Part shown: positions 1-64,000 of the stretch, piece by piece | Layout of the letters: each line of letters opens with the position of its first letter | Numbering within the stretch: the first letter of the stretch is position 1 | Virus record (IMG/VR): IMGVR_UViG_3300014204_000111 | Span: 64,001 to 128,000 of that record | Strand: one strand, 5' to 3' | Source of the DNA: a virus | Lineage: Duplodnaviria > Caudoviricetes | Length of the DNA stretch: 64,000 bases | Notes under the pieces: generated by a model | Database searches by the model: none | Told to the model about the DNA's origin: nothing | The model's input: only the letters and a program-made list of their open reading frames with translations | Position numbers and translations under genes: made by a program

Positions 1-492
1 TATTATGGTTCGTAGATGGCTGGCAACAGGAATGCAAAGATAATGTTTTTAGAAACTTATGAAGAACAAGTAGAGTATATACGGTCATTTTTTTTAGATA
101 GGATATTATCAAAACCTAAAATAAGGAGAAGTAAATGTTTAATACAATAATGTTTTGGGCCTATTATCATTGGTGTAATTTAATTGTTTTGATTCCTATG
201 TTTGCTCTTTATCTGAGTTAATATGTGGGAAGACGTATATGAAGTATTAGAGAAAAAACAATTATACTTTAAGAATTTACTCAAAAGTGAAGCAGAAAGA
301 AAATTTAAAACTAAAGTTAAATATGGAAAGGCTTCTTTTCTTAGAAAAATTAAATTAATTTTTTTTGCTATTAAACCTAGACGAGGTATATCTAATGGTA
401 TTTATTATCGTTGGAGATGGAAATGGCTAAAACGTCGTTATCGTAAAACGAATAGTATTACTTACAAAGGAAAAAAGAAAGGAGAATTTTAG

Positions 493-981
493 TTGAATAT
501 TTTTGTTTTAGATTTATCTCCACAAAAAGCAGCACAGTATCATATGAATTCTCATGTTTGCAAAATGATTCTTGAATCTGCACAACTTTTATCTAACGCT
601 GTTTATGAAAATAATAAATATCTTTATGATATGCTGAATGAAAAAGGATTAATGTCTAAATATGCATGGTATAATCATCCTTGTTCAAAGTGGGCAGGGG
701 ATTCTGCTGATAATTTCGCATGGCTTTTAGAGTTGGCTCTTAATCTTTGTGAAGAATATTCTTACAGATATAAAAAAGTTCATAGTTATCAACCTAGACT
801 ATGGAGATACGCATCTATAGATTTAGAGGATATTACTTGTCCAATGACTCCTTTTTATTTAGCCATGCCAGATGATTGTAAGTCAAATGACCCTGTTGAA
901 TCTTATCGTAAATATTACATGAACTATAAAAGACACCTTGCTTCTTGGAAAATGAGAGGTTGCCCGGAGTGGTGGAAATGA
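493..981 (+). CDS. Pyrimidine-dimer DNA glycosylase (DenV/PDG)-like phage protein
   Basis: MNIFVLD...HVCKMILESAQLL...HPCSKW...N..WL and YRKYY...K...W motifs typical of this phage family. Confidence 0.75.
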   Translation: MNIFVLDLSPQKAAQYHMNSHVCKMILESAQLLSNAVYENNKYLYDMLNEKGLMSKYAWYNHPCSKWAGDSADNFAWLLELALNLCEEYSYRYKKVHSYQPRLWRYASIDLEDITCPMTPFYLAMPDDCKSNDPVESYRKYYMNYKRHLASWKMRGCPEWWK

Positions 982-1373
982 ACGAAGTAATAGTCATCTT
1001 ACTGTCTTTTTTTGGTGGTGTTTTTCTTCCGTTGTTTATTATAGGATTATTTTGGCTGTATGATAAGTATAATGAAAGAAAAAGACAAAAAATAGATTTA
1101 ACATCTAGACCTACTTTAAGTTCTTATTCAGTTGGTGATAATCCTACTATTTTTCAAGTTTGTTGGAATCAATTAGGAGAGTTACAAAGTCCTTTAGGAG
1201 AGTTACAAAGTCTTTTTAACAAGAGTGTTTTTATTCCTATTCATTATCAAAGAGAATTTACTAATCATCAAGACGCTCTTGATTGTTTTGATGAAGCAGT
1301 TAAAATAGTAGAAGAATATAAGAAGTCTCTTCAACCTAAGAAAGTAATTAAGAATCAGGATATAGACGTATGA
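945..1373 (+). CDS. Hypothetical membrane protein with a 21-nt tandem duplication (LGELQSP/LGELQSL)
   Basis: N-terminal hydrophobic helix; TTAGGAGAGTTACAAAGTC repeated at 1173 and 1194. Confidence 0.6.
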   Translation: MENERLPGVVEMNEVIVILLSFFGGVFLPLFIIGLFWLYDKYNERKRQKIDLTSRPTLSSYSVGDNPTIFQVCWNQLGELQSPLGELQSLFNKSVFIPIHYQREFTNHQDALDCFDEAVKIVEEYKKSLQPKKVIKNQDIDV

Positions 1374-1759
1374 ATATTTTCTAGTAGATTTTATTCTTCT
1401 TTGTATGGTGGTATTTACTGCTTATATTATTTGTCACATAAAGGACGTGATAGAAGACATCCAAGATAATAAAAGACAAAGAGAATATTCGGAAGAATAT
1501 GAAAGAAGGGTCTTAAAACTTAAAGAAGAATTTACAGTTCCTCTTCATGTTTTACAAAAGGTTTATGTTTATGAAGGAGATTTAGATGTTTGAAGCAATG
1601 TTTTATTTAAATTTTATACTTCTTTGTTTGATTGTTTATGTGATAGCAGATAGACTTGTTAAAGTAGAAAAGAAAGTCAAAGAATTAATTAAGAACGCAG
1701 AAGATAGATTAGAGAAACGTGTTTAAAATCTCGTAGCAATGGGTATAATGAAGTATAAT

Positions 1760-1847
1760 GGCCGTGTGGTGGAACGGGATACACGCAACACTTAGAATGT
1801 TGTGGCACTTTTGCCGGTGCTTGGAGGTTCGACTCCTCTCGCGGTCA
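1760..1847 (+). tRNA. tRNA-Leu(UAG)
   Basis: Cloverleaf; CAACA-CTTAGAA-TGTTG anticodon arm, long variable arm, GGTTCGACTCC T arm. Confidence 0.93.
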
Positions 1848-1918
1848 TTTTAAATATTGGCAGAAGTCAAAATATATGGGTAAAATAGTTGTATGTTATA
1901 TTTTAAGGAACATACAAC

Positions 1919-2629
1919 ATGGCTCAGAAAAGGACTTGGACTGACGAACAATTGACAGAGATTGTTAAATCTTCTATTTCAATTGCAGAGGTAACATTAA
2001 AATTAGGCTTGGTTATTGCTGGTGGAAGTGCTGCTTTGATTAAAAATCATATTAAAAGACTACAATTAGATATATCTCATTTTCATCGTAAGCAATGTTG
2101 TTCGGATGAATCATTAAAACAATTACATTTAAAACAGACATTTCCTATAGAGTCTATATTAATCAAAAATTCGACCTATAAGCATACTTCTACTTTAAGA
2201 CTAAGATTAATCAAAGAAGGACTTAAGGTTTATCAATGTGAGAATTGTCATTTGGAAGAGTGGTTAGAAGAACCAATTCCATTGCAATTGCATCATATTA
2301 ATGGGATTAGGGATGATAACAGAATTGAAAATCTTCAATTGTTGTGTCCTAATTGTCATGCTAAGACTGATACATATTGTGGTAAGAATGTCAACAAAGG
2401 TGTTAGAAAGGTCAGAGAAAAGAAGATTATAGAATCTAATAGTCTAAGACAAGTATCTATTGAAAAATTTCAAAGAATATTACCCGATGAAGTAATTTTA
2501 AAGAAATTATTATATAAAGGATTGTCTTGTACACAGATTGGATTTCTTTTTAATGTTACAGAAGCGGCAGTTAGAAAGTATTTAGGTAAATTAGGATTAT
2601 ATATTGCTGGTAAATATATAAGAAAGTAA
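1919..2629 (+). CDS. Free-standing HNH homing endonuclease
   Basis: CENC...LQLHHINGIRDDNRIENLQLLCPNCH; sits between two Leu tRNAs. Confidence 0.92.
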   Translation: MAQKRTWTDEQLTEIVKSSISIAEVTLKLGLVIAGGSAALIKNHIKRLQLDISHFHRKQCCSDESLKQLHLKQTFPIESILIKNSTYKHTSTLRLRLIKEGLKVYQCENCHLEEWLEEPIPLQLHHINGIRDDNRIENLQLLCPNCHAKTDTYCGKNVNKGVRKVREKKIIESNSLRQVSIEKFQRILPDEVILKKLLYKGLSCTQIGFLFNVTEAAVRKYLGKLGLYIAGKYIRK

Positions 2630-2630
2630 T

Positions 2631-2718
2631 GGACGAGTGGCGAAACTGGTAAACGCGCAGTTCTCAAAAATCTGTGGGGATAAACCTCTTGTGAGTTCGA
2701 ATCTCACCTCGTCTACCA
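2631..2718 (+). tRNA. tRNA-Leu(CAA)
   Basis: GGACGAG/CTCGTCT acceptor plus ACCA; loop CTCAAAA; long variable arm. Confidence 0.9.
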
Positions 2719-2855
2719 ATTTAAATTAGGTGTGAGATGTGGTTAAAGAAATTGATTATAAAGTTGTGGAATTGGCTTTTTTATCGTTATGATAAAGTTC
2801 CAGAGGGAGAACCTGAAGAGCAATATATAATGTTAAGTCGTGGTATTAAGATAAA

Positions 2856-2944
2856 GAGGAAGTAGGCGAATTGGCATAGCCACTCCCCTGAGACGGGAGA
2901 GAGGAAAACCACCTCGATTGCAGGTTCGAGTCCTGCCTTCCTCA
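2856..2944 (+). tRNA. tRNA-Leu(GAG)
   Basis: GAGGAAG/CTTCCTC acceptor; CTCCC-CTGAGAC-GGGAG anticodon arm. Confidence 0.92.
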
Positions 2945-2959
2945 TTATTAGGAGATAGT

Positions 2960-3580
2960 ATGTCACAATTGTCATTAACTAAAAACAGAGAACTAAGTAA
3001 TGAAGAGGTTTTAGAGTCATTAGTTAATCTAACTTTTGAGGATTTACCTGATAAATCTGTATCATTTCGAAGAGAGCGTACTATAATACCAACTAAGACC
3101 AAGAAGAATGCATCACAAGATGGAAAAATACAATTTCATCCAGATTTTAATGACCCAGATTATTTAGAGGCTATTCGTCTAGAAGCAGAAACAAACAGAA
3201 TTATTGCTCAAGAAAGAATAGATATGATGCAGATGCAAAGAGAGAGTAGAAATGCTCCTATAAATGTTGAGTTAACATATGTTGATAGAGAACCTAAATT
3301 TGTATATATTCCAGTTACTGAAATTGGGAATGGAAAGATTCATAGTATTCCTGTTAAGTTTGTTCGTGGTGGCACTTTAGTTTGGAACAATTATTTATCA
3401 CCAGAAATGCAAGATGTTATAGGATGGAGAGGCAAGATTAAAATTGAAGAAATATGGGATAGTGAGAAACAAAAAGCTTGTTTAATAAGTTGGCGTGATG
3501 AATTTAACTTGAGATATATAGATGTTGTTTATGTAGATTATATTGTCAATAAGCCAGAGTATGAGGTGATTAGTGAGTAA
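2960..3580 (+). CDS. Hypothetical protein
   Basis: AGGAG RBS before ATG 2960; the track's earlier start overlaps a tRNA. Confidence 0.7.
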   Translation: MSQLSLTKNRELSNEEVLESLVNLTFEDLPDKSVSFRRERTIIPTKTKKNASQDGKIQFHPDFNDPDYLEAIRLEAETNRIIAQERIDMMQMQRESRNAPINVELTYVDREPKFVYIPVTEIGNGKIHSIPVKFVRGGTLVWNNYLSPEMQDVIGWRGKIKIEEIWDSEKQKACLISWRDEFNLRYIDVVYVDYIVNKPEYEVISE

Positions 3581-3784
3581 AATATTTGAAGCATCTGTTT
3601 TAGAAGAGGGACAAGTTAGAGGAGTTAAGAGAATTAAAGAAGGTATTGGTTTTACTTCTCAAACTTATTATGCCGCAGAATGCGTTTGTTTAGATGGAGT
3701 ATTTGCCATTAAAACAAAATCTCCTTTAGAAGAAGGAGATATTATAGTTATCTCTTTATTGAAGGAAACAGAACAAATTAAAGA

Positions 3785-4426
3785 TTGTGTGCCAACTTCA
3801 GTAATAGGAGATTATGCTCCAAGCTCATTAGAGGATTAATTATGTTTTTAACTAGAGAATTAATACTTACAACAATTGCAGAGAATATGGCTCATACTTA
3901 CCAAGTGTGGATTTATAAGCATAATTCAGAAAAAGATATAACTACATTTTGTTCTTGGCTTGCACAAGGTATCATTAATGATTTAAGAAATCAATATGGT
4001 AAGACAATTCCAGAATCCATTTATAAAGATGTTAGAAATTTTTGTGCAAGTTCATATTGGGATTTGTACCATACTGTTCCTCTGTATAAGGCTCAAACTT
4101 TTAATATTGGAGAGCATAATTTTAATTGTATGGATACTGATGCTATTACTATAATGATAGTAAGAGATTACAAGGAAGGTCAAGAAATGCCGATGTATCT
4201 TGGTAGAACAAAAACTATAAAGGAAGAAAACAAGATGACTGAATTAGATAAAGTTATGGCTCCAGAAAAGACTCTTAAAGACCCAGAAGTAGTTATAATT
4301 GAACAAGGTTTACAGAATATTACAAATGCTGAAAGTGAATTGATAGAACTATTAAGTCGTTATTCTACTTGTATTTCTTCTGTAGAAACAATTGGTTCTA
4401 ATATAGTTGCTCTTTTTGCGGAATAA
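3785..4426 (+). CDS. Hypothetical protein; C-terminus similar to that of the next gene
   Basis: Ends IGSNIVALFAE versus LGNNIVKLFSE in 4430-4957; true start probably 3842. Confidence 0.65.
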   Translation: MCANFSNRRLCSKLIRGLIMFLTRELILTTIAENMAHTYQVWIYKHNSEKDITTFCSWLAQGIINDLRNQYGKTIPESIYKDVRNFCASSYWDLYHTVPLYKAQTFNIGEHNFNCMDTDAITIMIVRDYKEGQEMPMYLGRTKTIKEENKMTELDKVMAPEKTLKDPEVVIIEQGLQNITNAESELIELLSRYSTCISSVETIGSNIVALFAE

Positions 4427-4429
4427 ATT

Positions 4430-4957
4430 ATGATATATAAAGAGAGAGTAAAAACTAAACAATCAATGAAGAAAGATTATTTTCCAGAAAGAAAAGAAAC
4501 TTTAGAAGCTATCATTGAGTGTATAGATAGGTCTTGGAGTAAAACACTTCTTCATGCTCGATATAAAAAGTCAGCATATATGCATGATATTTTAGGGGTA
4601 TTTTTTTCTTATCTTCGTAACCAGATACGTTCAAGACTAGAACCTGATGATATGGTTCTTGCATTAGAAGTATGTATTGGGATTAATATTCTTTGTGATA
4701 GAAATAATTGGATAGTTCATGGTAGCAGACCTAAATTTAAATTGGATGCAATTACAATAGGTAATTCAATTTTTTCTGGAGAAGAGATTAATCAAGAGCT
4801 TAGAGATGAAATTTCAGACTTGCTCTTTATGGGCGAAGAGTTGAGGTTTATTGATAAAGGTATAGAACAACTAGAGAATATGATTGTTCAATATGAAGCT
4901 TCTATTGGTGAAGCACATAAACTAGGTAACAATATTGTTAAATTATTTTCGGAGTAA
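4430..4957 (+). CDS. Hypothetical protein
   Basis: Long ORF within the operon. Confidence 0.65.
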   Translation: MIYKERVKTKQSMKKDYFPERKETLEAIIECIDRSWSKTLLHARYKKSAYMHDILGVFFSYLRNQIRSRLEPDDMVLALEVCIGINILCDRNNWIVHGSRPKFKLDAITIGNSIFSGEEINQELRDEISDLLFMGEELRFIDKGIEQLENMIVQYEASIGEAHKLGNNIVKLFSE

Positions 4958-4961
4958 TATT

Positions 4962-5306
4962 ATGGCAGATGAAGTTAAGAAGACAGCGTTAGATACGTTG
5001 AACAGTATTATTGGTTTTGATGCGAGTAAGGACGCTCAAGCCGATGTTCGTGCAGGTACAAGTGGAGTCTTTGACGAAGTTTTAAAGACTGTTCGTGAAG
5101 AGCGGGATGCCGAGATTAAGGCTAAGGCGATTGTCCTTTTTAAGGATGCTATTACTCGCGCTAAGTCCTTGGCTAAGATTAAGAGTGATTTTGACAAGCT
5201 CTACCGGAAAGAAGAAGGTGAGTTAGTCAAGCTAGTCAAGCGTATCGAAGCTATGTCACGCGGCGAGGCTCCTCCAATTGATGAAGGCGAGAAGAAGGAA
5301 GATTAA
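4962..5306 (+). CDS. Hypothetical coiled-coil protein followed by a terminator
   Basis: GGAG RBS, ATG 4962. Confidence 0.7.
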   Translation: MADEVKKTALDTLNSIIGFDASKDAQADVRAGTSGVFDEVLKTVREERDAEIKAKAIVLFKDAITRAKSLAKIKSDFDKLYRKEEGELVKLVKRIEAMSRGEAPPIDEGEKKED

Positions 5307-5315
5307 TCTAAAATT

Positions 5316-5343
5316 GAAGGGAAGGGTCTTACCCTTCCCTTCG
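5316..5343 (+). terminator. Stem-loop, probable terminator
   Basis: GAAGGGAAGGG-TCTTA-CCCTTCCCTTC perfect inverted repeat. Confidence 0.65.
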
Positions 5344-5363
5344 CATCTAGCGAGGATTTAAAT

Positions 5364-5822
5364 ATGGAAATTTTAACAAGCGAAAACCCTATTCTTCATA
5401 AGCCTTGTGATACATTGAGTTTTGAAGAATCTTTAAAGATTGGTCTTAAGTTAAGAGAAAAATTAGCTGAAATTAACAAAGAGAGTTTTAATTCACTTGG
5501 TCTTTCTGCTCCTCAAATAGGAGAAAATGCAAGAGTTTTTGTAACACAATTTTTGCCAAATAGTGATATTGAAATTTATATTAATCCAGAAGTTATTTCT
5601 TTTAGTACAAAAAAGAAGTTTCTTCATTCCGAGGGGTGTCTTTCATTACCAGGGGACACATTTAATGCAGTTCGTTCTCTAACTTATACAATCAAATATA
5701 TCCAAGAATCAGGCGAATCTATTATACATTCTTATTATTATTTACAGAGCGCAATTATTCAACATGAATACGACCATCTCGAAGGTAGGTTAATATATCG
5801 TGGAATTTCAAAAACAGTATAA
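5364..5822 (+). CDS. def: Peptide deformylase
   Basis: GLSAPQIG, EGCLS and QHEYDHLEG motifs. Confidence 0.95.
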   Translation: MEILTSENPILHKPCDTLSFEESLKIGLKLREKLAEINKESFNSLGLSAPQIGENARVFVTQFLPNSDIEIYINPEVISFSTKKKFLHSEGCLSLPGDTFNAVRSLTYTIKYIQESGESIIHSYYYLQSAIIQHEYDHLEGRLIYRGISKTV

Positions 5823-6312
5823 TGATATATATAATAAATATAGAAATCAAATATACTTTCATATATATAAAAAAGTTCATAATATAGAAGATGCTGAGGA
5901 TTTAACTCACGAAGCTTTTATCAAAAGTATGAATCATATGGAAAAGAAGGGTATTCAAGAGGGAGTTCAAGCTCTTTTATATTTTGCTGCAAATAGTGTT
6001 ATTTCTAATTTTTTTCAAAATAAGAAAAGAAATGATGCTATTACTAGTCATGCTATTACAATATATAGAAACGAAGTTTCTAACGATTTTGATACAAACT
6101 TATTATTCTCTTCATCTCTCAAGGCTATATCTCCTTTTTTAACTAAAACAGAAAATAAAATCTTATTACTTCTAGAAAAAGACTTAACAACTAAAGAGAT
6201 GCAAGATGAATTGGGATTAAGTATGGATTATATAAGACGTAAAATAACACACCTTCGTAAACTATTAAAGGATACGTCTGAATATCGTATATTGCAAAGG
6301 AAATGGGAATGA
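5800..6312 (+). CDS. ECF-type sigma-70 family factor
   Basis: Region 2-like 'EDAEDLTHEAFIK' and C-terminal HTH 'LTTKEMQDELGLSMDYIRRKI'. Confidence 0.8.
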   Translation: MEFQKQYNDIYNKYRNQIYFHIYKKVHNIEDAEDLTHEAFIKSMNHMEKKGIQEGVQALLYFAANSVISNFFQNKKRNDAITSHAITIYRNEVSNDFDTNLLFSSSLKAISPFLTKTENKILLLLEKDLTTKEMQDELGLSMDYIRRKITHLRKLLKDTSEYRILQRKWE

Positions 6313-7182
6313 TGGTGTTGATTAACCAAGTAGCACCTATTGACAGTGCTATTAAATATGCAGAAAAATTACTACCATATCATTATGACACATTTGTATT
6401 GGCATTAATCCTCTCTGATGTGGATAGAATAAAAAAATCTTCTCTATTTATATCACAACCAATGAACTCTATTTTACAACGTGGATTTGTAGCAATAGGT
6501 AAATATAAGATTGAAGGAAAAGTTGTGGATGTTTATTTAATAACTGATGCAAGGAATTTCACAAAGAGTTTTATTTATACACATTTTGGTTTTGGTACTA
6601 TTAATAGTACCTCAGTAGAGGTTGATTTAGATGTTTAAAGTAGTTGATTGTCCTAAATGTAAGTCTCAAATAAGAGATTATGCTTGGAAAATTATAACAA
6701 TGAAACAGGAAGATATTCAACTTTCTGGATATGGAATAACGATTGGTTATAAAATAGAATATACGATAAAATGTCCTGTGTGTGACAATTTGTTGGAGAT
6801 AAATGAATGTTATTAGAAGAATGTGAGTATTTTAAATGCTTTCTTCTTACAACAAGAATAAAGCTTTTTAAATCAATTATTAATCATTGTCAAAAATATG
6901 ATGGTTATGATAAATATACTCATTATGAACAAATGTTTCTTTTAGAGACTAATATATCCTTTTTTAAAAAAAGACAATTTTTGATACAACAACAAACTAA
7001 ACAAAGTAGAAGAGCTTTATTTTTACCATCTAGTCATACAAATTGTGACATAAATTTAGTATGGAAAAAAATGGTTTATTTGTATCCTCAATTATATCCA
7101 ACTAATTTTATGGTATATGATTTGAATGATATTATCTCTTCTAAATTTAATTTTAAAGCACAACATGTAAGAGGAATATAAA

Positions 7183-7716
7183 ATGAGATACATATATTTA
7201 TTGTTAGTAATATTAATGATAGGTTGTACAAAAACCCAATCAAATACTAGTTTTGGTTATCATTGGATAACTCAACCTGTTAATATAAAATTTAGTGGTT
7301 GCTCTATCCAAGAAATAGAGTTAATTACTTCAGCTCTTGAAAAAACTAATCATTTAGATTTTAAATATAATATAAGCGATAAATCTCCTAATATTGAAAT
7401 TAAGTCTTATCAAGGAGCATGGACAAAAAGCTCTTCATCTTCGCCAACAGCGGAAGATAATATTGGTGGTAGGACTGACATGAAAGTAAAAGGAGCAGAA
7501 ATCAATTCAGTAACTATTTGGATGAATAGCTATATTCTAGAAGATAATGGAGGATATCCTACTGTATTTCAATCTGTATTTCTTCATGAGTATGGACATG
7601 CTATGGGAATGATACATAGTAATGATAGCCAAGGAATAATGAATGTTAATAATCCTTGGAAGGGACTAGAGTTTTATTCACAAAAAGAAATTAATATGAT
7701 TAATGAGAGATATTAA
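7183..7716 (+). CDS. Matrixin-like (metzincin) zinc metalloprotease lipoprotein
   Basis: Signal peptide with lipobox-like LMIGC; HEYGHAMGMIHS followed by a Met-turn (GIM). Confidence 0.85.
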   Translation: MRYIYLLLVILMIGCTKTQSNTSFGYHWITQPVNIKFSGCSIQEIELITSALEKTNHLDFKYNISDKSPNIEIKSYQGAWTKSSSSSPTAEDNIGGRTDMKVKGAEINSVTIWMNSYILEDNGGYPTVFQSVFLHEYGHAMGMIHSNDSQGIMNVNNPWKGLEFYSQKEINMINERY

Positions 7717-8122
7717 TGGAACATTTTTTTTACAAATATTTTAGAATTCAATGGTTAATCGGAATATGTGTATACAAGATTATGAAGTGTCTTTGTCTTG
7801 GCTTACTTGGCCTTTAACATTATTATTTATTAGTTATTTTAATGCTAAATCTTTAGCGGGAAATTTATTTAAATCCCTTAAACCTGTAGACCCTTTTGTT
7901 AAACGTCTTTTAGAAAAAGAGAAAGAATTAAAACAAGTTGAAGAGCAAAGAAATTTATTGATAAAACAGAAGCTACAGTAAATAAGATAATACTTGTACA
8001 AAAAGAAATTAACGTCAAGCAAGATTTGATAGAAGAAAAATTAGCAACTAAGGCTATTATTGACCATGTTTGAAACTTGGCTATAAGGGTATAATATGGT
8101 AGTCAACAACTAGGAGTTAATT

Positions 8123-9502
8123 ATGAGAACGCAATCGATTTTTCAAGAATTTCCGATTATTGGAATAAATGACTGGTATTCTATTAGCGAAGCTTATGCG
8201 TATTGGAAGAAGAATTTACAAAATGAGATAACAGTCTTTAATTTTCATTATCGTCAAGCTCCTTTTGGACATAATTATATTATTATGTGTGGAAGTCAAA
8301 CTGTATTTGACTTCCTTTCTGCGTATAAAAAGAGTTCTATTCCACAGAGAAGAGATTTTTGGACTAGAATATGTAAACAACAAGGAATTTATGACAGCAA
8401 ATTTCATCGTTATTTATATACTCTTTCATTTAATGATTTAGAGATTAAGAGTGCCAGAGAAGGTGATTTTGTCTTTGCTTATGAACCTTTGATGACAGTA
8501 AAAGGCTCTGTTGTTAAATGTCGCTTGTTAGAAGATTTAATTATTAATAGCATTAATTATGAAAGTGCGGTATGCACCAAGGCATTCCATATTAGCAATG
8601 TTACAATGAAACCTTTTGCTGAATTTGGTACAAGAAGATGTAAGGGATTTTTTTCTCCTCTTCAAGCTAGTCGTGCTGCATTAATTGGTGGCGCTTCTTC
8701 AACAGCTAACTGTTTAGCTTCCGACATGTATGGAGCAACATTATCTGGAACAATGTCTCATTCATGGATTGAATTTTGGCATGACCAAAAAACAGCCTTT
8801 AAGAAATGGGCAGAAATTTATCCTAAAGACCCTGTGTTTTTAGTGGATACATATGATATTCACACAGGTATTCATGATGCTATTGATGTAGCAAAAGACT
8901 TTGGTTATTCATGTGGTATTCGTTTAGATAGTGGAGATTTTGTTAAGTGGTCTCGTTATATTAAGATGGTTGCAGCAGAAGCACATGTACATGTAGATGT
9001 TATTGTTTCTGGAGATATGGATGAACATTCTGTTCAACATTTAGAGTCTTGTGGAGCAACAATTGATAAATATGGAATTGGAACTAAGTTAGTTGACCCA
9101 GAAAGAGTGGGTGGAGTTTACAAAATGTGTGAATCTATGCGAACATATATTTGTAAATTCTCAGAAGATGGGAAAGAAAGTTATCCAGGTAATTTAGTAA
9201 CTTGGAGAGTTAAAAACAGACAAATTTCAGATTATCCACTTTTTGATTATATTACTCCTAATGGTGATTGTTTTATTGGAGAAGGAAAAGCTGATGATTT
9301 ACAAGTAACTTCTGATTGGTTCAAAGATGATAAATATTGTAGTTCGTTTCAAAAGGCTAAGAATCTGTGCAATTATTCACGAAGGACAAATATGTTAATG
9401 ACACTAGAAGGACGTAGTTTAGATAATTATCAAGTTGTGGTTAATCCTATTATTTTGGCACATAAAATAATATTAAAACGTATTTATAGTGGAGGACGCT
9501 AA
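8123..9502 (+). CDS. pncB: Nicotinate phosphoribosyltransferase
   Basis: EFGTRR, GTMSHSW (phospho-His), LVDTYD, GIRLDSGD and YGIGT motifs. Confidence 0.9.
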   Translation: MRTQSIFQEFPIIGINDWYSISEAYAYWKKNLQNEITVFNFHYRQAPFGHNYIIMCGSQTVFDFLSAYKKSSIPQRRDFWTRICKQQGIYDSKFHRYLYTLSFNDLEIKSAREGDFVFAYEPLMTVKGSVVKCRLLEDLIINSINYESAVCTKAFHISNVTMKPFAEFGTRRCKGFFSPLQASRAALIGGASSTANCLASDMYGATLSGTMSHSWIEFWHDQKTAFKKWAEIYPKDPVFLVDTYDIHTGIHDAIDVAKDFGYSCGIRLDSGDFVKWSRYIKMVAAEAHVHVDVIVSGDMDEHSVQHLESCGATIDKYGIGTKLVDPERVGGVYKMCESMRTYICKFSEDGKESYPGNLVTWRVKNRQISDYPLFDYITPNGDCFIGEGKADDLQVTSDWFKDDKYCSSFQKAKNLCNYSRRTNMLMTLEGRSLDNYQVVVNPIILAHKIILKRIYSGGR

Positions 9503-9503
9503 A

Positions 9504-10073
9504 ATGAGAGCACTATTGATTATTGATTTTCAAACAGATTTTATCGAAGGCTCTCTAGCGATAAAGAGGGCAGGAGCAATGTTATCTCTTATAACAGAGT
9601 TGGCTAGAGAATTTTATAAAAATGGACTAGTAGTAACTACCCAAGATTCTCACCCATATAACCATTGTTCTTTTGAAGAGAATGGAGGTCAATGGCCGCG
9701 TCATTGTGTCAAAAATTCTTGGGGAGAAGATTTCTCATATAAGTTTAAATCAAATGTTTTGCCTTATGTAAGTTTCAATATTAAGAAAGGTGAACGCCCA
9801 GAATGTGATAGTTATTCTGCTTTTAAAGATGATGGTGGTCATGATACTGGATTAAAAAATTGGTTAACAGAGAAAGGTGTTGATGAAGTTTATATTGTTG
9901 GTGTAGCATTAGATTATTGTGTTAAAGCATCTGCTCTACATAGTGTTGAAAGCGGATTTAAAACATATCTTTTAACTGATGTTTGCAAAGGTGTTTCTCT
10001 TCAAGGCTCTTTATCTTCTATTGAAGAGATGGAAAAAGCTGGAGTAATTATTACTCGTTCGGAAGTGATATAA
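9504..10073 (+). CDS. pncA: Nicotinamidase/pyrazinamidase
   Basis: LLIIDFQTDF..GSL, QDSHP..HCSF, WPRHCV, KG..DSYSAF, GVALDYCV. Confidence 0.93.
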   Translation: MRALLIIDFQTDFIEGSLAIKRAGAMLSLITELAREFYKNGLVVTTQDSHPYNHCSFEENGGQWPRHCVKNSWGEDFSYKFKSNVLPYVSFNIKKGERPECDSYSAFKDDGGHDTGLKNWLTEKGVDEVYIVGVALDYCVKASALHSVESGFKTYLLTDVCKGVSLQGSLSSIEEMEKAGVIITRSEVI

Positions 10074-10892
10074 TGCCTAATTTAGAAGATGATGTAGAAA
10101 TTGTAACAAAGATTTGTAACGATTGTGGTAAAGAGGAGACTTGTATTCTCCATCATAGTAAATATAAGTGTTCTGTCTGTCGAGAGAAAGAAATCAAATA
10201 TATTATGGAAGAAACAAGAAAAGATTGGAAAATCCTTTTTTGTTTTATTATATTATTTGTTGCTTTCGTAGTTATTTCTATTATTTGGGTACTTATTACA
10301 TGTCTATAAAAATAGGTTCACAAGGTTTATGGATAGAACCTACAGATGAAGAAAAAGACGAAATTTTAAATAGACTTGTCATCAAAACTGGTAGAACTTT
10401 AGAAGAATGTTCAACTTTTGGAAGGTTGTGTTTCTGGAGAGAATTTAAAATGGAAACTAGTTTAGAGATGATGAATCTCACAGATATATGGATGATACAA
10501 CGAAAAGAAGAAGCGAAAGTGAAATGGCTAATTAAGTGGAGAATTATATGATAACAGAGTTTTTTAAAACAATTTATGGAAATTTGTTTGGTCGTTGGAC
10601 TTCTTATAGTTATGGATTTGGCTGGAAAGATGATTATGGAAACATTAGGATGAGGGAAAAGCCCTGGATGTCAAGTGATAAACCTATCACTGTCTTATAT
10701 CAAAAGAATTCGATTTCTAATAATCGTAGGAGTAAAGTTATTCCAGGGCATTTAACAAAACTAGAGTTAATAAATGAATTTAAAAATTATAATAAGGATA
10801 CATCTGAAGCGCAAGAAGATATGGTGTTAAGAGAATTAGATTTACTGTTAGCAAAAAAGATTAAAAATAAATAATAAATTAGGAGATTACAC

Positions 10893-11330
10893 ATGTTTAA
10901 AATGAAACGTGTTCCAGTTGCACCAAAAAACAAAATTAAAGTTACAAAAGAGATAGAAGTGCATAATTTACAAGAAGCAGTTGATTATTTTAAAGGATGT
11001 AATTTTAGTGATGTTAAGCTTAAAGCAATTATAGATGATTCTTATTATGATAGTGTCGTAGCTACTTATAATTGTCAAGAAACAGATGAAGAGTTTGCTG
11101 CTAGACAATCTAAGTATCAAGATGATTTAAAAGTTTATAAGGAATGGGAGAAGGCTAATGCTGCTAATATTAAAATTTATAAAGAGAAAAGAGCAGAATA
11201 TAAAAAGAATCTAGAAGCTCAAAAAGCCGCAACTGAAAAGATAAATATTCTAAAAGAATTAGACAAAATACAGAAAAGACAAGAGGCTTTAGCGAAAAAG
11301 GAAGCTGCATTATTAAAAGGTAATATATAG
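10893..11330 (+). CDS. Hypothetical coiled-coil protein
   Basis: ORF with AGGAG RBS. Confidence 0.6.
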   Translation: MFKMKRVPVAPKNKIKVTKEIEVHNLQEAVDYFKGCNFSDVKLKAIIDDSYYDSVVATYNCQETDEEFAARQSKYQDDLKVYKEWEKANAANIKIYKEKRAEYKKNLEAQKAATEKINILKELDKIQKRQEALAKKEAALLKGNI

Positions 11331-11604
11331 GAGTTTATATGACGAGTATTAGTGAGACAATTTCTTCAGAAGAGTTTGATAATACTATTATTGAGACTAG
11401 ACATTATTCTCTTGAAACACCTAAAGGAGAGGTATACTGTACTAATGTAGGAGATATAGAGAATGAGAATAATTTTATAGAAATTAGTATTTTACCTGAT
11501 GGTGTTGTGCTTGAAAGTATTGCAGAAGATGGCTCTCCTGTCCAATCTATTCAAGTATCTAAAGAGGCTATGAAATATTTTTGCGAGGAAATTATTAAGA
11601 GATT

Positions 11605-11970
11605 ATGAGAAAAATAGCGGTTGTAGGAAGCAGAAGTTATGATACTCCTCAAGATTGGATAGAATTCAGAAAAACAATGTTGGAAATTATTCAAGATGAT
11701 GAAGTAATGTTTATTAGTGGAGGAGCTAATGGTTCAGATACAATGGCTGAAAAATTTGCAAAACTCTATTCTATACCAATTTTAATTTGGTATGCTAATT
11801 GGAATAAATTTAAAAAATCAGCAGGATTTATTAGAAATCAACAAATTGTAGATAATGCAGAGGAATTAATTGCGTTTTGGGATGGAGAAAGTAAAGGAAC
11901 TCAACATTCGATAGAATTAGCAAACAAGAAGGGTATTCCAGTAACAGTGATTAATATTATTAAAGGATAA
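11605..11970 (+). CDS. SLOG-superfamily (YspA/DUF2493-like) protein
   Basis: IAVVGSR...ISGGANGSD...AGFIRNQQIV...AFWDGESKGTQHSI. Confidence 0.85.
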   Translation: MRKIAVVGSRSYDTPQDWIEFRKTMLEIIQDDEVMFISGGANGSDTMAEKFAKLYSIPILIWYANWNKFKKSAGFIRNQQIVDNAEELIAFWDGESKGTQHSIELANKKGIPVTVINIIKG

Positions 11971-11973
11971 AAA

Positions 11974-12885
11974 ATGAATATTTCAGATTTTGAAACAGAA
12001 GCAATAAGTGGCAATGTATTTGATTTATGCAAAACACAAAATAATGTTGTAGAGGCTAAGGTAGATGGTGTTAGAGCTATGATAGGTAATCTTAACGGAC
12101 AAAGATTTATGCATAGTCGCAATAAAGTAAATGGTGTTTATGTTAATTATGCTGATGTTTTTGATTATATTCAGGTTCCTGACGGAATAGTTGTAGATGG
12201 AGAATTAGCATATCCAGGTAAATCTAGCAAAGATGTAATGAGAGTATTTGGTTCTTCACCAGAACAAGCTAAAAAAAAGTTATTAACATTAGGTAAACCT
12301 ACTTATTATATTTTTGACGCTCTTTGTCATAATAATTTAGATATGAGAGGTCATTCTCAACTAACTAGGAGACTTACGGCTGAGCTAATAGCTGCTAATA
12401 TGAATTCATATTTTGTGACTGTAGCTCCCGTTTTAGCACAATCATGTAGCTCCTTTGCTCTTGACTCTTTACTTGCTCAATCTAAACAACTAGGTTATGA
12501 AGGATTAGTAATAAAAGATAGAACTAAGTCTTATGACGGCTCGACTTGGGGAAAGGTAAAGGGGTCTTATACCTACGATTTTGTTATTGTAGGATTTGAA
12601 GATTCTAAATCACCTAAATATCAAGATAAAGGTATTGCTGCTCTTCGATTAGGTTTATATAATAAGGATGGTAAACTAGTTTTTGTTACTAAATGTTCTG
12701 GACTAACTGATATTGAGCGTTTTGCTTTTTATCAAAATAAAACAGAATATATTGGAAAAGTAGTAGAAGTAAGTGCTGAAAGAATGTTTGAAACAGGAGC
12801 GTTAAGACATCCATCGTATTTAAATTTACGACCAGATTTGACTGACATACATCAAACATTTAAAAAGTACAATATAGATAAATAG
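11974..12885 (+). CDS. Minimal ATP-dependent DNA ligase
   Basis: EAKVDGVR (motif I), VDGEL, YIFD, EGLVIK, WGKVK, OB-fold ending LRHPSYLNLRPD. Confidence 0.92.
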   Translation: MNISDFETEAISGNVFDLCKTQNNVVEAKVDGVRAMIGNLNGQRFMHSRNKVNGVYVNYADVFDYIQVPDGIVVDGELAYPGKSSKDVMRVFGSSPEQAKKKLLTLGKPTYYIFDALCHNNLDMRGHSQLTRRLTAELIAANMNSYFVTVAPVLAQSCSSFALDSLLAQSKQLGYEGLVIKDRTKSYDGSTWGKVKGSYTYDFVIVGFEDSKSPKYQDKGIAALRLGLYNKDGKLVFVTKCSGLTDIERFAFYQNKTEYIGKVVEVSAERMFETGALRHPSYLNLRPDLTDIHQTFKKYNIDK

Positions 12886-12905
12886 TTATAATAAAGAGAT
12901 TAAAA

Positions 12906-13169
12906 ATGAAAAATAGAACACTTAGTATAAATAAAAAAAGAGAATTGAGAAAGTCTCATCCCTGTTGTTCTATTTGTGGATATAATAAATATCCTGAAAT
13001 TCTCGAAATTCATCATAATAATTTTAATCCTAGAGACAATATCCCAGAGAATCTTTTAGTTATATGTCCTACTTGTCATAAAGAAATTCACTATCAACAA
13101 GAAATAGAAGAAGGTATAAAAATTCTTAAAGAGAAAGATATTTTAGATAAAATTAAAGAGTTAGAATGA
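12906..13169 (+). CDS. Small HNH endonuclease
   Basis: CSICG...LEIHH...N...NLLVICPTCH..IH. Confidence 0.85.
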   Translation: MKNRTLSINKKRELRKSHPCCSICGYNKYPEILEIHHNNFNPRDNIPENLLVICPTCHKEIHYQQEIEEGIKILKEKDILDKIKELE

Positions 13170-14077
13170 GTTTTTGGAAAGATGACGCCATAGAAGAGTG
13201 GAAATTTGTTAATCTTATTTGGGAACAAGTACGAGCTGGTATACACAGAAGATTTATAATGAGAATTAATGTACTTGATTATACATATTCTAAATGGTGG
13301 GATGAATTGATTAAATATTCAGAGGAAATCTTTAAGTAAATTATATGGATAAATATATAAGAACAACATTTTATTCTCGTCATCATTTTATTAGCAATAT
13401 ATTAATTAATTATCGTTGGAATTTTACGTTTACAATTAAATGGAATATGAGAAGAATATTATATCTTAGAAACAAATCTCCGCAGCATCTTTTTGGTTTG
13501 CATAATATTTGGAGACAATTAAAATATAATGGTTTGAGGTAACTATAGATGAGGTTCTTAAGATACATAAGTGTAAAAAAGATTATAATAAAAAAGATAA
13601 GAGCTATAAAAATATGATGAATAGATATTATATAGAAGATAGGCCGTTTTATCTAAATCTATTTGGTCATTGGAGAATATCGTTTCAAGCATATATTTGT
13701 ATAGGATTAAAGACTAATAGTAAATATAGATTTTTACCGATGTATAATGCTAAAAAAAGTTTAAAGGAAAAATGGAGTTTATTACGCAAAGATTACATAA
13801 ATTAAGTTTTGTAAGAAAAATTAGATTATATATAAGGTGTCTACGTATAAATTGTTGGAGCTTGTTTACGTTAACTGCTTGTTTAAACAAGATGAAATCT
13901 AAATGACAGTAGGCCCAACTAAATGGAAATTTCTTATTTACATATTTTTTTGCATAAGAACACCGTATATTTCACCTTGTGTTATGAAAATGAACCTTAC
14001 TGATGCATGGGTACTTAGGAAGAGATAACCTAAATTTTACCAGATATTTGTTTCGTCGCTCTTCACCAGGGGTATAA

Positions 14078-14617
14078 TTAAAGATTAAGTAGTTTTTTCA
14101 TTTCGTCTATTGTATCATTGAAGTTAGGAAAGTTTCTATTACCATAGATAGCGTGCCAAGTTTCGTGGCAATTGGAGCATAATACAACACATTTACTGGC
14201 TTCTTCTATAATTCTTTCTTTTTTACAATTTCTTAAAGTTGAAATACCGTAATCTTTATCATTATAATCGAGATGATGGAATATTAAGGCTAAAGAATTA
14301 TTATATCCACATAAACAGCATTTAATTTTGAGAGTTCTAACAAATTCGGTATTAGTTTTGCAAGTTTCACTAAAACATTTTTTACATCTCGAAGCGTAAC
14401 CATCATAATGCGTTATGTCTGTATAAAACTCTATTTTATTTTTAGTTTCTTTACATTGAGAACAGGTTTTATATGATAAATTTTTATCTTGTTTTGATTT
14501 TCCTCTACGAAGTGCTGCTGATTTTTGACTAGCGAATAATAATTGTGCTCTACCTTCTGGAGTACTTATGCGTTTTCTTGCTTTGTCTCTTAGTTTTTGT
14601 TTTGTTTCTTCCGTCAT
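14078..14617 (-). CDS. HNH homing endonuclease, antisense to its neighbours
   Basis: NUMOD3-like N-terminus, Zn-ribbon, CCLCG...FHHL...KCVVLCSNCHETWH. Confidence 0.88.
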   Translation of the reverse strand: MTEETKQKLRDKARKRISTPEGRAQLLFASQKSAALRRGKSKQDKNLSYKTCSQCKETKNKIEFYTDITHYDGYASRCKKCFSETCKTNTEFVRTLKIKCCLCGYNNSLALIFHHLDYNDKDYGISTLRNCKKERIIEEASKCVVLCSNCHETWHAIYGNRNFPNFNDTIDEMKKLLNL

Positions 14618-14819
14618 TGTTTTGTCCTAAAATAAAATTGCCCCAGCGGACAGCCTGACGAAGGGCGAACTGAGGCATTCTACAATTGGATTTCGTCATT
14701 GTCCAGTTTATTTTACCCATATTTAACTGAAAAGATGTTTGAGCATCAGTAATATTGGGAATAATACATTGAACAGGAAATCCCGTCTATATCGTAAAAT
14801 TATTTAGGTTGGTGTTAAA

Positions 14820-15182
14820 ATGGCAAAATTTCGTGATGCTAATGGAAACATTGTTGAAGGCGTAGCAATTAACGAAGCATCGGATAAGAGGATTCAAGCA
14901 AAGTTGGCTTGTGGTCTATCACCTCGTGGGCGCTTAATGAAGATTCCGGCGGATGATAATCAGGTTGTCCTTTTCAATGCTTATTCAGAGGCTCTTGAGT
15001 CTTTGATTAGTTCCGAGGATGCTCTAACTGTATTGGGCAAGACTACAATTAATATGCTTAGGACTGCTAAAGATAACCTATCAAAAGGTGTCAATGCATA
15101 TCAACGCATGAAGAGTAATGGTCTTACTCTTGCTGATTTTGCTAAGCCTGCTCCTGTGGTAGAAACTTCCGAAGTAGGGTAA
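14820..15182 (+). CDS. Unknown protein, paralogue of 48429-48821
   Basis: MAKFRDANG..VEGVAINE..RIQ..L..GL...G.L..IPAD shared by both. Confidence 0.8.
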   Translation: MAKFRDANGNIVEGVAINEASDKRIQAKLACGLSPRGRLMKIPADDNQVVLFNAYSEALESLISSEDALTVLGKTTINMLRTAKDNLSKGVNAYQRMKSNGLTLADFAKPAPVVETSEVG

Positions 15183-15267
15183 ATTAAATAACTACGTCTT
15201 AATTGAAAGGTTAAGAATATCGCACAGGGCAGCCTGGGGTGGTAAAATAGCTTAGAGAAGTTAGATG

Positions 15268-15295
15268 CCGCCAAGAGTGTTACTTGGCGGTTTTT
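15268..15295 (+). terminator. Rho-independent terminator
   Basis: CCGCCAAG-loop-CTTGGCGG followed by TTTTT. Confidence 0.85.
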
Positions 15296-15343
15296 GCTCC
15301 TGTGTTTAGGAACCTGCGAAAGTGGGTAAAATAAGACTAACAG

Positions 15344-15515
15344 CACCCAGAAGGCTTAGTTAGTGTCTTGTAACGGACAACTATCCTAAGTGCTTAGGAA
15401 AGTTTCCCATACTAAATGCCGACCACCTGGGTCTTTTATCTCGATATATCTCAGAAATTCTGCTATGGTTGTTAACCCTCTTATAAGAGGGCAGAGTGGA
15501 TTGTAAATTATCGAG
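15344..15515 (+). ncRNA. Unidentified structured RNA leader upstream of tRNA-Asp
   Basis: Promoter at 15303-15332; nested stems ACCCAG/CTGGGT, TTAGT/ACTAA, TCCTAAG/CTTAGGA, then CTCGATA/TATCGAG. Confidence 0.55.
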
Positions 15516-15522
15516 TTTTCGT

Positions 15523-15595
15523 AGTCTCTTAGTTTAGCAGCAGAAACATTGCCTTGTCACGGCAAAGATAGCGAGGGCAGCACTCGTAGGGACTG
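15523..15595 (+). tRNA. tRNA-Asp(GUC)
   Basis: TTGCC-TTGTCAC-GGCAA; atypical T loop GGCAGCA. Confidence 0.88.
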
Positions 15596-15649
15596 TTTTA
15601 TTTTTAAAATTTGTTCATTGAAAATTGTTTGCAAATTATTAATAACAAT

Positions 15650-15929
15650 GCCCAGGTGGTGAAATTGGCAAACACAAGGGACTTACATAAAATTGAGCGT
15701 ATATAAAGGAATTTATATATGGATGTCGCCTAATTCGGTGAAACCTAAGTCAAAAGATATGGCAATACCGAGCCAAACTCTAATAAGAGAAGTGTGTAGA
15801 GACTATACAGCGACCATCCAGAACGGATGAAGATAGAGTCCAGACCCCAAACTTAACAGGTAGAGAAATCTATGGTGGTATGAAAATCCCTCGGCTTCGG
15901 TCTTACGGGTTCGATTCCCGTCCTGGGCA
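15650..15929 (+). tRNA. tRNA-Leu(UAA) interrupted by a group I intron
   Basis: Exon 1 15650-15684 ends GGGACTT; exon 2 15883-15929 starts AAAATCCC; GCCCAGG/CCTGGGC acceptor. Confidence 0.93.
15685..15882 (+). mobile_element. Group I intron (IC3, trnL-type), 198 nt, no ORF
   Basis: P AATTCGGTGAAAC, Q GGCAATACCGAGCC, R GTGTAGAGACTA, S AAGATAGAGTCC; terminal G; inserted after U34 as in cyanobacterial/plastid trnL. Confidence 0.92.
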
Positions 15930-16143
15930 TTTATTTTAAATTAGGAGATAATTATGGAGAAATCTTGTTGGTGGATAGAAGGTGGATTATGTTATTTAGA
16001 GCATAATCGTAGAAATACTACAGATGGACGTTCATGTGTTAAATGTAATGGTGTATGTAAGGGTTATATTTCTAAAAGAGAATTTCTTTCACAGTTTATT
16101 CCAAGTGATAAATTGATAATTATGAGCGAGGAAAGTAATATAA

Positions 16144-18293
16144 ATGAAAATTCAATTGATTGTTTATGAAATTTTTGCATGTAATAGTCGTAGAATATTT
16201 CCAAGATTTCCATCTATTCCTCTTGGTGACAAAGTAGATTGTATAAAATTTATGATGATTTCTCATAATAATGTGGTTCCTTTATCAAAAATATGGAAAG
16301 CAACAAAGAGAAAAGAAGGTACACAATAAATGGATGTTAAATTAATTGCTCTTATTATTACGGCTATGGCAGACCATTATTTAGGATATGAATTTGATAT
16401 ACGTAACTTTTACCTTAAATATCATAAATCTATGAATCTTTGCTCAGGTAATAATTTAACTCATATTTGGTCACAGCTTGAACATAGAAGTATAAATTAT
16501 AAGCGGAGTGTAGAATGAAATTTTTATTTCCCAGGTTTATTGCTGTTGAAATGACACTAGGAACGTGGAAAGAAATTTGCCATTTAAATTTCTTTGATAA
16601 AAAATGTATGGCTTTAAATTATGTTTCAGGAACAACATTTTTATCTATGACAAGAATGTTAGAAGAGCTAAAAAAGCTTCTATAACACTGGAGAATACAA
16701 AGAAATGTATAGTATATTATGGTATATAAAATCTTCTATCTATATTAAGATAAAACGAGAATCAGGAATATCTCCTTCTTCTTTATCTCTTTACTGGAGA
16801 GTGTTATGTTTACTGAAAGGTGTTAATGTTTCCATAAATCTATAGCATATAAAATATCAAGGATGGTTATCACTCTGAGAGCGAGACAAGCTGTTAACTT
16901 GTTATAGGATAGTTTGATTCTATCACCATCCGCCATTTTTTTATGCGCCCTTAAAGCGTAGATAGCGACGCGGGACTCCTGTAAAGTTCAGAGAATTGTG
17001 CAAGTCAATTTGGGGGCTTTTGAACTCTAAATAAGGTAATAAAATGATGTTTTTTATTAAATTAATCAGTCTTAAAATTAGAGATTACAGAACATTTGGT
17101 TTAGAATTTAATGATTATTATCCTTATTATTGTTTGCGTAAACCATTTTTTAATCATGCATTATCAGTTTATTTTGACATCTTTATTAGGTCGATAAAAT
17201 CATGACATTATTTTTGCATTTAATTAGCACTATTTTACATATGAAGAAATTCAATCCTTATCGTAAATTTAATTATAATATAAGAGAGTGGAGAGTATTA
17301 TATCCTAAGCTTATATTTAATAATAAATATAAGAGCAGATATCCTCTAAAATTAAGTGATGTTCTTAGATGTATGAAAAATGAGAAGAAAAGTGTGTCTA
17401 GAAATAGAGCGTTTAAATGAAAATACGAATAATAGCTTTTATGATTAATAGGTTGTTCTGGAAAAAATATTTTAATATAACTCCTGAAGAAAAATTTCTT
17501 TCTCAGACTCAGTGTGGGATGGTTAATCCATTATCAACATTATGGAGATATTTAAAAAAGTGAAGATACAATTAATAGCATTTAAAATTATGTTGTTACA
17601 TCATGTTAAATCAAATAGGGGATTTAGCTTAACATTCTTTGATTTAAAGAAGATTAACCAAGAGTTAGACCATCGTTCAATGGGAATGAGAACAATTAAG
17701 TCTTTGTCTCTTTATTGGGGAGAAATTAAGTGCAAGAACTTTTATTCTTATAGTGTGCAAATATGATTTTTAAACTAATTGCTACGGTTATTTTATTAAG
17801 AACTTATCATTCACAACATCTTTCTCTTAGAGAGCATTATAAGGCTTATACTATTTTTATGTCTACAGATTTAGAATTACCATTGTCTGAACTACTTAAT
17901 CGTTTAAAAAGATGTCTGAGATAAATCGTTATAAGGAATCAATTAAATGAGATTGAAATTAATTGCTGTGATAATGGGTTTAATGTATATGGATAGATTG
18001 AAAGTTTATCGTAATGACTTATATAATCTTAGTAAAAATCCGGATATAAGTTTTTCTAGTGGCTTAGTAAACGTTTGGAAAATAATAAAGGAAGAGAGAA
18101 AGAGTAAAAGATGAAATTTAGATTAATTATTTTAATAATATGTATAATGTCTACACACCAAGGTAATAATATACATAAAATATTTGATTTATACGATATA
18201 TATGACTTAAGTAAAAATTCAAATTTCACTTTTATTAATAGCTTATCAAATATTTGGGAAGAAGTTAAATTATCAGGTGTTTGGGAAATTTAA
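16144..18293 (+). CDS. Tandem array of 45-75 aa paralogous microproteins (N-terminal 'KLI' patch, C-terminal 'LS..W..LK')
   Basis: ORFs at 16144, 16330, 17202, 17417, 17560, 17947, 18111 with overlapping stop/start codons and shared end motifs. Confidence 0.65.
16861..16935 (+). tRNA. tRNA-Asn(GUU)
   Basis: GGATGGT/ACCATCC-GCCA; ACAAG-CTGTTAA-CTTGT; divergent D arm. Confidence 0.85.
16947..17018 (+). tRNA. tRNA-Thr(UGU) with C33
   Basis: GCCCTTA/TGGGGGC; GGACT-CCTGTAA-AGTTC. Confidence 0.8.
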
Positions 18294-18360
18294 ACTAATC
18301 TCTATAGGTGTATGTGCGTTTCTCTGTTTAAAACCTCCTAGAACGGGTATAATGAGTTAT

Positions 18361-18435
18361 GCGGGTATGATGTCAATGTCAGCATGGGGCGCTTCCAACG
18401 CCTTCGTCAGAGTTAGAGCCTCTGTATCCGCTCCA
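18361..18435 (+). tRNA. tRNA-Gly(UCC)
   Basis: GCGGGTA/TATCCGC-TCCA; loop CTTCCAA. Confidence 0.92.
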
Positions 18436-18701
18436 ATTTAGAGTTTACGGGAGAGGTCTATAAGTCTCATTTTGAGGTATCAATTTTATACTCAATGAGT
18501 GTCACTCTTATAGATATGGTAAGTCCTACGGGCATCAATTTGGTGTAATGAGCACGCTCCCACAATTTGAAATACCTAAGATGCCTCCTGTGAGTTCCGT
18601 GGGATGGAGATGAGGTATGCCTTAACGGAACCATAATGAGTATAACAAGAATTATACATAGGCTTTTTAGTTTGAAATTAAATATTTAAGGTAGTAAATA
18701 T

Positions 18702-18776
18702 GGGCGATTAGTGCTAATGGTAAAACATCTGCCCTGCAAGCAGAAATTATCAGTTCGACTCTGATATTGTCCACCA
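18702..18776 (+). tRNA. tRNA-Ala(UGC) with C33
   Basis: G3:U70, ACCA end; TCTGC-CCTGCAA-GCAGA. Confidence 0.9.
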
Positions 18777-19015
18777 ATTTAATAATATGGATATACAAAT
18801 AGTAAGAAAAATGATATGTTATAAAGCATCTTATTTATGGAATAGAGATTTTGATAAATATATAAGGACTTATTATGAGGATGGTAACTTTTATAGCGAA
18901 GGACATATGGGGTATTCTGAATCAATAAAAAAGACTTTTCGTAATTTAAAGATGGGAAGAGCAGCAATTAAGAGAAAAGAAATTTTTCCTATTTGGTATT
19001 ATGGATTTAAAAAAT

Positions 19016-19107
19016 GGAAGAGGAACCATACAAGCGCGCTGGCTTCGCCTTGAAAGCGAAAGGGACGTGTAAAAGCGTTTGGGGAGCGTGACCTCTCTCT
19101 TCCGCCA
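19016..19107 (+). tRNA. tRNA-Ser(UGA)
   Basis: GGAAGAG/CTCTTCC-GCCA; TTCGC-CTTGAAA-GCGAA; long variable arm. Confidence 0.9.
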
Positions 19108-19560
19108 TTTATTTTAGGATAAACAATGAAGATAACAGACCCTAAATATGACCCAAGCAATGCCTTACATAGTGCATTCTTTGAACAACTGGAACTTTGA
19201 ACAACTGGAAGAGTTATGCCAAAATAATCCTGGTATAGAATATAGGTATGATTGGACAAGGGAGATTGGAACTGATGTTTGGTATCCCGTATTTTTAGGT
19301 ATGTCTGTGCGTATAAAGTTAAAGAGATATCCAGAAAATGCTGATTTGGAAATATAAATGATTAATAATAAAGAGGTATATAATTATGGAAGTGATTGTA
19401 GTTAGACAAAGAGACCAAGAAACTCTTGAAGAGCAAGATGTAAGAGTTTTTGTCTCTTCAGATGAAGCACAAGCAGTTTGCAATAAACTAAATGTTGAGT
19501 ATGAAGTTATTATTTTGGAAGAATTAATTTGTGGTGATTTTGAAAAAATTAGGAAAGAAT

Positions 19561-19635
19561 GACCTTATCGTATAGTGGTAATTACGATTCTCTGCAAAAG
19601 AATAGACAGTAGTTCGATTCTACTTTTGGTCTCCA
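19561..19635 (+). tRNA. tRNA-Cys(GCA)
   Basis: ATTCT-CTGCAAA-AGAAT; U73-CCA; two U:U mismatches in the acceptor stem. Confidence 0.85.
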
Positions 19636-19639
19636 ATAA

Positions 19640-19713
19640 TGGCCTGTAGTTTAATGGTAAAACTTCTGCTTTACACGCAGATGTTGGGGATTCGATTTCC
19701 TTCGGGCCAACCA
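19640..19713 (+). tRNA. tRNA-Val(UAC)
   Basis: TCTGC-TTTACAC-GCAGA; ACCA end. Confidence 0.92.
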
Positions 19714-19744
19714 TTTTAAATTTGTTGATTCCCGAACTATTTAT

Positions 19745-19831
19745 GGGAGAGCGTTGGAGTTAGAGAGCCAAGACAGACTGTAAATCTGTTCCCTTCGGGG
19801 TGAGTAGGTGCGAATCCTACCTCTCCCACCA
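19745..19831 (+). tRNA. tRNA-Tyr(GUA)
   Basis: ACAGA-CTGTAAA-TCTGT; variable arm CCCTTCGGGG; ACCA end. Confidence 0.93.
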
Positions 19832-20391
19832 TAAAGAGGTTTTATTATGAATAGTTTTTTAAGTTTAATTGTATATTATTTTCGTATAAATGGATGGTTT
19901 CGTGGGGTTGATATTAAAGAAAAATTAGAATGGGTTTCATTTAAAAGAGTAAGACAACATCACAAAGCGCTTTTTTCCTCTTTATCTGAATGTTTAAATT
20001 ATCAGAAGAGAAAATAAATGTCTTTAAAAAGAATTTTTGATTGTGCTTTACTATGGTTTTTTAATGCAAGTGTTGGAGTAGAATATGAAGATATAGATGA
20101 AAAACAATATCTTCTTAAACATTTAAGAATGGCGCATATTGTTGAGCCTCTTACTGAATTATTAGTGTTAGCTAAGTTTAAGGAAGATTGTATTGAAAAA
20201 TAATCTTGAAAATGTTCTTTTATTGGCTTATAATTATTTTGTTTGGGGAGGAGTTATTAGTGATGATTGGCCTATGAAAAACAAATTATACTGGGTTAAA
20301 AATGAAGTATTAAAGGAGCTTCATTCTTTATCTTGGTATTTAGATTGGATTAAAAATCACATTAAGGAATTTTCAGAGTTATAAATATTAA

Positions 20392-20465
20392 TGGTGGTTC
20401 GTCTAATTGGTAGCTGACCTTACCCTTTGAAGGTAAAGATGGGAGTTCGAGTCTCTCACCACCAG
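20392..20465 (+). tRNA. tRNA-Gln(UUG)
   Basis: TGGTGGT/ACCACCA-G; TTACC-CTTTGAA-GGTAA. Confidence 0.9.
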
Positions 20466-20999
20466 TTTTTTAAAATACTAATATGCCCAATAATGGTGCA
20501 ATTTATGAATATAATAAAGAGAATTAGAGATATAATTATAAGTAAAGCTAGGAATACTTTGATTGGACAAAATTTTGCATTGCTTCATTTTATCTCTTTA
20601 TCTTCTATGTTACATATTATCAAGGCAAATAAATGATATTCACACAATTAGTTTGTTTAAAAATGTTCCACAAATCTCAAAAATACGAAATACCTTTCGT
20701 AGAGGCGTATTATACTTGTAAAAGACATAGGCTTCATCATTATACATGGCAACAAAAAATAAAAGAATCTTGGAATATACTGTATAGACAAGCAATTCAT
20801 AGGAACAAATTATGTTAAAACAATTTCTTAGGTTGTGTGTCGTTACAATATTTAATCATAGATATGGTGGACGTTTACAATACAACAACCGACAACTTGT
20901 ATCAGTATGTTTTCGCTTTGGTAAATGTAGATTAATATTCGGGTTATCTTATTATTTAGAATCTTTGATACGATTTAGTCAAAATAAATAAAATTATAT

Positions 21000-21071
21000 G
21001 TCTCTTTAGTTTATATAGTAAAACAAGAATCTCCAAAATTTTAGAAGTCTGTGCAAGTCGGACAAGAGGCG
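21000..21071 (+). tRNA. tRNA-Trp(CCA)
   Basis: GTCTCTT/AAGAGGC-G; loop CTCCAAA. Confidence 0.85.
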
Positions 21072-21149
21072 TTTGAAATTTCTCTGTGTTGGGTATAATA
21101 ATGTGTGCTGGTGACGGTTCATCGTCTTAAAGCTAGTGCCAGCCATTTC

Positions 21150-21220
21150 GCCCCGGTAGTTTAACAGAAGAACATAAGACCTTCAATCTTAGAGTCGGAG
21201 TGCGATTCTCCGTCGGGGTA
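21150..21220 (+). tRNA. tRNA-Glu(UUC) with C33
   Basis: GCCCCGG/TCGGGGT; TAAGA-CCTTCAA-TCTTA; abuts the HNH stop codon. Confidence 0.78.
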
Positions 21221-21222
21221 AT

Positions 21223-21840
21223 TTACTTTTTAATTGGAATCGGTTCTTTTAAATTATGATGGACTTCCCAATGACAGTTAGGACAAACTAGCATTAAGTT
21301 AGTAGGAGAATTGACAACAGAAAGTAATTCGTTGATATCGAATTCTGGAATAGGTTTAATATGATGAATTTCAACATAATTAGAATATCCACAACAAGAA
21401 CAGACCATTGGAAGTTGCATTTTTTTAATTAATACTCTTGCTAATTCTCTTATTCTAGCATTTTTATTTTTGCTAGTAAGAACCTCTGAGATGGTTATAT
21501 CTTGTTTATTTATTATGGCTATTTTATGCGGTCTACATTCTGGACAATATTTTCTATTAGACCTGATTGGAGTATCACAAATAAAACACCTACCTTCTAA
21601 TGGACGAACACCCGTTGTTCTAGTTAAATTGGTATGAGTACCAGAACAAGATTGAGAACAAAATTTTTGTCTATTATCTGTTGCAATAAAATGTTTATTA
21701 CATTGTAAGCAATATTTATCTGGGATTGCTTTCCATAATTTATAGCAATCAGAAGAACAAAAATGATGGGTATATTTATTTGCATCTGAAGGTTTTCTTT
21801 CAAAAGTTTTTTGACATTGGGTGCAAGTGAGTTGTATCAT
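21223..21840 (-). CDS. HNH endonuclease with Cys-rich N-terminal repeats
   Basis: FCSSDC/FCSQSC repeats; CSCCG...EIHHIKP...NLMLVCPNCHWEVH; probable start 21840, just after a GGGTAAAA box. Confidence 0.9.
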   Translation of the reverse strand: MIQLTCTQCQKTFERKPSDANKYTHHFCSSDCYKLWKAIPDKYCLQCNKHFIATDNRQKFCSQSCSGTHTNLTRTTGVRPLEGRCFICDTPIRSNRKYCPECRPHKIAIINKQDITISEVLTSKNKNARIRELARVLIKKMQLPMVCSCCGYSNYVEIHHIKPIPEFDINELLSVVNSPTNLMLVCPNCHWEVHHNLKEPIPIKK

Positions 21841-22748
21841 AGTAATAGTATTTTTACCCATATTTTAAGTTCGAACCCCATCCGCGCTGCTTTATTTTTT
21901 AATAGAAACTATCTTTTAAATTAAAGGAACCATTAATGTTTGTAGCAGATTATATTTATAGATATGTACATGATGAACAACCTGATGCTTGTTATGATTT
22001 GGGAAGAGCATTTATCAATATTGTTAATTGTATTGAAGCAGATGAAGGGTTTTATTCTGATGGACAAGAATTTCATAGAATTAGACCTCAATTTAGGGAT
22101 AATTATCCAAAATATTTCTTAACTGGCAATAATGTTGCTATGGAAATTAGAAATGACCGTGCTGATGGTAGAACACTTATTGCCTATTTTACGAGAGAAA
22201 GAGTTTGGGATATGAGAGATGACTTAATTTTAGATGAAAAAGGATTTCTTTTAAAAATTATTAAATATTATGATTAAGTGGAGAATAAAATGATTTATGT
22301 GTATATTGATGAAGATTCTGGACGTTTAGCTATTCAGAAAGGTAAAAAACTTAAGAGAGATGAAACAAATGTATATTGGTCTCCAGAAGTAAAGAGTAGC
22401 GGAAATGCTAAATGGAAGTATGACGAAACGAATTTTGAAGAATGGATTGCTGGTCTAGTTGAATTTTTAAATGAATAGTTTTAATAAGTTCTTATTGATA
22501 ATTGTCGATACATTTATCTATCATGGTAATTTTAAATTTTTATCATTATCGGAATATTTAGAATATCTAAAAAAAGGAGGTTAATATGCGAATTTTTATT
22601 GTTTGTCTTGTGGCTCTTTTCTGTCTTGGCTCTTTAGTTGCCTGTAATACCAAGAATGTTGGTAACGAAGGAACTACAGCGGCCACGAATTAAATAGTAA
22701 TGAAGAGAGAAATCTCATTTCTATTCTAAAGTATATATTATCCATCAA

Positions 22749-22821
22749 TCCGACGTAGTGTAAAAGCTTAGCACATCAAGTTGTGGACTTGGGAGAGTGG
22801 GAGCGTTACCCACCGTTGGTA
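22749..22821 (+). tRNA. tRNA-His(GUG)
   Basis: TCAAG-TTGTGGA-CTTGG; atypical T loop; no encoded G-1. Confidence 0.75.
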
Positions 22822-22827
22822 ATTTAT

Positions 22828-22904
22828 GCTCGCGTAGTTTAATTGGATAAAATTCGGAGTTGTGTCCTCCTGAGATTTCAGTTCGAATCTGAACGCTTGT
22901 ACCA
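22828..22904 (+). tRNA. Degenerate tRNA with GUG anticodon (second His or pseudogene)
   Basis: Good D and T arms and ACCA end, but mismatched acceptor stem and bulged anticodon stem. Confidence 0.6.
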
Positions 22905-22906
22905 TT

Positions 22907-23314
22907 TTGAGGAAACAAATGATTATTAGAAGATTTACATATGAAGATAATCTAGATAGATTAGTTATTGCAAGAGATGATAAAGATTGGAAGATGGCAG
23001 ATAAAATTAAAAATTATCTTCTCTCTTTATCTTTCAAGATTATGATTTATCCAGATGGTGCTATAGTAATGCACAAAACAATAAAGGGGCAAGGAATTAT
23101 TATCCAGAGGGAAGTTGGCGGAATATTCAAGTGTTCTAATGAATTTCCAGAAGCCAGAGAACTTTACTACAATAAAGCGTTAAATAAATATATATATGTT
23201 CCTCTTGATGTAATAAAAGCGAAGGAAAAAATTAATCTCTTAAAAAGAGATTTAATGTTACATGAATGGATAGAAATTTTCCATAATACACCTACTCATA
23301 TAAATAGGCTATGA
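22907..23314 (+). CDS. Protein with a CysRS C-terminal-like motif
   Basis: ARDDKDWKMADKIKNYL resembles the CysRS 'AR..KDW..AD.IR..L' helix pair. Confidence 0.55.
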   Translation: MRKQMIIRRFTYEDNLDRLVIARDDKDWKMADKIKNYLLSLSFKIMIYPDGAIVMHKTIKGQGIIIQREVGGIFKCSNEFPEARELYYNKALNKYIYVPLDVIKAKEKINLLKRDLMLHEWIEIFHNTPTHINRL

Positions 23315-23725
23315 CACTAACTAATTTTTTAAATTTGATTGTATATTCTCTCTGTAAGACAGAAAATATTATGACAAATAATAGCATTGGACTTGAGGAT
23401 AAAATTATTCGAATGAAAGTAATAAATAAGAAAATGTTGACCTCTTTATCTATAAGATTGAAAGAATTAAAATATGGCTATGACAAAATATTCAGGTAAT
23501 TGAGGTCATAATATGAAATTAACTAATTTTTTAAATTTAATTCTATATTCGTTATGTTTTAATGATAAGTATTATCAAAATTCCTTAACTAGCAAAATTA
23601 CGTCGATTAAATTTTTAGATAAAAAGATACTTTGGTCTACAGAACAATCATTAAAAATGAAAAAATTGGAAAAATTAAATTATCATTAAACTGTTTTGAA
23701 AACGCTCTACGGGGTATAATTATAC

Positions 23726-23899
23726 ACCAGGAGATGCTCATAGGGTAAATGGGCGATGGAGTTTCTAAGCGGTCAAGAGGTAATAGATAGACACGAAGCG
23801 GCTTCCAGTTGTTTTGTGAACTTTTGATAGTCGGTAGAGACTCTTTGATTATCTCTGTAATCTTAAATCAAAAGAATGGTTCGAATCCTTCCCCTGGTA
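23726..23899 (+). ncRNA. Expanded tRNA-like RNA; anticodon loop replaced by a long hairpin
   Basis: ACCAGG/CCTGGT acceptor, GCTC/GGGC D stem, GAGTTTCTA/TAGAGACTC extended stem, TTTGATT/AATCAAA arm, GGTTCGAATCC T loop; own promoter. Confidence 0.7.
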
Positions 23900-24070
23900 T
23901 TTTTATGAATATATTAAAAGAATACTCATTTTTAATTACAAGAATAATGTGGTCTATTGTTTGTAATAGACATACACACCCAAGAATACGTTATTTTATG
24001 CGTGATAATCCTGCAAGTGTGCATAAAAATTGGGTTTTACTTAAAAGAATATTCTCCCAAATAATAAGGG

Positions 24071-25081
24071 ATGTACAGGAGTATCGTGATGATTAATAGA
24101 TTTCCTCATATTGCTAGATTGGGGTCAAGAGAAAGTGAAGGAGTTTTTGACTCTGATGTACAAATAACCGAAAAAATCGACGGCTCTACGTTTGCTTTTG
24201 GTAAACTTCATGGTAAAGTTCGTATGAGAACTAATTCTCAAGAGATTCAATTAGGACAACATCCTGAAATGTTTCGTAACGCTGTTATGGTTGTTCAAGA
24301 ATTGAAAGATAGACTTCCTGAAGATGTTATCTTCTATGGAGAGTATCTTCGTAAGAATCGTCACAATGCTTTAACTTATGGTCGTATCCCTAAGAACCAT
24401 ATTATGATTTTCGGTATTCTCGCTAATGGTGAATGGATTACTGATTATAATAAAATGGCTGCTTATGCTGAATCTTTTGGTTTTGAGTCTGTTCCTCTAT
24501 TATTTCAAGGAAAAGTTACATCTTTTAAAGATATTGAGCCTTTGTTAGAAGGTGAAAGTATTCTTGGTGGAAGGATGGAAGGTGTTGTTATCAAGAACTT
24601 TGCTCAAACCATGCATTATAAAGATAAAGAGCAATTGCAGTTTATCAAGTTTGTTAACGATAGTTTTAAAGAAGTCCGTCACATTTCCAAAGATGCAAAG
24701 CAAATTGGACGTTTGGGTGAAACTCTACAAACTAAAAGCAACCTAGATGGTTTGCAATTGGATTTAGATATTCTGACTCAGGCATTTGTGACGGACGCTC
24801 GTTGTCATAAAACTATTCAGCATCTTCATGAAGATGGAAAGTTAAAACTTGATTATTGTGATTTTCCAGTGTTAATGAAAGAATTGGCTTCTGATTTTAT
24901 TTCTGAAGAGAAACTTTCTTGTATTGAAGAGCTAAAGAAATTATTGGTTGGTCGTTGTGATGAAAGACTCATTGACCAATCGGCAGATAATTTGTGGAAA
25001 CAGATTTTTTCTAAGCAAGTTTGTAAAGCTCTTCAACATAAAATGACTGGTATTTATAAAGCTTGGCTGCTGGAGAGATAA
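24071..25081 (+). CDS. Rnl2-family ATP-dependent RNA ligase
   Basis: TEKIDGS (motif I), FYGEY, IFGI, VPLLFQG, EGVVIK, FIKFV; start probably 24086 or 24089. Confidence 0.85.
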   Translation: MYRSIVMINRFPHIARLGSRESEGVFDSDVQITEKIDGSTFAFGKLHGKVRMRTNSQEIQLGQHPEMFRNAVMVVQELKDRLPEDVIFYGEYLRKNRHNALTYGRIPKNHIMIFGILANGEWITDYNKMAAYAESFGFESVPLLFQGKVTSFKDIEPLLEGESILGGRMEGVVIKNFAQTMHYKDKEQLQFIKFVNDSFKEVRHISKDAKQIGRLGETLQTKSNLDGLQLDLDILTQAFVTDARCHKTIQHLHEDGKLKLDYCDFPVLMKELASDFISEEKLSCIEELKKLLVGRCDERLIDQSADNLWKQIFSKQVCKALQHKMTGIYKAWLLER

Positions 25082-25083
25082 TT

Positions 25084-26100
25084 ATGAATATTCAAGAAAT
25101 ACAAGAGAATGCAAAAGAATATATTAAGGAAGTTATTGAGGTTCCAACAGGCCACATTTTGATTATTCAAGGTGAACACGGCCTGTTGGAATGTTTGTCT
25201 CTTTCTGATTATGGAAAAGAAAAGAATGTTAAAGCATCTTTTCTTGGATTAGAGAATGATATTAATGGCGTTATTCACGGAGAGATGTTACCATTAGAAG
25301 ATAAATGGGTAATTACTATTTCTTCTCAATATGGTTGCTCAATGGGATGTAAATTCTGTGATGTTCCTAAAGTTGGCCCAGGACGTAATGCAACAGAAAC
25401 AGATATTCTTCGTCAATTCTTTGCGGTAATGTCTCTTCATCCTGAAGTAAAGAGTTCAAGAATTAATCTACATTATGCTAGAATGGGAGAGCCTTCATTT
25501 AATCATACGAATGTAATAAAGTCAGCTTGTAAACTGTCTCTCTGGTTTAAAAAAACTAATTATCAGTTTCATCCAGTTGTTTCCACTATGATGCCTAAAA
25601 ATAATACTTATCTACGTAATTTCTTATATAATTGGATGCAGTTTAAAGAAGATAATGATGGTGAAGCGGGACTTCAATTAAGTATTAACTCTACTGATAG
25701 AGAACAAAGAAAGAATATTTTTGGTGGAACAGCATCAAATTTAGATTCAATTAGCTCTTTAGTTGAATTTTTACCTGTTTCTCGTCGAAAGATTGCTCTT
25801 AATTTTGCTCTATGTTCTGATTCTATTATTGATGCAAAAGAGTTAAAGAGGCTCTTTAGTCCTGATAAGTTTATGTGCAAAATTACACCAATGCATGAAA
25901 CAAAAGCTTGTGAAGTAAACAATCTCCATACTCCAGAAGGATATAGCTCATTTGTTTCTTATAAGCCTATTGAAGAGGCTCTAAAAGCAGAAGGGTTTGA
26001 TGTTATTGTCTTTGTTCCTTCTCTTGAGGAAGATAAAGGAAGAATTACTTGTGGTAACGCTATTCTAAGTGATGAAAGATTTAAGGAGATAAATAAATGA
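25084..26100 (+). CDS. RlmN/Cfr-like radical SAM RNA methyltransferase
   Basis: ISSQYGCSMGCKFC, MGEP, LQLSINS and C-terminal TCG motifs. Confidence 0.85.
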   Translation: MNIQEIQENAKEYIKEVIEVPTGHILIIQGEHGLLECLSLSDYGKEKNVKASFLGLENDINGVIHGEMLPLEDKWVITISSQYGCSMGCKFCDVPKVGPGRNATETDILRQFFAVMSLHPEVKSSRINLHYARMGEPSFNHTNVIKSACKLSLWFKKTNYQFHPVVSTMMPKNNTYLRNFLYNWMQFKEDNDGEAGLQLSINSTDREQRKNIFGGTASNLDSISSLVEFLPVSRRKIALNFALCSDSIIDAKELKRLFSPDKFMCKITPMHETKACEVNNLHTPEGYSSFVSYKPIEEALKAEGFDVIVFVPSLEEDKGRITCGNAILSDERFKEINK

Positions 26101-26630
26101 TACCACTATGGGCTATTTGGATTGTTTGTATTAGCTTAATTTTGTTAACAGCAAGAATTTGGCTCCCTATTTTAATTGTTGTTTTTACTCTTTTTGTATC
26201 AGTGATAGCTATAATAATGCAATTGATAGGAGACGCATTTCAGTGGTGGGCTGATTTATTTAAATAATGTTAAGACAATTTATCATTAAAATAGTATATG
26301 TTGTCTATTGGAAGAATACATTGTCCCATAGAGATATACCAGGAGATATATTTTTTAGGTATAAATGTTATAAATATGCTAAAACTACGTCTGGTTTTTT
26401 TAGCGCTGCACAAACATCCTCTGGATTTAAGAAGTTAAAAAACAAGGTATTGCATGGATAAATTTTTAAAATCGATTTTTTCTATTTTTAGAAAAAATCA
26501 TAGACTATTGTTACTCTATAATTATGTAAGTTTGAAAAATTCTTTTGATGATAGGATTTTTTGGGCTAAAAGAAACAGGGATATGTGAATCCTGTTTAGA
26601 ATCGTGTGGGTTGGGTATAATATAAAACAA

Positions 26631-26705
26631 GGGAAGATAGCTCAATTAGTAGAGTGCTAGATTGAAACTTTGGTGACATTGGTGCAATTCCATTTCTTCC
26701 CACCA
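26631..26705 (+). tRNA. tRNA-Phe(GAA)
   Basis: GGGAAGA/TCTTCCC-ACCA; loop TTGAAAC. Confidence 0.88.
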
Positions 26706-26712
26706 TAATTTC

Positions 26713-26790
26713 GGGCCTATAGCTCAGTTGGTTTAGAGCAGCAAACTCATAATTTGTTGGTGGTAGGTTCGAGTCCTATTAGGCCCACCA
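26713..26790 (+). tRNA. tRNA(CAU), probably Ile2 (lysidine type)
   Basis: GGGCCTA acceptor typical of Ile2; loop CTCATAA. Confidence 0.85.
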
Positions 26791-27046
26791 CTTAATTTTA
26801 GGAGAAATATATGAAGAGAGAAATTTGGATGGCAAGCAAGGCGTTGAAAGGTGCGATTGAAACTCTTAATGCTTTATTTTGTTCAAGTGATAAAGAGAAA
26901 CAAATCAGCAAAAAACAAAAGAATCAATTGGTCAATTTGTTATGCGAGGACTTATCTCAAATGATGTTAGAAGATGCTTATGATATTATCAAAGAAGCTC
27001 TTAAGCAGAAGACTATTCAGACAGGTCATTAATATATCGTGGGAGA

Positions 27047-27826
27047 TTAAAGAGAGAATCTATCTTGTATATCTCTAATTGTTAGAGGTATTATTCCTGG
27101 GGAATGGTCTAGTTCCCAATGACAATTAGGACATAAGATAGTTAGGTTTTCAAGAGCATTAACTTCTGATATTTTAGCATCTTTTGGAAACGAAGAGACA
27201 GATTTGATATGGCATATTTCTACGTGCTTACCATATCCACAATTTGAACATTTCATATCTTGAACTTTGACATTAAATATAAAGAGGATAATTCTTTTAG
27301 CGTGTTCTCTAATTCTAGAAAAGACGTTTGTAGAATATTTAGACTTATGAATAACTGCCTCTAAAGTTATATCTCCAAAATCATTATTAGGTAAAGGAAT
27401 ATGTTTTGTATTTTCTCCAAAACAAGCAGGGGTAGTTGGAATTCTAGAAGAATAATATTTTTTTCTACATTTTGGACAATATTTGTTACTTCTAGGGATT
27501 GATTCTCCACATTCAATACATTGTCCTAAAGGTTGCATTCTTTTTCGTGGAGTATGAGCGTTATTATAAATTGCTCCACAAGTTTGTGAACAGAATGTGT
27601 TGGTTATTTTAGTTAAACTAGAAATTGTTCTAATAATTTCTGTGCCACATTGTTTACAATGTGTTCTTATATTTTCTTTTTGAGAAGCATCTATAAAACA
27701 TTGCATTGTACAATAGTTATTATCACCAAGGTCTTTTCGATATTTGATAAATTCAATATCGCAATGGTCACATTTGACTAGAATGGTTTTATCCGTTAGT
27801 TTTAAAGGTTTACGTGTTCTTTGCAT
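27047..27826 (-). CDS. HNH endonuclease related to 21223-21840
   Basis: Cys-rich repeats; RIREHA..CSNCGY...EICHIK...NLTILCPNCHWELDH. Confidence 0.9.
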   Translation of the reverse strand: MQRTRKPLKLTDKTILVKCDHCDIEFIKYRKDLGDNNYCTMQCFIDASQKENIRTHCKQCGTEIIRTISSLTKITNTFCSQTCGAIYNNAHTPRKRMQPLGQCIECGESIPRSNKYCPKCRKKYYSSRIPTTPACFGENTKHIPLPNNDFGDITLEAVIHKSKYSTNVFSRIREHAKRIILFIFNVKVQDMKCSNCGYGKHVEICHIKSVSSFPKDAKISEVNALENLTILCPNCHWELDHSPGIIPLTIRDIQDRFSL

Positions 27827-27919
27827 AGTATACTACTTTACCCATTTTTTACAGGTTCAAATCGTGAATATCTGATAGTTGTTTGAGATGTCACTGACAA
27901 GGGTATGATATTACATCAA

Positions 27920-27995
27920 CCGCAGAGGGAAGGCTCAGTTTAGCCTCGAAATTCTTATAAAATTTTATACTTTCGTGCAACTCGAAATCTGCGGA
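27920..27995 (+). tRNA. tRNA-Ile(UAU)
   Basis: CCGCAGA/TCTGCGG-A; AAATT-CTTATAA-AATTT; T arm TTTCG-TGCAACT-CGAAA. Confidence 0.78.
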
Positions 27996-28344
27996 CTTAA
28001 TTTAAATATAACCTTGAAGGAATATAATATGAGTAAAGTGGAGAACTAAAGGTTTCAATAAATAGTTAATAAACCCAGTAAGTGTTAATGATTTCTTTAA
28101 CAAACATAGTGAATTTAACAAAAATATAAGTAATAATATTATGGAGAAAATAGATAAACAATATAAACCATTGAAAGATATGATAACTAAGTCAATAAAA
28201 GAAAATCAGACACTTACTAATATGGGTTTATGAAGTTTAATTTAGGAGTATCAATGCTTATTTTATGGTTTAGTATTGGATTTATAATTGGAGTGATTGT
28301 TGGCGGAGCATTTGTTGTAGGTGTGTTAGAAGGATTTTAAATAA

Positions 28345-28429
28345 GGTAGGATATGCAAACTGGTTAAGCGGCATATCTGATAAGTATGTGGAGCAATCCG
28401 TGTTGGTTCGAATCCAACTCCTACCACCA
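28345..28429 (+). tRNA. tRNA with GAU (Ile) anticodon on a class II (long variable arm) body
   Basis: CATAT-CTGATAA-GTATG; variable arm GGA-GCAA-TCC; Leu/Tyr-type D arm; ACCA end. Confidence 0.88.
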
Positions 28430-29275
28430 TTAAATATAAAGAGAGAAAGAAATGACACTAAATCGTTTTAAAGATAAATTATTTATATGGTATTCCATGA
28501 ATTTTTCTGTAGGTTGGTGGATTTTAAAAAAAGAAAACCATAAAGGTTTATTAGATTCTAAACGAAAGTTTATAACTAGATGGGGAATGGGCTGTTATAT
28601 GCCAAAAAAATCATTAGTTATTGTTTTTCATGTTCCACGATTTAAGCCATATAAAACTAAGTTCCAAGCAGAGGAAGTTATTTCAGATTTTCTTCATGCA
28701 ATAAATAAGGATAAAGTAGGTTAATAGAATGACAAAAAGAGATTGGCTGTGGGTTCTATTTTGGTTAGGATTTTTAACTAGTGGATTAACATGGATAGCA
28801 GGATGTATCGTCTATATATACAGTGAAGAGCAAAAGACATTTGGCTTGTTGTTGTTTGGATTCTTTTAGTTAATCCTAAGAATCCAGAAGAGGTTAAGCC
28901 TGTATATGTTGAAGCAAGAGTTATTGTAAGTCCGTTTAAACTAGAGTAATAGGTTATAATAATGAAAAAAGAAGATGTTAAAAAACTTTTAGATAAGCAA
29001 ACAACATATTCTTCTGAAGAAGGCTTCCTTGTAGCAGAAGAGAGCGCGAAAGAGAGCGCTCTCTCTATGGTATTATCTTTAACGACCACAATAGAGCCTT
29101 ATTTTGATACCACTCTAGATAATGGAGTTGATATATATTACGATACTAATAACAATGAATTACAAATTCATTGTCCTCCTCTTGGTTCTTCAAATTTTTA
29201 TTGTTTTACTAATATCAATGGTAAACGTAAATTAACTAGAAACCCTTCTCATGAAGAACTGGTTGAATTTTTAAT

Positions 29276-29341
29276 GCTTCTGTAGTACAAAAGATAGTAT
29301 ATTGGTCTACGAAACCGAAGATGCAATTTCTTTCAGAAGCT
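29276..29341 (+). pseudogene. tRNA-Arg(ACG) with a deletion in the variable region/T stem
   Basis: GCTTCTG/CAGAAGC acceptor; TTGGT-CTACGAA-ACCGA; only 66 nt. Confidence 0.72.
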
Positions 29342-29363
29342 CTTTATATTTTAGGAGTTAATT

Positions 29364-29672
29364 ATGACCAAAATGTATAAATGTATTGACTGCGGAGTTG
29401 ATACACAGAAGATTGATGAATATTACATTGTTCACAATTGGGTATGGAATGAAGCAATGCCAATGACTCCAATAAATGCTATTTATATTGAGGATGGGAA
29501 AGTAAAAACAGATGTTCTTTTAAGACAAGGGAAAGGAATGCTTTGTATTGGTTGTCTTGAGAGAAGACTCAGACGTAAGTTAACTAAGAAAGATTTCCTA
29601 GATTGTCCTGTTAATACAGATAATAAAAGATGGCCTAAGAGCAAAAGATTAAGAAAGAGGATGAAGAGATGA
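29364..29672 (+). CDS. Zn-binding hypothetical phage protein
   Basis: CIDC...EYYIVHNWVW...LCIGCLERRLRRKL. Confidence 0.65.
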   Translation: MTKMYKCIDCGVDTQKIDEYYIVHNWVWNEAMPMTPINAIYIEDGKVKTDVLLRQGKGMLCIGCLERRLRRKLTKKDFLDCPVNTDNKRWPKSKRLRKRMKR

Positions 29673-30269
29673 TTTCACCTTTTAGACATGAAATTGGTAG
29701 AAGTAGAATTTACAGTCAAGAGCAAAGTCCTAGAGTTTTTGAAGTTTGGATTGAATTAGAAGATGGAAGTCAATATCCTTATAGAGGTAACTACAGTAAA
29801 CCTGTTAGCAAACCATATAGAGATAGATGGCTTAAAAACGAACAAGAAGGGTATGACGGATTGAATCCTAGAAAGTTAAATTCAAAACCTAAAAGAATAT
29901 TTATTTTAGAAGTTTGGTTAGAAGTCGTCGAGGTACGTGAAATATGATTGATATACTTGTTTATCATTATTTTGATGATTCTATCTTTGTGGTAGATTTC
30001 TATCGTTAAATAAAGAGAAGTTGTTTGAGCCGTTTCGTTCTGGGTATAATAAGTCAGTGCGAAATAAATATACAGGTATAAATAAATGACATATAAAGAG
30101 GCAAGAGAAAAGCAAGATTTATTGTTTGCTACATATCCTTATCTTCCAGTTAAGATGTGGCAAAATAATAAGGGAGAATGGATTTTATCTATTGAGGAAA
30201 ACCTTGTTACATCACAGAATGTAGATTCTTATTTATATTTACAAGAAACAAAGAGTTGGGGATAAAGAA

Positions 30270-30551
30270 ATGTTAAAACTTAGATTATGGTTAGATGATG
30301 TTCGTCCTGCTCCAATCCTAGATAGTTGGATGGTAGCAAAGAATTATCAAGAGGCAATTACTTTAATTGATAAATATACGTTCTTTCTTTGCTCTTTAGA
30401 CCATGATTTAGGTGAAGAGAAAGATGGTGCTGATGTTTTACAGTATATGATAGATAATGATAAGGTTCCTGAATTGGTATTGATTCATTCTAAGAATCCT
30501 GTTGGAGTTGCAGAAATGAATAGAATGCTAAATCGTTATTGGGATAAATAA
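30270..30551 (+). CDS. Cyclic-phosphate-processing receiver-like domain protein
   Basis: LWLDDVRPAP...SLDHDLG...HSKNPVG. Confidence 0.8.
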   Translation: MLKLRLWLDDVRPAPILDSWMVAKNYQEAITLIDKYTFFLCSLDHDLGEEKDGADVLQYMIDNDKVPELVLIHSKNPVGVAEMNRMLNRYWDK

Positions 30552-30845
30552 ATGGATATTAAACAAACTCTTATTGCAATGCTTGATTTAAAAGATAAAA
30601 TAGACAAAAGAAAAGATATTTTATGTCAACGTATATCTCCGTCTATATTATATACATATCTTCTTTATAATAAAGATAAAGAGTATGCTGATTTGCTAAA
30701 TCAATTTAATCAGTTAAGAATTGATTTAGCTCATTCTTTAGAAAACTCATATGAAAGTATGGGCGATTTATTAGATTATGTAAAAAGTTCGATAGATTCT
30801 AAGTAAAGCCGTGTTTGAGACTCTTCATCTTGGGTATAATAACAT

Positions 30846-30951
30846 GCGAGACAAAACTGACGGCTATGACGCACACCGCAATCATGGTTGATAACCTAAT
30901 AAATCTATGACTTGGCTCCGTTGATAGAAATGGAGAAGTAGCGTTTCTCGT
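30846..30951 (+). ncRNA. Unidentified promoter-proximal structured RNA
   Basis: Starts just after the -10 box at 30832; GCGAGA/TCTCGT closing stem, hairpins CGGCTATGA/TCATGGTTG and CTCCGTT/AATGGAG. Confidence 0.55.
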
Positions 30952-30961
30952 TCTATAATAT

Positions 30962-31036
30962 GTCCCCGTGGTGTAAAGAATAGCATACGACTCTTCTAAA
31001 GTCTTGGATAAGGTTTGATTCCTTACGGGGATACCA
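30962..31036 (+). tRNA. tRNA-Arg(UCU)
   Basis: GTCCCCG/CGGGGAT-ACCA; loop CTTCTAA. Confidence 0.9.
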
Positions 31037-31068
31037 TTTTAAATCATTTTGTAAATATAAATAATTAT

Positions 31069-31148
31069 GGAAGCAAAGCTCATTTGGATTGAGCATTCGA
31101 CTTTTAATCGAAAGGTAGGTTTGGGTTCGAATCCCCCTGCTTCCACCA
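31069..31148 (+). tRNA. tRNA-Lys(UUU)
   Basis: TTCGA-CTTTTAA-TCGAA; ACCA end. Confidence 0.88.
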
Positions 31149-31163
31149 AATTAACTATTATAT

Positions 31164-31237
31164 GGGTCGTTAATTCAACGGTAGAATAAGTGACTTTTAA
31201 TCATTCTATGAAGGTTCGATTCCTTCACGACCCACCA
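31164..31237 (+). tRNA. tRNA-Lys(UUU), second divergent copy
   Basis: GGGTCGT/ACGACCC-ACCA; loop CTTTTAA. Confidence 0.92.
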
Positions 31238-31679
31238 ATTTTAACTATGAAAGATACATCAAAGACAATACTTATCTATATATATTTGGCAATACATAGA
31301 TTACATACTAGATTATATAATAAACATCGTGATTATTTATATAAATTCTCAGATGTGTGGACAGAAATAAAGAATGTCAAAACTAAAGTTTCTCTTCAAA
31401 ATAGCAAAGTATATAGATGACTTATCTTGGAACTGTATGTATCAAAAAGTCTTTATGACTAAATTATCTGAGAAATGGAAACCAATAAAAGATGCTTATG
31501 CCTATTATCAAGAAAGATTAAGAGCAAATGACTAATATATTATTCCTTACTTCTTATTATATACGATGGAATATAATAAGACTAAGACGAAAATTAGATA
31601 AGACACTTAATATTTTCCAAACGTTATATCCAAGAAGAATATATCATAATTGGGAATCAATTAAAAAGGCAATAAAAAT

Positions 31680-32321
31680 ATGAAAACAAAAATTATTAAA
31701 ACTGAAGTGATTGAAACTCTTCATCATATATTTCCTAGTGGCGCAATTATTGAAGAGGTTCGTTCTTCTATTAAAAAGAAATCTCAATATAAAATTATAG
31801 ACGGTACAAAAAGAAATCAATCATATTTTTATATTGACCAAGAAGTATATAAAATGAATTATAATAACCATTATTATGATGATTTTTATAAACTATCTAT
31901 TCCTCCAGAAAAATTGATGTTATTTGATGATATTGATACTTCTAAGTTAATTAATTTTCAGATTATGCAAAATGGATTTCTTTATCCTTTTAATAGTGAT
32001 ATTCCGCTCAATAGACCTATATATATTGGTTGTATTTTTAAAAAACAATATAAACTAAAGAGTCTCAAAGAACATTGGAAGTCCATTATTTCAGATAAAA
32101 TTTTAGAGATTTATATTGTTGAAGATGGTTATGATTATGATGATATTGACAACACTTGTTACAAAGTAACAGTAGTATTATCTGATGATTTCTTTATGGA
32201 GCTATATAATGAAAATAAAGATACTGAATTTTTTGGACATGGTAAACTTAGTGATGTATTAAGATATAATGAAAAAGATTATTTAGGATTTTGTAAATAT
32301 AGCAAGGATGATGATGATTAA
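31680..32321 (+). CDS. Hypothetical protein
   Basis: 213-aa ORF. Confidence 0.6.
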   Translation: MKTKIIKTEVIETLHHIFPSGAIIEEVRSSIKKKSQYKIIDGTKRNQSYFYIDQEVYKMNYNNHYYDDFYKLSIPPEKLMLFDDIDTSKLINFQIMQNGFLYPFNSDIPLNRPIYIGCIFKKQYKLKSLKEHWKSIISDKILEIYIVEDGYDYDDIDNTCYKVTVVLSDDFFMELYNENKDTEFFGHGKLSDVLRYNEKDYLGFCKYSKDDDD

Positions 32322-32464
32322 TGTAATTAAAAGAATTTGTTATTTTCTTAAGATAGTTATCTGGAAAAAATATAAGGAAATTGAGGGATATAAAAGTTAT
32401 CTGGTAACTATAAAAATGGTTAATCGTAACTTTGATGTAATTAAGAATTTTGAAAGGACACAAA

Positions 32465-33226
32465 ATGCAAATATTAAGTAATCAAATTTTATTTAAAGCA
32501 ATTAGTGGAAGTCATCTTTATGGATTAAACGAGGAAGGGTCAGATATAGATTATGAGGGAGTTTATATGCCATCTCCTTCTGCACTTCTAGGTATTCGTG
32601 CTCTTGAAAACGCAAAACATAGTAAGGGTACAGATGTTGATGTTACAATGTATTCTTTGCAGCAATATGGAAAGCTTTTAACAACTTCTAATTTCAAGGC
32701 TCTTGAGACTTTATTTGCTACTGAAGATAAGATTATTCAATGTACACCAGAATTTAGAGCAGCTTTTATAGACCACAAAAAGTTATTTATATCTAATGAT
32801 ATTCTTCAACCTTTACATGGTTTTGCTGTTTCTAATTTTAGTAGAATTGATAAATGTCCTTCTGATACGACCTCTCGTAGAATTTTGTTTGATAAATTAG
32901 GATATGATTCAAAATATCTTATGCATTGTGTTAGGATTTTAAAAACAGGTGTACATCTAATTACTACGGGTGAATTTAAAGTAGATTGGAGCAATGAAAG
33001 AGAATATTTTTTAGATATCAAGCATGGACGTATTTCTAAACAAAAGGCTTTGCAAGAAGCAGAAGCTTGTAAATCATTAATTCTAACTATAATGCAGCAT
33101 GGTAAAAAGGAAAATTACAATACATATAACTATGTTAATGAACAGGTTATATGTATGAGCAAAAATTGGTTGTTAAATCTAAAGCAAGCGATGACTGATT
33201 TTATGCCTCTTAATTCTGAGCAATAA
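32465..33226 (+). CDS. Pol-beta superfamily nucleotidyltransferase (RlaP/YcgL-like)
   Basis: SGSHLYGL...SDIDYEGVY; GYDSKYLMHCVR; LDIKHG. Confidence 0.85.
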   Translation: MQILSNQILFKAISGSHLYGLNEEGSDIDYEGVYMPSPSALLGIRALENAKHSKGTDVDVTMYSLQQYGKLLTTSNFKALETLFATEDKIIQCTPEFRAAFIDHKKLFISNDILQPLHGFAVSNFSRIDKCPSDTTSRRILFDKLGYDSKYLMHCVRILKTGVHLITTGEFKVDWSNEREYFLDIKHGRISKQKALQEAEACKSLILTIMQHGKKENYNTYNYVNEQVICMSKNWLLNLKQAMTDFMPLNSEQ

Positions 33227-34406
33227 AGGAGATAACTATGTTTTTAGTTTTTGTTGGCTTACTCTTTGCAGGTGTTATAGGTGCTGTTATAGCCTATGGT
33301 ATTCATGTCTTTGGCTCTTCAATTCAATATAGGTACGAAATATGGGAATATGAAGAGGAAGGATATGGAAGATTTTGGGTTCCAATGATAATTAATTATC
33401 GTCTATGGAAATCTGGAGAAACCGAAGAATGTAATAAAAATGGTTATGAATGGCTGGGGTTATTTAATTTTTCTGATAAAGATAAGATTATTGCCTCTTC
33501 AGCAGCAGATAGTCATCTTTGTGGTGGTATTATTATTTATTGGATTGATGAAGTGCCTCGTCTTAGTGAACAGCAAGCTATTGACAAAATTCATCAATAT
33601 ATCAAACAGGAACAAGATGATTATAACCATCAACATCCTAAGTTTATTTCAAAAAAGGTGATTTAAATGTGGCCTTTTAAAAGCAAGAAGAAAGATTCGA
33701 TATTACCAGATTATTCTATCAATAAGTTATTCGCTCAGATTGAGAAAGAGATGGATAAATACGAGATTATTATAGAGACTTTTAATGATGGTCGAGTACA
33801 ATTTTATTATACACACAATGGAAGTGGTTATGTATGGGGAGAGGATGAGCCAGAGAAAAGAAGAGTCAAAGGACAATCTTGTAGATGGACGGATAAAAAC
33901 GAAATGCTGGAAGATTTGAGGCAAACTATTATTAAAGCATTAAAAGGTCAATTTTCTGAGGTTAAATTATCTTCAGTGGCAGCAAAAGAGAATATTGATT
34001 ATATTCTTGGTAATATAGAATGTCAGGATAGATGTAAAATGATTGAAGGATATGTTAGAGAATTATGTTGTTCTAAGCTTGGAGCAGATGCTTTTAAAGA
34101 AGCATCAAGTGAGTAAAGAGCGTTTTCAAGGCTCTTTTTTATATGAAATTGATATTAGTTATTAATAACAAAGGAGAAATAGAAAATGTTTGGGATTATT
34201 TTTATTTCTATTTTATACTGTCTCGGAGTATATCTATGTTTATATTCATTATATACTTCTTTTAATCAAGTATCGTTGATTTCTTTTATAGTAGCATTAT
34301 TTTGGCCTCTATCTTTGATAGTTGGGATGATTATATTATTAATTTTGAAATTAAATAAATCCAGCAATTCTGTTTGAACAACGAAGCAGAGGGTATAATA
34401 AGTCAT

Positions 34407-34523
34407 GGGCGAGGGTTTGGAATCACCAGCGGAAGAGCGGAACGGATTCGACTTCCGTATACTCCATCACGGGGTATAACCGGGTTCAGCACCGCCAAGT
34501 GGGTTCGATTCCCATCTTGTCCA
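34407..34523 (+). ncRNA. 117-nt RNA with two G3:U70 acceptor/T-arm modules (tmRNA tRNA-like-domain mimic)
   Basis: Outer GGGCGAG/CTTGTCC-A with T arm GTGGG-TTCGATT-CCCAT; inner T arm ACGGA-TTCGACT-TCCGT followed by ATACTCC-ATCAC-GGGGTAT; own promoter. Confidence 0.75.
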
Positions 34524-35256
34524 TTTATAGGAGATATAAATGTATATTCAAAATCGTCTTTTTGATACAATGAAAATGAGGACTATAACTAAACGAATAG
34601 TATTGCAATTAGCATATAAAGATTTTATTGCACGTTTTCGTTTGAGGTCTAGAGTTGGTCTTTCTTACAAAGTATATTACAAGGGTATTTGTATTGGAGA
34701 AGGAGACCAAAATGGATATTCAAGTAAGTTAACTTATAAGAATCATACAAGTCATCCTCTTGCTGATGAGTTAATTAAAATTCAAGATACATGTTGTGAT
34801 AAATGTTATTATCAATATAATATTGAGGTCTGGAATGGCAAATAATCCTTTAACGAATTATATTCATCAACTTAGCGATGTCAATGATAATTTTACAACT
34901 ACTCATATAGTTACTTATACAGGTACTCCTGAACAAATTTTTTTTGAAAGAATGAAAGAGGAATTAATGAAGAGACCTGAAGTTTCTTCTTCTAAAGAAG
35001 ATGAAGATTTCAAGTTGTATTGTTGTGGAATGGATATTAACTATCGTCTAAATAAAAAGAATTTTATGGTTTTTGATATTTGGAGTAATGATTATAAATT
35101 TTACTCTATCTATGTCAATTATACAGATAAAGAAATTGCAGATTGTAAAATAAAGATTTTTTGTAAGAATGATATCTGTGGTACATTCTTTTTGATTAAT
35201 GATTTTTTGGCTATTCTTAATGATTGTTTGGAAGTAATTAATTCAGAGGTGACAAA

Positions 35257-35454
35257 ATGATTAAAGTTTCAGAAGCCGTCTATAATGGTCTTGTTGCTGT
35301 CCGTGATTCTGGTGAAACTAATATGATAGATTATCAGACAGTTATGGAGTTAGCTCTTGATTATGGGTATACAGAAACAGTTGATTGGATGGAAGGCCAT
35401 AAGAGTGAGTATGCTAAAGGTATTTTTGAAGGTTTTGAAATAGGAGAAGAATAA
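35257..35454 (+). CDS. DUF5049-like protein
   Basis: AVRDSGETNM.D...V..LA...GY.E.V.W....K.EY..GI. Confidence 0.75.
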   Translation: MIKVSEAVYNGLVAVRDSGETNMIDYQTVMELALDYGYTETVDWMEGHKSEYAKGIFEGFEIGEE

Positions 35455-36313
35455 ATGAATATTAAGAAGTTTTTAGCAATTACACTTGCTTACATGGCAG
35501 GAATGTTGACTTTTCTTTTATTTATGCCACCTTTTCATTGGTGGAGTGTTTTTACAGTTATCGCAATTGCTCTTAACTTATGGATGTCGTCTGATGATAT
35601 TGAGCGCTATGTTCAAGATAGGATGAAGAGCAAAGAATGAGTTACTATAAGTATTATAAGTATTTTGGTGTGTTATTTGGAATGAGTGCTGGAGTATTGT
35701 TTTTGTGTTTATTGGTAGCTCCATTTAACATTATATTTTATCTTTCATTCGCTCTTTATATTTTCCTAGCATTAAATTGTATTGATGAATATGCTAACAA
35801 AAGAATTAGTGGTAAAAAATGAAAAGTTTAAAAAATTATTCTTTAAATGAGCTTCAGCATTTTGCTTGTCTTGCTGCACGGGGATATATGGCCTCTCCTA
35901 GTGGAAAAGATATATGGGATATTTGTATTCAAGATACTCCTCCTCTTTTTCTTAAAATGGATAAGGCTAATTATGAGTATTTTGAAGAAATGGTCTCTTT
36001 TCTATATCGTGGTGAAAAGTTAAAATTATATTTAGATGCAGTAATTACTGAGCTTGATACAATAAAGCATTATAAAGGATATAGACATTTTGATAATAAG
36101 TCTTTGTCTCTTAAGCTTCTTAAGTTAGAAGAGAAAGCTAGGATTATGCGTCACAAATTGAAAGTAGATGTAGAATGCTAAAGTTTTAAAAAGGATAAGA
36201 AATGAAGATAGCAAAATATAGAAAAGATGGAGATACAAATGAATGGTATTATTTATGCCTCTCCCGTGATTGGCTCAGACGGAACAGTATATATTACAAG
36301 TATGGATGGAAAG

Positions 36314-36817
36314 TTATATGCTTTCGGAGATTAGAAGAGAAATAACTCCTGCTTCAACAAGTCTATGACAATTAGCACATAAAAGAACGCATTTTTTAAG
36401 TTCTTCAAAAAGAATATCTAATGACTTTCTATGCATAGAATCTGCTATGGCAAAAGATTTGGTTGAAGGGTCAATATGATGACAATCGAAAATTCTAGTA
36501 TTAATACCATCGTGTTTAATACCACAATGAACACATATTCCACCTAATTTTTCAACAATTTTTTGTTGTTTGAGTTTGTAATGCTTTCTTTTTGTAAGAG
36601 AAATATTTTGAGAATGATGTTGACGATATGCTTTTTGTTTTTCTTGTTTTTCTTGAGAGGAGATATATTTTCTACCAGAATGACCTCTTATATATTGTCT
36701 AGGTTTGCCATTGGCTCCCATTTGTGAAATAAGGTTCCCACAACCACACGCGCACTCAATTATTGGAGATTGAGCCTGTCTTTCTTTCATTTTAGTTTTT
36801 CTTTGTTGATTACTCAT
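36314..36817 (-). CDS. HNH endonuclease
   Basis: CACGCG N-terminus; LGGICVHCG..FDCHHIDP..K.F...KCVLLCANCHRLVE. Confidence 0.9.
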   Translation of the reverse strand: MSNQQRKTKMKERQAQSPIIECACGCGNLISQMGANGKPRQYIRGHSGRKYISSQEKQEKQKAYRQHHSQNISLTKRKHYKLKQQKIVEKLGGICVHCGIKHDGINTRIFDCHHIDPSTKSFAIADSMHRKSLDILFEELKKCVLLCANCHRLVEAGVISLLISESI

Positions 36818-36930
36818 AATATTATTTACCCAATTATTCTACTATTCCGAAAATTACGGAATTGTTTCTTTTCTTGTCAAGGTTAAATTTTGGTAAAATG
36901 TTTGAAATCCTGTGGTCTGGGTATAATATA

Positions 36931-37030
36931 GGGCAAGAGAGGAACAGGTTCGAGTCCTGGCCTGCGGACGAGAGAAGCGATTCTTTCTATCCGTGGTGTA
37001 AGGTAGTTTAAACGGTGAACACTCTTGCTT
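36931..37030 (+). ncRNA. Circularly permuted tRNA-like RNA
   Basis: GGGCAAGAG/CTCTTGCTT terminal stem; T arm CAGG-TTCGAGT-CCTG first; closed acceptor hairpin; D arm TA-GTTT-AAACGGT-GAAC last. Confidence 0.85.
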
Positions 37031-37050
37031 TAAATTTTGTGAGGTGCAAC

Positions 37051-37329
37051 ATGGACGAACATATCAAGAATTTTATTAACAATGCGTCTGAGCAAGAATG
37101 TGCTGTGCTTTCACTTATGATTTATGAGCGTAAGCGTTATCTTATTTCTAAAAGAGGATTAGAGGTTCTTTCTGAATTAAGAATAGGTAGTAAAGTTACA
37201 TTTAATGGTAATCAAGGCCAAGTATTTACAGGTAATATTACTAAAATTAATCGTAAAACCGCTAATGTTCATACTACGATAGGTCAAAATTGGAATGTTG
37301 CTCTGTCTTTGCTAAAGGTCATTGAATAA
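37051..37329 (+). CDS. Small SH3/KOW-like phage protein
   Basis: IGSKVTF...GNITKINRKTANV...WNVALSLL. Confidence 0.6.
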   Translation: MDEHIKNFINNASEQECAVLSLMIYERKRYLISKRGLEVLSELRIGSKVTFNGNQGQVFTGNITKINRKTANVHTTIGQNWNVALSLLKVIE

Positions 37330-38114
37330 TGACAAAGTATGCTGTTATTAAAGAACCAAATCCTTATGCTTGGAGTTCTGGTTGCACAGTTTCACTTACT
37401 GATAGTTTAATAGAAGCGAGAAGTTGGTATGATAATGATAAAGAGCTTATGAAAAATGGACATTATGCTTCAGTAAGTCTGGTAGAGCTTATAGTTATTG
37501 AAGAAGAAGATTGTCCTAATGCAATATTACAAGATAATGGTTCCCAAGATTAGGAGATAATATGTTATTATTTTTTGGTTGTTTATTTTTGTTAATTGGT
37601 ATTAGTGGTTTTATTCTTATGAAGATAAATCATAAAAATAAGAGTATATCTATCAGTATAATGCCTAAAATTGAAGAGGTTGATGGCAGGTTTCATATTA
37701 CCCATACAGATGGAACAGACAAGTGGTGTAATACCAAACAAGAAGCAAGAGATTTTTGCGATATGAAAGCCATTGAATGTTTGGATAAAATTAAGGCTGC
37801 ATTAACTAATTTACAGGATGATAAAAAATGAGAATGTTGGTGGTGATAGAGAATAGTTGGTCAGGACTTAAAGTTAAGTTAGTTTGTGATATTAATGATA
37901 TAAATATTGTTACAAAATATCGTGACAAAATAAAACATAATGTAAATAAAGATTATTTACCAATATGTATGCAATCATTTAATAATATATTAGCTAAAGC
38001 AAAAACATACAAACTTAAACCTGGAGAATGTAGAAAAATACAGTTAGCAAGTGGAGATAGACAATTTTTTGTAACAGAAGTTAATGTTTATAATATAAAT
38101 ATGGATATTGAATT

Positions 38115-38600
38115 ATGATTAAAGTTGGAATTGCACCTTATTTAGAATGTAGTTCAAGAGGAAATAAATGCTTTTCTGCTTTTTATGCCAGGATTAAAAA
38201 GAGAAATAACTCTTCTATTGAAGAGATATATCAAGCATCTAAAGTTTTTGAAGATGGTTCAACAAACCTGAATATAGCAGAGGCCAGAGGAAAGGTCGCA
38301 ATAAATCAAGAAGAATGCTCTTTATTATATTCAATGCTTTGGGAAGAATACATTGCAGAGAATCCAGATTTAATTGAAATTTTAATTAATGCTACTGGTC
38401 TTTCAGATATGTATGGTCAGGAAGGCCATTGTTGTCAGGCTCTTGAGCTTTGGAGAATTAGAAATAACTTTATAGAAATAAAGAGTTTAAGTGATGATAT
38501 GTTAAAAGCCGCCGAGAGTTCAATGGGGTTTTGGGATAATGAAGAGGATGAAACTTGGGATGAATCTTTTGTGCCTGCTACTAATTGGGGTACTAAATGA
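38115..38600 (+). CDS. NADAR / T4 gp30.3-like protein (tentative)
   Basis: ECSSRG..FSAFYA...IEEIYQASK...LYSMLWEEY..ENPDL. Confidence 0.5.
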   Translation: MIKVGIAPYLECSSRGNKCFSAFYARIKKRNNSSIEEIYQASKVFEDGSTNLNIAEARGKVAINQEECSLLYSMLWEEYIAENPDLIEILINATGLSDMYGQEGHCCQALELWRIRNNFIEIKSLSDDMLKAAESSMGFWDNEEDETWDESFVPATNWGTK

Positions 38601-39082
38601 TTAAAGCACCTTGGACAAATTGGCAACAAGAATCAATTAAAGCATTTCAATTAATGAATTTGCTTCACCCATTTACTTGTGGGAATGATTCATGCAGAGC
38701 AGAACATAAAGAAAGTTTGATAATTAATGATGGACTTCTTTATTGTCCTCATTGTGGATACACTCAGGATTGGGTTCACGAAATTATGGCAAATTGGCAA
38801 TGGATTTTTGTTCATTGCTCTAAAGAAGAGTATAGCCAATTCAAACAAAATTTAAAATGAGAACTAATATACTTAAATTTCATCTTTATTTGATTCGTAG
38901 ACATTTATCATATTTGCGTCGTCCTATTTTATTGAATCATAGAATTGATGATTTATTTTTATTAAGAAGAATAAATGGTCATACTCCTTGGTTTACAATA
39001 GGATGTAATAAAGTATGGAATTATATAAAAGAACTTTCTAAGGAGACGGTTTAGAGTCTGAAATTTTGGGTATAATAAAGTC

Positions 39083-39164
39083 TAGTGCGGAGATTCAGGT
39101 GCAAGTCCTGACTGCCCAGGCGAAAACGCCAGCAGATAGTTTAAGTAGCAGAATACCGCCATTG
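39083..39164 (+). ncRNA. Circularly permuted tRNA-like RNA
   Basis: GCGG/CCGC, AGAT, TCAGG-TGCAAGT-CCTGA, CTGC..GCAG closed acceptor, TA-GTTT..GAAT D arm. Confidence 0.85.
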
Positions 39165-39196
39165 TTTAGTTCTTTATCTTTTTGGGTATAATACAA

Positions 39197-39270
39197 TGCG
39201 GGATAGAGAAGTAGTTACTCGGAAGGCTCATACCCTTCAAACGTGGGTGCAAATCCCACTCCCGCAACCA
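39197..39270 (+). tRNA. tRNA-fMet(CAU)-like
   Basis: TGCGGGA/TCCCGCA-ACCA; GAAGG-CTCATAC-CCTTC; initiator-like D stem. Confidence 0.85.
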
Positions 39271-39507
39271 TTTTGGAGGTTAATTATGAATACTTCGCTA
39301 CTTAAAGAGAAAGTAAAAGAGTTAATCTCTTTATTTGAAGATATTAAGTGTGCTCAGAAAGAATATGAAGAAGAAATGCTTTTCTTATCTCTTTTTGCTG
39401 ATACCTTGAAATGGATGGATGAACATTCTCGTTCTGGAGCAGCAAAACAATTAAAATATATTTTTGAAAAAAGGATTGAAGGAAAGAGTTATTAATTAGT
39501 TTAACAA

Positions 39508-39583
39508 TGAGAGTGTGGTGTAATCAGGTAGCACGCATTTTTTGGAAAAATGGGGCGCAGTTCAAATCTGACACTTTCAACCA
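39508..39583 (+). tRNA. tRNA-Pro(UGG)
   Basis: CATTT-TTTGGAA-AAATG; D arm GTGT..GCAC; ACCA end. Confidence 0.8.
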
Positions 39584-39899
39584 TATTAATAGGAGAAAAA
39601 TGATAAATGAATTTACATTATGTTGGCAGATATGATAATGGAGTTTTTACTGAATCACCTGTAAAAGAAATGTCTAAAGAAATATTTTGTGATGGAATGG
39701 GTAGTCAATGGAATTATACTTTTCGAGATATAGATTTTTTCTTTTATAGACATGGTTTTAAGATAGAAGTAGAAGATGATTTGGCTATTACAAAAATTGG
39801 AGATATCATTTATTATTTCACAATAAGTTAATTTTTGAAAGCTTGTTTGAAGTCCTGTCTATTGGGTATAATAAAGAGTGAAGGAAGGAACTCCTTTAC

Positions 39900-39994
39900 G
39901 AATAGGAGAAGCAGGATTCGATTTCCTGCCATCGCGGATGTGATGTAGTTTAGTCTGGAATACGTCTGCTAGCAAGACAGTAAAACACCTATTT
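39900..39994 (+). ncRNA. Circularly permuted tRNA-like RNA with an expanded D loop
   Basis: ATAGG/CCTAT, GCAGGA-TTCGATT-TCCTGC, CATCGC-GGAT-GTGATG, TA-GTTT...AAAC. Confidence 0.82.
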
Positions 39995-40033
39995 TGAAAA
40001 GCCTGTTTAGAATCCAGTAAAACGGGTATAATA

Positions 40034-40148
40034 GTGTTGTAAAGGTAAAGATGGAAGTTCGAATCTTTTCTAGTGCGTTAAAACCCTGCGGTTCTTGCGG
40101 GGGAGCGTTAGTAGCATAAATGGAATAATGCGTTACTGAATTTGACAC
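40034..40148 (+). ncRNA. Circularly permuted tRNA-like RNA with an extended terminal stem
   Basis: GGTAA/TTACT, AGAT, GGAAG-TTCGAAT-CTTTT, 7-bp CTAGTGC/GCGTTAG acceptor closed by a hairpin, TA-GCAT..ATGC D arm, outer GTGTT/GACAC. Confidence 0.88.
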
Positions 40149-40248
40149 CCGCCACTCGCGGGACATAAGAATGATAAATATGTCATTTCTTTATAAAGAG
40201 GAAACTTCTTTCCTCTAGTTTTAACGGAAGGATTTACAAAGTAAATCC

Positions 40249-41313
40249 TTCCCTCTTGAACCTTGAAAAGTTTGTGTCTAATAAGTTAGAAGAGACGAGT
40301 TGGCTTGCTATTACTGCAAAGCAAGTGAGTGAACCAAAACAGTCTCATATTGAAATATGATAGAGTAAGGAGCTGGACTAAATGTTGCTGCTGGATGCGC
40401 GATATTTAGCCTTACTCATTGTAAGGACGATGTAACGTAGAAAGTACACGTACTCTTTAAGAGATTCGTAGGAAATCTTAGTTTTTCCGTCCAGTTTGAA
40501 AGCAATTGCTGTACCTGACCTGATAGTGGTAGGGGTATGAGGATAGCGAATCATATTTATGGAATCTTACAGATTGACGAATCTATAGGATAAACTATCT
40601 TACGTATGAATTGATTCGTCAATTCAAGAAGCTGCAACTGTTAGGTTGTAGGACTGGTGGGCGTATATAAGATTAAATGCCGCGACCAGTTTGTGATTTT
40701 ATAATCCGAAGAGGATGTCCACCTTCGTTAAAACCTGCGTTGTGTGTTGGCACAGTCAACAGAAAAGCGGACTAATCGTGGTTGACGTTTAAGAGGGCCG
40801 CGACTCTTTATTAACGCGGGTGAAAGCTCTTAAATTGAGAGTGATGGTGAATTATCTTTGGGATAAATTGTGACCATCTAGCGGCCAGCGCTGTGTTGGT
40901 AGATTATCTATCACACTACTGGATTTTAATATATAATTTTTAGTATAATTTTTAGAAAAGATTCTTCTTTGTTTTGCAGTGGCCTTGTCCTAATCTGCTA
41001 GAAGAATCTGTATTTTACTTTGAAAAACTTTAGGATTCAAGTACCTAAGAAACTTAATGTTGTATGATTAGCAACTTCCTAAACGCAAACTTTGAAAATT
41101 TGCAAGAAAAAATAATCAAATGCCATTTCCTTGGCTCACTAATAACTAGATACTTTTAGTGAAAGGAAAGCCATTAGGACGTGTAAGGCTTTAATCTACG
41201 CCCTTAAAAATTGAATCATCGGTCGATTGATGGTGGAAAGACACAAAACCTACCTTTTTTAGAAAGATATTTAAACGGAGGGAAACAACCATCTAAAGAT
41301 AGATGGTTGTTTC
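40249..41313 (+). ncRNA. Large (~1 kb) ornate structured RNA, family unassigned
   Basis: No ORF of 60 aa or more; long-range pairs TTCCCTC/GAGGGAA, TTTGTGTCT/AGACACAAA, TCCAGT/ACTGGA; many hairpins and pseudoknots; 14-bp terminal hairpin. Confidence 0.75.
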
Positions 41314-42650
41314 ATATTATATGAAATTTACCATATGTATTGTATTTGAAATTGAAGAAACTAGTCTTGAAGAAGCTAAGATTAGTGCAGAAGAATACAA
41401 AGAAACATTAGAAGAAGAAAGCAATGGAACAGATTATATTACTCCTGGCTCTTTATCTACTTATGTGACTCAAAAAACTTGTGAGTGTGGAGGAGAAATT
41501 GATTATTATTCTTGGGGAAGAGGAGGAGATTATATCTCCGAAGCTATATGTAAGTCATGTCACAAAGATTTTAATAAGGAATAATATATGTCTAAAAAAG
41601 AGAAGTTAATATATCTTGTGGCTAGAATATATTATGCAGCTAAATGGACAATTACATACAATTCTCTTGACCCATTTAAAGAATTTATTTATACAAGTAT
41701 ATGGGCAATTGATGCTGACCCTAATGGGATTTAAAATATTCTTATTATTAACAGCATGGGAAATGTCTTGTTGTTTTGATTTTTGTAATAGAAAATTAAA
41801 AACAGTTTATTATAAATATAGAGATTTAAATAGACATTGCCCAGGAATGAATATTAAATTAGTGCGTAGGAAAATTTATGAACGTATGCATAACAATCAA
41901 TAATAATATTACTTATGATTATTTTGATAAAAACGATATATATCTGTGGCTTTCTGGAAGGTTTCTATTTACAAAACCAGAAGTGAGACAGAATATAGCA
42001 TATGAAATAATAAATTATGGAAGTTCTGAGTTTTATCATTATAATGACCTTTATCATCATAATGACCATATAATAATAAAAACTACAATGATTAATTGCG
42101 ATTTAGAGATATGAAATGATTAATACAAAAGCTTTGTTTAATATAAGATTTTATGGTTTTTTACATCGTATTATGTATAAATACTTAGTAGCTACTAGAA
42201 TGAGTTGGAATGAAGAAGAAAAAATTAATGATTTTTATAGGAGACATTATCCTATAAGTTGGGGATATGATAGCATAAGTATATCTTACAAGTCTTTCGG
42301 TAGCTTAATTATAGATACTTTAATTATTATATTAGGTCTTATTACATTAATATTTATTAATGTAGAATCATATGATACAAAATAAAGCGTTATAAACATT
42401 ATCAATTTGACCGCAATAATACGATAAGAGCGCAATAATAGAGAATGATATAGAACTATACATAGTGATATATCGTTTTTTATTTACTCTTTATTGAAGG
42501 CTAAGTCTTGCTTAGGAGTCTATTTTACCCTTATAGCTGAAAGCGTAACATTTTAGTTAAATGATAAAAAGAGTATTTTATATATATTTAACACAGCTAG
42601 TGTTTAGAAGCTAAGACTTCGGGTATAATAGACCATTAGGAGATGATTTT

Positions 42651-43382
42651 ATGAGTAGAACAATTGTAATTCCTGACGTACATCATAGATGGAATTTAGC
42701 ATTAAAACCTTTAGAAATTACGGCTAATAGATATATCTTTTTAGGAGATTATTTTGATAATTTTGGTGATACATTAGAAGATACGGCTAATACTGTACGT
42801 CAACTTATTGAATTATCTAAGCGAGATGATGTTACTTTATTATTCGGTAATCATGATATTGGTTATCGTTTTAAAGGCTTTGAATGCTCTGGTTGGACAA
42901 AAGAAAAGTGCGATTTAATTAATAAAATGATGCCTGCCGAAGTATGGGAGAAGATGCAATTAGTTACTTATGTTGATGGATTTATTCTTTCTCATGCTGG
43001 ATTGGCTGAAAGTATTTTTAGTCATCCTATTGATGGCATAACACCAGAATATGTTGCTAAGTTATGCGTTGAAGGATTGGAACATGCTCAATTAGGTATT
43101 TATACTCCTGCTTTAACACCTGGACAAGCTAGGGGTGGTCGTCAAAGACAAGGTGGCCTTGATTGGTTAGACTTTAATCAAGAATTTGCACCAATTAAAG
43201 GAATAAACCAGATTTTCGGTCATACCCCAGCACCTTCCGCAAGACAAAGTAGCACCGAAGATTCAATTAATTGGTGTATTGACACTCATTCAAAAGGGTT
43301 TGTCATTCTTGAGAATGGCAAGGTCTTTCCACAAGAGATTAAAATGGTTGATTTTTTAAAAGATAAATTATCCGAAGTTTAA
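42651..43382 (+). CDS. Calcineurin-like metallophosphoesterase
   Basis: PDVH, GDYFD, GNHD, SHAG and GHT motifs. Confidence 0.92.
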   Translation: MSRTIVIPDVHHRWNLALKPLEITANRYIFLGDYFDNFGDTLEDTANTVRQLIELSKRDDVTLLFGNHDIGYRFKGFECSGWTKEKCDLINKMMPAEVWEKMQLVTYVDGFILSHAGLAESIFSHPIDGITPEYVAKLCVEGLEHAQLGIYTPALTPGQARGGRQRQGGLDWLDFNQEFAPIKGINQIFGHTPAPSARQSSTEDSINWCIDTHSKGFVILENGKVFPQEIKMVDFLKDKLSEV

Positions 43383-44591
43383 CCTTAGAAGTGTTTATAA
43401 TTCTTAGAAATGGGGATAATACAATTGAAGTGAAAGGAGAATTGTAATGTCTAAGCGTAGTGCTAAAATAAAGAGGAAAGTAGGCAGGGCTTTAGAACAT
43501 ATTGCTTATAAGTTAACAGCTTCAGGAGTAGGCAAACACAAGTCTGTGCGCGATTATAACAGAAAGAATAAGGATTGGAAGAATGAGCAATCATAAAGAG
43601 CAAAAGAGGGAACGTAAGTTCTGGATTGTTAAAATTAAGGAAAGGGATGGGAATATTCCACCTGAATACAAGATAGTTGAAACAAACAAAAGACCAAAGA
43701 ACGCTGTATTTCAAAGTAAAGACCAATATTATGAGTCTAAGAATACAGCAGAAGTCCAGATGAATTATATTTTAAATGAAATATTCAGTTCGTGTGATGG
43801 TACAAGGTTTGACTAATAGGAGAAATCAATGTTTCAAATTAAAGTAAAGTTTACTTGTCCTTTGTGTGGAAAAGAATCAGAAGATGATGACCCTGCAATT
43901 TATGGACAAGAAGAATCACAAAGTTGTGACGGTTTTATTGCTGTAACTTGCTCTCATTGCAAAGAGGATATCGAATTTTCTGACAGATATGGAGAGGGTT
44001 GGACAGGCGAAAAGATGCCGAATTATAATGCCTTTTAGGAGTAAGAAATGAAAGAACGTACCCGTTGTATTAAGTGTAGTGTCAAAATTGAATACAAATG
44101 TCCTCATTGTCATAAAGATATTAGTGAATCTGATGCCATCTATTCCTGTCAAGATGGTTTTGACAATGCTTTTCTTGGTCTTATTTGTCCTGAATGTAAA
44201 AAAGAATTTGAGGTTGAGAATGTTATGGATGGAGAATGGGTATTTCGTTGGTATGAATAGATATTTAACTAAAAGAGTGTTTCTTAGCTCTTTATCCTGG
44301 GTATAATCATGTATCAAACCAAGGGAGAAACAAAGATGAAGAGCAGAAAGAAAGCGCAGGTCTTTAGAGTAGTAAAATGGATTATGCATGAGTATCCATC
44401 GGGGAATACTATGGAAGATTACGTTAAGTTTAATGAATTGTTGCAAAAGGCTTGTGATTGGGTCAATCGTACAGGTTTGTTTCTTAAGCCTCAATCTGAA
44501 GAACCAGAAGTTTGGGGTTAATTTAACCTAAAGAGTGTTTGAAAGCCTCTTTACCGGGTATAATATAGCATCTTTGAAGGGAGAGTTTAAA

Positions 44592-44900
44592 ATGGAAAAG
44601 AAACAGAAGTTGAGCACTTTAACCCTTATTGGCATCATCGCATCTTTTGAGGATGGTCGGCGTCTGATTCAGGTTAATCGTGAGGCAAAACTTCAGGCAA
44701 TAAAAGCAATTCGTGATATTACTGGCCTGGGTCTTGTGGAAGCAAAACTTATTTCTGACTATCTCTTTCTTTGTACTAATGCTGACACTTTCACCGTGGG
44801 TGCGCAAGAAATGATTCAATTCTGCGAGTCTTACATTCTCTCGTTGACTAGCAAAGAGAACGAAATCCAGTCGTTGTTCGACAAATTCAACAAGTTTTAA
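44592..44900 (+). CDS. Protein with a ribosomal L7/L12 C-terminal-domain motif
   Basis: KLQAIKAIRDITGLGLVEAK. Confidence 0.7.
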   Translation: MEKKQKLSTLTLIGIIASFEDGRRLIQVNREAKLQAIKAIRDITGLGLVEAKLISDYLFLCTNADTFTVGAQEMIQFCESYILSLTSKENEIQSLFDKFNKF

Positions 44901-44977
44901 TCTAAGTTTCATTGAAAACCTGTTTGAAACAGGGACGGTCAGGGAATAATACATTATCAAAGTCAAGGAGTTTTAAG

Positions 44978-45304
44978 ATGGCAAAGTCAATTATGGTAAC
45001 TAAGGTTCTCGTTCGTGATTCTCGCACTGGCCGTTTCGTGGACAATGCTCCAGTAAAGCATCTAGCTATTACTGGAAACATTTCTTCTCGTCAGATGATG
45101 GGCTGGGCAAGTCATCCTAAGCAAGAGCGTGCTCTTCGTTTTGAGAATGACAATCGCCTTGAGGTTTATGTTCCTGAAGGATATTTCCTCACTTATAAGC
45201 GCGAAGGTCATCTGACTCAGCCTACTTTTGTGCCTCGTTTGAGGGATGCTCTAAGGGTTATTCTTCGTAAGTTTAACTCTTACGTGTCTATTTTTACGTC
45301 TTAG
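44978..45304 (+). CDS. Hypothetical early protein
   Basis: Own promoter, AGGAG RBS, downstream hairpin. Confidence 0.7.
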   Translation: MAKSIMVTKVLVRDSRTGRFVDNAPVKHLAITGNISSRQMMGWASHPKQERALRFENDNRLEVYVPEGYFLTYKREGHLTQPTFVPRLRDALRVILRKFNSYVSIFTS

Positions 45305-45828
45305 TTTATTAAAGACAAGCCAAGGTGTCTAATGTCCTTGGCATATATTATTAAGAGGTTTAAAAATGTTTAATCGTAAACAAGTTGATGCTGAAAAGTC
45401 AGAAGAACGGCGTAAGCCTAAGCAGGGTAAGAATAGTCCTCGACTTCCAGCCTATAATCGTGATTCTCGTAACGAGAAATATTTCTTTGTTAAAACTCAA
45501 GACGAAGAAATTTTGGATGATGATAACGAATTTTGTGATTTTTAATTTAAAGGATAAAGAGAAATGAAGATTTATGATTGTTCTACTGGCAATCTTATTG
45601 CCACAGGTGAAGATTTTAAAATCATTCATAATCATCCTTTAGACAAGGAAAGCGAGTATCAACTTCGCATTACTTCCGAAGGGATTGCCTGTGATAAAGT
45701 AGTTAATGGTCAGATTGACCAGGAATCAATTTTTTGGTGGGATGACCTCTTTCCTGAAGGAACATAATTTAGATTTAACCTAAAAGATGTTTAGATTACT
45801 CTTCACAGGGTATAATAAGATAGCAAAA

Positions 45829-45984
45829 GAGTCTGGATTGCAAACAGTACGGTTCAGATGTTTAAACCTTTTTTGGCTGACACTGGTAAGGATTGGTGTA
45901 TAAACTGCCTTCGTGGTGGGCGAACACGTTAAACTGAATCTGATTCCCGGTGATGACCAGCACCTTAAACTGGTTGTCTTTTTT
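45829..45984 (+). ncRNA. Unidentified promoter-driven structured RNA
   Basis: Lies between promoters at 45808 and 46027; no ORF; stems TCTGGATTG/CGGTTCAGA, CACTGG/CCGGTG, GACCAG/CTGGTT plus U tract. Confidence 0.6.
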
Positions 45985-46891
45985 AACCAAAATTAAATCA
46001 AGAGAATGTTTAGATTACTCTTAACAGGGTATAATAAGATAACCTAACAGGGATGAAGTAATGATTGCCAAGCATCATCTTAAAAAATTACAACAGATTG
46101 AAGTCAAGGCTCTTAATGCTTTCCCTAATATCGTTAAAGTTAGAGAAGAGATGAAGAGTCTTAAGAATATCCCTGGACATGAAAAGACGATTAAAAGAGT
46201 CTGGGATAAGTTTGTTCTTACAATACAGGAGTTATAACATGGATAGCACAATGTTCTACGGTACATTAGCGAACACCGAATTAACTAGCATTGCTTTGGT
46301 GAAGCAAGCTTTTAAAGCTGGTATGCCATTAGTAGTGGTATCTAATCGTCCTACTCCTGGTGGAGAAATTATTCTTCGTATTGTAACTTATATTACTAAA
46401 AGTAATGGGTCTTATACAAACCCTCATACATTTACAGAAGAGACTCTAAAAGGCATACTTCGTGTTCATACTAACGAAGCAGGAATTATTGATAAAATTT
46501 ATTAGGAGTAAAAAATGAAAGTTACAGTTTTAACGGCTGCTGAATGGACGGGTTGCGGAGAGAATAAGCGCGTCATTGGTGTTTATGCTGATACTCCCGA
46601 AGGTCAGAAGCTTTTTAATGAGGCTTATAAAGAGGAAGATGATGGGGAAGTCAGTCTCGAAGTAGAAGATTACGAAGTCCAAGGTTTTATCGAAAGTTAA
46701 CCTAAAGAGTGTTTAGAAGCTCTTCATCCTGGGAATAATACTGTATCTTAAAGGGAGCAGCAATGTCTAAAGATATAGAGATATTCGGAATTACTAGTGC
46801 TGTATTAGGTCTTATCTTTATGTCGTGGGTTATGATGGTTATCGCCCTCATTGCCTTAATTGCTACCCAAGTTATTTCTTTGGAGAAGGGC

Positions 46892-47444
46892 AATGCTTAA
46901 GGATTACATCTTTCAAAGTGCAATGCAAGTTATGGAAGAGTGTAAGGCCGATTGGTTTTCTGTTTCAAAGAATGCACGCATCGGATATTGTGATGGTGTA
47001 AAATTCTCCACAGGAGAAATAGTATGTACTAATAAAATTCATGCTCCTAAGCCTGTTACAGCTATATCGTTTGCTACTTTTACTCATGAAGCCTTTCATG
47101 CTCAAGATATAAAGAGGCGAGAAATGGAATTGCCTACTTATATTCTTGAATATGATGCATGTAAATATAGTGAAGTACAAGCGGATAGGTTTGGGATTGA
47201 TTTACCTGCTTCTGTGAAACTAGATAATCGTGCTTATGTCGCTAAAGAGATAGCGAAGTATATTACTTCTATTTTGGGTGGTTCGATGCAACTGAGCGAA
47301 TTTATGAAGGTCTGGGATAGTATTCCTAGTGAGATTCGTGGGTATGTTGCGGGATTGGTAAAATATAATCCTGTTACTCAAAGTGTTTCAGGTGGAATTA
47401 CTCCACAACAATGGATTACTGCTAAGAATAATAAAACGAAGTAG
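46892..47444 (+). CDS. HExxH-motif protein (putative metallopeptidase)
   Basis: FTHEAFH...LEYDA; start approximate. Confidence 0.55.
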
Positions 47445-48428
47445 GAGAAAGTATAATGTTGACAATGGTTGAAAAGCGTGAAAAGTTGGCGCAACATGCG
47501 GTTGATAGTTATGATGAAGAGACAATATTCCAAACAGCTATGGAAGGCTGTATTGGTCTTAACTATCAAAGTGATGAAGAGATTAACCAACAATATAAAG
47601 ATATTTTCGGTGACGAAGAGAATGACGACGAAGATGCCGAAGAGGATGATTTTACCGAAGATTAACCTCATAAGTGTTTAGAAGCTCTTCATCCTGGGAA
47701 TAATTAAGAGTAATTCAAGATAGGAGACTAAGATGGACGAAGAGTTAGCAAAGGAAGTGGCGCTGCTATTGGCAGACCTAGCAGACCTGAGAATCCAGGT
47801 AAATGGTCTTAAACAACATCCTGATAATCGCTTTTGTGTTGAAGGTGTTATCGAGAAGTTCGCCAAGGTAGAAGATTATGACCGTTGGCTTAATGTCATT
47901 GCCAGGGATGAAGTGCTATTTTGGGCCTATCTTGACGAGAGAGAGAAGAGGATTTAACCAGAGTTTCACTTCCCAGATGTTTAAAAGCTCTGAGATTGGG
48001 AATAATAGAGAGTAAGGGAAAGAAACATCGAGTGAAAAGAATTTCCTTCCCCACGAAAGCGCCGAACGCCGTAAATATAGTTTCATGCGGCGACGAACAT
48101 AGTAAGAGTCTATCAGGCGTTCTTAATCTTTAATAAGGATATAACAATGAAGGTTCAAGTCCAATGGATTATGAGTGGCGAAATTGAGGTTGAGTCAGCT
48201 GATGCAGCTCGTAAAATGAGCCTGTACGAATTGGAGCAGGCTGGAGTTATTTACTTGGAAGATTCATTGGTTGTAGATAATGAGTCGGTTGAAGATGACG
48301 ACTTACCAGTATAAGTGAAATTAAGGTTAAATGAAGAGTAAAGGTGATTAGATTCTCTTCATCCGGGGTATAATCTAATCGGCAGTGGGAAAGACTACAT
48401 AATATTATATTCTTCGAGGTGGTTAATT

Positions 48429-48821
48429 ATGGCAAAGTTTCGTTTGGCTGATGGTACGGTGGTTGATGGTGTGGCGATTAATGAGCAGAATCAGGAGCGG
48501 ATTCAGCATCGTTTGAGCTTGGGTCTTGGTAAGCAAGGTAAGCTTCCTCGTATTCCGGCGGATGCTGAAGCAGCAGAGGTTTGGTTGGACGCTGTGACCG
48601 CTGGCGAAGCGCTCTTGAAGTTTGGCGAGAAGGTCTTGGGTAAGACTAATATGGCGAATGTTTCTACGATGGTGGCTTCGCTTGAAAAGGGCTACGAGGT
48701 CTTTAACAAGATGGTCGCTGCCGGTCTTACTATCGCTGACCTTGTGCCGCCTGCTAAGGAAGTTTCCGAGACTTCTATTGCGGATGCTGCCGAAGTCATT
48801 ACCGATGGTTCCGCTGAGTAA
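48429..48821 (+). CDS. Unknown protein, paralogue of 14820-15182
   Basis: Shared N-terminus; own promoter and terminator. Confidence 0.8.
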   Translation: MAKFRLADGTVVDGVAINEQNQERIQHRLSLGLGKQGKLPRIPADAEAAEVWLDAVTAGEALLKFGEKVLGKTNMANVSTMVASLEKGYEVFNKMVAAGLTIADLVPPAKEVSETSIADAAEVITDGSAE

Positions 48822-48842
48822 TCAGGAACATTAATTGGATTA

Positions 48843-48866
48843 AGGCCAGGGAAACCTGGCCTTTTT
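48843..48866 (+). terminator. Rho-independent terminator
   Basis: AGGCCAGG-GAAA-CCTGGCCT followed by TTTT. Confidence 0.88.
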
Positions 48867-50482
48867 AATATATATTTAATCTCTTTTATGTTTAAGAATC
48901 TAGGTAAAGGGGAATAATATATTATCAATAAAGAGTGAGGATGAAATGCATAAGTTTAAGGTTGAAGATTTAGTTGTGATTCAAGAGAATCCTTTCCATC
49001 GGGCTTTGATTGGTACTTATGGTATGGTTGAGCAAGTGTTTGGTGGGAATGATAATACTACACCTGTTTATTCTATTGTTACGGAGCGTGGAATTTACAC
49101 TTTTACAGAGCAAGAATTGAAGGGAGAATAATTCAATGATGAACAAGTATGAATTATTCGGTTATTTATCATTCTTAGGTTTTCATCCTAAGTATGAAAA
49201 ACCAGTAAAACGTCATAGTATGACCTTCCAGATTATTAGCTTTACCATTGGCGATAGAGATGTTTACTTTGAAGGTGATAATTATTGGTCATTGAATGAA
49301 CATAAGACTAATCCTGACCGTTCTCTTTACTTTGGTGGTGGAAGTAAACAAAAAGAAATTCAAAAGTCTATTAAACTTGTTGAATCTGGATTTACAGGTG
49401 TTGAACCACGGGTTATCTGGAAGGATGACGTTGTTATTATGCATAATCCATTCTATGATAATATAAAAAGTAAGGAATTTCATGGTCGTGGTTATTATGA
49501 GTTAGAATTACCTATTGGTCATAAACTAGCAGACAGGATTCCAGAGGGTCTACCATATAATTAGAATTTAACCTAAAACTTGTTTCACATATAGAGAGCG
49601 GGGTATAATAAGATATTCAAGAGTTAGGAGAATTAAATGGCTGTTCAAAGTATCTGGAAAGTATTAGGTGATGTGATGATTGCTAATATGGAAGCAGAAA
49701 AGCAAGCAGAAATTAAGGCAAGCGAAGCATTTACAACTGAAGAGCTTTTTGAGGAAGCTTCTAAGTTGTTACGTGAATGGACTAAATGTACGTTTGCTAA
49801 CATCTTCTTGCGTTATTCTCCTCATACTTATATTGAAACTATTAAGCGTAAAAAAGTTGAGGTTCCTGGTGCTGCTTGGCATGTCTCAGGAAGTTATAAA
49901 ACTTATATCTGTGGAATGTCTCACGAAATTGAAATGGAAGGAGCTAGGCTTGGTTATACGCCTAATCACGCTCTTTGGGTGTTCTTGGAAGGTCTTAAAA
50001 AGAGGATTTCATCAGAAGCTAAGAAAGAAAGTGTTTAATTTCTTCTCCGCAGGGTATAATACTGTATCAAAGCAAGGGAGTCAGAAATGACCAAGTTTTC
50101 AATTACCATTAATGAAGAGAACGATGAAGAGATTATTAAATTGGTTAAGACTTTTCTTTCGACTGTCTGTAATAGTCTGCCGTTGGTTGAGGTTGAGAAT
50201 CAAGCTAAGACTGCTTGGGACATTACCAAAGAGCAGGTTAAGCACTTTATCTATATTAATCATCAGCTATATACCACGAGAAACATTGCAAACGCATTTA
50301 ATATGTCGATAACAGATGCTAAAGCAATGCTAAATGCTTTGTGTGATGAAGGTAAAATCCAGAAGAATATCTTTGGAGATATGGACAAACTTACTACCTG
50401 GAGTTCACCAAGTTTTAATCATTAATCTGTTATCTTTGCTCTTCACCGGGTATAATATAGTATCTTTGAAAGAGAGGAACAA

Positions 50483-50807
50483 AATGTTTAACCAATTCGA
50501 CCTGAACAAGTGGCATAAGAATCAAGTTGATACTGGTAAGTATAGTTCTGAGCATGGCGCAGAAGATTTAGTTTGTGCCGATGGTTTCTCAATGAGTGTC
50601 CAGGCTTCCGAAGGGCATTATTGCACGCCTAAGCGTAATTTTGCTCCGTGTTATTCTCATTTTGAAGTTGGTTATCCTAGCAAGTATCAAAGTGAGCTAA
50701 CACGTTATAAGCAGGGTCGTGGTAAGGCTACTGAGTCTGTTTATGCTTATGTTCCTGTTGAAGTGTTGGAGTCTCTTGTTTATAAGCATGGTGGAGTGAA
50801 GAAATGA
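50483..50807 (+). CDS. Conserved-looking hypothetical phage protein
   Basis: CADGFSMSVQASEGHYCTP...EVGYPS...VYAYVP. Confidence 0.65.
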
Positions 50808-53755
50808 TGATTGCTAATATTGAAGTAAAGTCGTTAGTAAATATTCATCCAGATGATTTCACTGGATGTGAACATCAATGGATAGAGAATCCATATGATT
50901 ATGATTCTTGCCAAACTCAAGTTGTTTGTTCTTTGTGTCACTGTCCAGGTGAATTAGACGAAAAGACGGGAGAATTGGTTTATCCTACAACTTAAGAGGT
51001 AAAGAGATGTCTAAGTGTGTAATCTGTGATAAAGAGTTAAAGAAATCTATTGGAGCATATGTCAATGTTGAGTGTGATTTAATTCACTTTCAAGATGACA
51101 ATGCTTGGCCTTGCTGTCCTGATTGTATTGCAAGATATGAAGATAAAGAGCATTGGACAATTGAACAAGCGAGAGAGTGCGAACAAGAAAGGGAGAATAG
51201 TTAATGATAAATAGAGATAGGCTCAAACATCATAAGAGAATCAAGCGCAATAAGATGTTTTTAAGATATCATTCTTGTCCAGAAGGTAGATATTGTCCTT
51301 GGTGTCAAGAAACGAGACAGTATCAGATAAAGAGAGAAAGAGAAAGACTCAAAGACCAGGAGAAAGAGTTAATCGAAGTTTAATGATTAATTGGTTTGTT
51401 GCTCTTCATCCTGGGTATAATACAGTGTTCTGAAAGGGAGTGAGAAATGGTTAATCTTGATAAAAACGAAGTGAACAATCTTATTCTTGCGGTAGGCGTA
51501 GAAATCTTTGCGCAGCAAGCATTGCAAAGTATCAAGAACATTCGTGCTGCCGGTCTTGATACTCCTGATGGTATTGGTATTAAAACTAGCAAAACCTTTT
51601 ACGATTGGTTAATGTTTAATTATCTTCCTTTGGGAGTGAGGTCTTTTATTATCACTGAGGAATCAGTTAAGGGTTTTATCAATGCTTTAACCCATGACCT
51701 TGTAGATATTAATTTTGCTGAAAACCTAAAGGCCAAGCAAAGTTTTTGGGCAAAATATGAAGTAGATGATTAGACTTCTTGTTTATCGGGTATAATAAGG
51801 CATCTCAGAAAGGGAGAACGAAATGTTAAAGGGCGAAGTACATTTTGATAAAGATGGCAATGTTATTGGTTGGGGTGTGTGGACTAATGGTGGAATTGAA
51901 GGTGGCGATTGTGTTTATGAAGAGAATGCTGTTGGTATGTTCTATTCTCAAGCATTAGCAAGAGCACAGGCTAAGGCACTCGAAATGGAAGGCCAGCCAC
52001 TTCCTATCTATTCTAATGATTCGCAGCGTGTGGATGCCCTTGTAGAGCTTCTTAAGACCTATCTTAGCGATGATGGGATGGCGGAAGGTGAGGGCGGTGG
52101 ATGTTATACGACGAAGGGACAGCTTGAAGTTGAAGAGAAGATGAACGCAATCCTAAAAGGGAGATAAAATGTTTAACAAGCCAAACAATTTTGTACATCC
52201 TAATGGTTTTGGGAAGGTTAACAAACCACCCAAAAGGAAAGGCCAAAAGACCTTTGGCTATCGTTTCTGGTCTTTTGTGTATTTTTGCTCTTCTGAAGTT
52301 TCTCGTCGTGCTTCTCGTAGAATGATAAAAATGATAAGAGGAGAATAGAATGGCTTGGCTTATCTTCCTAATTCCTATCTTGTGTGTTGTAGCATCCTTT
52401 ATATGGCCTACCAAGTGTCCTAAGTGTGGCTATCATGGATTAAATTTAGCTTGGCAAGATAAGAAATTGTTTGGTAAATATCGTAGATATTATAACTGTC
52501 CTTGTGGACATAAATGGAGTGTGGGAAGATGACAGGTCAAGAGGCGGGAGTATTAGAGAAGAAATTAAAAGCGTTATATCCTAATGCAGTTATTAGTGCA
52601 TATATAACTGATAGAATCCATTGTTCCGAAAAGATTATTCATAATTGGTCTATTTCAATTGAGTTTCCTTTCTCGACTGTTCAAGATGTTGATAATTTCT
52701 TAACTCTTTATCCTGTAAAGGTGTAAAATGTTAGTATGGTTAATTGACGCGGTACAAGAAAATGCTTGTGGCGATACAAAATCATTTATGGTACATGCTT
52801 CATCTACAAGAGAGAAAGCGGAAGCTTGGGTTAAAATGCAGCAAGATAAACATAAAGATTATATGCCAAAGTATGAATATATCATTAGTGGCTATACTCT
52901 TGATGTAGAGGATTTAATCCAAGTTTAACTAGAGACTTGTTTCTTTGCTCTTCACTATGGGTATAATTAAGAGTAAGTCAAGGGAGTAAGAAATGGAAAC
53001 GATTTTGTTAGTTAGTTATAAGCCAGATAAGACCAGGCGTATTAGTGCTACATTCTTTTATTGTAAGCAAAAGGATTGGGACGACGAACCTTTGCACCAA
53101 GTTACTGATAAGGATTATAAAGCAGTAATCCTTTGGGCGAAAGTTATTGAGGAACAGAAAGGAAAGGACGTTCATATAGATATTCTTCAACATCTGCTTG
53201 ATAGTATTAAGAATGACCAAAAGCATAGTTATGAGTCTGAAGATTGGTTTATCCAGTTTGTGCCTTGTATCTGTTCTTAAAGGATAAAGAGATGAAAGTA
53301 AGCGTATTGATTAAACACCTTCGTAAGTATACAGTAAAATATAAATTAGCCAAGCAATCTTATCTTTACGCAATGAAGAGAGATTGGAGTTTTAAAACTA
53401 AGTGGCGTTATTTTAAATGGGCTATTGAACCATTATTTCGATAGGAGCACGAAATGAAAGCTAGTACATTAATTACACAACTTTGTGAGTGTCTTATCAG
53501 TAATACTATAATTGGACAAGATAAAGAGACAATCATTCGTGCTAGAGCTGCTCTAATAAATGCAATCAAAGCGGCTAATTCTGATTGTGATGTTTGCACA
53601 GAAGATATAAACTTTGATAGTGTAGAATTTAAAGCAGCTATTCTTTTGGTGTTTGATGATTGCCCTAAAAATAATTACATTGATATTTTACCTAAGACTG
53701 ATTAGTTGCTCTTTATCTGGGGTATAATAAGGCATCTGAGAGGGAGAACAACAAA

Positions 53756-54250
53756 ATGGCTAAGATTACTTTCGATTATAAGTGTAACCGTTGTGAGCAG
53801 GATGTTCGTAACACGAATGTTCAAGTAGGTATTAATCAAAGTTGTGATTATGATTCGTCTATTTCGATTGATACAACCTGTCCTGTGTGTGGTCAAACAA
53901 TGACTTGGGACTATGATGGTTTTAGTGATTGGACAGCCTCTTACGAGCCTTACAAAGCTCCTGACGTGGATTATAGCAAGCCTGCCAGTGATATTAAGTG
54001 CGAAATCTGCGGCAAAGGTCAAAGCAATCACGACGAATTTAATAGTATCATTCGTGGTAACACTACAATGTTTCGTCGTGTTTGTTCTGAATGCAGGAAG
54101 GATTATATCTTTCGTGAACATCCTATCTGTGATATCTGTGGAAAGACTAACAATCGTGATATTAGTATATGGCAACGTCTGGTAGATAACAAGTTTCAAA
54201 CTATCTATACTTGTGAGGATTGCTTTAATAAGGCGTTTAATAAAACATAA
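53756..54250 (+). CDS. Multi-CxxC zinc-finger protein
   Basis: Six CxxC pairs; own promoter. Confidence 0.7.
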   Translation: MAKITFDYKCNRCEQDVRNTNVQVGINQSCDYDSSISIDTTCPVCGQTMTWDYDGFSDWTASYEPYKAPDVDYSKPASDIKCEICGKGQSNHDEFNSIIRGNTTMFRRVCSECRKDYIFREHPICDICGKTNNRDISIWQRLVDNKFQTIYTCEDCFNKAFNKT

Positions 54251-55394
54251 TGTATGGTAAGAATATTACAAAATGTAGGTTTCTTAAACATATATATGTA
54301 AAAATAGCTCAAAGGATATGGCCTTATCATCTTAGACAGTGGAAGTTTTTTCGTTTTAGAGGAGTAAGAAATAAAAATATCAAAGCTATTATGGAAGATA
54401 TATAGAATGATAAAGAGAGGTTCTTATCGTTATGGTATGGTTATACTTAGAGAAGAATGGAATCGGTGTAAACACAATGGACATATATAATCTTTGCTCT
54501 TTATCTTGGAAACAATGATGATGCAACTACTTACATGTATTAAGAGAAAGATAAGGATAATAACATCGTATTTTAACTCTTATGTAAATTGTAAATTATC
54601 TACAAGGTTAAGATATTTAGTAACTCAAGCTAAATATAGAAAACATGTTGGTAAAAGAGCAATGACAATGAGGAAATAATGATGAATTTACTTAAGTGCG
54701 TAAGAATAACAATAAGGAAAAGAACGCCACACTTTAACTCTTATATAAGAAATAACTTATCTTTAAGATTAAAAGATATGATATTTAACAAAAGGTTAAT
54801 GGAATGGGCGTACAAGGAAATTATAAGTGCTAAAGCTGAATCAGTAAAATTTCCTCCAAGACAGTTATGAGATTCTTTAACAGCTTAAAAATGGCTAAAA
54901 GGATATATCGTTTTTGTTTACGTATGGTTGAAATATCATCAAATCTTAATAAAATATCTATGTTCAAAGAATTATGTAAACGCTGGCATAATTGGAATGG
55001 ATTCTAACTCTTTTGCTCTTTATGTTTGAATGAGAATAGGAGAATACACAAGAGATGAATATAATAGATATATATGAAATATGTAAAGAGAAGTTTATAG
55101 GATGGTTAGATAAACAATGTTATAATTCGTATATTTCGTTATTCCCTTTTACGATGTGGGGGAAGTTACACAAACAGATAATGGTGTATTATGATACTAA
55201 TATGAAGGTAACAGGTTTATCTAATACGGAAATAGAAGAATTAGCGAAGGAATATACTTACGGTTATATTAACTTATTTTGGATTCCTTTATCTATAATG
55301 ATTGGGTTGATAGGTATTATTGTAGGATGTTTAGGCATTATTATAGGGTGTTTTATATAAACACCGCAATATAGGGTATATAACTAATTCTACA

Positions 55395-55468
55395 TCGTTT
55401 TCAAACCAATTATTATAGATAGTTTATCGTTTTCATAGATAGTTTATCGTTTTCAAACCAATTATTAT
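55395..55468. repeat. Overlapping direct repeats in AT-rich non-coding DNA
   Basis: ATCGTTTTCAAACCAATTATTAT twice and ATAGATAGTTTATCGTTTTCA twice. Confidence 0.8.
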
Positions 55469-56039
55469 GGGAAAAGCTAGGTCTTTTATATATTTAAAAA
55501 TCAATCTCAAACAATCTACATATCCCCACAACTTAACCAATATCTAACAAAGTGTTTTACAAGACTACAAAACCTCATAAAAGACCCACATTTAAAGATA
55601 AAGAGCTTAAATTCTAAGTAACCTGTTTGAAATCTTGTCCTTCGGGTATAATATAGCAGCGGGGAAGGGAGCGAGAGGAAAGCTGCTCTATGACCTCTCT
55701 TTCCTGATACCAATAGGAGTGCAATATATGTTGATGAAGTTGTCAAGTTGTTGTTGGGCAGAAGTCTTTGATGAAGATAAAGAGCCTGAATGTTCAAGTT
55801 GTGGCAAAAAGTGTCAAATTATTGAACATGATGTGCCTTTAGCTAAAGATGAAGATTCTTAATCAGGATTTAACCCAATTTTTATTGACATAAACACCAG
55901 CATATGATAATGAGACTGCCTCCCAGAAAGACACGCTTGCCCCAGGTGAGTTAAAAAGGTTTAATTAGTATTTAACCACACAACTGTTTTAAACTCTCTT
56001 CACCGGGTATAATTAAGCATCAGAACGAAGGAGCAAGAA

Positions 56040-56567
56040 ATGAGTAACACAGTGGTCTTGAAATGGGATAGTGATTATAACTCATCAATGGACATTAACA
56101 GCCACTTTCTCGACTTGTGGAATCGTGAAGAGAAGAAATTCGAGACTAAATGGTATGGCGATACCTACAACTTCGATTATAAGTGGATTGATGAAGCTGG
56201 TGGCTGGGCTTCTGAAGAGGATAAGGAAGAGGCTTTCCAGGCTGTCATTAAGCGTGACTTGGAAGGTTGGATGCGTGACCAGCGTATCAAAGATGAAGAG
56301 AAAGAAATGGGCGATGATTGCACTGTGGTTCGCGGAAAGAAAGTTCCGCAGGGAACCAAGGGACGCATCTTCTGGATGAAGGAAGTGCCTAAGTATCATT
56401 CCTATGGGCGTGACTTTGAATGGCGCGCAGGCATTAAAGACCAGTATGGTGATGTTCACTGGCTGCCCCTGTGCTACTTGATGAAGGACACAGTGGAATA
56501 CACTCCGCAAGAGGATGTCATTGCAGAGCATAAGGCTTACTACATGAGGAAGTGGAGCCACAAGTAA
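56040..56567 (+). CDS. Hypothetical early protein (GC-richer), SH3-like C-terminus
   Basis: VVRGKKVPQGTKGRIFW; promoter at 56005, terminator at 56586. Confidence 0.75.
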   Translation: MSNTVVLKWDSDYNSSMDINSHFLDLWNREEKKFETKWYGDTYNFDYKWIDEAGGWASEEDKEEAFQAVIKRDLEGWMRDQRIKDEEKEMGDDCTVVRGKKVPQGTKGRIFWMKEVPKYHSYGRDFEWRAGIKDQYGDVHWLPLCYLMKDTVEYTPQEDVIAEHKAYYMRKWSHK

Positions 56568-56585
56568 GATACGATGGAGAATATG

Positions 56586-56612
56586 GCCTGGGGAAACCCA
56601 GGCTCTTTTTTT
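56586..56612 (+). terminator. Rho-independent terminator
   Basis: GCCTGGG-GAAA-CCCAGGC plus T tract; near-identical hairpin at 59466. Confidence 0.88.
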
Positions 56613-56734
56613 TAACTAAAATTTGGCTTGACACCAAGGGCTTCATATGATAATGAGCTGAGCATAGGACATAAGAGTGTTTAACCAGATTTTCACTCAG
56701 AAAGTGTTTGAAAGCCTCTTCACCGGGTATAATA

Positions 56735-56816
56735 AGATACCCTAGAGACTTGGGTGCGAATCCCAACTGCCCGTCGCAGGGTACATCGTCTAAGAGTAGG
56801 ATACTAGGCTGTATTT
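56735..56816 (+). ncRNA. Circularly permuted tRNA-like RNA
   Basis: CCTAG/CTAGG, AGAC, TTGGG-TGCGAAT-CCCAA, TGCCC/GGGTA closed acceptor, TC-GTCT..GGAT D arm. Confidence 0.85.
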
Positions 56817-56832
56817 TTGTTAGGAGTTTACA

Positions 56833-57129
56833 ATGAACATTCAAGACTTGATTAATGCCCCTAGGATTGTCGTTCGTAACAGCAGAGGCCAGCTTGTTGG
56901 TGGGATGCCATCTTACAAGGTTCACGAACCTAACGCGAAGATTAAGAGCGTTCGTCAGTTCTTTGGCTATCTGATGCATTCATCCTGGGGAAAGAACATT
57001 CAGGATGCCACTATGGAAGCCTACAATGCCCAAGGTGAGCTTTTGGCACGTGCTTCTGTGTCCACCACAGGGACGCATCCTAACGGTCATCCTAAGCGTT
57101 CTGTGAAGGTCTCATTCACGAAAGTTTAA
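56833..57129 (+). CDS. Hypothetical early protein
   Basis: AGGAG RBS; follows the permuted tRNA-like RNA. Confidence 0.75.
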   Translation: MNIQDLINAPRIVVRNSRGQLVGGMPSYKVHEPNAKIKSVRQFFGYLMHSSWGKNIQDATMEAYNAQGELLARASVSTTGTHPNGHPKRSVKVSFTKV

Positions 57130-57228
57130 CCAAGAAACCTGTTAGAACCTTGAAAGTTGGGGTATAATTAAGAGTGAGGGAAAGAAAGCTTCCCAAGTTT
57201 GAAAGGCTGCTTTAGCGCCAAAGATTGA

Positions 57229-57301
57229 AAGCGGAAGGTGCGGGTGTAAGGCCCGTGTGTCAGTAACTCTGGCAGTAGACTAAATAATAGGTCAGCCGCT
57301 T
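57229..57301 (+). ncRNA. Circularly permuted tRNA-like RNA
   Basis: AAGCGG/CCGCTT, AAGGT, GCGGG-TGTAAGG-CCCGT, TGTCAG/CTGGCA, TA-GACT..GGTC. Confidence 0.8.
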
Positions 57302-57315
57302 GTTTGAAAGCAAAG

Positions 57316-57401
57316 ACAATCAATAGTTTAGGGGTTAGAACGCCAGACAAGCATGGTCGCACCTGTAGATGGTAGGGCAGCTTCGGACGCTGCTTGATTG
57401 T
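57316..57401 (+). ncRNA. tRNA mimic in normal order, without an anticodon loop
   Basis: ACAATCAA/TTGATTGT, TA-GTTT-AGGGGTTA-GAAC, irregular CCA..TGG arm, GCAGC-TTCGGAC-GCTGC. Confidence 0.75.
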
Positions 57402-57497
57402 TGGATGCTAAAGAAGGATGGTTGGCACTTACCAAAAGTCCGCCGCATTGAAAGGCTGCTAGAAGCGCCGTTTATGAGACTGTCTAATTAACAGTTA

Positions 57498-57582
57498 GCA
57501 AGGAAACGAGAGTGCAATCCTCTCTGCTGATTTAGCAAGTTGCAAATTGCCTTAAGCATCGTCTAGTAGAAGGACGCCTTGT
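57498..57582 (+). ncRNA. Circularly permuted tRNA-like RNA
   Basis: CAAGG/CCTTG, AAAC, GAGAG-TGCAATC-CTCTC, TGCT..AGCA, TC-GTCT-AGTAGAA-GGAC. Confidence 0.85.
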
Positions 57583-58363
57583 GTTTGAAATCTGGTGGAT
57601 TGGGTATAATAAGAGTGAGGCAAGGTTCAGGTGAGTAGCTTGGTAAAACATTGGGAATCAACCATAGATAACCTATCTTAAGTTCTTTTAAAATAGTTGG
57701 TATGTTTTGTTCTCATGATGAAGAGCAAAGAGATACGGATATACAGGAGAAGTTCGACTCTTTTCCTCTTGTTCTTCATCTTTTAACTTGATAACTTATG
57801 AGTCTTATAGCCCTTATAATTGGTGAGTCCTGTTATGTATTAGGGAATTAGAAGTAAGACTCTTTTAACTTGATAATTTCATATAAGAGTCTCGCTAGAC
57901 TTAGACCCGGTGGGTTTAAGGGAAATAATTAGAGATTCTTCAGATTACGGGAAGAGAGGATTGGACTTGTATGGAGCAGCTTAACAGTACCCTAATTACA
58001 GGTTCCCTCTCTTTTCTCTGGTTAAATTGTTTGCAAACCCGTACTAACTGGGATAAGTTAGGATGATAACAACATTACAGTTAAATCTTAAAGTCTCATT
58101 GTTAAAGAGCAAGGAGAAATGATATGCGAACCTTCACCTAATTGGTTCTGAAAGACAAAGATTTTAATACATATAAATATAAATTGAATTGTTCGAGTTA
58201 CCTATGTGAAATTCAGGTGGCCTCTTTCTTAGAACTTGTTGCAGTGGTCTTATCCTAATCTGCTGTTCTAAGGGAGAGGTTTTTGCTATTATTTAACCTA
58301 AAACATGTTTGTTTGCTCTTCATCCGGGTATAATAAGGCATCTAAGAAACAGGGAGCTTGAAA

Positions 58364-58816
58364 ATGACATTCGTGGGAAGCAAGTATAACGAAACTAAGA
58401 ATCTTTCAACCACCGAGATTGCCAAGCTCATTCGTGCTGACATCAAGGCTGCTAAGGCTGATGGTTCAATCCCCAAGTTTTGCAAAGTTTCAGTGAATAC
58501 TGAATACTTCGCCAATGGTTCAAGCATTGACGTTCGTTTGAAGACCTGGGAAGGTGAAATGGTTAACATTGAGTTAGCACGTGAAATCTATCCCAATCGT
58601 CCATGCAACATGAAAGATATCCTTGTGATGAAGCTGGCAAAGACTCTTAGCACTCTCCAGGCTATCCACGACAGCTACAACCAGGACAGCAGCGAATCAA
58701 TGGTGGATTACTTCTGTGTTAACTACTATGGTTATGCTGATTTGGATTCGGAACTGAGCGACAAGATTCATGAGACATTGAAAGCTAACAACATCAAAGG
58801 ATATTATGACCGTTAG
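58364..58816 (+). CDS. Polyvalent-protein-associated (LPD29-like) domain protein, tentative
   Basis: EIAKLIRADIK...SV...Y..GSSIDV...YN.D.S..MVDYF. Confidence 0.6.
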   Translation: MTFVGSKYNETKNLSTTEIAKLIRADIKAAKADGSIPKFCKVSVNTEYFANGSSIDVRLKTWEGEMVNIELAREIYPNRPCNMKDILVMKLAKTLSTLQAIHDSYNQDSSESMVDYFCVNYYGYADLDSELSDKIHETLKANNIKGYYDR

Positions 58817-59002
58817 TGTTTGAAACCTGAGCTAACGGGTATAATAAAGCATCAAAGGAGAGAGATGGCTAAATTCTGTTGTGAGTGTGGAGAAAAGGTT
58901 AATGATTATGAGTGGGATGAAGTATTAGGAGCTTATTTCGGTTATTGCTCCGAGTGTGACGAAGACCATCTTGTACATTGAAATATCTCAGTAAGTCTAC
59001 AT

Positions 59003-59109
59003 CCTTGCGTAGTTGAAAGAGAATAACGGTCTATAATCTCTGACGGGTAATAGATGCATTAAAACCGTGTATATTATAGAACATTGTGGGTGCAAGTCCT
59101 ACCGTAAGG
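59003..59109 (+). ncRNA. tRNA mimic with an elongated anticodon arm and no CCA
   Basis: CCTTGCG/CGTAAGG, TA-GTT..AAC, TCTATAAT/ATTATAGA, GTGGG-TGCAAGT-CCTAC; enclosed by CTCAG/CTGAG. Confidence 0.78.
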
Positions 59110-59850
59110 TCTTAATTTCTAACTGAGAAGTGTTTAAAACTTCGTTACTAGGGTATAATACAATCGAGAGAGAAACTCTCTTTGCTCTTAATCTTGGAGA
59201 AAAAGATGTACGCCACTAAGAACTATAAGACTAAGAAAGAGTTTAAAGCTGCTGTTGCTGAGAAAGATGTCGAAGTCTATCAGCCTAACCAGATGTTTGA
59301 AGTCAAGGCTGGCCCAAAGGTTATCTGTGGCCCTCACGCTCCTGCAATGCATACGTGGTACGCTAATGCTAGGGTTATCGAGAGAGATGGCAGTTTCTAT
59401 GTTGAGAAGGGTAGCAAGGTTGTTTAGGAAGTGACCCACTTGGGTATAATAAGATGAGTGAACCAGCCTGGGAGCAACCCAGGCACTTTTGCATTGAAAT
59501 CATCTTTAAATAAAGAGATAATTCTTCATTATCATATGATTGGCGCTTTGTATATAGATAAGTTGAGATTTTAATTAGATTTAATTATATTCATTAATTC
59601 AATTTTTAAATATTTAACCTATATAAAGGAACCTTCTGGCTGGTAGAGAGTTAAATTTAGAGTATTATATGATATATTATATATGATAAAAGTTTATAGG
59701 GAAATTGGTTCCATAGAAAAAAGACCTAGTGCTCTAGTTCACAAAATTCAAACTATAAAAATTTCTTTTAAAAATAAATCTTCCAAAAAGAAAGTTCACA
59801 AAATTCAAATATAAAAAAGGGACTCCTAAAGAAAAAGGTGGTACAGAAAA

Positions 59851-62636
59851 ATGAATTATATAAGAAATAAGTTTTTAAATAAAATTAGATATAATATTAT
59901 TTGTAAAGCTCTGAAAGTAGATTCCTTAGAAAATATGTTGGTTGAAATAAAAAGGTACATATTTCCTCATAGATTATTGGTCTTAGATAGTATATATAAA
60001 ATATTTGTTGAAAAAGGATTAAGAGGAACTACCATAAAGCAAGATTGGAAATATATGGTTGATATGGTGAGATTAGGGACTCCTAAATAAAAAGGTGGTT
60101 AGAAAATATGTATAACTATATAAGTGATTTATGGAAAGGTAAAAAGAATGGATGTTTGAGAGCCTATTGGAATAAATTAAAATATCACTTGAACAAGAAT
60201 GTTTAACACAATGAAAACAATTAGATTCCATATATATAAATTATTTTATTTGCAAATAGTTCCTTGTAGTAATGTGAGAAAATATAGATATATAGATAGT
60301 CCATATCTTTTTAAACAAAAAATTGGATTAGCTAATGTTTTTAGGATGATAAAAAAAGGAGCTTTAAAATGTCTTTAAATCAATTTCTAAGTTTTATTCG
60401 TATATATTTTGCTAGAAATAATACTTGTTTTGCTCCTAGTTTTATTCCTAATAATACCTTTAAGAATGGTTTTGAAAAAATTTGGCTGGCCTTCCTTTTT
60501 ATATTATGAATCTTAGAGTAACATATAAAAAATGGCTTTATTATAGAGGTAATGTGCAGAACGAAATATATAATAAAGAGACCTGGAATCTTTTTCTTTC
60601 AAAAAATGGTGAAAAGAGGTTTCCATGATATTTATATTAAAAATTATCAGACATCGCTTATATGTACGATATTATAATTATTTAGCAGAAACATTGAGTG
60701 CTCGTGAATTTTTGTCTGATTCTCGTGATTGGACTAATAAAGGAGTTATAAATGTATGGGAACAAATAAGACGACGTTTTATGTAAAGTTTACTGGACTT
60801 ATTAGAAATAGAATCTATTTATGTTTTTATAAGAAAAAGTGTGGATTTATACTTATTGAGGAAAACAAATTCTATCCTTTGAGTACCTGTTGGTCTAAAG
60901 TTATTAAGAAAGTTTCACACAATGATTAAAATGACCCAAATTATTAGATATCAAATATATTTAGTTTATGATAAAAATGTTAAAAAATCCATTGCATTCA
61001 AAAAAGTACCTTATCGTGATATGAATAGTATGGGGTATGATTGGAATAGATTAGGAATAGCAAATATATTTGATAGTTTAAAAACCAATGTACCATGTGA
61101 AAAATATACTAGACTTATTATACATGGATATTAATTTAAAAATTATTGCTTTTACCATCTATAATAAAAGATGGAAAAGTCATTACTATAAATTATACCC
61201 AGATAGTAATATACAACCTTATTCGGAAAAGATTTCTTCTATAAGAAAAAAGGCTGTTGCTAGATGGCATTTAAGTTTGACTCTATGTTGGGAGGAATTG
61301 ACATGCTCTTCATCTTAAAAGTTATTAGGCATCGTTTATATTATAGAGTATGGAGTCCTTACTGGTCAATTACACATAGTGATAATTATTCTACTTCTAT
61401 AAGTTGGAACTGCTGGGTAAATAATGGACTATCACGCTTATTAGGAAAATTAAGATGAAAATATTCAAAATTATTCATTATAGATTCTATCATCTATTAT
61501 ATAGTAGGGGTATTATCAATATAAGAATTAATATAAAAAATTATTCATCTAATAATAGTTTTATTTGGTTCAATATAGGTATATCACGTATTTTACAGCA
61601 GCTAAAAACAGGAAAATTTTACTAATATCATGTCATTAAATCTATTTTTAAATCTGATTCACTTATATATCTCAAGTCATAACGGACACCAAGATACAAA
61701 AGACCATAGCTCTTTATCTTATAAAATAATGGTAATGGCTCAATTAAAAAACAAACATAATCTTATTACTTTCTCTATGGTTGGAACATATAAGATGTCA
61801 TACTTATGGTGGATAGAAAACAGGAAAAGAGATGAAATTTCTAAGAGAAATTAGGAATAAAATTTATTATGCTATTTCACCGGAGCTTGGTTATTTTAAA
61901 ATGTATGTGTCTCTTAAAAATGCCTTTATAGCGTGTAAATGTATATATTTGGGTGAAGAAGGTACTTTGTTGGAAAAATTTTATGACCTATTAAATAAAG
62001 AGAACAATGATTCTTTACGGGAGTGAAATGCAATATCTTCATAAAATTAACACTGAGTTACATAATCTTTATTGTCTTTTATTACATCTTCGCGCGCGTT
62101 TTTACTTTCCTGACAAAAATTTGTCAGAAAAATGGAGTTATATTGTTAAACATGTACAAAAAATTAATGAAGAGTTATAACAAAAATTGTTGTATTAATA
62201 TTTTATTAAGGGTAGATGAGAAAATGAGAAATAACAAATTATGAGAACAAAAAGAAACATAATTGATGTGATATATTGGAATATTGTAAATTTTGTATTT
62301 TCTTATAATTTAGATGGTTATTCAGATTTTCGATGGGGAATGTATCTAAAGAATCGGTGGAATTTTATAAAAAAATATTATAAACATAGGTCTTAAAAGA
62401 TGAATTTTACAACTCGTATTAAAAAAATTATTTATAAATTAAGATATAATACTTTTATGGCCCCCCATGCGGTAAAAGAAATATTATCAGATTGGCATAT
62501 TTTAATACAAAGAGCTAGAAGAGTTAAAGTAATCAAAGCATATGAACGAGCTTCTAAACAAAGATTTATTTGCAGACTTTTTTTTATTCATGTTATAAAG
62601 GTGATGAGAAGACATGCTTTTCTTAAGAGTAATTAA
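59851..62636 (+). CDS. Second tandem array of basic/aromatic microproteins
   Basis: ORFs at 59851, 60625, 60922, 61124, 61303, 61455, 61630, 61832, 62400 with overlapping ends and shared 'LKIIR.R.Y' / 'G...W..L' patches. Confidence 0.6.
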
Positions 62637-62917
62637 ATTTATTATATATAAATATAGCTATAATCAGATATATTATACCAAATTGTTTAATAATCAATTA
62701 AATAAAGCTTTTTATCAGTGTTTATCTTTAGCACTTATAAAAAAGAGGTATCATATAAAAAAGAGGTATTATATTGACAAATAATTTATTTTATAAAATT
62801 CATTATATATTATGGTTATTTACTGTACAACATCGTCCTAATGCCAGAATAAGAGGATTTTTTGATAGAAAATTGAGTAGTAGGTTTGACATCTTAACGG
62901 GTAAACTAAAGTAAGAC

Positions 62918-63214
62918 ATGTTCAAGATAATTTGCATTTTGGCTATACTACTTTTAATGTCTTGTACGCAAGAACCAACTTCTAATATTATTATAGAAGA
63001 TATTAGAGGGAAAGTAGAATTAAGTAGGAATGGATTTCCAATAGAATTTGTCGCCCCATTTTCTCTTCAATCGGGGGATGTTTTGACTGTTTTTGAAAAG
63101 AGTAAGGCTAAAATTAAAATAGAAAGAAATAACATTATACTAAAAGAAAGGACAGTTTTAACTATTAATGGAGGAGAAGTCGAAATTTCGGCACTTGCTG
63201 TTGTTAGAGGTTAA
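62918..63214 (+). CDS. Small lipoprotein with a FecR N-terminal-like region
   Basis: Lipobox LMSC; 'GKVEL.RNG...LQSGDVLTV..KSKAKI'. Confidence 0.6.
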   Translation: MFKIICILAILLLMSCTQEPTSNIIIEDIRGKVELSRNGFPIEFVAPFSLQSGDVLTVFEKSKAKIKIERNNIILKERTVLTINGGEVEISALAVVRG

Positions 63215-64000
63215 AGTGACTCATAAACCATTTAGATGTTTTTTGGCATATATACAAGCAGGTATAAATATGAAATATTTTTGTGTGAAATTTATTTATA
63301 ATATAGATGACACAGAAGGATGGGATTTAACTGATAAATGGGCTTTAATCGCTAGATAAATATATGTTTGGTTTAAGGTAAATAGGTCTAGTTGGTTGAT
63401 GATGCATTATTATATATAAACAAATGATAGCAATTATAACACAAACAATACAAACAATTTTTAACCCAAATATTATCTGCATATCTTATAATTACCCAAT
63501 TTGCAGTTGTCAGGTGCGTATTTGGGGCGAGAAATGGGTATAATATAGTATCCTCGGAGAAGGCTGGGCAATTTCACATTGCCCAGCCATGTGTGGTATT
63601 TTAAAGGAGATTATGTGTGAATGATTAAAAATGAAATAAGACTCTTTCCATGTATTCGTTGGATTAAAATGCATACACGTAGACAAGATATTATTGATGG
63701 AATTGAAGGCAAATATATTCCTACTAATGAAGATATAGATGTTTCTTATGCTTTTTTTGTTTATTCAGTCTTTAAAAAAGAAGGTTGTTTTGTAGAAATA
63801 AAGAAAAGAAAAAAGGGCGAAATTGGTAAGTATATTAGGATTGCTAAATTTTATCTTTCTCAATTAGATATTAAACAAGCAAGAGAATGTTTAAATGATA
63901 AAATTCTTGATTATCAGACAGGTATATTAGCGCTTCCTAATTTAAGTGTTTTTACCAAATATCTTTTAAATAATATGAAAAATCAGGATTTAGAGGTTTA

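What the first reader, a model, noticed from the sequence alone, without database searches (positions are those of the whole stretch)
34407..34523. Double-headed alanine-acceptor RNA resembling two tmRNA tRNA-like domains with no mRNA domain
Seen: the outer module has acceptor GGGCGAG/CTTGTCC with G3:U70 and A73, a weakly paired D region and a canonical T arm. In place of the anticodon loop is a second, permuted module: T arm ACGGA-TTCGACT-TCCGT, 3' acceptor strand ATACTCC-A, a 4-nt linker and 5' strand GGGGTAT, again G3:U70 with A73. It is followed by AACCGGGTTCAG, reminiscent of a tmRNA 5' end. A GCGG/CCGC helix can join the two heads. Known: G3:U70 plus A73 is the AlaRS identity set used by tmRNA, two-piece tmRNA genes have this T-arm/acceptor/linker/5'-end order, and tag-less tmRNAs occur in jakobid mitochondria. 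Inference: an SmpB/AlaRS/EF-Tu decoy or a tag-less ribosome-rescue RNA that could be cut into a two-piece dumbbell.
Basis: partly seen in the sequence, partly recalled or inferred. Interest (0 to 1): 0.85.

Follow-up and report, generated by a model that had tools for sequence, protein, structure and literature searches.

The report
Two-headed alanine tRNA-like phage RNA
A 117-base gene in a 221-kb phage belongs to a conserved small-RNA family not found in the papers and databases searched; it folds into two cross-paired tRNA "top halves", each carrying the signals for accepting alanine and neither having an anticodon, so it probably imitates alanine tRNA or the ribosome-rescue RNA tmRNA, though its job is untested.

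Summary
Window 34407-34523 (+) has two T arms and two nested 7-bp acceptor stems, each with G1-C72, G2-C71, G3·U70 and A73. There is no anticodon arm and no tag reading frame.

It is not a chance fold. I found about 24-27 distinct relatives in viral and metagenome contigs. None was found among one representative genome for each of 185,579 prokaryote species. All relatives on contigs long enough to show it lie inside phage tRNA arrays.

Both acceptor stems covary. RNAalifold returns exactly the nested structure. A covariance model built without the window's copy hits it end to end (53.9 bits).

New points:
- The outer acceptor stem matches the phage's own tRNA-Ala at 6 of 7 pairs.
- The inner head resembles the junction of a permuted tmRNA gene.
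- In one relative the element is a chimera of that phage's permuted tmRNA gene and its tRNA-Ala gene.
- The order of the long and short halves is swapped in some members, and CCA is sometimes encoded at the inner 3' end. Both point to a mature two-piece, doubly chargeable complex.

True tmRNA genes sit in 6 of 13 element-bearing viral records, but not in this genome. Function is untested. I found no description in the papers searched. Earlier follow-ups in this scan reported the same family on other DNA.

The parts
34374..34399 (+). Phage promoter: TTGAAC, 14 nt, TATAAT, within the recurring GGGTATAAT motif. The -10 element ends 7 nt before G1 of the RNA.
   Evidence: GGGTATAAT occurs 39 times in the window against 0.73 expected, 38 of them on the + strand. 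The same motif sits 4-9 nt before tRNA genes, for example at 1741, 26613 and 39184. The generic sigma-70 scan misses it because of the 14-nt spacer.
34407..34413 (+). Outer 5' acceptor strand GGGCGAG, pairing with 34516-34522.
   Evidence: Pairs 7 of 7 including G3:U70. Position-wise covariation in 24 relatives. Six of seven pairs are identical to the phage's tRNA-Ala acceptor GGGCGAT/ATTGTCC.
34414..34441 (+). Connector 1 (28 nt): GG-containing D-loop analogue with a possible UUGG/CCAG mini-hairpin and two GCGG repeats.
   Evidence: Relatives have 11-17 nt (short type) or 25-32 nt (long type) here.
34442..34458 (+). Inner T arm: 5 bp with a TTCGACT loop.
   Evidence: The T stem covaries in relatives.
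34459..34466 (+). Inner 3' acceptor strand ATACTCC plus discriminator A73.
   Evidence: In 4 of 24 relatives CCA is encoded directly after this A.
34467..34470 (+). Linker TCAC between the inner 3' and 5' acceptor strands; the presumed processing site.
   Evidence: In relatives the linker is 3-12 nt and not conserved in sequence.
34471..34477 (+). Inner 5' acceptor strand GGGGTAT.
   Evidence: Pairs 7 of 7 with 34459-65 including G3:U70. Covariation.
34478..34498 (+). Connector 2 (21 nt): AACCGGGUUC resembles the D-loop analogue of tmRNA 5' ends. CCGC at 34492-95 could pair with a GCGG of connector 1.
   Evidence: Rfam tmRNA_permuted alignment. Relatives show NNNUGGUNN followed by a hairpin here.
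34499..34515 (+). Outer T arm: 5 bp with a TTCGATT loop.
34516..34523 (+). Outer 3' acceptor strand CTTGTCC plus discriminator A73. No CCA is encoded.

Best explanation
The stretch is a gene for a member of a conserved family of phage small RNAs, transcribed from its own phage promoter like the neighbouring tRNA genes.

Shown:
- The RNA forms two acceptor-stem/T-arm stacks whose strands are swapped. The first 5' strand pairs with the last 3' strand. The middle 3' strand pairs with the middle 5' strand.
- Each stack has a GG-containing D-loop analogue and the full alanine identity set (G1-C72, G2-C71, G3:U70, A73).
- There is no anticodon arm in this copy and no tag reading frame.

Inferred:
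- tRNA-processing enzymes cut at both 5' G1 positions (RNase P) and trim both 3' ends. CCA is then completed on each end.
- The result is a two-piece heterodimer (about 60 + 53 nt plus CCA) held together by the two intermolecular acceptor stems.
- Host AlaRS charges both ends with alanine.

Inferred, weaker:
- The anticodon-less Ala-RNA behaves like the tRNA-like domain of tmRNA or like a non-decoding tRNA-Ala. It would engage AlaRS, EF-Tu and possibly SmpB and ribosomes with an empty A site.
- It would thereby modulate or supplement ribosome rescue during infection.

Origin: recombination between tRNA-Ala and permuted tmRNA genes. This is shown for one relative and is consistent with this copy.
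For: Structure and family:
- The nested architecture was found with an acceptor-unconstrained pattern and with family patterns in viral and metagenome contigs.
- In 24 distinct sequences, acceptor positions 4-6 pair 24 of 24 in the outer head and 24, 24 and 23 of 24 in the inner, using 3-5 pair types.
- Over positions 4-7, nested pairing averages 3.83 and 3.63 of 4. Cis pairing averages 1.25 and 1.29. Pairing between different sequences averages 1.73 and 1.62.
- RNAalifold's unconstrained consensus equals the proposed structure at -66.2 kcal/mol, of which -33.7 is covariation.
- Model R1, built from 16 relatives without the window, hits 34407-34523 full length at 53.9 bits, E 1e-13. The next hit in the window scores 25.7 bits.

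Setting:
- All 11 relatives whose loci held any ARAGORN tRNA call sit inside phage tRNA arrays.
- The window copy follows a phage promoter motif, as the tRNA genes do.

Two-piece maturation:
- CCA is encoded after the inner A73 in 4 of 24 relatives, against about 0.4 expected, and after the outer A73 in 8 of 24.
- The order of the long and short halves is S-L in most members but L-S in the window, L138 and L247. This is a circular permutation of one design.
- In L133 the first 75 nt are identical to the start of a true permuted tmRNA gene 740 nt downstream.
- RNAcofold forms both intermolecular stems in all 8 members tested. The dimer is far more stable than the monomers.

Alanine identity:
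- G3:U70 and A73 are present in both heads of all 8 near-perfect hits of the scan that did not constrain the acceptor.
- The outer acceptor equals the phage tRNA-Ala at 6 of 7 pairs, including G5:U68.
- In L133 the outer half matches that phage's tRNA-Ala 3' part at 47 of 48 nt.

Link to tmRNA:
- Partial tmRNA_permuted matches fall on the inner head here (19.8 bits) and in relatives (21-41 bits).
- True tmRNA genes are present in 6 of 13 element-bearing viral records. In L099 the tmRNA gene ends 6 nt before the element.
- A TLD-only phage RNA (DS6A) is on record as an inhibitor of tmRNA (PMC4131195, PMC11915505).
Against: - There are no expression, processing or charging data.
- The window's linker is only 4 nt, so the inner acceptor might stay closed as a loop.
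- Most of the 24 sequences came from patterns that required GGG and TCCA. Identity conservation is therefore unbiased only for the 8 near-perfect hits (7 relatives plus the window).
- The tmRNA signature motifs next to the heads (UUCGAC after the 5' strand, GGAC before the T arm) are absent or only loosely present in most members. SmpB binding is therefore uncertain.
- Coexistence with complete phage tmRNA genes, and with a phage SmpB in G007, argues against a plain trans-translation blocker.
- This genome has neither tmRNA nor SmpB, so a tmRNA partnership is not obligatory.
- Model R1 also scores unrelated two-T-arm stretches at 40-53 bits. The score alone does not prove membership.
Confidence: 0.55

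Rival explanations
1. Pure decoy or sponge. The RNA titrates SmpB, and perhaps AlaRS or EF-Tu, to shut down host trans-translation, as reported for a TLD-only RNA. Two heads would give higher avidity.
For: TLD-only RNA of mycobacteriophage DS6A, or a similar molecule, inhibits tmRNA when expressed in E. coli (PMC4131195, PMC11915505). Both heads look like TLDs without a message.
Against: Six of 13 element-bearing viral records also carry a complete tagged tmRNA, and one carries SmpB. A general blocker would disable the phage's own tmRNA. The tmRNA-type SmpB contact motifs are poorly conserved.
Confidence: 0.15
2. Decoy or buffer for host factors that attack or modify tRNA 3' ends or acceptor stems. 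Examples are nucleotidyltransferase or acetyltransferase toxins and acceptor-stem nucleases. It would form part of the phage's tRNA-protection kit.
For: The family occurs only in tRNA-rich phages.
Against: There is no conserved protein neighbour across relatives. A general acceptor decoy would not need strict alanine identity in both heads.
Confidence: 0.12
3. Non-ribosomal alanine donor. A doubly charged Ala-RNA that cannot decode would feed a tRNA-dependent aminoacyl transferase acting on cell wall, lipid or peptide.
For: It has alanine identity without an anticodon. From general knowledge, Fem-type and aminoacyl-phosphatidylglycerol enzymes accept acceptor/T-arm minihelices.
Against: No transferase gene is conserved next to the element. 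Nothing here points to such an enzyme.
Confidence: 0.06
4. Single-chain tRNA-Ala-like RNA. The inner head stays closed by its loop, as in the tRNA-like module of bacterial YrlA RNAs, and serves only as a protein-binding or stabilising module. Only the outer end would be charged.
For: The linker is 4 nt here and 3-8 nt in most relatives. The T arm - acceptor - loop - acceptor order is the YrlA topology (general knowledge).
Against: CCA is enriched at the inner 3' end, the gene order of the two halves is swapped in some members, and L133 is identical to a permuted tmRNA junction. The genome has no Ro/TROVE gene and there is no YrlA match in Rfam.
Confidence: 0.1
5. Non-functional debris of recombination between tRNA-Ala and tmRNA genes.
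For: L133 is a recent chimera of exactly these two genes.
Against: There are 24 or more divergent copies with compensatory changes in four helices and strict retention of identity nucleotides. The window copy has its own promoter.
Confidence: 0.02

Closest known systems
Permuted (two-piece) tmRNA genes (Rfam RF04321; also phage-encoded, e.g. PMC9004378)
   Same: The inner head has the same gene order: T arm, 3' acceptor strand, A73 (sometimes followed by encoded CCA), short intervening segment, 5' GGG acceptor strand, then a GG-containing D-loop analogue. It has alanine identity. In relative L133 these 75 nt are identical to a true permuted tmRNA gene.
   Different: There is no coding piece, no resume codon or tag, and no pseudoknots. 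The outer ends form a second complete acceptor/T-arm head. The score is 19.8 bits against a gathering score of 47.
CDS-less, TLD-only tmRNA forms (mycobacteriophage DS6A; jakobid and other organelle forms; PMC4131195, PMC11915505)
   Same: A tRNA-like domain with alanine identity and no message. There is a phage-encoded precedent.
   Different: Those forms have one head. This RNA has two heads, cross-paired between two halves.
tRNA-Ala and alanine minihelices
   Same: G3:U70, A73 and G2-C71 are present, with a 7-bp acceptor stem stacked on a 5-bp T stem. The outer acceptor matches the phage's own tRNA-Ala at 6 of 7 pairs.
   Different: There is no anticodon arm and no regular D arm. Rfam tRNA and ARAGORN do not call it.
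YrlA (bacterial Y RNA-like) tRNA-like module
   Same: A permuted tRNA-like module whose acceptor strands are joined by a short loop.
   Different: There is no Ro-binding stem, no Ro/TROVE gene in the genome and no Rfam match. Here the enclosing element is a second chargeable head.
T4 species 1 and 2 RNAs (rnaC, rnaD)
   Same: Stable small RNAs of unknown function encoded in a phage tRNA cluster.
   Different: Read here: at most one T arm, no crossed acceptor stems and no G3:U70 pair.

Membership tests
Two-headed alanine tRNA-like phage RNA (family defined here and in earlier notes of this scan) | Two T arms with two nested, strand-swapped 7-bp acceptor stems | tested here: met
   Both stems pair 7 of 7. 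The cis alternative pairs poorly. Model R1, built without the window, hits it full length at 53.9 bits.
Two-headed alanine tRNA-like phage RNA (family defined here and in earlier notes of this scan) | G1-C72, G2-C71, G3:U70 and A73 in both heads | tested here: met
   The same holds in the seven relatives found without acceptor constraints.
Two-headed alanine tRNA-like phage RNA (family defined here and in earlier notes of this scan) | Located among phage tRNA genes | tested here: met
   The window holds 19-21 tRNA genes and the element has its own tRNA-type promoter.
tmRNA, standard (RF00023) | tRNA-like domain with alanine identity | tested here: met
tmRNA, standard (RF00023) | mRNA-like domain with resume codon and tag reading frame; pseudoknots | tested here: not met
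   Only 49 nt of connectors lie between the helices. ARAGORN finds no tmRNA in the window or the genome. The best RF00023 score in the genome is 16 bits.
Permuted tmRNA (RF04321) | Permuted TLD junction (T arm, 3' strand, spacer, 5' strand) | tested here: met
   Partial model match over positions 36-103, with high posterior probabilities.
Permuted tmRNA (RF04321) | Score at or above gathering (47 bits) and a coding piece with a tag | tested here: not met
   19.8 bits. No match in the whole genome at E 0.001.
TLD-only (CDS-less) tmRNA | Binds SmpB and interferes with or takes part in trans-translation | not testable with these tools
   This needs binding and tagging assays. There is no SmpB gene in this genome.
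tRNA (RF00005) | Cloverleaf with anticodon arm | tested here: not met
   No tRNA call by ARAGORN or by Rfam at gathering. The only clan hit is tRNA-Sec at 20 bits with a forced alignment.
YrlA / Y RNA | Ro-binding stem and an accompanying Rsr (TROVE) gene | tested here: not met
   No Rfam match. No TROVE domain in the genome.

The most novel reading that the evidence does not exclude
The mature form is a two-piece RNA carrying two alanines. It acts on the ribosome with both ends. Either it enters a stalled ribosome twice in succession and adds a template-free Ala-Ala tail (the core of the ssrA degron) without any message, or it fills the A and P sites of the peptidyl-transferase centre at once. 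That would be the first natural RNA with two aminoacylated ends working as one unit.
Probability: 0.1. Interest if true: 0.95.

Novelty: new variant of a known kind. Interest (0 to 1): 0.78.

Why it matters
If the two ends are charged as predicted, this is a natural RNA complex with two aminoacyl-accepting ends and no decoding function. It is built from the same parts as tRNA-Ala and tmRNA, and it recurs in large tRNA-rich phages from many habitats.

It gives a concrete, small and easily synthesised object for three questions:
- How do phages interfere with or extend ribosome rescue and alanine charging?
- How do permuted tmRNA genes arise? One relative is caught as a fresh tRNA-Ala/tmRNA chimera.
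- What is the minimum that AlaRS, EF-Tu, SmpB and RNase P need in a substrate?

It also flags a class of genes that tRNA and tmRNA finders miss.

Tried and rejected
- An exact 20-mer of the element found nothing in viral contigs.
- The two flanking proteins gave no related loci.
- BLAST of the region and of two relatives against 50,697 GenBank phage records gave no match. No cultured phage carrying a member was identified.
- No RNA holder was listed among public sequencing runs for the window.
- T4 rnaC and rnaD were read and are not this family.
- MAFFT misaligns the inner 5' strand. Covariation was therefore counted on an anchor-based alignment in a script.
- Model R1 is dominated by the T arms. 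It scores unrelated tandem tRNA-like stretches at 40-53 bits, so I did not use it to enlarge the family.
- The genome contigs pattern scan gave 20 hits, all tRNA-Ala genes followed by duplicated 3' ends or tandem tRNA-like units. None was nested.
- All-against-all comparison of flanking ORFs found no conserved protein partner, only homing endonucleases and lineage-specific genes.
- A tRNA-Sec or UGA-suppressor reading (6-bp stem, loop CAUCACG, 'UCA') was rejected. It breaks the better outer stem, and the 'anticodon stem' is the covarying inner acceptor stem.
- A possible tag frame through the inner head (ending ...HHGV, stop) was rejected. It runs through conserved helices and has no counterpart in relatives.
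- Other nested two-T-arm hits with non-alanine stems (such as L038 and the L079 group) are as many as chance predicts (about 10 expected, 9 seen). I did not pursue them.

Full report
**What is there.** The window is bases 64001-128000 of a 220,861-bp viral record with direct terminal repeats and about 31% G+C. ARAGORN and Rfam tRNA genes. Neither calls anything at 34407-34523.

Read directly, the 117 nt divide as follows:
- outer 5' acceptor GGGCGAG
- a 28-nt connector
- T arm ACGGA/TTCGACT/TCCGT
- 3' acceptor ATACTCC, then A
- linker TCAC
- 5' acceptor GGGGTAT
- a 21-nt connector
- T arm GTGGG/TTCGATT/CCCAT
- 3' acceptor CTTGTCC, then A

The first 5' strand pairs with the last 3' strand. The middle 3' strand pairs with the middle 5' strand. 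Both pair 7 of 7, with G3:U70.

At relaxed threshold Rfam gives a partial tmRNA_permuted match on the inner head (19.8 bits, E 0.034). It also gives a forced tRNA-Sec alignment at 20 bits. The single-sequence fold energy is unremarkable (z = -2.0), so the case has to rest on comparison.

- Seventeen hits had nested pairing of at least 6 of 7 in both stems. My calculation from the search windows gives about 10 expected by chance.
- Eight hits had near-perfect pairing (13-14 of 14): seven relatives and the window itself. All eight read GGG...UCC-A in both heads.

Patterns that fix GGG and TCCA then collected more copies from viral and metagenome contigs. After I separated nested from tandem arrangements, 24 distinct sequences remained, plus L069 and L249 as weaker cases. 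The same pattern over one genome for each of 185,579 prokaryote species gave 20 hits. All were tRNA-Ala genes with duplicated 3' ends or tandem units. None was nested.

**Covariation.** In the 24 sequences:
- Acceptor positions 4-6 pair 24 of 24 in the outer head and 24, 24 and 23 of 24 in the inner, with three to five different pair types at each position.
- There are 17 different 5' strands for each head.
- Over positions 4-7, nested pairing averages 3.83 and 3.63 of 4. The cis alternative averages 1.25 and 1.29. Strands taken from different sequences average 1.73 and 1.62.

RNAalifold on the anchor-based alignment returns exactly the proposed structure without constraints, at -66.2 kcal/mol. 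Of that, -33.7 is the covariation term.

A covariance model built from 16 relatives without the window's copy hits 34407-34523 end to end at 53.9 bits (E about 1e-13). The next hit in the window scores 25.7 bits. That model is dominated by the T arms. It also scores unrelated two-T-arm stretches at 40-53 bits. The nested covarying stems are therefore the real evidence, not the score.

**Setting.** All 11 relatives whose loci held any ARAGORN tRNA call lie inside a phage tRNA array, often a few bases after a tRNA; the short locus L062 held none. Contigs range from 10 to 517 kb. There is no conserved protein neighbour.

In the window, the element follows a promoter of the phage's own type. GGGTATAAT occurs 39 times against 0.73 expected, almost all on the + strand. 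The -10 element ends 7 nt before G1, as it does before several tRNA genes. An RBS and ATG for the next ORF follow 7-17 nt after the 3' end, so the RNA must be cut out of a longer transcript.

**Evidence for a two-piece mature form (inferred).**
- The spacer between the inner strands is 3-12 nt and not conserved. CCA is encoded right after the inner A73 in 4 of 24 copies, against about 0.4 expected. It follows the outer A73 in 8 of 24.
- Most members have a short first half and a long second half. The short half has a connector of about 13 nt with GG. The long half has about 24 nt: NNNUGGUNN, a 4-6-bp hairpin, then 2-3 nt.
- The window, L138 and L247 have the long half first. This is a circular permutation of one design. 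It makes sense if the two processed pieces, not the precursor, are the functional unit.
- In L133 the first 75 nt, including upstream sequence, are identical to the start of a genuine permuted tmRNA gene 740 nt downstream. That gene encodes the tag AANKIVKFTRHSAPVAV. [quoted passage not shown]
- RNAcofold of the two pieces forms both intermolecular acceptor stems in all eight members tested. For L099 the dimer is -42.5 kcal/mol against -31.2 for the two monomers.

**Where the heads come from.**
- The window's outer acceptor (GGGCGAG/CUUGUCC) equals the phage's own tRNA-Ala(UGC) acceptor (GGGCGAU/AUUGUCC) at six of seven pairs, including G5:U68. The seventh pair is changed on both sides.
- In L133 the second half matches that phage's tRNA-Ala from position 26 to the 3' end at 47 of 48 nt. 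This includes the anticodon stem-loop with UGC. That element is therefore a fresh chimera of a permuted tmRNA front and a tRNA-Ala back.
- The hairpin in the long connector of other members sits where that anticodon arm is. Their loops (ACGCGCG, GCGC, GACG) are not alanine anticodon loops.
- The window's inner head and its following AACCGGGUUC align to the tmRNA_permuted model. Relatives give 21-41 bits on the same part.
- I read the family as tRNA-Ala-like on one side and tmRNA-TLD-like on the other.

**Relation to trans-translation.**
- True tagged tmRNA genes occur in 6 of the 13 element-bearing viral records. Three are standard (G009, G010, G011) and three permuted (G004, G007, G008). In L099 the tmRNA gene ends 6 nt before the element.
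- Most of the other records are fragments.
- Of the three complete genomes, two have a tmRNA. The window's genome has none and also lacks SmpB.
- Only the 517-kb record encodes SmpB.
- The element is therefore neither a replacement for a phage tmRNA nor dependent on one.
- Its frequent coexistence with tmRNA argues against a plain blocker of trans-translation. That blocker role is the one reported for the one-headed TLD-only RNA of mycobacteriophage DS6A (PMC4131195, PMC11915505).
- The tmRNA motifs UUCGAC and GGAC next to the heads are only loosely kept.

**Mechanism, with levels of support.**
- Shown: the double-headed, strand-swapped structure; alanine identity nucleotides in both heads; lack of message and anticodon in this copy; conservation in phage tRNA arrays; kinship with tRNA-Ala and permuted tmRNA.
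- Inferred with fair confidence: cutting by RNase P at both G1 positions, 3' trimming and CCA completion, and alanylation of both ends. From established knowledge, G3:U70 with A73 suffices for AlaRS even on minihelices.
- Inferred weakly: action as an anticodon-less Ala-RNA on EF-Tu, SmpB and ribosomes with an empty A site.
- Rivals: an SmpB sponge, a decoy for acceptor-end-directed host toxins, a non-ribosomal alanine donor, a single chain with a closed inner head, or recombination debris. The last is made unlikely by the covariation.

**Known or new.** Six full-text searches and two tmRNA database papers turned up one-headed CDS-less forms and phage two-piece tmRNAs, but no two-headed form. 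Rfam 15 has no family for it.

Earlier follow-up notes of this scan describe the same architecture on other genomes: e1-5367092, e1-5347828 and e1-5335918. Those notes reached similar verdicts. I reached the family independently here before reading them. I rate it a new variant of a known kind (tmRNA/tRNA-like mimics) and of high interest, because the function is open and easy to test.

Noticed in passing
window, 39 sites, e.g. 1741, 26613, 34391, 36919, 39184, 39864: GGGTATAAT, usually preceded by TTGAA 11 nt upstream, occurs 39 times against 0.73 expected, 38 times on the + strand. It is a phage-specific promoter motif that also precedes single tRNA genes by a few bases.
   Followed up: partly
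window 36929-37028 (+): A promoter-led ~100-nt RNA candidate. It has an outer stem GCAAGAG/CUCUUGC enclosing a T arm (ACAGG/TTCGAGT/CCTGG) and an acceptor-like stem closed by a hairpin. This is the topology of YrlA-type tRNA-like modules. There is no Rfam match and no TROVE gene in the genome.
   Followed up: partly
window 39874-39985 (+): A promoter-led RNA candidate. It has a stem-loop bearing TTACGAA(T), then a T arm (CAGGA/TTCGATT/TCCTG), a 3' strand CCATCGC, a short spacer and a 5' strand GTGATGT followed by D-arm-like sequence. It may be a permuted tRNA-like gene. Fold z-score is -3.4.
   Followed up: partly
window 15675-15930 (+): A group I intron (Rfam 69.8 bits) is followed by an orphan T arm and acceptor end at 15905-15929. 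This is probably a tRNA gene split by the intron.
   Followed up: no
window 19745-19831 (+); also 29276-29341 and 31069-31145: tRNA genes that ARAGORN missed. One is a long-arm tRNA-Tyr(GTA) with T loop GCGAATC. Two more are Rfam tRNA hits.
   Followed up: no
window 32450-33226 (+): An RlaP-family (RNA-repair-associated) nucleotidyltransferase lies 1.2 kb upstream of the element. An HNH homing endonuclease is at 36314-36817 (-).
   Followed up: partly
L133 5603-6614: The two-headed element and a true permuted tmRNA gene share an identical 75-nt start, including upstream sequence. They flank an ORF of ~190 aa. The element's second half matches the phage's tRNA-Ala 3' part (L133 5082-5129) at 47 of 48 nt.
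   Followed up: yes
L156 1470-1923: A permuted phage tmRNA whose 116-nt intervening segment contains two further T-arm-like hairpins closed by a 10-bp stem. This is a tRNA-like module nested inside the spacer.
   Followed up: no
L023/L101, L026, L059, L064, L068/L075, L077 (coordinates): One-headed mini RNAs in other phage tRNA arrays. Each has GGGNNNN, 9-35 nt, a T arm, NNNNUCC-A with G3:U70 and no anticodon arm. They look like TLD-only or mini tRNA-Ala genes.
   Followed up: no
L038 (rc 1292-1407); L079, L043, L063, L091: Two-T-arm stretches with apparently nested stems but non-alanine outer ends. Their number fits chance, but the L079 group recurs on four contigs.
   Followed up: no

What the first reader, a model, noticed from the sequence alone, without database searches (positions are those of the whole stretch)
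36931..57582. Dispersed family of circularly permuted tRNA-like RNAs under phage early promoters
Seen: seven elements (36931-37030, 39083-39164, 39900-39994, 40034-40148, 56735-56816, 57229-57301, 57498-57582) share one architecture with unrelated stem sequences. The order is 3' anticodon strand, 4-5 nt variable loop, T arm with a 7-nt T loop, acceptor stem closed by a loop or hairpin, U8-N9, D arm, then 5' anticodon strand. The molecule's ends lie where the anticodon loop should be, so it keeps the tRNA elbow but can neither be charged nor decode. Four start within ~10 nt of a GGGTATAAT box, one follows a short leader hairpin, and two lie in one promoter-driven array. Known: this topology matches the tRNA-like module of bacterial YrlA Y RNAs, which normally sit beside a Ro60/Rsr gene and carry a long Ro-binding stem. 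No Ro60 gene is in this window and these terminal stems are short. Inference: a multi-copy, diversified set of early tRNA-elbow decoys, e.g. uncleavable inhibitors of anticodon nucleases or other tRNA-sensing defences.
Basis: partly seen in the sequence, partly recalled or inferred. Interest (0 to 1): 0.92.

Follow-up and report, generated by a model that had tools for sequence, protein, structure and literature searches.

The report
Seven back-to-front tRNA mimics in phage
A 221-kb uncultured phage carries seven small RNA genes that keep the folded core of a tRNA but have it wired back to front with no anticodon, like the tRNA-like part of bacterial Y RNAs, yet without the Ro60 protein that normally partners such RNAs.

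Summary
All seven elements sit where stated and share one order: terminal stem, 4-5 nt, T arm with a 7-nt loop, closed acceptor-like arm, D arm, terminal stem. An energy-scored descriptor ranks E6, E5, E7, E2 and E4 among the six best of 19 hits in the genome; 150 null genomes gave none at -12 kcal/mol or better. A covariance model seeded on E6 alone found E2. Rebuilt on both, it found E5, E1 and E7. Rebuilt on five, it found the held-out E3 and E4. It found nothing in 656 kb of unrelated DNA, but did find the true YrlA beside the Ro60 gene of mycobacteriophage ET08. Sixteen of 21 pairs covary. D-loop and T-loop bases follow the tertiary-pair rule of the phage's own tRNAs in 7 of 7. E3 is thermodynamically weak and E1 has an extra 7-nt linker.

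They are not YrlA members: no Rfam match, no Ro60 gene in the genome and no Ro-binding motif. No DUF7873 protein was found either; earlier runs of this scan linked that protein to similar RNAs on other DNA. No relatives and no RNA data exist. The decoy function is untested inference.

The parts
36919..36927 (+). GGGTATAAT early promoter box of E1 (-35-like GTTTGAAA 11 nt upstream)
36933..37028 (+). E1: permuted tRNA-like module. It has a 7-bp terminal stem, T loop TTCGAGT and a 7-bp acceptor capped by a 7-bp hairpin. A 9-nt linker precedes the D arm, whose loop holds GG. It lies in the 5' leader of ORF 37051-37329.
   Evidence: Model dG -29.0 vs MFE -32.5. CM R2 21.6 bits, E 0.0028 when not in the training set. 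ARAGORN calls a tRNA after re-permutation.
39068..39076 (+). promoter box of E2
39083..39164 (+). E2: permuted module. T loop TGCAAGT; acceptor-like arm of 4 bp, internal loop, 4 bp and a tetraloop; D loop with AG. It is followed directly by the promoter of tRNA-Met (39184).
   Evidence: Second-best hit in the window of the single-sequence model built from E6 (16.1 bits, E 0.043). Descriptor energy -12.0. Model -21.1 vs MFE -25.2.
39864..39899 (+). promoter box, conserved leader AAGAGTGAAG and leader hairpin (39878-39899) ahead of E3
39900..39994 (+). E3: weakest member. Robust 7-bp terminal stem and 6-bp T arm (TTCGATT). 4-bp acceptor-like hairpin, D-arm-like sequence with GG, and an extra hairpin with a 7-nt loop before the 3' strand.
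   Evidence: Held-out hit of model R3, 25.5 bits, E 5.9e-5. The tRNA-like model is -15.1 against an MFE of -28.3.
40024..40032 (+). promoter box of E4
40044..40137 (+). E4: best tRNA look-alike. T loop TTCGAAT; 7-bp acceptor (with a G3-U70 pair) capped by a 7-bp hairpin; U8-A9; 4-bp D stem; D loop with GG. The outer extension 40034-40148 may lie partly upstream of the transcription start.
   Evidence: ARAGORN tRNA in 1043 re-permutations. Strict descriptor. Model -17.5 vs MFE -19.9. Held-out R3 hit 18.6 bits, E 0.0067.
56725..56733 (+). promoter box of E5
56736..56815 (+). E5: permuted module in the 5' leader of ORF 56833-57129. T loop TGCGAAT, 5-bp acceptor with a 6-nt loop, weak D stem.
   Evidence: The MFE is the permuted cloverleaf. 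R2 30.6 bits, E 1.2e-5 when not in the training set. Descriptor energy -17.5.
57160..57194 (+). promoter box, leader AAGAGTGAGG and hairpin (57178-57194) of the E6-E7 array
57229..57301 (+). E6: cleanest cloverleaf. T loop TGTAAGG (G55, U56), D loop with AA, 6-bp acceptor with a 5-nt loop.
   Evidence: MFE equals the model, z -2.9. Descriptor energy -23.8, the best in the genome. Seed of the covariance models.
57498..57582 (+). E7: second module of the array, with no promoter of its own. T loop TGCAATC; acceptor-like arm of 4 bp, internal loop and 4 bp. It abuts the -35 of promoter 57602.
   Evidence: The MFE is the permuted cloverleaf. R2 17.3 bits, E 0.035 when not in the training set. Descriptor energy -16.0.

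Best explanation
The seven elements are paralogous, tRNA-derived RNA modules. Each keeps the tRNA core (T arm, D arm and their elbow contacts, U8-A14, and often the 15-48 pair), but the ends of the module lie where the anticodon arm would be and the acceptor end is sealed. This is the architecture of the tRNA-like module of YrlA Y RNAs, here without Ro60.

Strong sigma-70-type early promoters transcribe them, so that the RNA 5' end falls at the base of the terminal stem. They form the first domain of early transcripts. Two are mRNA leaders. The others lie in ORF-free RNA operons.

Most likely they work by offering an undecodable tRNA body to proteins that recognise tRNA shape. Candidates are host or phage RNA-repair, processing or modification enzymes, or host tRNA-targeting defence nucleases. 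The modules would act as sponges or tethers during the early conflict phase. This phage also deploys about 26 tRNAs, RNA ligases, an RlaP nucleotidyltransferase, a NADAR-like protein and a NAPRTase in the same region.

Shown: the structure, its family coherence, its promoter placement, and its likeness to YrlA. Inferred: expression as stable RNAs, protein binding, and any decoy effect.
For: - Architecture far above chance.
- An iterative covariance model seeded from one element recovers all seven and nothing else comparable in the 220-kb genome, apart from junctions of tandem tRNA genes. It gives 0 hits in 656 kb of unrelated DNA.
- 93.8% of cells are paired and 16 of 21 pairs change on both sides; 0 of 500 shuffles reach this, and slid controls stay at or below 49%.
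- The tertiary rule of the phage's own tRNAs (U55C56 with GG, G55C56 with AG, U55U56 with GA; 18 of 18 tRNAs) is obeyed by 7 of 7 elements. E6 shows the double variant, G55U56 with AA. Fisher p is 0.029 for the elements alone and 3e-7 for all.
- A14 is present in 7 of 7, A21 in 6 of 7, and U8 two nt before the D stem in 6 of 7. The Levitt 15-48 pair is kept, with A-U or G-C, in E2, E4, E6 and E7 (read).
- Model R3 finds the real YrlA next to the Ro-like gene of phage ET08. The Rfam YrlA model matches the same 75 nt.
- Terminal stems start 2-7 nt after the -10 box in four elements.
- GC is 43-54% against 31.7% for the genome.
- Neighbouring genes are conflict and RNA-repair genes.
Against: - There are no orthologues anywhere, so all covariation is among paralogues, on an alignment fitted to the model.
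- No terminator or defined 3' end follows any element, so they may never exist as free small RNAs.
- MFE z-scores are weak for E4, E5 and E7, and the E6-E7 region as a whole has z -0.07.
- No partner protein was identified. TROVE is absent, and no DUF7873 was seen among 70 ORFs of 170-330 aa.
- E3 prefers another fold.
- Nothing here speaks to binding or to any defence system.
Confidence: 0.45

Rival explanations
1. The modules are cis-acting processing or stability signals. Each tRNA-shaped 5' domain would be recognised by RNase P, RNase Z or exonuclease barriers. That would cut the primary transcript or shield its 5' end, setting the ends and half-lives of the downstream mRNAs (E1, E5) and long ORF-free RNAs (E3/E4, E6/E7). 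There would be no trans function.
For: - No terminators follow the elements.
- The elements occupy exactly the slot that true tRNAs occupy in other cassettes of this phage: promoter, then tRNA, then SD and ORF. An example is promoter 39184, tRNA-Met 39197, ORF 39286.
- E1 and E5 end 20-25 nt before a Shine-Dalgarno sequence.
- E1 and E4 have 7-bp acceptor stems with an insert that leaves room for RNase P, as in the M. smegmatis YrlA that is cut in vivo.
Against: - Five of seven have 4-6-bp acceptor arms sealed by 3-8-nt loops or short hairpins. The YrlA paper saw no RNase P cleavage of the S. Typhimurium YrlA and attributed this to the lack of a 7-bp stem.
- Ordinary tRNAs already serve as punctuation in this genome, so permutation needs another reason.
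- The two downstream ORFs are unrelated.
Confidence: 0.25
2. The elements are decaying by-products of recombination in a tRNA gene array. Each would be the 3' half of one copy joined to the 5' half of the next, trapped between mobile promoter cassettes, with no function.
For: - Promoter sequences flank E2, E3 and E7 on both sides, and a -35-like GTTTGAAA follows E6.
- Junctions of tandem tRNAs score 17-28 bits with model R3 in this and other phages.
- The window holds other odd tRNA-like pieces.
Against: - In each element the acceptor strands pair with each other, and so do the two terminal strands, with different sequences in every copy.
- Tertiary-pair combinations are kept in 7 of 7.
- The energy gap to null genomes is large.
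- None overlaps a tRNA gene.
- Seven independent survivors, all placed precisely at transcription starts, are hard to explain without selection.
Confidence: 0.1
3. They are true circularly permuted tRNA genes of the Cyanidioschyzon type. The ends would be joined by a phage RNA ligase, and the linker between the acceptor strands removed by RNase P and RNase Z, giving working tRNAs for amino acids missing from the phage set.
For: - The phage encodes RNA ligase family proteins and RlaP.
- After re-permutation with an added loop, ARAGORN accepts E1, E4 and marginally E7.
- An earlier run of this scan reported a permuted tRNA-Asn in another phage (unchecked).
- In E5 the flanks could give a CU-GUA-AC loop (read).
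Against: - No consistent anticodon-loop halves flank the terminal stems.
- Four elements start at the transcription start, so they would carry a 5' triphosphate.
- Acceptor arms are 4-6 bp in five of seven.
- There is no discriminator or CCA context.
- ARAGORN rejects E2, E3, E5 and E6 in every permutation tried.
- A tRNA-Tyr(GTA) already exists at 19745-19828.
Confidence: 0.07

Closest known systems
YrlA (Y RNA-like A; Rfam RF02553; Chen et al. 2014, PMC4201824), including the copies in Ro60-encoding mycobacteriophages
   Same: - Same order of parts: terminal stem from the two ends, short V region, T arm, sealed acceptor-like stem-loop directly after the T arm, D arm.
- Same conserved tRNA core nucleotides, and a 15-48 pair that covaries.
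- Two members have a 7-bp acceptor stem like the M. smegmatis YrlA.
- A model built from the phage elements finds the ET08 YrlA.
   Different: - No Ro60/TROVE gene in the genome.
- No GNCGAAN0-1G Ro-binding motif.
- No Rfam YrlA match even at E 10, whereas the ET08 copy gives 37.4 bits.
- Terminal stems are only 4-7 bp.
- Seven diversified copies lie in three clusters, most with their own early promoter.
- There are three T-loop/D-loop classes, including G55 and U56 variants.
- Some copies are mRNA leaders.
Tandem tRNA-mimic RNAs next to DUF7873 proteins in phage tRNA clusters
   Same: Ro60-independent permuted tRNA look-alikes inside phage tRNA regions. In those notes two modules sit in one RNA of about 370-400 nt. 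That resembles E6-E7 (57172-57582, about 410 nt) and E3-E4.
   Different: No DUF7873 match was seen among 70 ORFs of 170-330 aa in this genome. Homology of the RNAs could not be tested, because no example sequence was on hand. Here there are also single modules serving as mRNA leaders.
Circularly permuted tRNA genes (Cyanidioschyzon merolae and other algae, some archaea; from my own knowledge, plus the reviews listed)
   Same: The 3' half is encoded before the 5' half, and a linker joins the acceptor strands.
   Different: Those genes encode a complete anticodon loop and a 7-bp acceptor stem, and mature into decoding tRNAs. These elements have no loop halves, and most have short sealed acceptor arms.
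GOLLD and ROOL large phage RNAs, found near tRNA islands; GOLLD sometimes has tRNAs in its linker region (bioRxiv 10.1101/2024.12.08.627333)
   Same: Phage-encoded, ORF-free, highly structured long RNAs physically linked to tRNA-shaped units. E3/E4 precede a region of about 1.1 kb with MFE z -6.5, with no terminator in between.
   Different: No Rfam GOLLD or ROOL match. The linked units are permuted mimics, not tRNAs. Co-transcription is inferred only.

Membership tests
YrlA (RF02553) | tRNA-like module in the order terminal stem, V, T arm, sealed acceptor-like stem, D arm | tested here: met
   Hand models, covariance models. R3 hits the ET08 YrlA at 27.6 bits.
YrlA (RF02553) | Match to the Rfam covariance model (gathering score 69 bits) | tested here: not met
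   No YrlA match at E up to 10 over 36500-40500 and 56300-58000. Positive control: ET08 gives 37.4 bits, E 1e-6.
YrlA (RF02553) | Encoded within about 4 kb of a Ro60/TROVE gene on the same strand | tested here: not met
   PF05731 finds nothing in the complete 220,861-bp genome, while the control genomes ring.
YrlA (RF02553) | GNCGAAN0-1G Ro-binding motif near the 5' end | tested here: not met
   The motif is absent from all seven elements with 30 nt of flank on each side.
YrlA (RF02553) | tRNA tertiary contacts kept, with compensatory 15-48 changes | tested here: met
   18/19 with 55/56 is concordant in 7 of 7. The 15-48 pair is A-U in E2, E4 and E6 and G-C in E7; it is not kept in E1, E3 and E5 (read).
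YrlA (RF02553) | Bound by Ro60; modified by TruB and DusA | not testable with these tools
   Needs immunoprecipitation and modification mapping.
tRNA (RF00005) | Standard cloverleaf order with a 7-nt anticodon loop | tested here: not met
   ARAGORN and Rfam call no tRNA at any element. Only after artificial re-permutation with an added loop are E1, E4 and marginally E7 accepted.
Circularly permuted tRNA genes | Joining the ends restores a 7-nt anticodon loop; 7-bp acceptor stem with discriminator | tested here: not met
   The flanks give no consistent loop. The acceptor is 7 bp only in E1 and E4. Four 5' ends coincide with the transcription start.
DUF7873-linked tRNA-mimic RNA (scan-internal) | Gene for a DUF7873 protein of about 245 aa directly upstream | tested here: not met
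   Pfam scans of 38 and then 32 ORFs of 170-330 aa list no DUF7873. In the first scan 3 of 28 families, all weaker than E 5.7e-5, were not shown.
DUF7873-linked tRNA-mimic RNA (scan-internal) | Sequence or structure homology of the RNA | not tested
tmRNA (one- or two-piece) | tRNA-like domain plus a tag reading frame | tested here: not met
   ARAGORN with tmRNA search on the whole genome returns only tRNAs.

The most novel reading that the evidence does not exclude
The phage fields a diversified battery of Ro60-independent tRNA-elbow mimics, in three T-loop/D-loop classes. Each would be tuned to capture a different tRNA-sensing host nuclease or RNA-repair factor early in infection. Two pairs of them would be the covalently attached heads of two paralogous large ornate RNAs (about 40150-41313 and 57611-58300). 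That would make a new kind of phage RNA machine presenting tRNA shapes.
Probability: 0.15. Interest if true: 0.85.

Novelty: new variant of a known kind. Interest (0 to 1): 0.62.

Why it matters
Published Y RNA-like tRNA mimics are defined by their Ro60 partner. Seven promoter-driven copies in a phage with no Ro60 would show that the permuted tRNA core is a free-standing module that phages can multiply and diversify. It would also link tRNA mimicry to the tRNA-centred arms race of anticodon nucleases, phage tRNAs and RNA repair.

The perfect match between T-loop and D-loop variants gives a natural mutational series for testing what reads the tRNA elbow.

The finding agrees with earlier, unpublished notes of this scan that Ro60-less permuted tRNA mimics are common in phage tRNA clusters. 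It adds a case without the protein partner proposed there.

Tried and rejected
- **Relatives for orthologous covariation: none found.**
  - megablast and blastn against 50,697 phage records
  - IMG/VR by neighbouring small ORFs, DnaE, promoter pattern and the long-RNA motif
  - metagenome contigs by motif and promoter pattern: only single chance matches, and L141 is an unrelated repeat
  - NADAR-like homologues lie in unrelated phages without tRNA arrays
- **Sequencing runs.** No RNA holder is listed. Two DNA runs (landfill, the likely source, and groundwater) hold the same sequence without differences, so they give no variant information.
- **MAFFT alignment** of the elements misaligned the acceptor arms and was dropped.
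- **Strict hand descriptors** missed E1-E3 and E7. The looser count-scored descriptor found only E4, E6 and E7 and picked up AT-rich false positives. Adding energy scoring recovered E2, E4, E5, E6 and E7.
- **Whole-region folds** are uninformative for E6-E7 (z -0.07).
- **Pfam accession of DUF7873.** A guess failed and no paper mentions the family.
- **Burroughs and Aravind 2016** is not held.
- **The two ORFs behind E1 and E5** are not paralogues and have no family.
- **R3 hits in Felix O1, T5, phage G and KVP40.** All of those examined but one overlap annotated tRNA genes, mostly at tandem tRNA junctions; the exception is a weak phage G hit (E 0.065) that was not resolved.

Full report
**Setting.** The window is bases 64001-128000 of a 220,861-bp phage record with direct terminal repeats. 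Genome GC is 31.7%. No close relative exists in the phage, IMG/VR or metagenome collections searched. Its proteins are about 30% identical to those of cultured phages. Identical pieces of the same phage occur in a landfill and a groundwater metagenome. No RNA run is listed.

The window is an early region. The box GGGTATAAT occurs 39 times against 0.73 expected, preceded by GTTTGAAA 11 nt upstream. These promoters drive small ORFs, about 26 tRNAs and the elements in question. Nearby genes include an RNA ligase, an ATP-dependent ligase, an RlaP nucleotidyltransferase, a NAPRTase, a phosphoesterase and a NADAR-like protein.

**The observation.** ARAGORN and Rfam call no gene at any of the seven places. 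Each place nevertheless holds a G+C-rich 5-bp T arm (6 bp in E3; the outer pair of E1 is an A-G mismatch) with a 7-nt loop of tRNA type, 25-48 nt after a promoter box in five cases. In true tRNAs of this phage the T arm lies 59-82 nt after the box. Hand models verified against the sequence give the stated order of parts. The models lie close to the MFE for six elements:

| Element | Model dG (kcal/mol) | MFE (kcal/mol) |
|---|---|---|
| E1 | -29.0 | -32.5 |
| E2 | -21.1 | -25.2 |
| E4 | -17.5 | -19.9 |
| E5 | -17.3 | -20.1 |
| E6 | -23.8 | -26.6 |
| E7 | -20.7 | -22.1 |
| E3 | -15.1 | -28.3 |

For E5, E6 and E7 the MFE itself is the permuted cloverleaf. E3 is the exception. Its terminal stem and T arm are solid, but a 9-bp hairpin competes with the acceptor-like and D arms. 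E1 has seven extra nucleotides between the acceptor and U8-A9.

After cutting and re-joining with an arbitrary 7-nt loop, ARAGORN accepts E1 (155 permutations), E4 (1043) and E7 (2). It rejects the four with short acceptor arms.

**Chance.** A descriptor was scored by the energy of the imposed structure and run over both strands of the whole genome. It requires a T arm, an acceptor arm of at least 4 bp, a linker of 2-4 nt, a 4-bp D arm, a linker of 1-2 nt, a terminal stem of at least 4 bp and a V region of 4-5 nt. It returns 19 hits. The best are E6 (-23.8), E5 (-17.5), E7 (-16.0), E2 (-12.0), one terminator-like site (-6.1) and E4 (-5.9, with its insert left unfolded). All the others are above +2 kcal/mol. 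In 150 null genomes that keep local dinucleotide content, no hit reached -12, and 0.04 per genome reached -5.9.

**Family coherence.**
- A covariance model built from E6 alone, with its structure, found E2 as the second-best hit in 64 kb on both strands (16.1 bits, E 0.043).
- Rebuilt on E6 and E2, it found E5 (30.6 bits, E 1.2e-5), E1 (21.6 bits, E 0.0028) and E7 (17.3 bits, E 0.035). E3 and E4 appeared at the right coordinates but below significance.
- Rebuilt on the five, it found the held-out E3 (25.5 bits, E 5.9e-5) and E4 (18.6 bits, E 0.0067).
- It found nothing in the other 166 kb of the genome and nothing at E up to 1 in 656 kb of unrelated viral and metagenomic DNA.
- The remaining weak hits in the window mostly overlap true tRNA genes, several at junctions of tandem tRNAs. 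The YrlA authors warned of this same artefact. None of the seven elements overlaps a tRNA.

On the five-sequence alignment, 93.8% of cells pair and 16 of 21 pairs change on both sides. No shuffle out of 500 reaches this, and sliding the partners drops pairing to 49% or less. Two limits apply. The sequences are paralogues, and the alignment was fitted to the model.

**The elbow is kept.** The phage's own tRNAs fall into three classes:
- T loop UUC with GG in the D loop (12 tRNAs)
- T loop UGC with AG (4 tRNAs)
- T loop UUU with GA (2 tRNAs)

This is what the G18-U55 and G19-C56 contacts predict if they covary. One further tRNA-His copy (22749), whose T loop is AGCGTTA, fits none of these classes and was left out of the count. 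The elements follow the same rule in 7 of 7. E1, E3 and E4 have UUC with GG. E2, E5 and E7 have UGC with AG. E6 has UGU with AA, the double variant.

Presence or absence of GG tracks U55C56 perfectly (Fisher p 0.029 for the elements alone, 3e-7 with the tRNAs). The looser test, 'expected purine pair present', is easy to pass in A-rich loops, so I rest on the GG test.

A14 is present in 7 of 7 and A21 in 6 of 7. A U lies two nucleotides before the D stem in 6 of 7. The 15-48 pair is A-U in E2, E4 and E6 and G-C in E7.

**Comparison with YrlA.** Chen et al. (PMC4201824) define YrlA by three features:
- a position within 4 kb of a Ro60 gene;
- a GNCGAAN0-1G motif near the 5' end;
- a tRNA-like domain in exactly this order, with covarying 15-48 pairs.

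They also report that the M. smegmatis copy, which has a 7-bp acceptor stem, is cut by RNase P and receives CCA.

Here the whole genome has no TROVE domain. The motif is absent. The Rfam YrlA model gives no match even at E 10.

The control works in both directions. Model R3 picks out a 73-nt site in mycobacteriophage ET08 (27.6 bits, E 3.4e-5) that lies 190 nt upstream of its annotated Ro-like gene. The Rfam YrlA model matches the same site at 37.4 bits over its tRNA-like core. So the elements work like the YrlA tRNA module in architecture, but they are not members of that family as defined.

**Earlier notes of this scan.** These are unchecked by me, apart from what follows. They report Ro60-less tandem permuted tRNA mimics beside DUF7873 proteins in many phages. 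I found no DUF7873 among 70 ORFs of 170-330 aa. I could not compare the RNAs themselves.

**Transcript context.** The terminal stems of E1, E2, E4 and E5 begin 6, 7, 2 and 3 nt after the -10 box. True tRNAs of this phage are set equally close to their promoters.

No terminator follows any element.
- E1 and E5 run into Shine-Dalgarno sequences and unrelated small ORFs.
- E2 runs into the tRNA-Met cassette.
- E3 and E4 run into an ORF-free stretch of about 1.1 kb that folds far better than shuffles (z -6.5) and ends at a 14-bp terminator at 41282-41313.
- E6 and E7 are followed by a promoter and a second ORF-free stretch.

The two long stretches share one hairpin with a conserved loop and covarying closing stems. 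Three promoters share a leader, AAGAGTGARG. Large phage RNAs near tRNA islands, sometimes with tRNAs in a linker, are known (GOLLD and ROOL). Rfam finds neither here.

**Mechanism.** Structure, paralogy, promoter placement and likeness to YrlA are shown. That the modules act by binding proteins that read tRNA shape is inferred from three things: the kept elbow and core, the YrlA precedent, and the conflict and RNA-repair genes around them. I put this at 0.45.

The specific idea of uncleavable decoys for anticodon nucleases is one version of it, and no test here bears on it. The main rival, at 0.25, is a purely cis role in processing or protecting the downstream RNAs. It explains the missing terminators and the leader positions, but not the short sealed acceptor arms or why ordinary tRNAs would not do. 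Recombination debris (0.10) and true permuted tRNA genes (0.07) fit the data poorly.

**Verdict.** This is a real, coherent set of seven YrlA-like tRNA-core mimics without Ro60: a new variant of a known kind. Its function is open. Expression data and orthologues are missing.

Noticed in passing
window 40245-41313: An ORF-free stretch of about 1.1 kb directly after E4, with no terminator in between. MFE z -6.5 against 20 shuffles. It ends at a 14-bp terminator at 41282-41313. There is no Rfam match (GOLLD and ROOL included).
   Followed up: partly
window 40960-41008 and 58228-58272: The two long ORF-free regions share one hairpin. The loop GCAGTGGyCTTrTCCTAATCTGC occurs only at these two places in the genome. 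The closing stems differ but both pair (GATTCTTCT/AGAAGAATC against CTTAGAAC/GTTCTAAG). This suggests two paralogous large RNAs, each preceded by two tRNA mimics.
   Followed up: partly
window 39873-39899, 57169-57194, 57611-57640: Three promoters share a transcribed leader, AAGAGTGA(A/G)G, followed by a hairpin. All three head ORF-free RNA units.
   Followed up: no
window 57717-57780: A 16-bp stem encloses a tRNA-type T arm (AGAAG TTCGACT CTTTT) and is followed by TTTT. It lies inside the RNA that starts at promoter 57602.
   Followed up: no
window 34407-34523: A promoter-proximal RNA of about 117 nt with two T arms and an outer 7-bp acceptor stem that holds a G3-U70 pair. Model R3 does not detect it.
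   Followed up: no
window 19745-19828, 27920-27995, about 15649-15929, 59003-59109: tRNA genes that ARAGORN missed: tRNA-Tyr(GTA) with a long variable arm, tRNA-Ile(TAT), and a type-II tRNA interrupted by the group I intron that Rfam finds at 15675-15862. There is also a tRNA-like gene with an insert of about 58 nt where the anticodon arm should be.
   Followed up: partly
window, all tRNA genes (e.g. 20999-21072, 21150-21220, 26631-26705, 39197-39270, 16861-16935, 30962-31036): Six of 18 tRNAs called by ARAGORN have G55 or U56 in the T loop. Each has a matching change at 18 or 19 in the D loop (AG or GA in place of GG). This is a systematic tertiary covariation.
   Followed up: yes
window 57199 and 57448: The direct repeat TTGAAAGGCTGCT, followed by (N3-4)AGCGCC, lies 30-50 nt ahead of both E6 and E7.
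   Followed up: no
window 38115-38600, 24071-25081, 32450-33226, 8123-9502: Counter-defence and RNA-repair style genes in the same early region: a NADAR-like protein (DarT1-associated family), an RNA ligase, an RlaP nucleotidyltransferase and a NAPRTase.
   Followed up: partly
window 39000-57700: Contigs of a groundwater metagenome from another study carry pieces identical to this landfill-derived phage, at low depth.
   Followed up: partly

Follow-up and report, generated by a model that had tools for sequence, protein, structure and literature searches.

A candidate large structured non-coding RNA outside Rfam families in the tRNA region of a 221-kb phage genome

The stretch of DNA analyzed here (the window, 64 kb) comprises positions 64001–128000 of a 220,861-bp virus genome that has terminal repeats and was assembled from a landfill metagenome. 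The phage sequence recovered in a groundwater run is the same letter for letter where covered; this one independent DNA run spans 40455–40619 with 0 differences and, the segment being identical, gives no variation. Among the sequencing runs listed as containing the phage, none is an RNA run. The 221-kb genome contains portal and capsid genes, 22 tRNAs, and genes for an RNA ligase and an RlaP-family protein. Upstream of the locus described below lie tRNA-Met (39197) and tRNA-Pro (39508). Elsewhere in the window, a tRNA-Leu(UAA) with a 198-nt group I intron was found at 15649–15930 and a stand-alone NADAR-DarT1-like protein (Pfam PF22397) at 38115–38600.

Positions 40167–41302 (1136 bp) form the longest stretch of the genome without an ORF of at least 60 aa, so that a preliminary description of this DNA, which reported more than 1 kb free of such ORFs, was right on this point; all the motifs it cited are also present at the positions it gave. 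The GC content of the gap is 37% vs 31.7% for the genome. The second-longest ORF-free gap (57363–58341) and the present locus have in common their promoter ancestry, a hairpin motif and UGAAA words. The features of the locus are:

40004–40032, + strand: strong phage early-type promoter (TGTTT box, 11-nt spacer, GGGTATAAT; PWM score 26.3)
40034–40148, + strand: circularly permuted tRNA-like unit with a YrlA/Y-RNA-like layout, as read from the sequence
40150–40252, + strand: three tandem hairpins (z −5.2)
40252–40286, + strand: putative decayed copy of promoter 57160 (alignment score 45, attained by 0 of 500 random windows)
40289–40488, + strand: 5′ domain of long branched hairpins (z −3.3)
40366–40435, + strand: possible 17-codon ORF with a Shine-Dalgarno (SD) sequence, ATG at 40382, inside the 5′ domain
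40489–40924, + strand: core domain with multi-way junctions, closed by GTCCAGT/ACTGGAT in predicted folds (z −6.3)
40925–40955, + strand: A+U-rich linker (GC 0.18 in 40900–40949)
40959–41009, + strand: hairpin with a UGG...CCUAAU motif in predicted folds (z −2.0)
41016–41260, + strand: 3′ tail without folding signal (z −1.0)
41277–41323, + strand: predicted split ribosome-binding site of ORF 41321–41584 (GGAGG, hairpin 41282–41313, 7 nt, ATG)

Across 40249–41248 the folding z is −4.8, with 0 of 20 shuffles as good. There are 11 local helices at −8 kcal/mol or better where 5.1 ± 2.2 are expected (0 of 100 shuffles), and the excess of long-range helices is marginal, being reached in 3 of 100 shuffles. 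The fold energy is −272 kcal/mol for the + strand vs −219 kcal/mol for the − strand, a difference of 53 in favor of the former. By segment, z is −5.2 for 40150–40255, −3.3 for 40289–40488, −6.3 for the core (40489–40925), −2.0 for 40955–41015 and −1.0 for 41016–41260; the minimum among 40 random 300-nt control windows was −2.96. The single unit of about 1 kb proposed in the preliminary description therefore shrinks, as the signal is confined to 40289–40925 (~640 nt, z −4.6) and z for 40955–41260 is −0.5. Computation shows the 40289–40925 block to be non-coding, strand-specific and helix-dense, with 16 hairpins and multi-way junctions. Because this folding signal is strong, strand-biased and G-U-rich, it speaks for selection on RNA. 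The analysis thus supports a large structured non-coding RNA in the phage tRNA region, outside Rfam families, and we consider it very probable that the block is a real structured transcript.

The predicted core includes a 12-bp helix (40572–40583/40613–40624). Its closure by TCCAGT/ACTGGA was recovered when 40289–40925 or 40485–40930 was folded but fell to a probability of at most 0.01 in longer contexts, in which 40370–40378 competes for the pairing. Two 11-nt segments described earlier as exact complements that form separate hairpins are indeed complementary, but they make one nested helix (probability 0.6–0.94). The three pseudoknots proposed between loops and the 3′ strand of the core (40881–40914) beat shuffles as a set (p ~0.01), but they are exclusive with well-predicted local hairpins at 40893–40916 (probability 0.83–0.85) and 40776–40803 (0.42–0.96). 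When up to three nested loop-to-3′-strand pairings were allowed, the value was −29.4 vs −19.2 ± 3.2 for shuffled 3′ strands (p ~0.01, for a segment chosen after the claim had been seen), and the three best pairings include two lengthened versions of the pseudoknots first proposed. Overall, the candidate pseudoknots are modestly above chance (p ~0.01–0.03); since ViennaRNA cannot score pseudoknots, fold probabilities neither prove nor exclude them.

Complementarity between hairpin loops and distant segments was assessed with apices picked automatically. Four apices have a partner at p ≤0.05 (40313/40968, 40388/40875, 40637/40517 and 41239/40271). Among the underlying pairings, 40313–40325 is complementary to 40968–40980 (13 bp, p 0.01), 40388–40397 to 40875–40884 (10 bp, p 0.03), and 40518–40527 to 40637–40646 in a candidate kissing contact within the core (p 0.02–0.05). 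The combined Fisher p of 0.025 is the lowest among 22 sequences, and the apex contacts link the 5′ domain with the 3′ end of the core and with the motif hairpin. Loop-to-distant-segment complementarity thus appears to exceed controls, if modestly. Real ROOL and OLE RNAs gave no signal in this test, and we therefore take the signal as a connection across the molecule and not as kinship with ROOL or OLE; in kind it differs from the signal of GOLLD/ROOL. Palindromes (40501, 40886) considered as dimer signals are estimated to be at about the chance level for 1 kb, and a 9-bp kissing contact, 40986–40994/41173–41181 (probability 0.03–0.37), is likewise estimated as not above chance.

On the upstream side, the promoter motif TGTTT-N-GGGTATAAT occurs 43 times in the phage genome, with early-region copies that include 39068, 39184, 39864 and 40024. 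The copy at 40024 is the last before the large RNA and the next is at 42621; within 40033–41330 no live promoter was found, no site there scoring above 1.9 (PWM). The first element of a transcript from 40024 is the permuted tRNA-like unit, in which a T arm, a 7-bp acceptor-like stem capped by a hairpin, and a D arm follow one another. It is one of three such units (39080–39160, 39875–39995 and 40034–40148), each with its own promoter, and contains a G3-U70 pair within the acceptor-like stem. The order of arms is comparable to that of YrlA-type Y RNAs (RF02553; PMC4201824), although the likeness concerns the upstream neighbor and not the large RNA, and a search of the phage genome found no Ro60 gene. 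The YrlA model has no match in the phage genome, permuted units included. In the closest near-complete relative (G002; major capsid 62% identical, broadly syntenic, one tRNA), a YrlA-like RNA (13210–13316 in L137:12595–15109; 39.9 bits, below the 69-bit cut-off) adjoins a Ro60/TROVE gene, which lends support to a Y-RNA-like reading of the units described earlier as permuted tRNAs. A second T-arm/D-arm element of this relative (~12600–12690) is followed by an HNH-like ORF.

The hairpin trio ends with a 12-bp hairpin (40226–40252, pair probability 0.97–0.99) whose 3′ arm includes TTCC. The preliminary description had used the same nucleotides to close the RNA by a TTCCCTC/GAGGGAA pairing, which has a probability of 0.00 and is further disfavored by the assignment of GAGG to the SD sequence of the next gene. 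Hairpin ends of the form GGAAGGATTT...TCC(T)CCCTCTT are alike at 40226–40258 of the window and at 58826–58850 of G000, 5.2 kb before the window, and possibly represent a shared processing or spacer element.

Immediately downstream, 40252–40286 has its spacer in common with promoter 57160, its −10 box is now TCTAAT and the A at −11 is lost; it scores 1.9 (PWM) vs 14–33 for live promoters. We read this segment as a decayed promoter whose former start would have been at ~40289, which is also where the structured block has its first helix. A second pairing proposed for the RNA ends, TTTGTGTCT/AGACACAAA, consists of 9 Watson–Crick pairs with a nominal chance of 0.02–0.04 and an ensemble probability of 0.02–0.04, and its 5′ arm, TTTGTGTCT, falls within the apparent promoter relic, which offers another explanation for it.

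On the downstream side, the A+U-rich linker may serve as a processing site or a flexible connection. The motif hairpin that follows is identical to 58239–58264 in 24 of 26 bases. The stem-UGG...CCUAAU-stem arrangement occurs at 40976–40998, 58241–58263 and 57968–57996, the last with an inserted hairpin; we take the motif to resemble, without equaling, the 11-nt GAAA tetraloop receptor. The tail ends in a weak terminator-like stem (41232–41254; 5 bp, 13-nt loop, probability 0.09–0.38) and a run of six Ts. As the loop of this stem holds AGACACAAA and is complementary to the 40271 region (apex test p 0.05), TTTGTGTCT/AGACACAAA might close an extended version of the RNA through a pseudoknot.

The perfect 14-bp hairpin said to end the region is real (probability 0.97) but is located between an SD sequence and an AUG. 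GGAGG occupies 41277–41281 and the ATG is at 41321; bridging by the hairpin reduces the distance between them from 39 nt to 7 nt, and the anti-SD duplex has −3.2 kcal/mol in the linear form vs −9.5 kcal/mol with the hairpin looped out. The start of ORF 41321 is backed by its G002 homolog, which begins at the same residue. A comparable arrangement is found in phage T4 genes 38 and 25, whose split ribosome-binding sites also have a hairpin that restores the working distance between SD and AUG, although the bypasses there are 22 to 5 nt and 27 to 11 nt, shorter than the one predicted here (PMC3014915). Given the flanking elements, the duplex energies, the start in the relative and the T4 precedent, the hairpin most likely belongs to the ribosome-binding site of ORF 41321, outside the RNA proper. 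As a terminator it was rejected: its T tail is interrupted, an SD sequence precedes it and an ATG follows.

We compared the locus with known RNA families. Rfam scans of the whole window and of sub-regions returned nothing beyond chance at the large RNA, and GOLLD, ROOL, OLE, RNase P and group I/II introns, which the preliminary description named among the families to be checked, were negative at the locus. The GOLLD model (RF02032), including its conserved 3′ domain, had no match anywhere in the genome (E up to 10), and the pairwise GOLLD score was at shuffle level; the ROOL model (RF03087) likewise matched nowhere at this threshold, with a pairwise p of 0.13. Because searches for both in 151 Bacillota genomes found none, plasmids were used as positive controls and gave 196.7 bits (GOLLD) and 130.4 bits (ROOL, pMP118). 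For OLE (RF01071), Rfam was negative and five OLE copies gave no significant alignment.

RNase P RNA was rejected, as RF00010 had no match while controls scored and the CR-I/CR-V patterns are absent; the only resemblance lies in two short look-alike words at 40758 and 40818. Group I introns, including permuted ones, were rejected since RF00028 finds only the tRNA-Leu intron at 15675; the P, Q and S patterns are absent from the region and one R-like word with 1 mismatch is present. Also discarded were a group II intron (Rfam negative, domain V pattern absent), one- or two-piece tmRNA (ARAGORN and Rfam negative, no tag-like frame seen by eye) and antisense targeting of tRNAs encoded by the phage (the region shares no exact stretch of 13 nt or more with a tRNA gene).

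The likeness to known large RNAs is thus one of kind. ROOL, with a mean length of 581 nt, six multistem junctions, three pseudoknots and only 10 highly conserved nucleotides (PMC5737381), forms an octamer cage (PMC12286853). The present block has ~640 nt, 16 hairpins, multi-way junctions and pseudoknots predicted from a single sequence, and is also phage-encoded near tRNA genes, with which it is probably co-transcribed; its candidate long-range pairings of 10–13 bp are a signal that ROOL does not produce when tested in this way. GOLLD is likewise large, ornate and located in phage tRNA regions (PMC12286853, PMC12990946). Like GOLLD, the present RNA has two separable domains and an A+U-rich linker, but the universally conserved 3′ domain of GOLLD was not detected and pairwise similarity is absent. 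OLE is about 600 nt long and helix-rich as well, but functions together with protein partners, OapA among them (PMC12286853), and has no sequence similarity to the block. The RNA is therefore GOLLD/ROOL-like in size and setting, yet not a member of either family.

Homolog collection, a check suggested in the preliminary description, was carried out and found none in any collection searched. No homolog of the large RNA was found by blastn against phages and plasmids, by pattern scans of metagenomes and genomes, or by searching the DNA of G001, G002 and another 48 virus records; when viral contigs were scanned for exact patterns, only chance matches turned up. A promoter-pattern scan returned seven records, six of which were then searched for the RNA and contained no homolog, nor did a one-sequence covariance model of 40715–40925 (weak by construction) find one in 29 virus records and the window. 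The neighboring proteins are singletons. For lack of a homolog there is no covariation, and each long-range pairing rests on one sequence. G002 holds homologs, as judged by eye, of both flanking genes, 39607 (at its position 16) and 41321, and protein genes occupy the place expected of the RNA. The absence of the RNA from G002 is likely but unproven, the assembly being 91% complete; with both flanking genes represented there, the RNA would be accessory. Two ORF-free gaps of G002 (L136:17802–18713 and 11753–12346) consist of repeated promoter cassettes and short hairpins and have no similarity to the large RNA.

The reading that we favor by a modest degree is that 40289–40925, perhaps to ~41010, encodes a single large and ornate phage RNA whose family has not been described. 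It draws on the length of the gap, its raised GC, the z values, the helix excess, the + strand bias, the apex test, the triple pseudoknot, the relic start at ~40289, and a size and tRNA-region setting comparable to those of ROOL and GOLLD (PMC5737381, PMC12286853). Against it stand the single sequence, the relative without the RNA, the marginal long-range helix excess and the competition between predicted pseudoknots and hairpins. The RNA would be transcribed early from promoter 40024, behind the permuted tRNA-like RNA, its own former promoter having presumably decayed, and processing close to the 12-bp hairpin (40252) and within the linker 40925–40955 might yield a molecule of ~640–720 nt. 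A compact fold would arise as hairpin loops zip up with the 3′ strand, either of the same molecule or of another copy.

By analogy with GOLLD and ROOL, we hypothesize that the RNA is a self-folding, possibly oligomeric scaffold or decoy. It could be an accessory in a tRNA-protection kit together with the tRNAs, tRNA mimics, RNA ligase and RlaP. Its task would be neither catalysis nor coding but the binding or shielding of RNA, or the titration of a host RNA-binding defense protein; a role in the contest between the phage and host RNA-targeting defense is a guess on the same analogy. A bolder version, in which a new giant phage RNA class of 640–970 nt, unrelated to GOLLD and ROOL, zips loops from all along its length onto distant segments by unusually long pairings of 9–13 bp and either switches between two folds or assembles with other copies into an RNA-only cage that protects or packages tRNA-like RNAs, seems doubtful to us, and a cage-forming oligomer as such, suggested by analogy, rather unlikely.

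The locus might instead be a string of independent small RNA modules (the hairpin trio, the 200-nt branched hairpin, the 435-nt core and the motif hairpin) that are processed apart, like the array at 57.2–58.3 kb. The two places share a promoter ancestor, the UGG...CCUAAU hairpin and an excess of UGAAA words, every block folds independently, and the A+U-rich linker is a natural break. However, cross-domain apex complementarity gives p 0.025 here vs 0.93 in the array, overall sequence similarity between the two is absent (z 2.0), and the core is already a large RNA by itself. We regard this string of modules as unlikely, though deserving serious weight, and lean towards one connected RNA of 640–720 nt flanked by separate small modules; that the unit is connected is, in our estimate, probable.

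It is improbable that the competing helices, several of which have similar energy, act in cis as a leader or switch that controls the 17-codon ORF or read-through past 41232–41260 into ORF 41321, as in an attenuator or a type I toxin mRNA. The 17-codon ORF has the only SD-led start in the region (anti-SD −9.1 kcal/mol), its SD can be sequestered by 40410–40417 (helix probability 0.2–0.4), and the terminator-like loop can pair with 40271–40279. Nevertheless, cis switches need far less than 640 nt of dense structure, the peptide as read has charged middle residues unlike a membrane toxin, one SD-plus-ATG per kb may be chance, the terminator stem is weak, and the downstream gene in G002 has no such leader.

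A very diverged GOLLD or ROOL missed by the Rfam models appears slightly less probable still: size and context fit and ROOL has few conserved positions (10 nucleotides; PMC5737381), but no match was obtained at E up to 10 per genome under conditions in which controls gave 130 and 197 bits, and pairwise scores equal those of shuffles. Decaying or non-functional DNA, or an element acting at the DNA level, for instance a replication origin that unwinds at an A+T-rich site, would account for the dead promoter, the missing homologs, the G002 locus and the A+T-rich patch at 40925–40955, but is highly improbable in view of the strong strand-biased, G-U-rich folding signal and, for an origin, a cumulative GC skew without a turning point near 104 kb.

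To our knowledge, few bacterial or phage RNAs longer than 500 nt have been described apart from rRNA and introns. Two of these, GOLLD and ROOL, assemble into RNA-only cages whose purpose is unexplained, and PMC12286853 raises the question whether large RNAs commonly form cages. The present RNA is a real candidate for an orphan large structured RNA, shorter than earlier claimed and outside known families. Its value is limited for now, as it is a single sequence from an uncultured phage, yet an unrelated 640-nt phage RNA in the same setting would offer a cheap direct test of cage prevalence. Another relative of the phage, represented by a 134-kb metagenome contig behind L036 and 66% identical in its capsid, may have the syntenic site within that contig.

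What the first reader, a model, noticed from the sequence alone, without database searches (positions are those of the whole stretch)
57170..58290. Polycistronic array of RNA modules separated by short repeated linkers
Seen: ~1.1 kb with two promoters (57160, 57602) and no credible + strand ORF of 60 aa or more. In the first unit TTGAAAG precedes four modules (57199, 57225, 57304, 57448). Two are copies of a GGCTGCT-loop-AGCGCC hairpin, the other two are tRNA mimics, and a third mimic closes the unit. In the second unit four long hairpins (57717-57780, 57800-57862, 57885-57940, 57949-58016) follow one another, the first two each followed by the exact 16-mer TCTTTTAACTTGATAA (57779, 57861). Inference: a beads-on-a-string transcript processed at the linkers into several decoy RNAs, placed in the most promoter-dense early region.
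Basis: partly seen in the sequence, partly recalled or inferred. Interest (0 to 1): 0.8.

Follow-up and report, generated by a model that had tools for sequence, protein, structure and literature searches.

The report
Phage cluster of tRNA-like RNAs
A 1.1-kb gene-free stretch of a 221-kb uncultured phage carries two promoter-driven units that most likely make non-coding RNAs: three tRNA-derived modules that cannot decode, two of them circularly permuted like bacterial Y RNAs, followed by five long hairpins. What they do is untested.

Summary
Window 57170-58290 has two consensus phage promoters and no ribosome-site-led ORF longer than 31 aa.

Unit 1 (about 57176-57600) contains:
- two four-way junctions in the order T arm, closed 'acceptor' hairpin, D arm, open outer stem (57229-57301 and 57498-57582);
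- one normal-order tRNA frame without a usable anticodon arm or CCA (57317-57400);
- two copies of a small bulged hairpin.

Unit 2 (about 57617-58286) is five long irregular hairpins. The last looks like an intrinsic terminator.

The locus is colinear with a diverged second locus at 39864-41010, sharing a leader, a T-loop hairpin and a 24/26-identical hairpin core on unrelated outer stems. At least three further permuted modules, each directly behind its own promoter, lie elsewhere in the genome. The same scan's first readers had already noted this battery on this genome.

The 'linkers' are the phage's own promoter words: TTGAAAG is its -35 word, and the 16-mer is a U-run plus the TTTAAC upstream element. 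They look like cassette-junction relics, not dedicated cleavage sites.

The permuted topology equals YrlA, but YrlA membership fails. No relatives and no RNA data exist, so processing and decoy function remain inference.

The parts
57127..57168 (+). Promoter P1: TTTAAC upstream element, -35-like TGTTAGAAC (57140-57148), GGGTATAAT (57160-57168)
   Evidence: Fits the consensus of the 43 + strand promoters.
57170..57194 (+). Leader AAGAGTGAGGG plus a 5-bp hairpin (57178-57194)
   Evidence: 24 of 27 nt identical to the leader behind promoter 39864, E 4e-5. The same leader word follows P2.
57199..57219 (+). TTGAAAG word followed by small bulged hairpin A1 (57205-57219)
   Evidence: 13-mer repeated exactly at 57448. 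The hairpin pattern occurs only twice in the genome. Its fold alone is not significant, z -0.4.
57229..57301 (+). Permuted tRNA-like module 1: 6-bp outer stem, 5 nt, T arm, closed 6-bp 'acceptor' hairpin, U-A, D arm, outer stem
   Evidence: The minimum-energy fold gives this junction, z -2.9 to -3.2. Descriptor match; 1 of 1000 flank shuffles does as well.
57300..57310 (+). Perfect copy of the promoter -35 word TGTTTGAAAGC, with no -10 box behind it
   Evidence: Identical to the -35 region of promoters 44556 and 56725.
57317..57400 (+). Normal-order tRNA frame. Perfect 7-bp acceptor, U8 A9, D arm with A14, GG and A21, G26, long variable region, T arm abutting the acceptor 3' strand. The anticodon arm is broken (2 of 5 pairs, no U33) and there is no CCA.
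   Evidence: The frame descriptor finds 18 sites on the + strand against about 2 in shuffles, and recovers the true tRNAs. Sequence read. Not found by ARAGORN or Rfam.
57416..57441 (+). Hairpin (4 + 4 bp) between the tRNA frame and the next TTGAAAG
   Evidence: Present in the fold. Not significant by itself.
57448..57469 (+). TTGAAAG word followed by small bulged hairpin A2 (57454-57469)
   Evidence: Second and only other copy of the A hairpin. It aligns with a promoter -35 box.
57478..57496 (+). 6-bp hairpin with a 7-nt loop; in sequence, a decayed copy of the -10 box plus leader
   Evidence: 82% identical to 57162-57178 (repeat D5). Colinear with the promoter-plus-leader alignment.
57498..57582 (+). 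Permuted tRNA-like module 2: 6-bp outer stem, 4 nt, T arm with loop TGCAATC, long closed 'acceptor' arm, 5-bp D-like arm, outer stem
   Evidence: The minimum-energy fold gives this junction. Descriptor match; 9 of 1000 shuffles do as well.
57583..57610 (+). Promoter P2: TGTTTGAAA word and GGGTATAAT (57602-57610). Its -35 abuts module 2.
   Evidence: 82% over 45 nt to promoter 39864 plus its leader.
57717..57780 (+). Hairpin h1: 12-bp outer stem, 17-nt one-sided internal loop, apical 7-8-bp hairpin with a canonical T loop TTCGACT (57745-57767)
   Evidence: z -3.0. The apical part is 16 of 17 identical to 40054-40070.
57779..57797 (+). Repeated linker, copy 1: last stem bases, U-run and TTTAAC
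   Evidence: Exact 16-mer and 18 of 19 nt with copy 2. TTTAAC is a positioned promoter-upstream element.
57800..57862 (+). Hairpin h2: 9-bp outer stem plus an inner hairpin
   Evidence: z -2.8. Its 3' arm can alternatively pair with the 5' arm of h3 (inverted repeats I19 and I20).
57861..57879 (+). Repeated linker, copy 2
57885..57940 (+). Hairpin h3: 9-bp outer stem plus a 9-bp inner hairpin
   Evidence: z -3.2.
57949..58016 (+). Hairpin h4: 11-bp outer stem, inner stem closing a TGG...CCTAAT loop, then a U-rich tail
   Evidence: z -2.6 to -3.3. One of only three such stem-closed motifs in the genome.
58020..58215 (+). A+T-rich spacer without significant structure. Contains AAGGAG followed by a 5-codon mini-ORF (58124-58141).
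   Evidence: z about 0 to +1. ORF scan. Contains GATTTTAATACATA, which is colinear with 40922.
58219..58286 (+). Hairpin h5 plus U-run, a probable intrinsic terminator of unit 2. 17-bp outer stem, apical core GCAGTGG..CCTAATCTGC.
   Evidence: z -4.4 to -4.6. The core is 24 of 26 identical to 40974-40999, which sits on an unrelated outer stem.
58291..58334 (+). Next promoter (TTTAACC, TGTTTG, GGGTATAAT at 58326) for the 150-aa gene. Marks the right boundary of the locus.

Best explanation
Shown:
- The stretch is two adjacent ORF-free units, each behind a consensus phage promoter.
- Unit 1 strings together tRNA-derived modules that cannot decode. Two are four-way junctions with a permuted strand order: outer stem in place of the anticodon stem, T arm, 'acceptor' closed by a loop, D arm. 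One is a normal-order tRNA frame whose anticodon arm is broken and which has no CCA.
- Unit 2 is five long irregular hairpins and ends in a hairpin plus U-run.
- The locus is a diverged paralogue of 39864-41010.
- The permuted module recurs behind its own promoter elsewhere in the genome: 39087 and 56741 by the descriptor, 36933 and 39900 by hand parsing. Those at 36933 and 56741 are 5' leaders of protein genes.

Inferred:
- These are functional structured RNAs. They arose by duplication of promoter-led tRNA-like cassettes whose internal promoters decayed, which left the -35 word and the TTTAAC word as 'linkers'.
- The polycistron is cut up like a tRNA operon by host RNase E, P and Z.
- The resulting particles present a tRNA elbow and acceptor-like arm but no anticodon. 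They would bind tRNA-recognising proteins without being consumed. Candidates are host tRNA-cleaving defence nucleases, tRNA-modifying or tRNA-repair enzymes, or a Ro-like partner.
- That would fit the at least 24 tRNA genes and two Rnl2-type RNA ligases that share this part of the genome.

My odds: about 0.85 that the stretch is non-coding and transcribed, about 0.7 that the modules are selected structured RNAs, about 0.35 that their role is decoy or titration.
For: - Promoters and absence of genes.
- Permuted junctions: descriptor hits at 39095, 56750, 57240 and 57508. Flank shuffles reach the observed pairing in 1, 9, 38 and 122 of 1000 trials. Unconstrained folds reproduce the junctions of 57229 and 57498.
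- All helices differ in sequence between copies, while G53-C61 of the T stem is kept in all four (read).
- The D arms share U8-A9-G10 and the AAGUAG-type loops of the phage's own tRNAs. Several real tRNAs of the phage also use TGCAA-type T loops.
- Normal-order frame.
- Locus-level colinearity with 39864-41010, E 4e-5, 0.009, 0.47 and 3e-6 in the same order. The conserved hairpin core sits on different outer stems.
- G+C is 45-49% in unit 1 against 31.7% for the genome.
- Rnl2-type ligases.
- The T, acceptor stem-loop, D topology is that of YrlA RNAs, which host tRNA enzymes recognise (PMC4201824).
Against: - There is no expression data.
- There is no comparative data. The phage has no relative in any collection searched.
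- Rfam's tRNA, tmRNA and YrlA models and ARAGORN do not score any module.
- Thermodynamic signal is modest. In an unbiased 90-nt scan only 4 windows reach z below -2.4. The tRNA frame (z -0.7), module 2 (z -1.2) and the small hairpins are not significant by energy.
- Module 1 lacks the D-loop GG and the T-loop C56, so a canonical elbow is not assured.
- The flanking protein genes are equally G+C-rich, so composition does not discriminate.
- The linkers being promoter words also fits decay without function.
- The decoy role has no direct support.
Confidence: 0.5

Rival explanations
1. Genomic debris. The stretch is a decaying tandem tRNA-gene cluster plus remnants of promoter and terminator cassette junctions. 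It may be transcribed but has no function of its own.
For: - The linkers are promoter words, and one segment aligns with a degenerate promoter plus leader.
- The tRNA frame at 57317 has a broken anticodon arm and no CCA.
- Dimeric tRNAs are known to imitate the T...D order (PMC4201824).
- There is no conservation data.
Against: - The same permuted topology, with a loop-closed acceptor and an intact outer stem, recurs at several sites that share almost no sequence. Most of these keep their own intact promoter.
- Helices in 57229-57301 are perfect.
- Motifs shared with locus 39864-41010 are kept while the rest has diverged.
- Phage genomes purge junk quickly (general knowledge).
Confidence: 0.2
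2. Cis-acting expression elements. The tRNA-like junctions are 5' stabilisers or processing handles for transcripts. The unit 2 hairpins are a series of leaky terminators or attenuators that insulate and tune early transcription into the downstream 150-aa gene.
For: - Modules at 36933 and 56741 sit between a promoter and the ribosome site of protein genes.
- h1, h2, h4 and h5 are each followed by a U-run.
- The 3' arm of h2 can pair alternatively with the 5' arm of h3.
Against: - Units 1 and 2 lead into no gene. The 150-aa gene has its own consensus promoter after h5.
- The phage's clear terminators are short G+C-rich hairpins of a different kind.
Confidence: 0.15
3. Y-RNA-like partners. The permuted modules are functional analogues of YrlA and bind a Ro60/Rsr protein of the unknown host, or another ring or scaffold protein.
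For: The T, closed acceptor, D order with RNA ends leaving through the anticodon-stem position is identical to YrlA. YrlA-type RNAs occur in phages (PMC4201824).
Against: - No TROVE/Rsr and no RtcB gene in the phage.
- No GNCGAA motif upstream of the modules (read).
- The Rfam YrlA model scores at most 13 bits, and that match lies elsewhere in the genome.
Confidence: 0.08
4. CRISPR-repeat mimics (RNA anti-CRISPR or crRNA-like RNA). Hairpin plus a tail ending in AUUGAAAG imitates a Cas6-processed repeat and its 8-nt handle.
For: Three hairpins (57178, 57205, 57416) are each followed 4-6 nt later by (A/U)UUGAAAG. From general knowledge, AUUGAAAG is a common crRNA 5' handle. Racr RNAs exist in phages (PMC10651486).
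Against: - The hairpins share no sequence, and spacing is irregular (26, 79 and 144 nt).
- The word equals the phage's -35 box.
- The 17-mer spanning stem and handle has only 45 single hits, and no array, among 185,579 species genomes.
Confidence: 0.04
5. The region encodes micro-proteins.
For: A 31-aa ORF with GAGG (57971) and a 5-codon ORF behind a perfect AAGGAG (58124) exist.
Against: - Both are tiny, and the first lies within the h4 stem.
- The phage's genes have a strong ribosome site 15-30 nt after the promoter, which P1 and P2 lack.
- No similarity to any ORF of the genome.
Confidence: 0.03

Closest known systems
YrlA-type bacterial and phage Y RNAs (Rfam RF02553; Chen et al. 2014, PMC4201824)
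   Same: A tRNA-like domain with strand order (variable), T arm, acceptor-like stem-loop, D arm, and RNA ends leaving where the anticodon stem would be. tRNA-derived, non-decoding, and found in phages.
   Different: No Ro60/Rsr gene nearby or anywhere in the phage. No GNCGAA Ro-binding motif. The Rfam model does not match. Many copies per genome, each behind its own promoter or strung into a polycistron. T loops are of the TGCAA/TGTAA type.
Circularly permuted tRNA genes (red alga Cyanidioschyzon merolae, some archaea; general knowledge and PMC4090602)
   Same: The 3' half (T arm, acceptor 3' strand) is encoded before the 5' half (acceptor 5' strand, D arm).
   Different: Those genes mature into real tRNAs through a circular intermediate. 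Here the acceptor helices are only 4-6 bp closed by short loops. For 57229-57301, joining the ends gives a 6- or 8-nt loop without a proper U33 context. No splicing endonuclease is known in bacteria.
Polycistronic phage tRNA clusters with extra stable RNAs (T4 tRNA region with stable RNAs C and D; general knowledge)
   Same: Several tRNA-shaped units sit on one transcript in the early region, next to genuine tRNA genes and RNA-repair enzymes. They are expected to be cut out by host RNases.
   Different: These units lack an anticodon and CCA, two are permuted, and they are followed by a hairpin array.
Promoter-early stem-loop (PeSL) cassettes of T4-type phages (Arbiol et al. 2010; general knowledge)
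   Same: Repeated intergenic words (terminator hairpin, U-run, upstream element, -35, -10) frame small cassettes in a hyperplastic early region. This explains the repeated 'linkers'.
   Different: Here the cassettes carry RNA modules instead of small ORFs, and several junctions have lost their -10 box.
Large ornate phage-associated RNAs near tRNAs (GOLLD, ROOL; general knowledge)
   Same: Long ORF-free, structured RNA loci in phages, often beside tRNA genes.
   Different: No Rfam match at E up to 1 over the whole window. No evidence that unit 2 folds as one body.

Membership tests
YrlA / bacterial Y RNA | Strand order T arm, acceptor-like stem-loop, D arm | tested here: met
   Descriptor and free folding at 57229-57301 and 57498-57582. 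Definition taken from PMC4201824.
YrlA / bacterial Y RNA | GNCGAAN0-1G motif near the 5' end (Ro60 contact) | tested here: not met
   No such word in 57170-57600 (sequence). Definition.
YrlA / bacterial Y RNA | Encoded within about 4 kb of, and on the same strand as, a Ro60/Rsr (TROVE) gene | tested here: not met
   PF05731 has no match in the 220,861-bp genome at E up to 1, while the positive controls were found.
YrlA / bacterial Y RNA | Match to the family covariance model (RF02553, gathering score 69 bits) | tested here: not met
   Best match in the genome is 13 bits, elsewhere. None in 57150-58330 at E up to 10.
Functional tRNA | Cloverleaf with 7-bp acceptor, D arm and T arm in canonical spacing | tested here: met
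   Met only for 57317-57400.
Functional tRNA | 5-bp anticodon stem and 7-nt loop with U33 and a purine at position 37 | tested here: not met
   In 57317-57400, 2 of 5 stem pairs form and position 33 is A. The permuted modules have no anticodon loop at all.
Functional tRNA | Detected by ARAGORN or the Rfam tRNA model; encoded CCA, as in most tRNAs of this phage | tested here: not met
   The 3' end reads TTGG, whereas most real tRNAs of the phage end in CCA.
Permuted tRNA gene that matures to a tRNA | Joined ends rebuild a canonical anticodon loop, and a 7-bp acceptor can be opened | tested here: not met
   For 57229-57301 the joined ends give a 6- or 8-nt loop and the acceptor is 6 bp closed by 5 nt (sequence, fold). 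Rotated sequences of the neighbouring element 56741 are not called by ARAGORN.
CRISPR repeat mimic (Racr / crRNA-like) | Near-identity to the repeat of a host CRISPR array | tested here: inconclusive
   The 17-mer has 45 single hits and no array in GTDB species genomes. The host is unknown and only exact matches were searched.
Type III toxin-antitoxin antitoxin (ToxI-like) repeats | Near-identical tandem repeats of about 34-37 nt | tested here: not met
   Only a 16-19-nt linker recurs, at 82-nt spacing, and the interiors are unrelated.
Intrinsic terminator | Stable hairpin directly followed by a U-run | tested here: met
   h5, 58219-58281, is followed by five U. h1, h2 and h4 have weaker U-runs. 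Termination itself was not tested.

The most novel reading that the evidence does not exclude
A tRNA-rich jumbo phage maintains a multi-copy family of circularly permuted, anticodon-less tRNA mimics together with companion hairpin RNAs. They are organised in two paralogous two-promoter loci and act without any Ro protein. Possible roles are uncleavable sponges for tRNA-targeting host immunity, or scaffolds for the phage's own RNA-repair enzymes. This would be an RNA-based counter-defence class not yet described.
Probability: 0.3. Interest if true: 0.8.

Novelty: new variant of a known kind. Interest (0 to 1): 0.55.

Why it matters
Phages are known to carry spare tRNAs and RNA-repair enzymes against defences that cut tRNA. 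tRNA-shaped RNAs that cannot be cut in the anticodon because they have none would be a third, RNA-only tactic.

The YrlA-like topology without any Ro protein would also show that this permuted tRNA shape has uses beyond Ro biology.

The finding is a concrete, testable set of about 70-85-nt RNAs. It also shows how promoter-led RNA cassettes duplicate and fuse in a phage early region.

Tried and rejected
Searches for relatives, all negative:
- Megablast and blastn of the region against 50,697 phage records: no match.
- Flanking proteins against IMG/VR: none. A structural protein against IMG/VR: none.
- The 98-aa upstream protein is an orphan among 5.8 billion proteins.
- The 150-aa downstream protein has only homologues of 44% identity or less, on short contigs and in Myrna-like mycobacteriophages.
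- The best relative found through the Rnl2 ligase (53% identity, 5.3-kb contig) uses different promoters and does not cover this locus.
- The 16-mer in IMG/VR gave 99 hits. None of the loci shares anything else with the region, so they are chance matches.
- The conserved hairpin core found nothing in IMG/VR or in metagenomes.
- The promoter consensus in metagenomes gave 119 single hits, none with a second promoter or gene synteny.

Expression:
- No RNA holder is listed.
- The two DNA holders, landfill and groundwater, carry the identical sequence, so there are no variants to use.

Detection by existing models:
- Rfam over the region and the window gave nothing for these modules.
- ARAGORN at lowered thresholds gave only implausible calls with 50-470-nt 'introns'.
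- Rotating the neighbouring permuted element gave no tRNA call.

Other:
- MAFFT could not align the permuted modules in register, so no covariance model was built. Pair comparisons were made by hand from the descriptor output.
- Pseudogene remnants: tblastn of all 1,576 open frames of the genome against the region gave only noise.
- Neighbouring proteins gave no informative Pfam or PHROG family.
- A replication-origin reading was considered because of the A+T-rich stretch and inverted repeats. It was dropped because there is no strand or skew switch here and all features fit the + strand transcription pattern.
Full report
**Source and setting**

The window is bases 64001-128000 of a 220,861-bp IMG/VR phage genome with direct terminal repeats. 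The genome is 31.7% G+C. An identical copy occurs in a landfill run and in a groundwater run from a second study. No RNA run is on record and no sequence variants were seen.

The window holds 19 ARAGORN tRNAs. It also holds a group I intron and several tRNAs the programs miss.

The 9-mer GGGTATAAT occurs 46 times in the genome, 43 on the + strand, almost all within this window. Aligned, the sites give a consensus of a TGTTTGAAA-like word, about 13 nt, then GGGTATAAT. In 13 of 43 sites a TTTAAC word sits at a fixed distance upstream, against about 2 expected. Behind these sites lie tRNAs, ORFs with strong ribosome sites, or ORF-free sequence. They are promoters by every positional criterion, though none has been mapped.

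**The observation**

- Promoters are at 57160 and 57602.
- No + strand ORF reaches 60 aa. With a ribosome-site requirement the longest is 31 aa, and it lies inside a hairpin stem.
- No frame resembles any other ORF of the genome.
- TTGAAAG is at 57199, 57225, 57304 and 57448, plus 57150.
- The small bulged hairpin occurs twice, and nowhere else in the genome.
- The four hairpins of unit 2 fold as described, z -2.8 to -3.3. A fifth at 58219-58281 has z about -4.5.
- The 16-mer is exact at 57779 and 57861.

Two cautions apply. A 7-mer seen four times in 270 nt arises about once per shuffled window. An unbiased 90-nt sliding fold gives only four clearly low-energy windows in the region.

**Unit 1, about 57176-57600**

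Segments 57229-57301 and 57498-57582 fold without constraints into four-way junctions.

Reading 5' to 3', each has an outer stem, 4-5 nt, a 5-bp stem with a 7-nt T-type loop, a closed hairpin, 1-3 nt, a D-like arm, and the outer stem again. I wrote this as a descriptor and ran it on every T-arm-like hairpin of the genome. Four G+C-rich sites matched: 39095, 56750, 57240 and 57508. The other hits were A+T-only stems, presumably chance matches, and two tandem-tRNA artefacts. With the T arm held and the flanks shuffled, the observed number of pairs was reached in 1, 9, 38 and 122 of 1000 trials. The two copies inside this finding are therefore the best formed.

The D arms begin U-A-G, like positions 8-10 of tRNA. 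They carry AAGUAG-type or A-rich loops like those of the phage's own tRNAs. Several real tRNAs of the phage also use TGCAA-type T loops. All four helices differ in sequence between copies, while the G53-C61 pair is kept.

Segment 57317-57400 has the normal tRNA order. It has a perfect 7-bp acceptor, U8 A9, a D arm with A14, GG and A21, G26, a 35-nt middle, and a T arm that abuts the acceptor 3' strand. A frame descriptor with these rules finds 18 sites on the + strand against about 2 in shuffles, and it recovers the true tRNAs. The anticodon stem pairs at only 2 of 5 positions, position 33 is A, and the 3' end reads TTGG.

None of the three modules is seen by ARAGORN or by Rfam's tRNA, tmRNA or YrlA models.

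**Unit 2, about 57617-58286**

Five long irregular hairpins follow a 100-nt unstructured start.
- h1 carries at its tip a 7-8-bp hairpin with a canonical T loop. It is 16 of 17 identical to 40054-40070.
- h4 and h5 share a stem-closed TGG...CCTAAT loop that occurs only three times in the genome.
- The h5 core is 24 of 26 identical to 40974-40999, where it sits on an unrelated 10-bp outer stem.
- h5 is followed by five U and then by the next promoter, so it is the likely terminator.
- h1, h2 and h4 have shorter U-runs.
- The 3' arm of h2 can also pair with the 5' arm of h3. I could not evaluate this further.

**Paralogous locus**

Four blocks are shared, in the same order, between 57160-58290 and 39864-41010:
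- promoter plus leader (E 4e-5);
- the T-loop hairpin (E 0.009);
- an A+T-rich word (E 0.47);
- the hairpin core (E 3e-6).

The second locus also begins with a promoter, a leader hairpin and a permuted tRNA-like module, has a second promoter, and runs about 1.4 kb without an ORF. The design is therefore duplicated, and only selected motifs have survived divergence. Short of cross-species comparison, this is the best available sign of selection.

**What the linkers are**

TTGAAAG is the phage's -35 word. At 57300 the full TGTTTGAAAGC of promoters 44556 and 56725 is present without a -10 box.

The stretch from the second small hairpin to the last module aligns colinearly with a promoter and leader. 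The hairpin lies on the -35 box, and a degenerate -10 box plus leader follows (repeat D5).

The 16-mer is the last stem bases, four U, and TTTAAC, the positioned upstream element.

Elsewhere each permuted module has its own promoter. The simplest history is tandem duplication of promoter-led cassettes followed by loss of the internal -10 boxes. This explains the repeats without invoking dedicated cleavage signals, and it does not exclude cleavage there.

**Comparison with known systems**

The T, acceptor stem-loop, D order with ends leaving at the anticodon-stem position is exactly the tRNA-like domain of YrlA Y RNAs, which also occur in phages (PMC4201824). Membership fails on three defining points:
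- no TROVE/Rsr gene in the phage;
- no GNCGAA motif;
- no match to RF02553.

RtcB is also absent.

Maturation into real tRNAs, as for permuted algal genes, is unlikely here. The acceptors are 4-6 bp closed by short loops, and the joined ends of 57229-57301 give a 6- or 8-nt loop.

A CRISPR-repeat-mimic reading is suggested by the arrangement of hairpin, 4-6 nt, then (A/U)UUGAAAG. It found no support: only 45 single hits and no array in 185,579 species genomes.

The phage does carry two Rnl2-type RNA ligases in the same region. Such ligases are commonly tied to repair of tRNA cleaved by host defences (PMC7824862).

**Verdict**

This is a modular, almost certainly non-coding, promoter-driven array rich in tRNA mimics. 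Its 'linkers' are promoter relics, and processing and decoy action are untested.

I rate it a new variant of a known kind: tRNA-derived non-coding RNAs with YrlA topology but without Ro. Confidence in the overall reading is about 0.5, and about 0.35 for the decoy mechanism. The same scan's first readers had already noted the battery of permuted modules on this genome. I re-derived four of them independently.

Noticed in passing
window 56739-56813: A permuted tRNA-like junction lies between promoter 56725 and the ribosome site of the 98-aa gene. Its outer-stem flanks read CU-GUA at the 3' side and AC at the 5' side, right at the expected transcript start. Joined, they would form a Tyr-type anticodon loop. 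The acceptor is only 5 bp closed by 6 nt, and rotated sequences are not called by ARAGORN.
   Followed up: partly
window 36931-37030: Another T-arm-first tRNA-like element directly behind promoter 36919. It forms the 5' leader of a seven-gene operon that starts at 37052.
   Followed up: partly
window 39864-41320: About 1.4 kb without ORFs, carrying two promoters. It is colinear in four motifs with the locus studied here, and its 40200-40960 part is unexplained G+C-rich sequence.
   Followed up: partly
window 57651-57950: The densest cluster of GANTC sites in the whole genome: 7 in 300 nt against about 0.9 expected, while the genome-wide count is as expected from composition. It is partly a by-product of the shared GAGTC/GACTC words in the arms of h1-h3.
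   Followed up: partly
window 18361-18435 and 19745-19831: Two apparently genuine tRNAs that ARAGORN misses. One is a Gly(UCC) tRNA with an odd TTAGAGC T loop, directly behind promoter 18345. The other is a class II Tyr(GUA) tRNA. Both end in CCA.
   Followed up: partly
window 15650-15935: A group I intron (Rfam 69.8 bits, 15675-15862) sits inside what looks like a tRNA. The acceptor and D arm lie before it and the T arm and acceptor after it, as in the tRNA-Leu(UAA) intron of cyanobacteria.
   Followed up: no
window 27920-27994 and 59003-59109: Two more normal-order tRNA frames with non-canonical middles and no CCA. The second scores 26.6 bits against the Rfam tRNA model, with a 30-nt insertion in the anticodon loop.
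   Followed up: no
window 34407-34523: Two adjacent T-arm hairpins behind promoter 34391, with weak tmRNA-model hits (16 and 12 bits).
   Followed up: no
window 55500-59500: A G+C-rich island of 38-50% in a 27-32% genome. It covers both the RNA locus and its small flanking protein genes. The whole promoter-dense stretch 44000-59500 is raised to 36-44%.
   Followed up: partly
window 57242-57250, and T arms in general: The promoter box GGGTATAAT resembles the 5' strand plus loop of the phage's TGCAA-type T arms. GGGTGTAAG in module 1 matches it at 7 of 9 positions, and it sits 11 nt after a -35-like word.
   Followed up: no
L110:250-440 (metagenome contig, relative with 53% identical Rnl2 ligase): In the only relative found, the ligase operon is also headed by a tRNA-shaped RNA. 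It sits directly behind a canonical TTGACA/TATACT promoter and has a long insert in the anticodon region.
   Followed up: no

Follow-up and report, generated by a model that had tools for sequence, protein, structure and literature searches.

A tRNA-derived RNA without an anticodon loop, and two neighbouring tRNA-like elements, in predicted early transcripts of a jumbo phage

The window analysed here, a stretch of 64,000 nucleotides, comprises bases 64001-128000 of one 220,861-bp (~221-kb) phage contig with direct terminal repeats and a GC content of 31.7%. This uncultured jumbo phage represents an orphan lineage: the phage records that best match its DnaE-type polymerase share only ~29-32% identity with it, and a tblastn search of INPHARED with its capsid protein gave no match. 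The sequence GGGTATAAT occurs 38 times on the plus strand of the window against 0.7 copies expected, and the motif GTTTGAAA-N13 is common to the upstream side of every copy; together the two are predicted to form a promoter of the phage. About 27 tRNA genes lie in the same phage region as these promoters. The three RNA elements discussed below, A (57316-57401), B (57717-57780) and C (59003-59110), are all on the plus strand and sit in an ORF-poor stretch of the window.

The promoter core at 57160-57168 (plus strand) would drive T1, a predicted non-coding transcript in which permuted module X1 (57229-57301) follows a leader hairpin and precedes element A; 3' of A the leader hairpin occurs again, ahead of a second permuted module, X2 (57498-57582). 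Element A is thus placed between two units of leader hairpin plus YrlA-like permuted module. Taken whole, T1 folds no better than shuffled sequences (z = -0.65). A second core (57602-57610, plus strand) is predicted to drive T2, made up of hairpins and element B. B ends the first T2 module, and directly 3' of it lies the first copy (57779-57794, plus strand) of a 16-nt linker repeat with a CTTTTAACTTGATAA core, detected through blastn self-hits, which recurs at 57861-57876 after the hairpin next to B. Further along, P58326 is predicted to drive a 150-aa ORF. The core at 58837-58845 (plus strand) belongs to a unit that holds a CxxC...CxxC micro-ORF of 38 aa (58865-58981, plus strand), whose translation gives weak zinc-ribbon Pfam matches, and, downstream in the same predicted transcript, element C. 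The next promoter 3' of C is P59151, and C stands between micro-ORF and promoter much as the real tRNAs of this phage are interleaved with micro-ORFs. All three elements lie on what is predicted to be the transcribed strand, inside putative promoter-driven early transcripts.

Element C is a tRNA body that keeps its acceptor, D and T arms whole and has an extension of ~41 nt in place of the anticodon loop. It is built from a 7-bp acceptor, U8A9, the D arm GUUG-AAAGAGAA-UAAC and the T arm GUGGG-UGCAAGU-CCUAC, and its middle is an 8-bp stem, UCUAUAAU/AUUAUAGA, that encloses about 25 nt more. This extension runs from a perfect 8-bp anticodon-stem helix through an internal loop to a 4-bp ACGG/CCGU stem with an 18-nt loop. 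No 7-nt anticodon loop in the correct register could be recovered from C, and with a paired extension in its place decoding is impossible. The minimum-energy fold is the cloverleaf, and all of the core contacts read from the sequence are possible (U8-A14, A15-U48, A9-A23-U12, G26-A44, G19-C56, U54-A58 and G53-C61). The discriminator is U, and no CCA is encoded.

Two measures carry the assignment of C. Against the Rfam tRNA model (RF00005) it scores 26.6 bits (E = 0.015 over all 4227 families and 3.5 kb), below the gathering threshold of 29 bits, in an alignment that runs end to end (positions 1-71) with a 30-nt local gap in the anticodon loop. The second measure is a strict descriptor that requires an acceptor of 7 bp in which one mismatch is tolerated, U8, a D arm of 3-4 bp whose loop contains RG, an arbitrary insert of 10-75 nt, and a 5-bp T stem closed by G-C with a T[TG]C[AG]ANN loop directly next to the acceptor. 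Over both strands of the whole 221-kb genome its only matches are ten real tRNAs and C, where Markov simulations give a chance expectation of 0.13-0.15 matches per genome-equivalent. ARAGORN at default settings calls neither A nor C. We also built a covariance model (R1) from 17 tRNAs of the phage and ran it without filters; C scores 9.5 bits, with a single anticodon-stem pair marked non-standard, because the model penalises the long insertion, and C was therefore assessed on the Rfam score and the descriptor rather than on this model. The z-scores of the isolated minimum-energy folds of C (-0.8) and A (-1.1) are weak, as is typical of real tRNAs too, and were not counted as evidence either way. 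A blastn self-comparison of the phage genome found no close paralogue of A, B or C, so none of them is a recent copy. We regard it as solid that C is a genuine, old tRNA-derived RNA that has kept the whole tRNA 'top half' and the core.

Element A can also be drawn as a cloverleaf. Its 8-bp acceptor (ACAAUCAA/UUGAUUGU) is followed by U8A9 and by a D arm, GUUU-AGGGGUUA-GAAC, much like the D arms of the phage tRNAs, while a T-like hairpin of 5 bp and 7 nt (GCAGC-UUCGGAC-GCUGC) abuts the acceptor on the other side. The place of the anticodon arm is taken by 30 irregular nt, a 3-bp base and 24 nt. The phage-tRNA model aligns A end to end with no broken pair at 14.6 bits (E = 0.23 in the window, 0.007 in the 2-kb region), and on the minus strand nothing scores above 10.9 bits in the whole window or above 4.2 bits in that 2-kb region. 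The top four hits of the 2-kb region are all on the plus strand: A at 14.6, B at 12.8, X2 at 10.3 and C at 9.5 bits. The T loop of A is nonetheless non-canonical, with G58 and a C53-G61 closing pair. Hairpins with such a G58 loop number 4 and 5 on the two strands against 6 expected per strand, and a structure-only, sequence-blind descriptor that A passes has about 4.8 chance matches per strand. The minimum-energy fold of A is a three-way junction, and in the thermodynamic ensemble the D arm has a probability of 0.005, with an alternative long arm at about 0.7. We therefore place A only marginally above chance and give about even odds that it is tRNA-derived. As it has no canonical T loop its elbow is doubtful, and we treat it as a weaker candidate of the same sort as C.

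Element B has a 12-bp outer stem, a 5' strand of 16 nt that contains GG, and an 8-bp arm with UUCGACU as its loop, with a fold energy of -20.6 kcal/mol (z = -3.0). Its inner arm contains a strict T-arm hairpin, defined as a 5-bp stem closed by G-C with a T[TG]C[AG]ANN loop, which matches at 57748; the loop is canonical and G-C closed. Genome-wide, there are 25 such hairpins on the plus strand, B and C included, and none on the minus strand, where 0.6 per strand would be expected, and on this ground the T arm of B is almost certainly not a product of chance. Eighteen of the 25 belong to tRNAs (14 called by ARAGORN or Rfam and four read by eye) and the other seven to tRNA-like elements, B and C among them. 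Both B (UUCGACU) and C (UGCAAGU) have the U54-A58 pair and the G53-C61 closing pair of the T-loop motif, which A (UUCGGAC, C53-G61) lacks. When normal arm order is considered together with G53-C61 and U54..A58, only C has all of them; A departs at G53-C61 and A58, and B offers a T arm only. Apart from this arm B has no tRNA resemblance and no anticodon arm, and its 12.8 bits on the phage-tRNA model come with broken acceptor and D pairs in the alignment. An Rfam search reported neither A nor B for RF00005 at E <= 10. Downstream of the outer stem comes UUUUAACUU, with a tract of only four U, and the stem base is rich in AU; a promoter/terminator scan flagged the inner arm as terminator-like. B is best described as a long hairpin carrying a true T arm, which may serve as a terminator or processing hairpin; to call it a 'minimal elbow mimic' would be conjecture.

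A preliminary description of this locus had grouped A, B and C as independent solutions converging on the D/T elbow. The stems, U8A9, D arms, hairpins and loops it listed are all there, and so is the absence of an anticodon loop: C has its 8-bp stem and about 25 nt, A its 3-bp base and 24 nt, and B no arm at all. It had also drawn the acceptors as buried in longer outer helices, which we do not find, as the flanks pair over 4 bp in A (p = 0.87) and 7 bp in C (p = 0.08), both at chance level; the 7 bp of C are split by loops of 10 and 12 nt, and real phage tRNAs likewise show 4-7 bp. The lack of a CCA end holds for the elements without setting them apart, since 7 of the 20 tRNAs that ARAGORN calls in this phage have no encoded CCA, and it is no sign of sealed ends. 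As for three independent solutions, C has a secure tRNA body, but A has a non-canonical T loop, and B has only its T arm and may be of terminator type. The elements are three different things that had been lumped together.

The further proposal, that the elbow itself is selected, fares better, on evidence internal to the phage. We tabulated D loop and T loop for every tRNA and tRNA-like element of the phage and found that its tRNAs with U55 have a GG in the D loop and those with G55 an AG and no GG (14/2/0/9, Fisher p = 2.7e-5). Only Asn and Arg-TCT depart from this 18/55 rule, and both combine U56 with GA, a second covariation. All nine non-decoding tRNA-like elements obey the rule (4/0/0/5, p = 0.008). 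Both A (GG/U55) and C (AG/G55) fall within it, the elbow of C being of the phage type A18/G55, and this is consistent, at the level of sequence and not of structural proof, with a D-loop/T-loop contact in each. Together with the plus-strand enrichment of T arms, the 18/55 rule supports the view that the D/T elbow may be the selected feature of the whole element set and of C in particular. Two other measures are uninformative here: a D-arm-only descriptor is non-specific (16 matches on the plus strand and 7 on the minus strand against 12 expected), and the global identity of the halves of A and C to phage tRNAs is equalled by shuffled sequences.

The 18/55 rule is also the best available substitute for cross-genome covariation. 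A blastn search of INPHARED with 56800-60000 gave no match, and no related sequence emerged from IMG/VR scans for the flanking proteins P0003 and P0005, the capsid protein, the T-arm/acceptor string of C or the promoter pattern. A metagenome scan with the promoter and RNA start produced only 8 unrelated single matches, and protein searches found only the phage itself and relatives at <=44% identity on short contigs. The one other contig carrying P0005 is 100% identical over 6.2 kb, and contigs with distant P0003 homologues have dense small-gene regions with no RNA gap. In these collections (INPHARED, IMG/VR, metagenome and proteins), then, no homologue of A, B or C was found.

The nearest described phage RNAs are rnaC (species 1, 139 nt) and rnaD (species 2, 119 nt) of T4, non-decoding small RNAs at the edge of a tRNA cluster that offer a parallel from another large phage and whose function is still unknown (PMC3014915; PMC9697503). 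The last element of T4 rnaC is a canonical T arm (CCGGG-UUCGAAU-CCCGG), which stacks on an acceptor-like helix, and the RNA matches the tRNA clan only weakly (17.5 bits), much as C and B do here. There is, however, no sequence similarity between rnaC or rnaD and A, B or C; rnaC has no recognisable D arm, whereas C has a complete D arm and core; and A, B and C, unlike the T4 RNAs, sit in putative promoter-driven arrays with YrlA-like modules. The tRNA-like domains of YrlA (RF02553) have conserved T and D arms and tertiary pairs with no anticodon (Chen et al. 2014, PMC4201824), and their arm order, V-T-AS-D, is that of seven neighbouring permuted modules of this phage. By contrast, A and C have the normal tRNA order and an open acceptor, where YrlA has a closed AS hairpin. 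The best match of the RF02553 model in the phage genome reaches 13 bits and lies away from A, B and C, and the genome holds no Ro60/TROVE or DUF2828 gene; with no TROVE, no DUF2828 and no YrlA match, a Ro60/Y-RNA identity was rejected. The tRNA-like domain of tmRNA, and a double tRNA-like-domain RNA of the phage itself (34407-34523), resemble C in having a long helix for an anticodon arm. C differs from tmRNA in its full D stem, in having U3-A70 at acceptor pair 3-70 and so no G3-U70 alanine signal, and in its lack of an encoded CCA, and no match to Rfam tmRNA was found in the A-C region.

The reading that we favour, at a probability of roughly 40%, is that A, B and C act as tRNA-type punctuation of polycistronic transcripts and that the tRNA bodies set free are stable and non-decoding. 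Recognition would fall to host enzymes of tRNA maturation that sense the elbow and the stack of acceptor and T arm, the candidates being RNase P, RNase Z and possibly CCA-adding enzyme, TruB or TrmA. The early polycistronic transcripts would then be cut at the body ends by RNase P and RNase Z, and the released product would be a stable tRNA-shaped RNA, non-decoding yet still able to occupy tRNA-binding proteins. The positions of the elements within their predicted transcripts, described above, suggest punctuation of this type. Furthermore, no CCA-adding enzyme encoded by the phage was found, and since CCA is missing from the genes of 7 of 20 real tRNAs, tRNA-shaped transcripts of the phage must already undergo 3' processing and CCA addition by the host. 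A search for a phage RtcB found none. YrlA offers a precedent: RNase P cuts its tRNA-like domains, which also receive CCA and tRNA modifications (PMC4201824). In the case of A, B and C we infer transcription, cleavage, stability and any binding partner.

Some observations speak against the punctuation reading. For A they are its non-canonical T loop, of a type found at chance frequency, its thermodynamically disfavoured D arm and the unremarkable fold of T1. For B, RNase P measures a stacked helix of 12 bp, whereas that of B is 20 bp, and its terminator-like look also counts against a role in punctuation. Moreover, punctuation alone leaves the long, well-paired extension in the anticodon-arm place of C unexplained.

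A serious rival is that the released RNAs serve as decoys or sponges, processing being only their route of maturation. Here anticodon-less bodies would occupy host proteins that grip elbow and acceptor, with tRNA-targeting defence nucleases, toxins and modification enzymes as the proposed targets, and would offer them no cleavable anticodon loop. We consider this unlikely, but it draws on several features of the genome: the heavy investment in tRNA biology (about 27 tRNAs, the double tRNA-like-domain RNA and seven permuted modules of YrlA-like type), the 18/55 elbow rule kept in non-decoding elements, and two RNA-ligase-family genes inside the phage tRNA region. The RNA ligase of T4 is reported to counter an anticodon nuclease (PMC2610378), and phage tRNAs are known to neutralise tRNA-cleaving defences (PMC10264068, PMC11464382, PMC11555353). 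The doubtful elbow of A weakens the case for decoys. So does the absent loop itself: anticodon nucleases generally depend on the anticodon loop to recognise their targets, so a loop-less body may not compete.

Alternatively, the elements could be relics, A and C being tRNA genes whose anticodon arm was disrupted by an insertion or rearrangement and which now drift without function, and B an intrinsic terminator or processing hairpin in which UUCGACU is fortuitous. Jumbo phages tolerate non-essential DNA, and this genome does contain a visibly decayed tRNA-like sequence, with many broken pairs, at 23830-23899. The non-canonical T-loop positions and irregular middle of A, and the UUUU and terminator-like flag of B, would also fit. 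In C, however, no stem or core tertiary position is damaged, and a perfect 8-bp helix forms within the insertion. Unlike the decayed sequence at 23830-23899, A has no broken pair in the phage-tRNA alignment, and C has a single non-standard one. No parent of A or of C can be recognised among the phage tRNAs, hence they are not fresh pseudogenes, and the chance expectation for a strict T arm in the 1.2-kb gap is about 0.003. For the set as a whole we hold decay to be improbable, and for C in particular both this reading and the next are less likely.

That the extra anticodon-arm nucleotides are an intervening sequence, removed by a nuclease and a phage RNA ligase to give a decoding tRNA, is very improbable. 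In its favour, ARAGORN run with introns allowed and lowered thresholds reads C as Lys-CUU and A as Thr-UGU, two proteins of the RNA ligase family are encoded by the phage, and another of its tRNA regions has a group I intron. Those ARAGORN calls, however, appear only at 70-80% thresholds beside obviously false ones. The 5-bp anticodon stem of C runs on for three more pairs (AAU/AUU), no excision in C leaves a 7-nt loop with U33 on an in-register stem, and its D and anticodon stems are two nt apart rather than one. A group I intron would need far more than the roughly 24 and 41 nt of these inserts, and the phage promoters are bacterial in type, not archaeal.

Explanations of phage tRNA genes now centre on codon supply or on escape from tRNA-cleaving defences. 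Anticodon-less tRNA bodies fit neither, and they point to a role for tRNA shape itself in processing, stability or protein capture. At its most ambitious, and in our estimate with odds well below even, this view would make a deliberate toolkit of elbow-bearing non-decoding tRNA bodies out of C, perhaps A and B as well, the double tRNA-like-domain RNA and the seven permuted modules, and this toolkit would capture or divert the host's readers of tRNA shape. Such a toolkit would come in several topologies, with a working elbow as the sole conserved feature and with defence nucleases, toxins and maturation or modification enzymes as its targets; if true, phages would have a means of counter-defence or takeover, based on RNA, that has not yet been described for them. 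More immediately, T4 rnaC and rnaD have gone unexplained for fifty years, and C provides a second, clearer example, with a phage-specific covarying elbow. It is also a concrete construct for the study of RNase P and RNase Z, CCA addition, modification and protein capture.

Covariation at the elbow, the contact between D-loop and T-loop, was systematic inside this single genome at tRNA positions 18/55 and 19/56 (p = 2.7e-5). Across the window-wide set of phage tRNAs (for example those at 21000-21071, 26631-26702, 39197-39267 and 30962-31033), two elbow classes were found, one pairing GG with U55 and the other AG with G55, together with a third group, a single pair of tRNAs with GA and U56. A phage-specific covariance model additionally recovered tRNA genes that were detected neither by ARAGORN nor at Rfam gathering thresholds (16947-17018, 19745-19828, 27920-27995, 18361-18432, and 15523-15595 + 15863-15930), including Thr-UGU, class II Tyr-GUA and Ile-UAU, among others; one of these genes is interrupted by the group I intron at 15675-15862. 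Two plus-strand ORFs of the RNA-ligase family (PF09414; 12046-12561 and 24155-24649) lie within the tRNA region, and neither a CCA-adding enzyme nor RtcB was detected among the phage genes.

A small stable RNA of a known phage, rnaC of phage T4T (T4 species 1 RNA; L030:1445-1583, minus strand), has at its end an acceptor-like helix bearing a canonical T arm. It matches the tRNA clan at 17.5 bits and has an MFE z-score of -4.6.

Across the D arm and anticodon stem of the tRNA-like element C (59012-59037), the sequence is GTTGAAA-N13-TATAAT. This is similar to the promoter of the phage, in which GTTTGAAA and TATAAT are separated by 16 nt that include GGG; the spacer in C is 3 nt too short, and the stretch is probably not a promoter. 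The 3' strand of element B (57766-57780, CTTGTTCTTCATC) is similar to the TTGCTCTTCAYC spacer of one GGGTATAAT promoter subclass, as compared at 58310-58325, 50433-50445 and 52942-52954; the 5' strand of B has 13-nt matches to the reverse complement of that spacer.

T1, the transcript of two permuted modules and element A, has one copy of a leader hairpin (TTGAAAGGCUGC-loop-GCGCC; repeats 57199-57211 and 57448-57460, hairpins at about 57209-57223 and 57449-57464) 5' of each permuted module (2/2); the copies share a GC stem with a bulged U, and their loops are unlike. T2, the transcript containing B, has identical copies of a 16-nt linker with a CTTTTAACTTGATAA core (57779-57794 and 57861-57876), each 3' of one of two consecutive hairpins; the linker is possibly a site of processing or binding and not merely a U tract.

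RNAs and ORFs alike are spanned by a 3.9-kb island of 38-54% GC (55600-59450) in a genome of 31.7% GC, adjoined by a stretch of 18-27% GC (59500-60500); the island may be a module with a separate origin. Elsewhere, downstream of promoter 23712, a decayed plus-strand tRNA-like element (23830-23899; 15.5 bits with the phage-tRNA model) keeps GGUUCGAAUCC and has numerous broken pairs in the acceptor, D, anticodon and T stems, providing a useful contrast for judging elements A and C.
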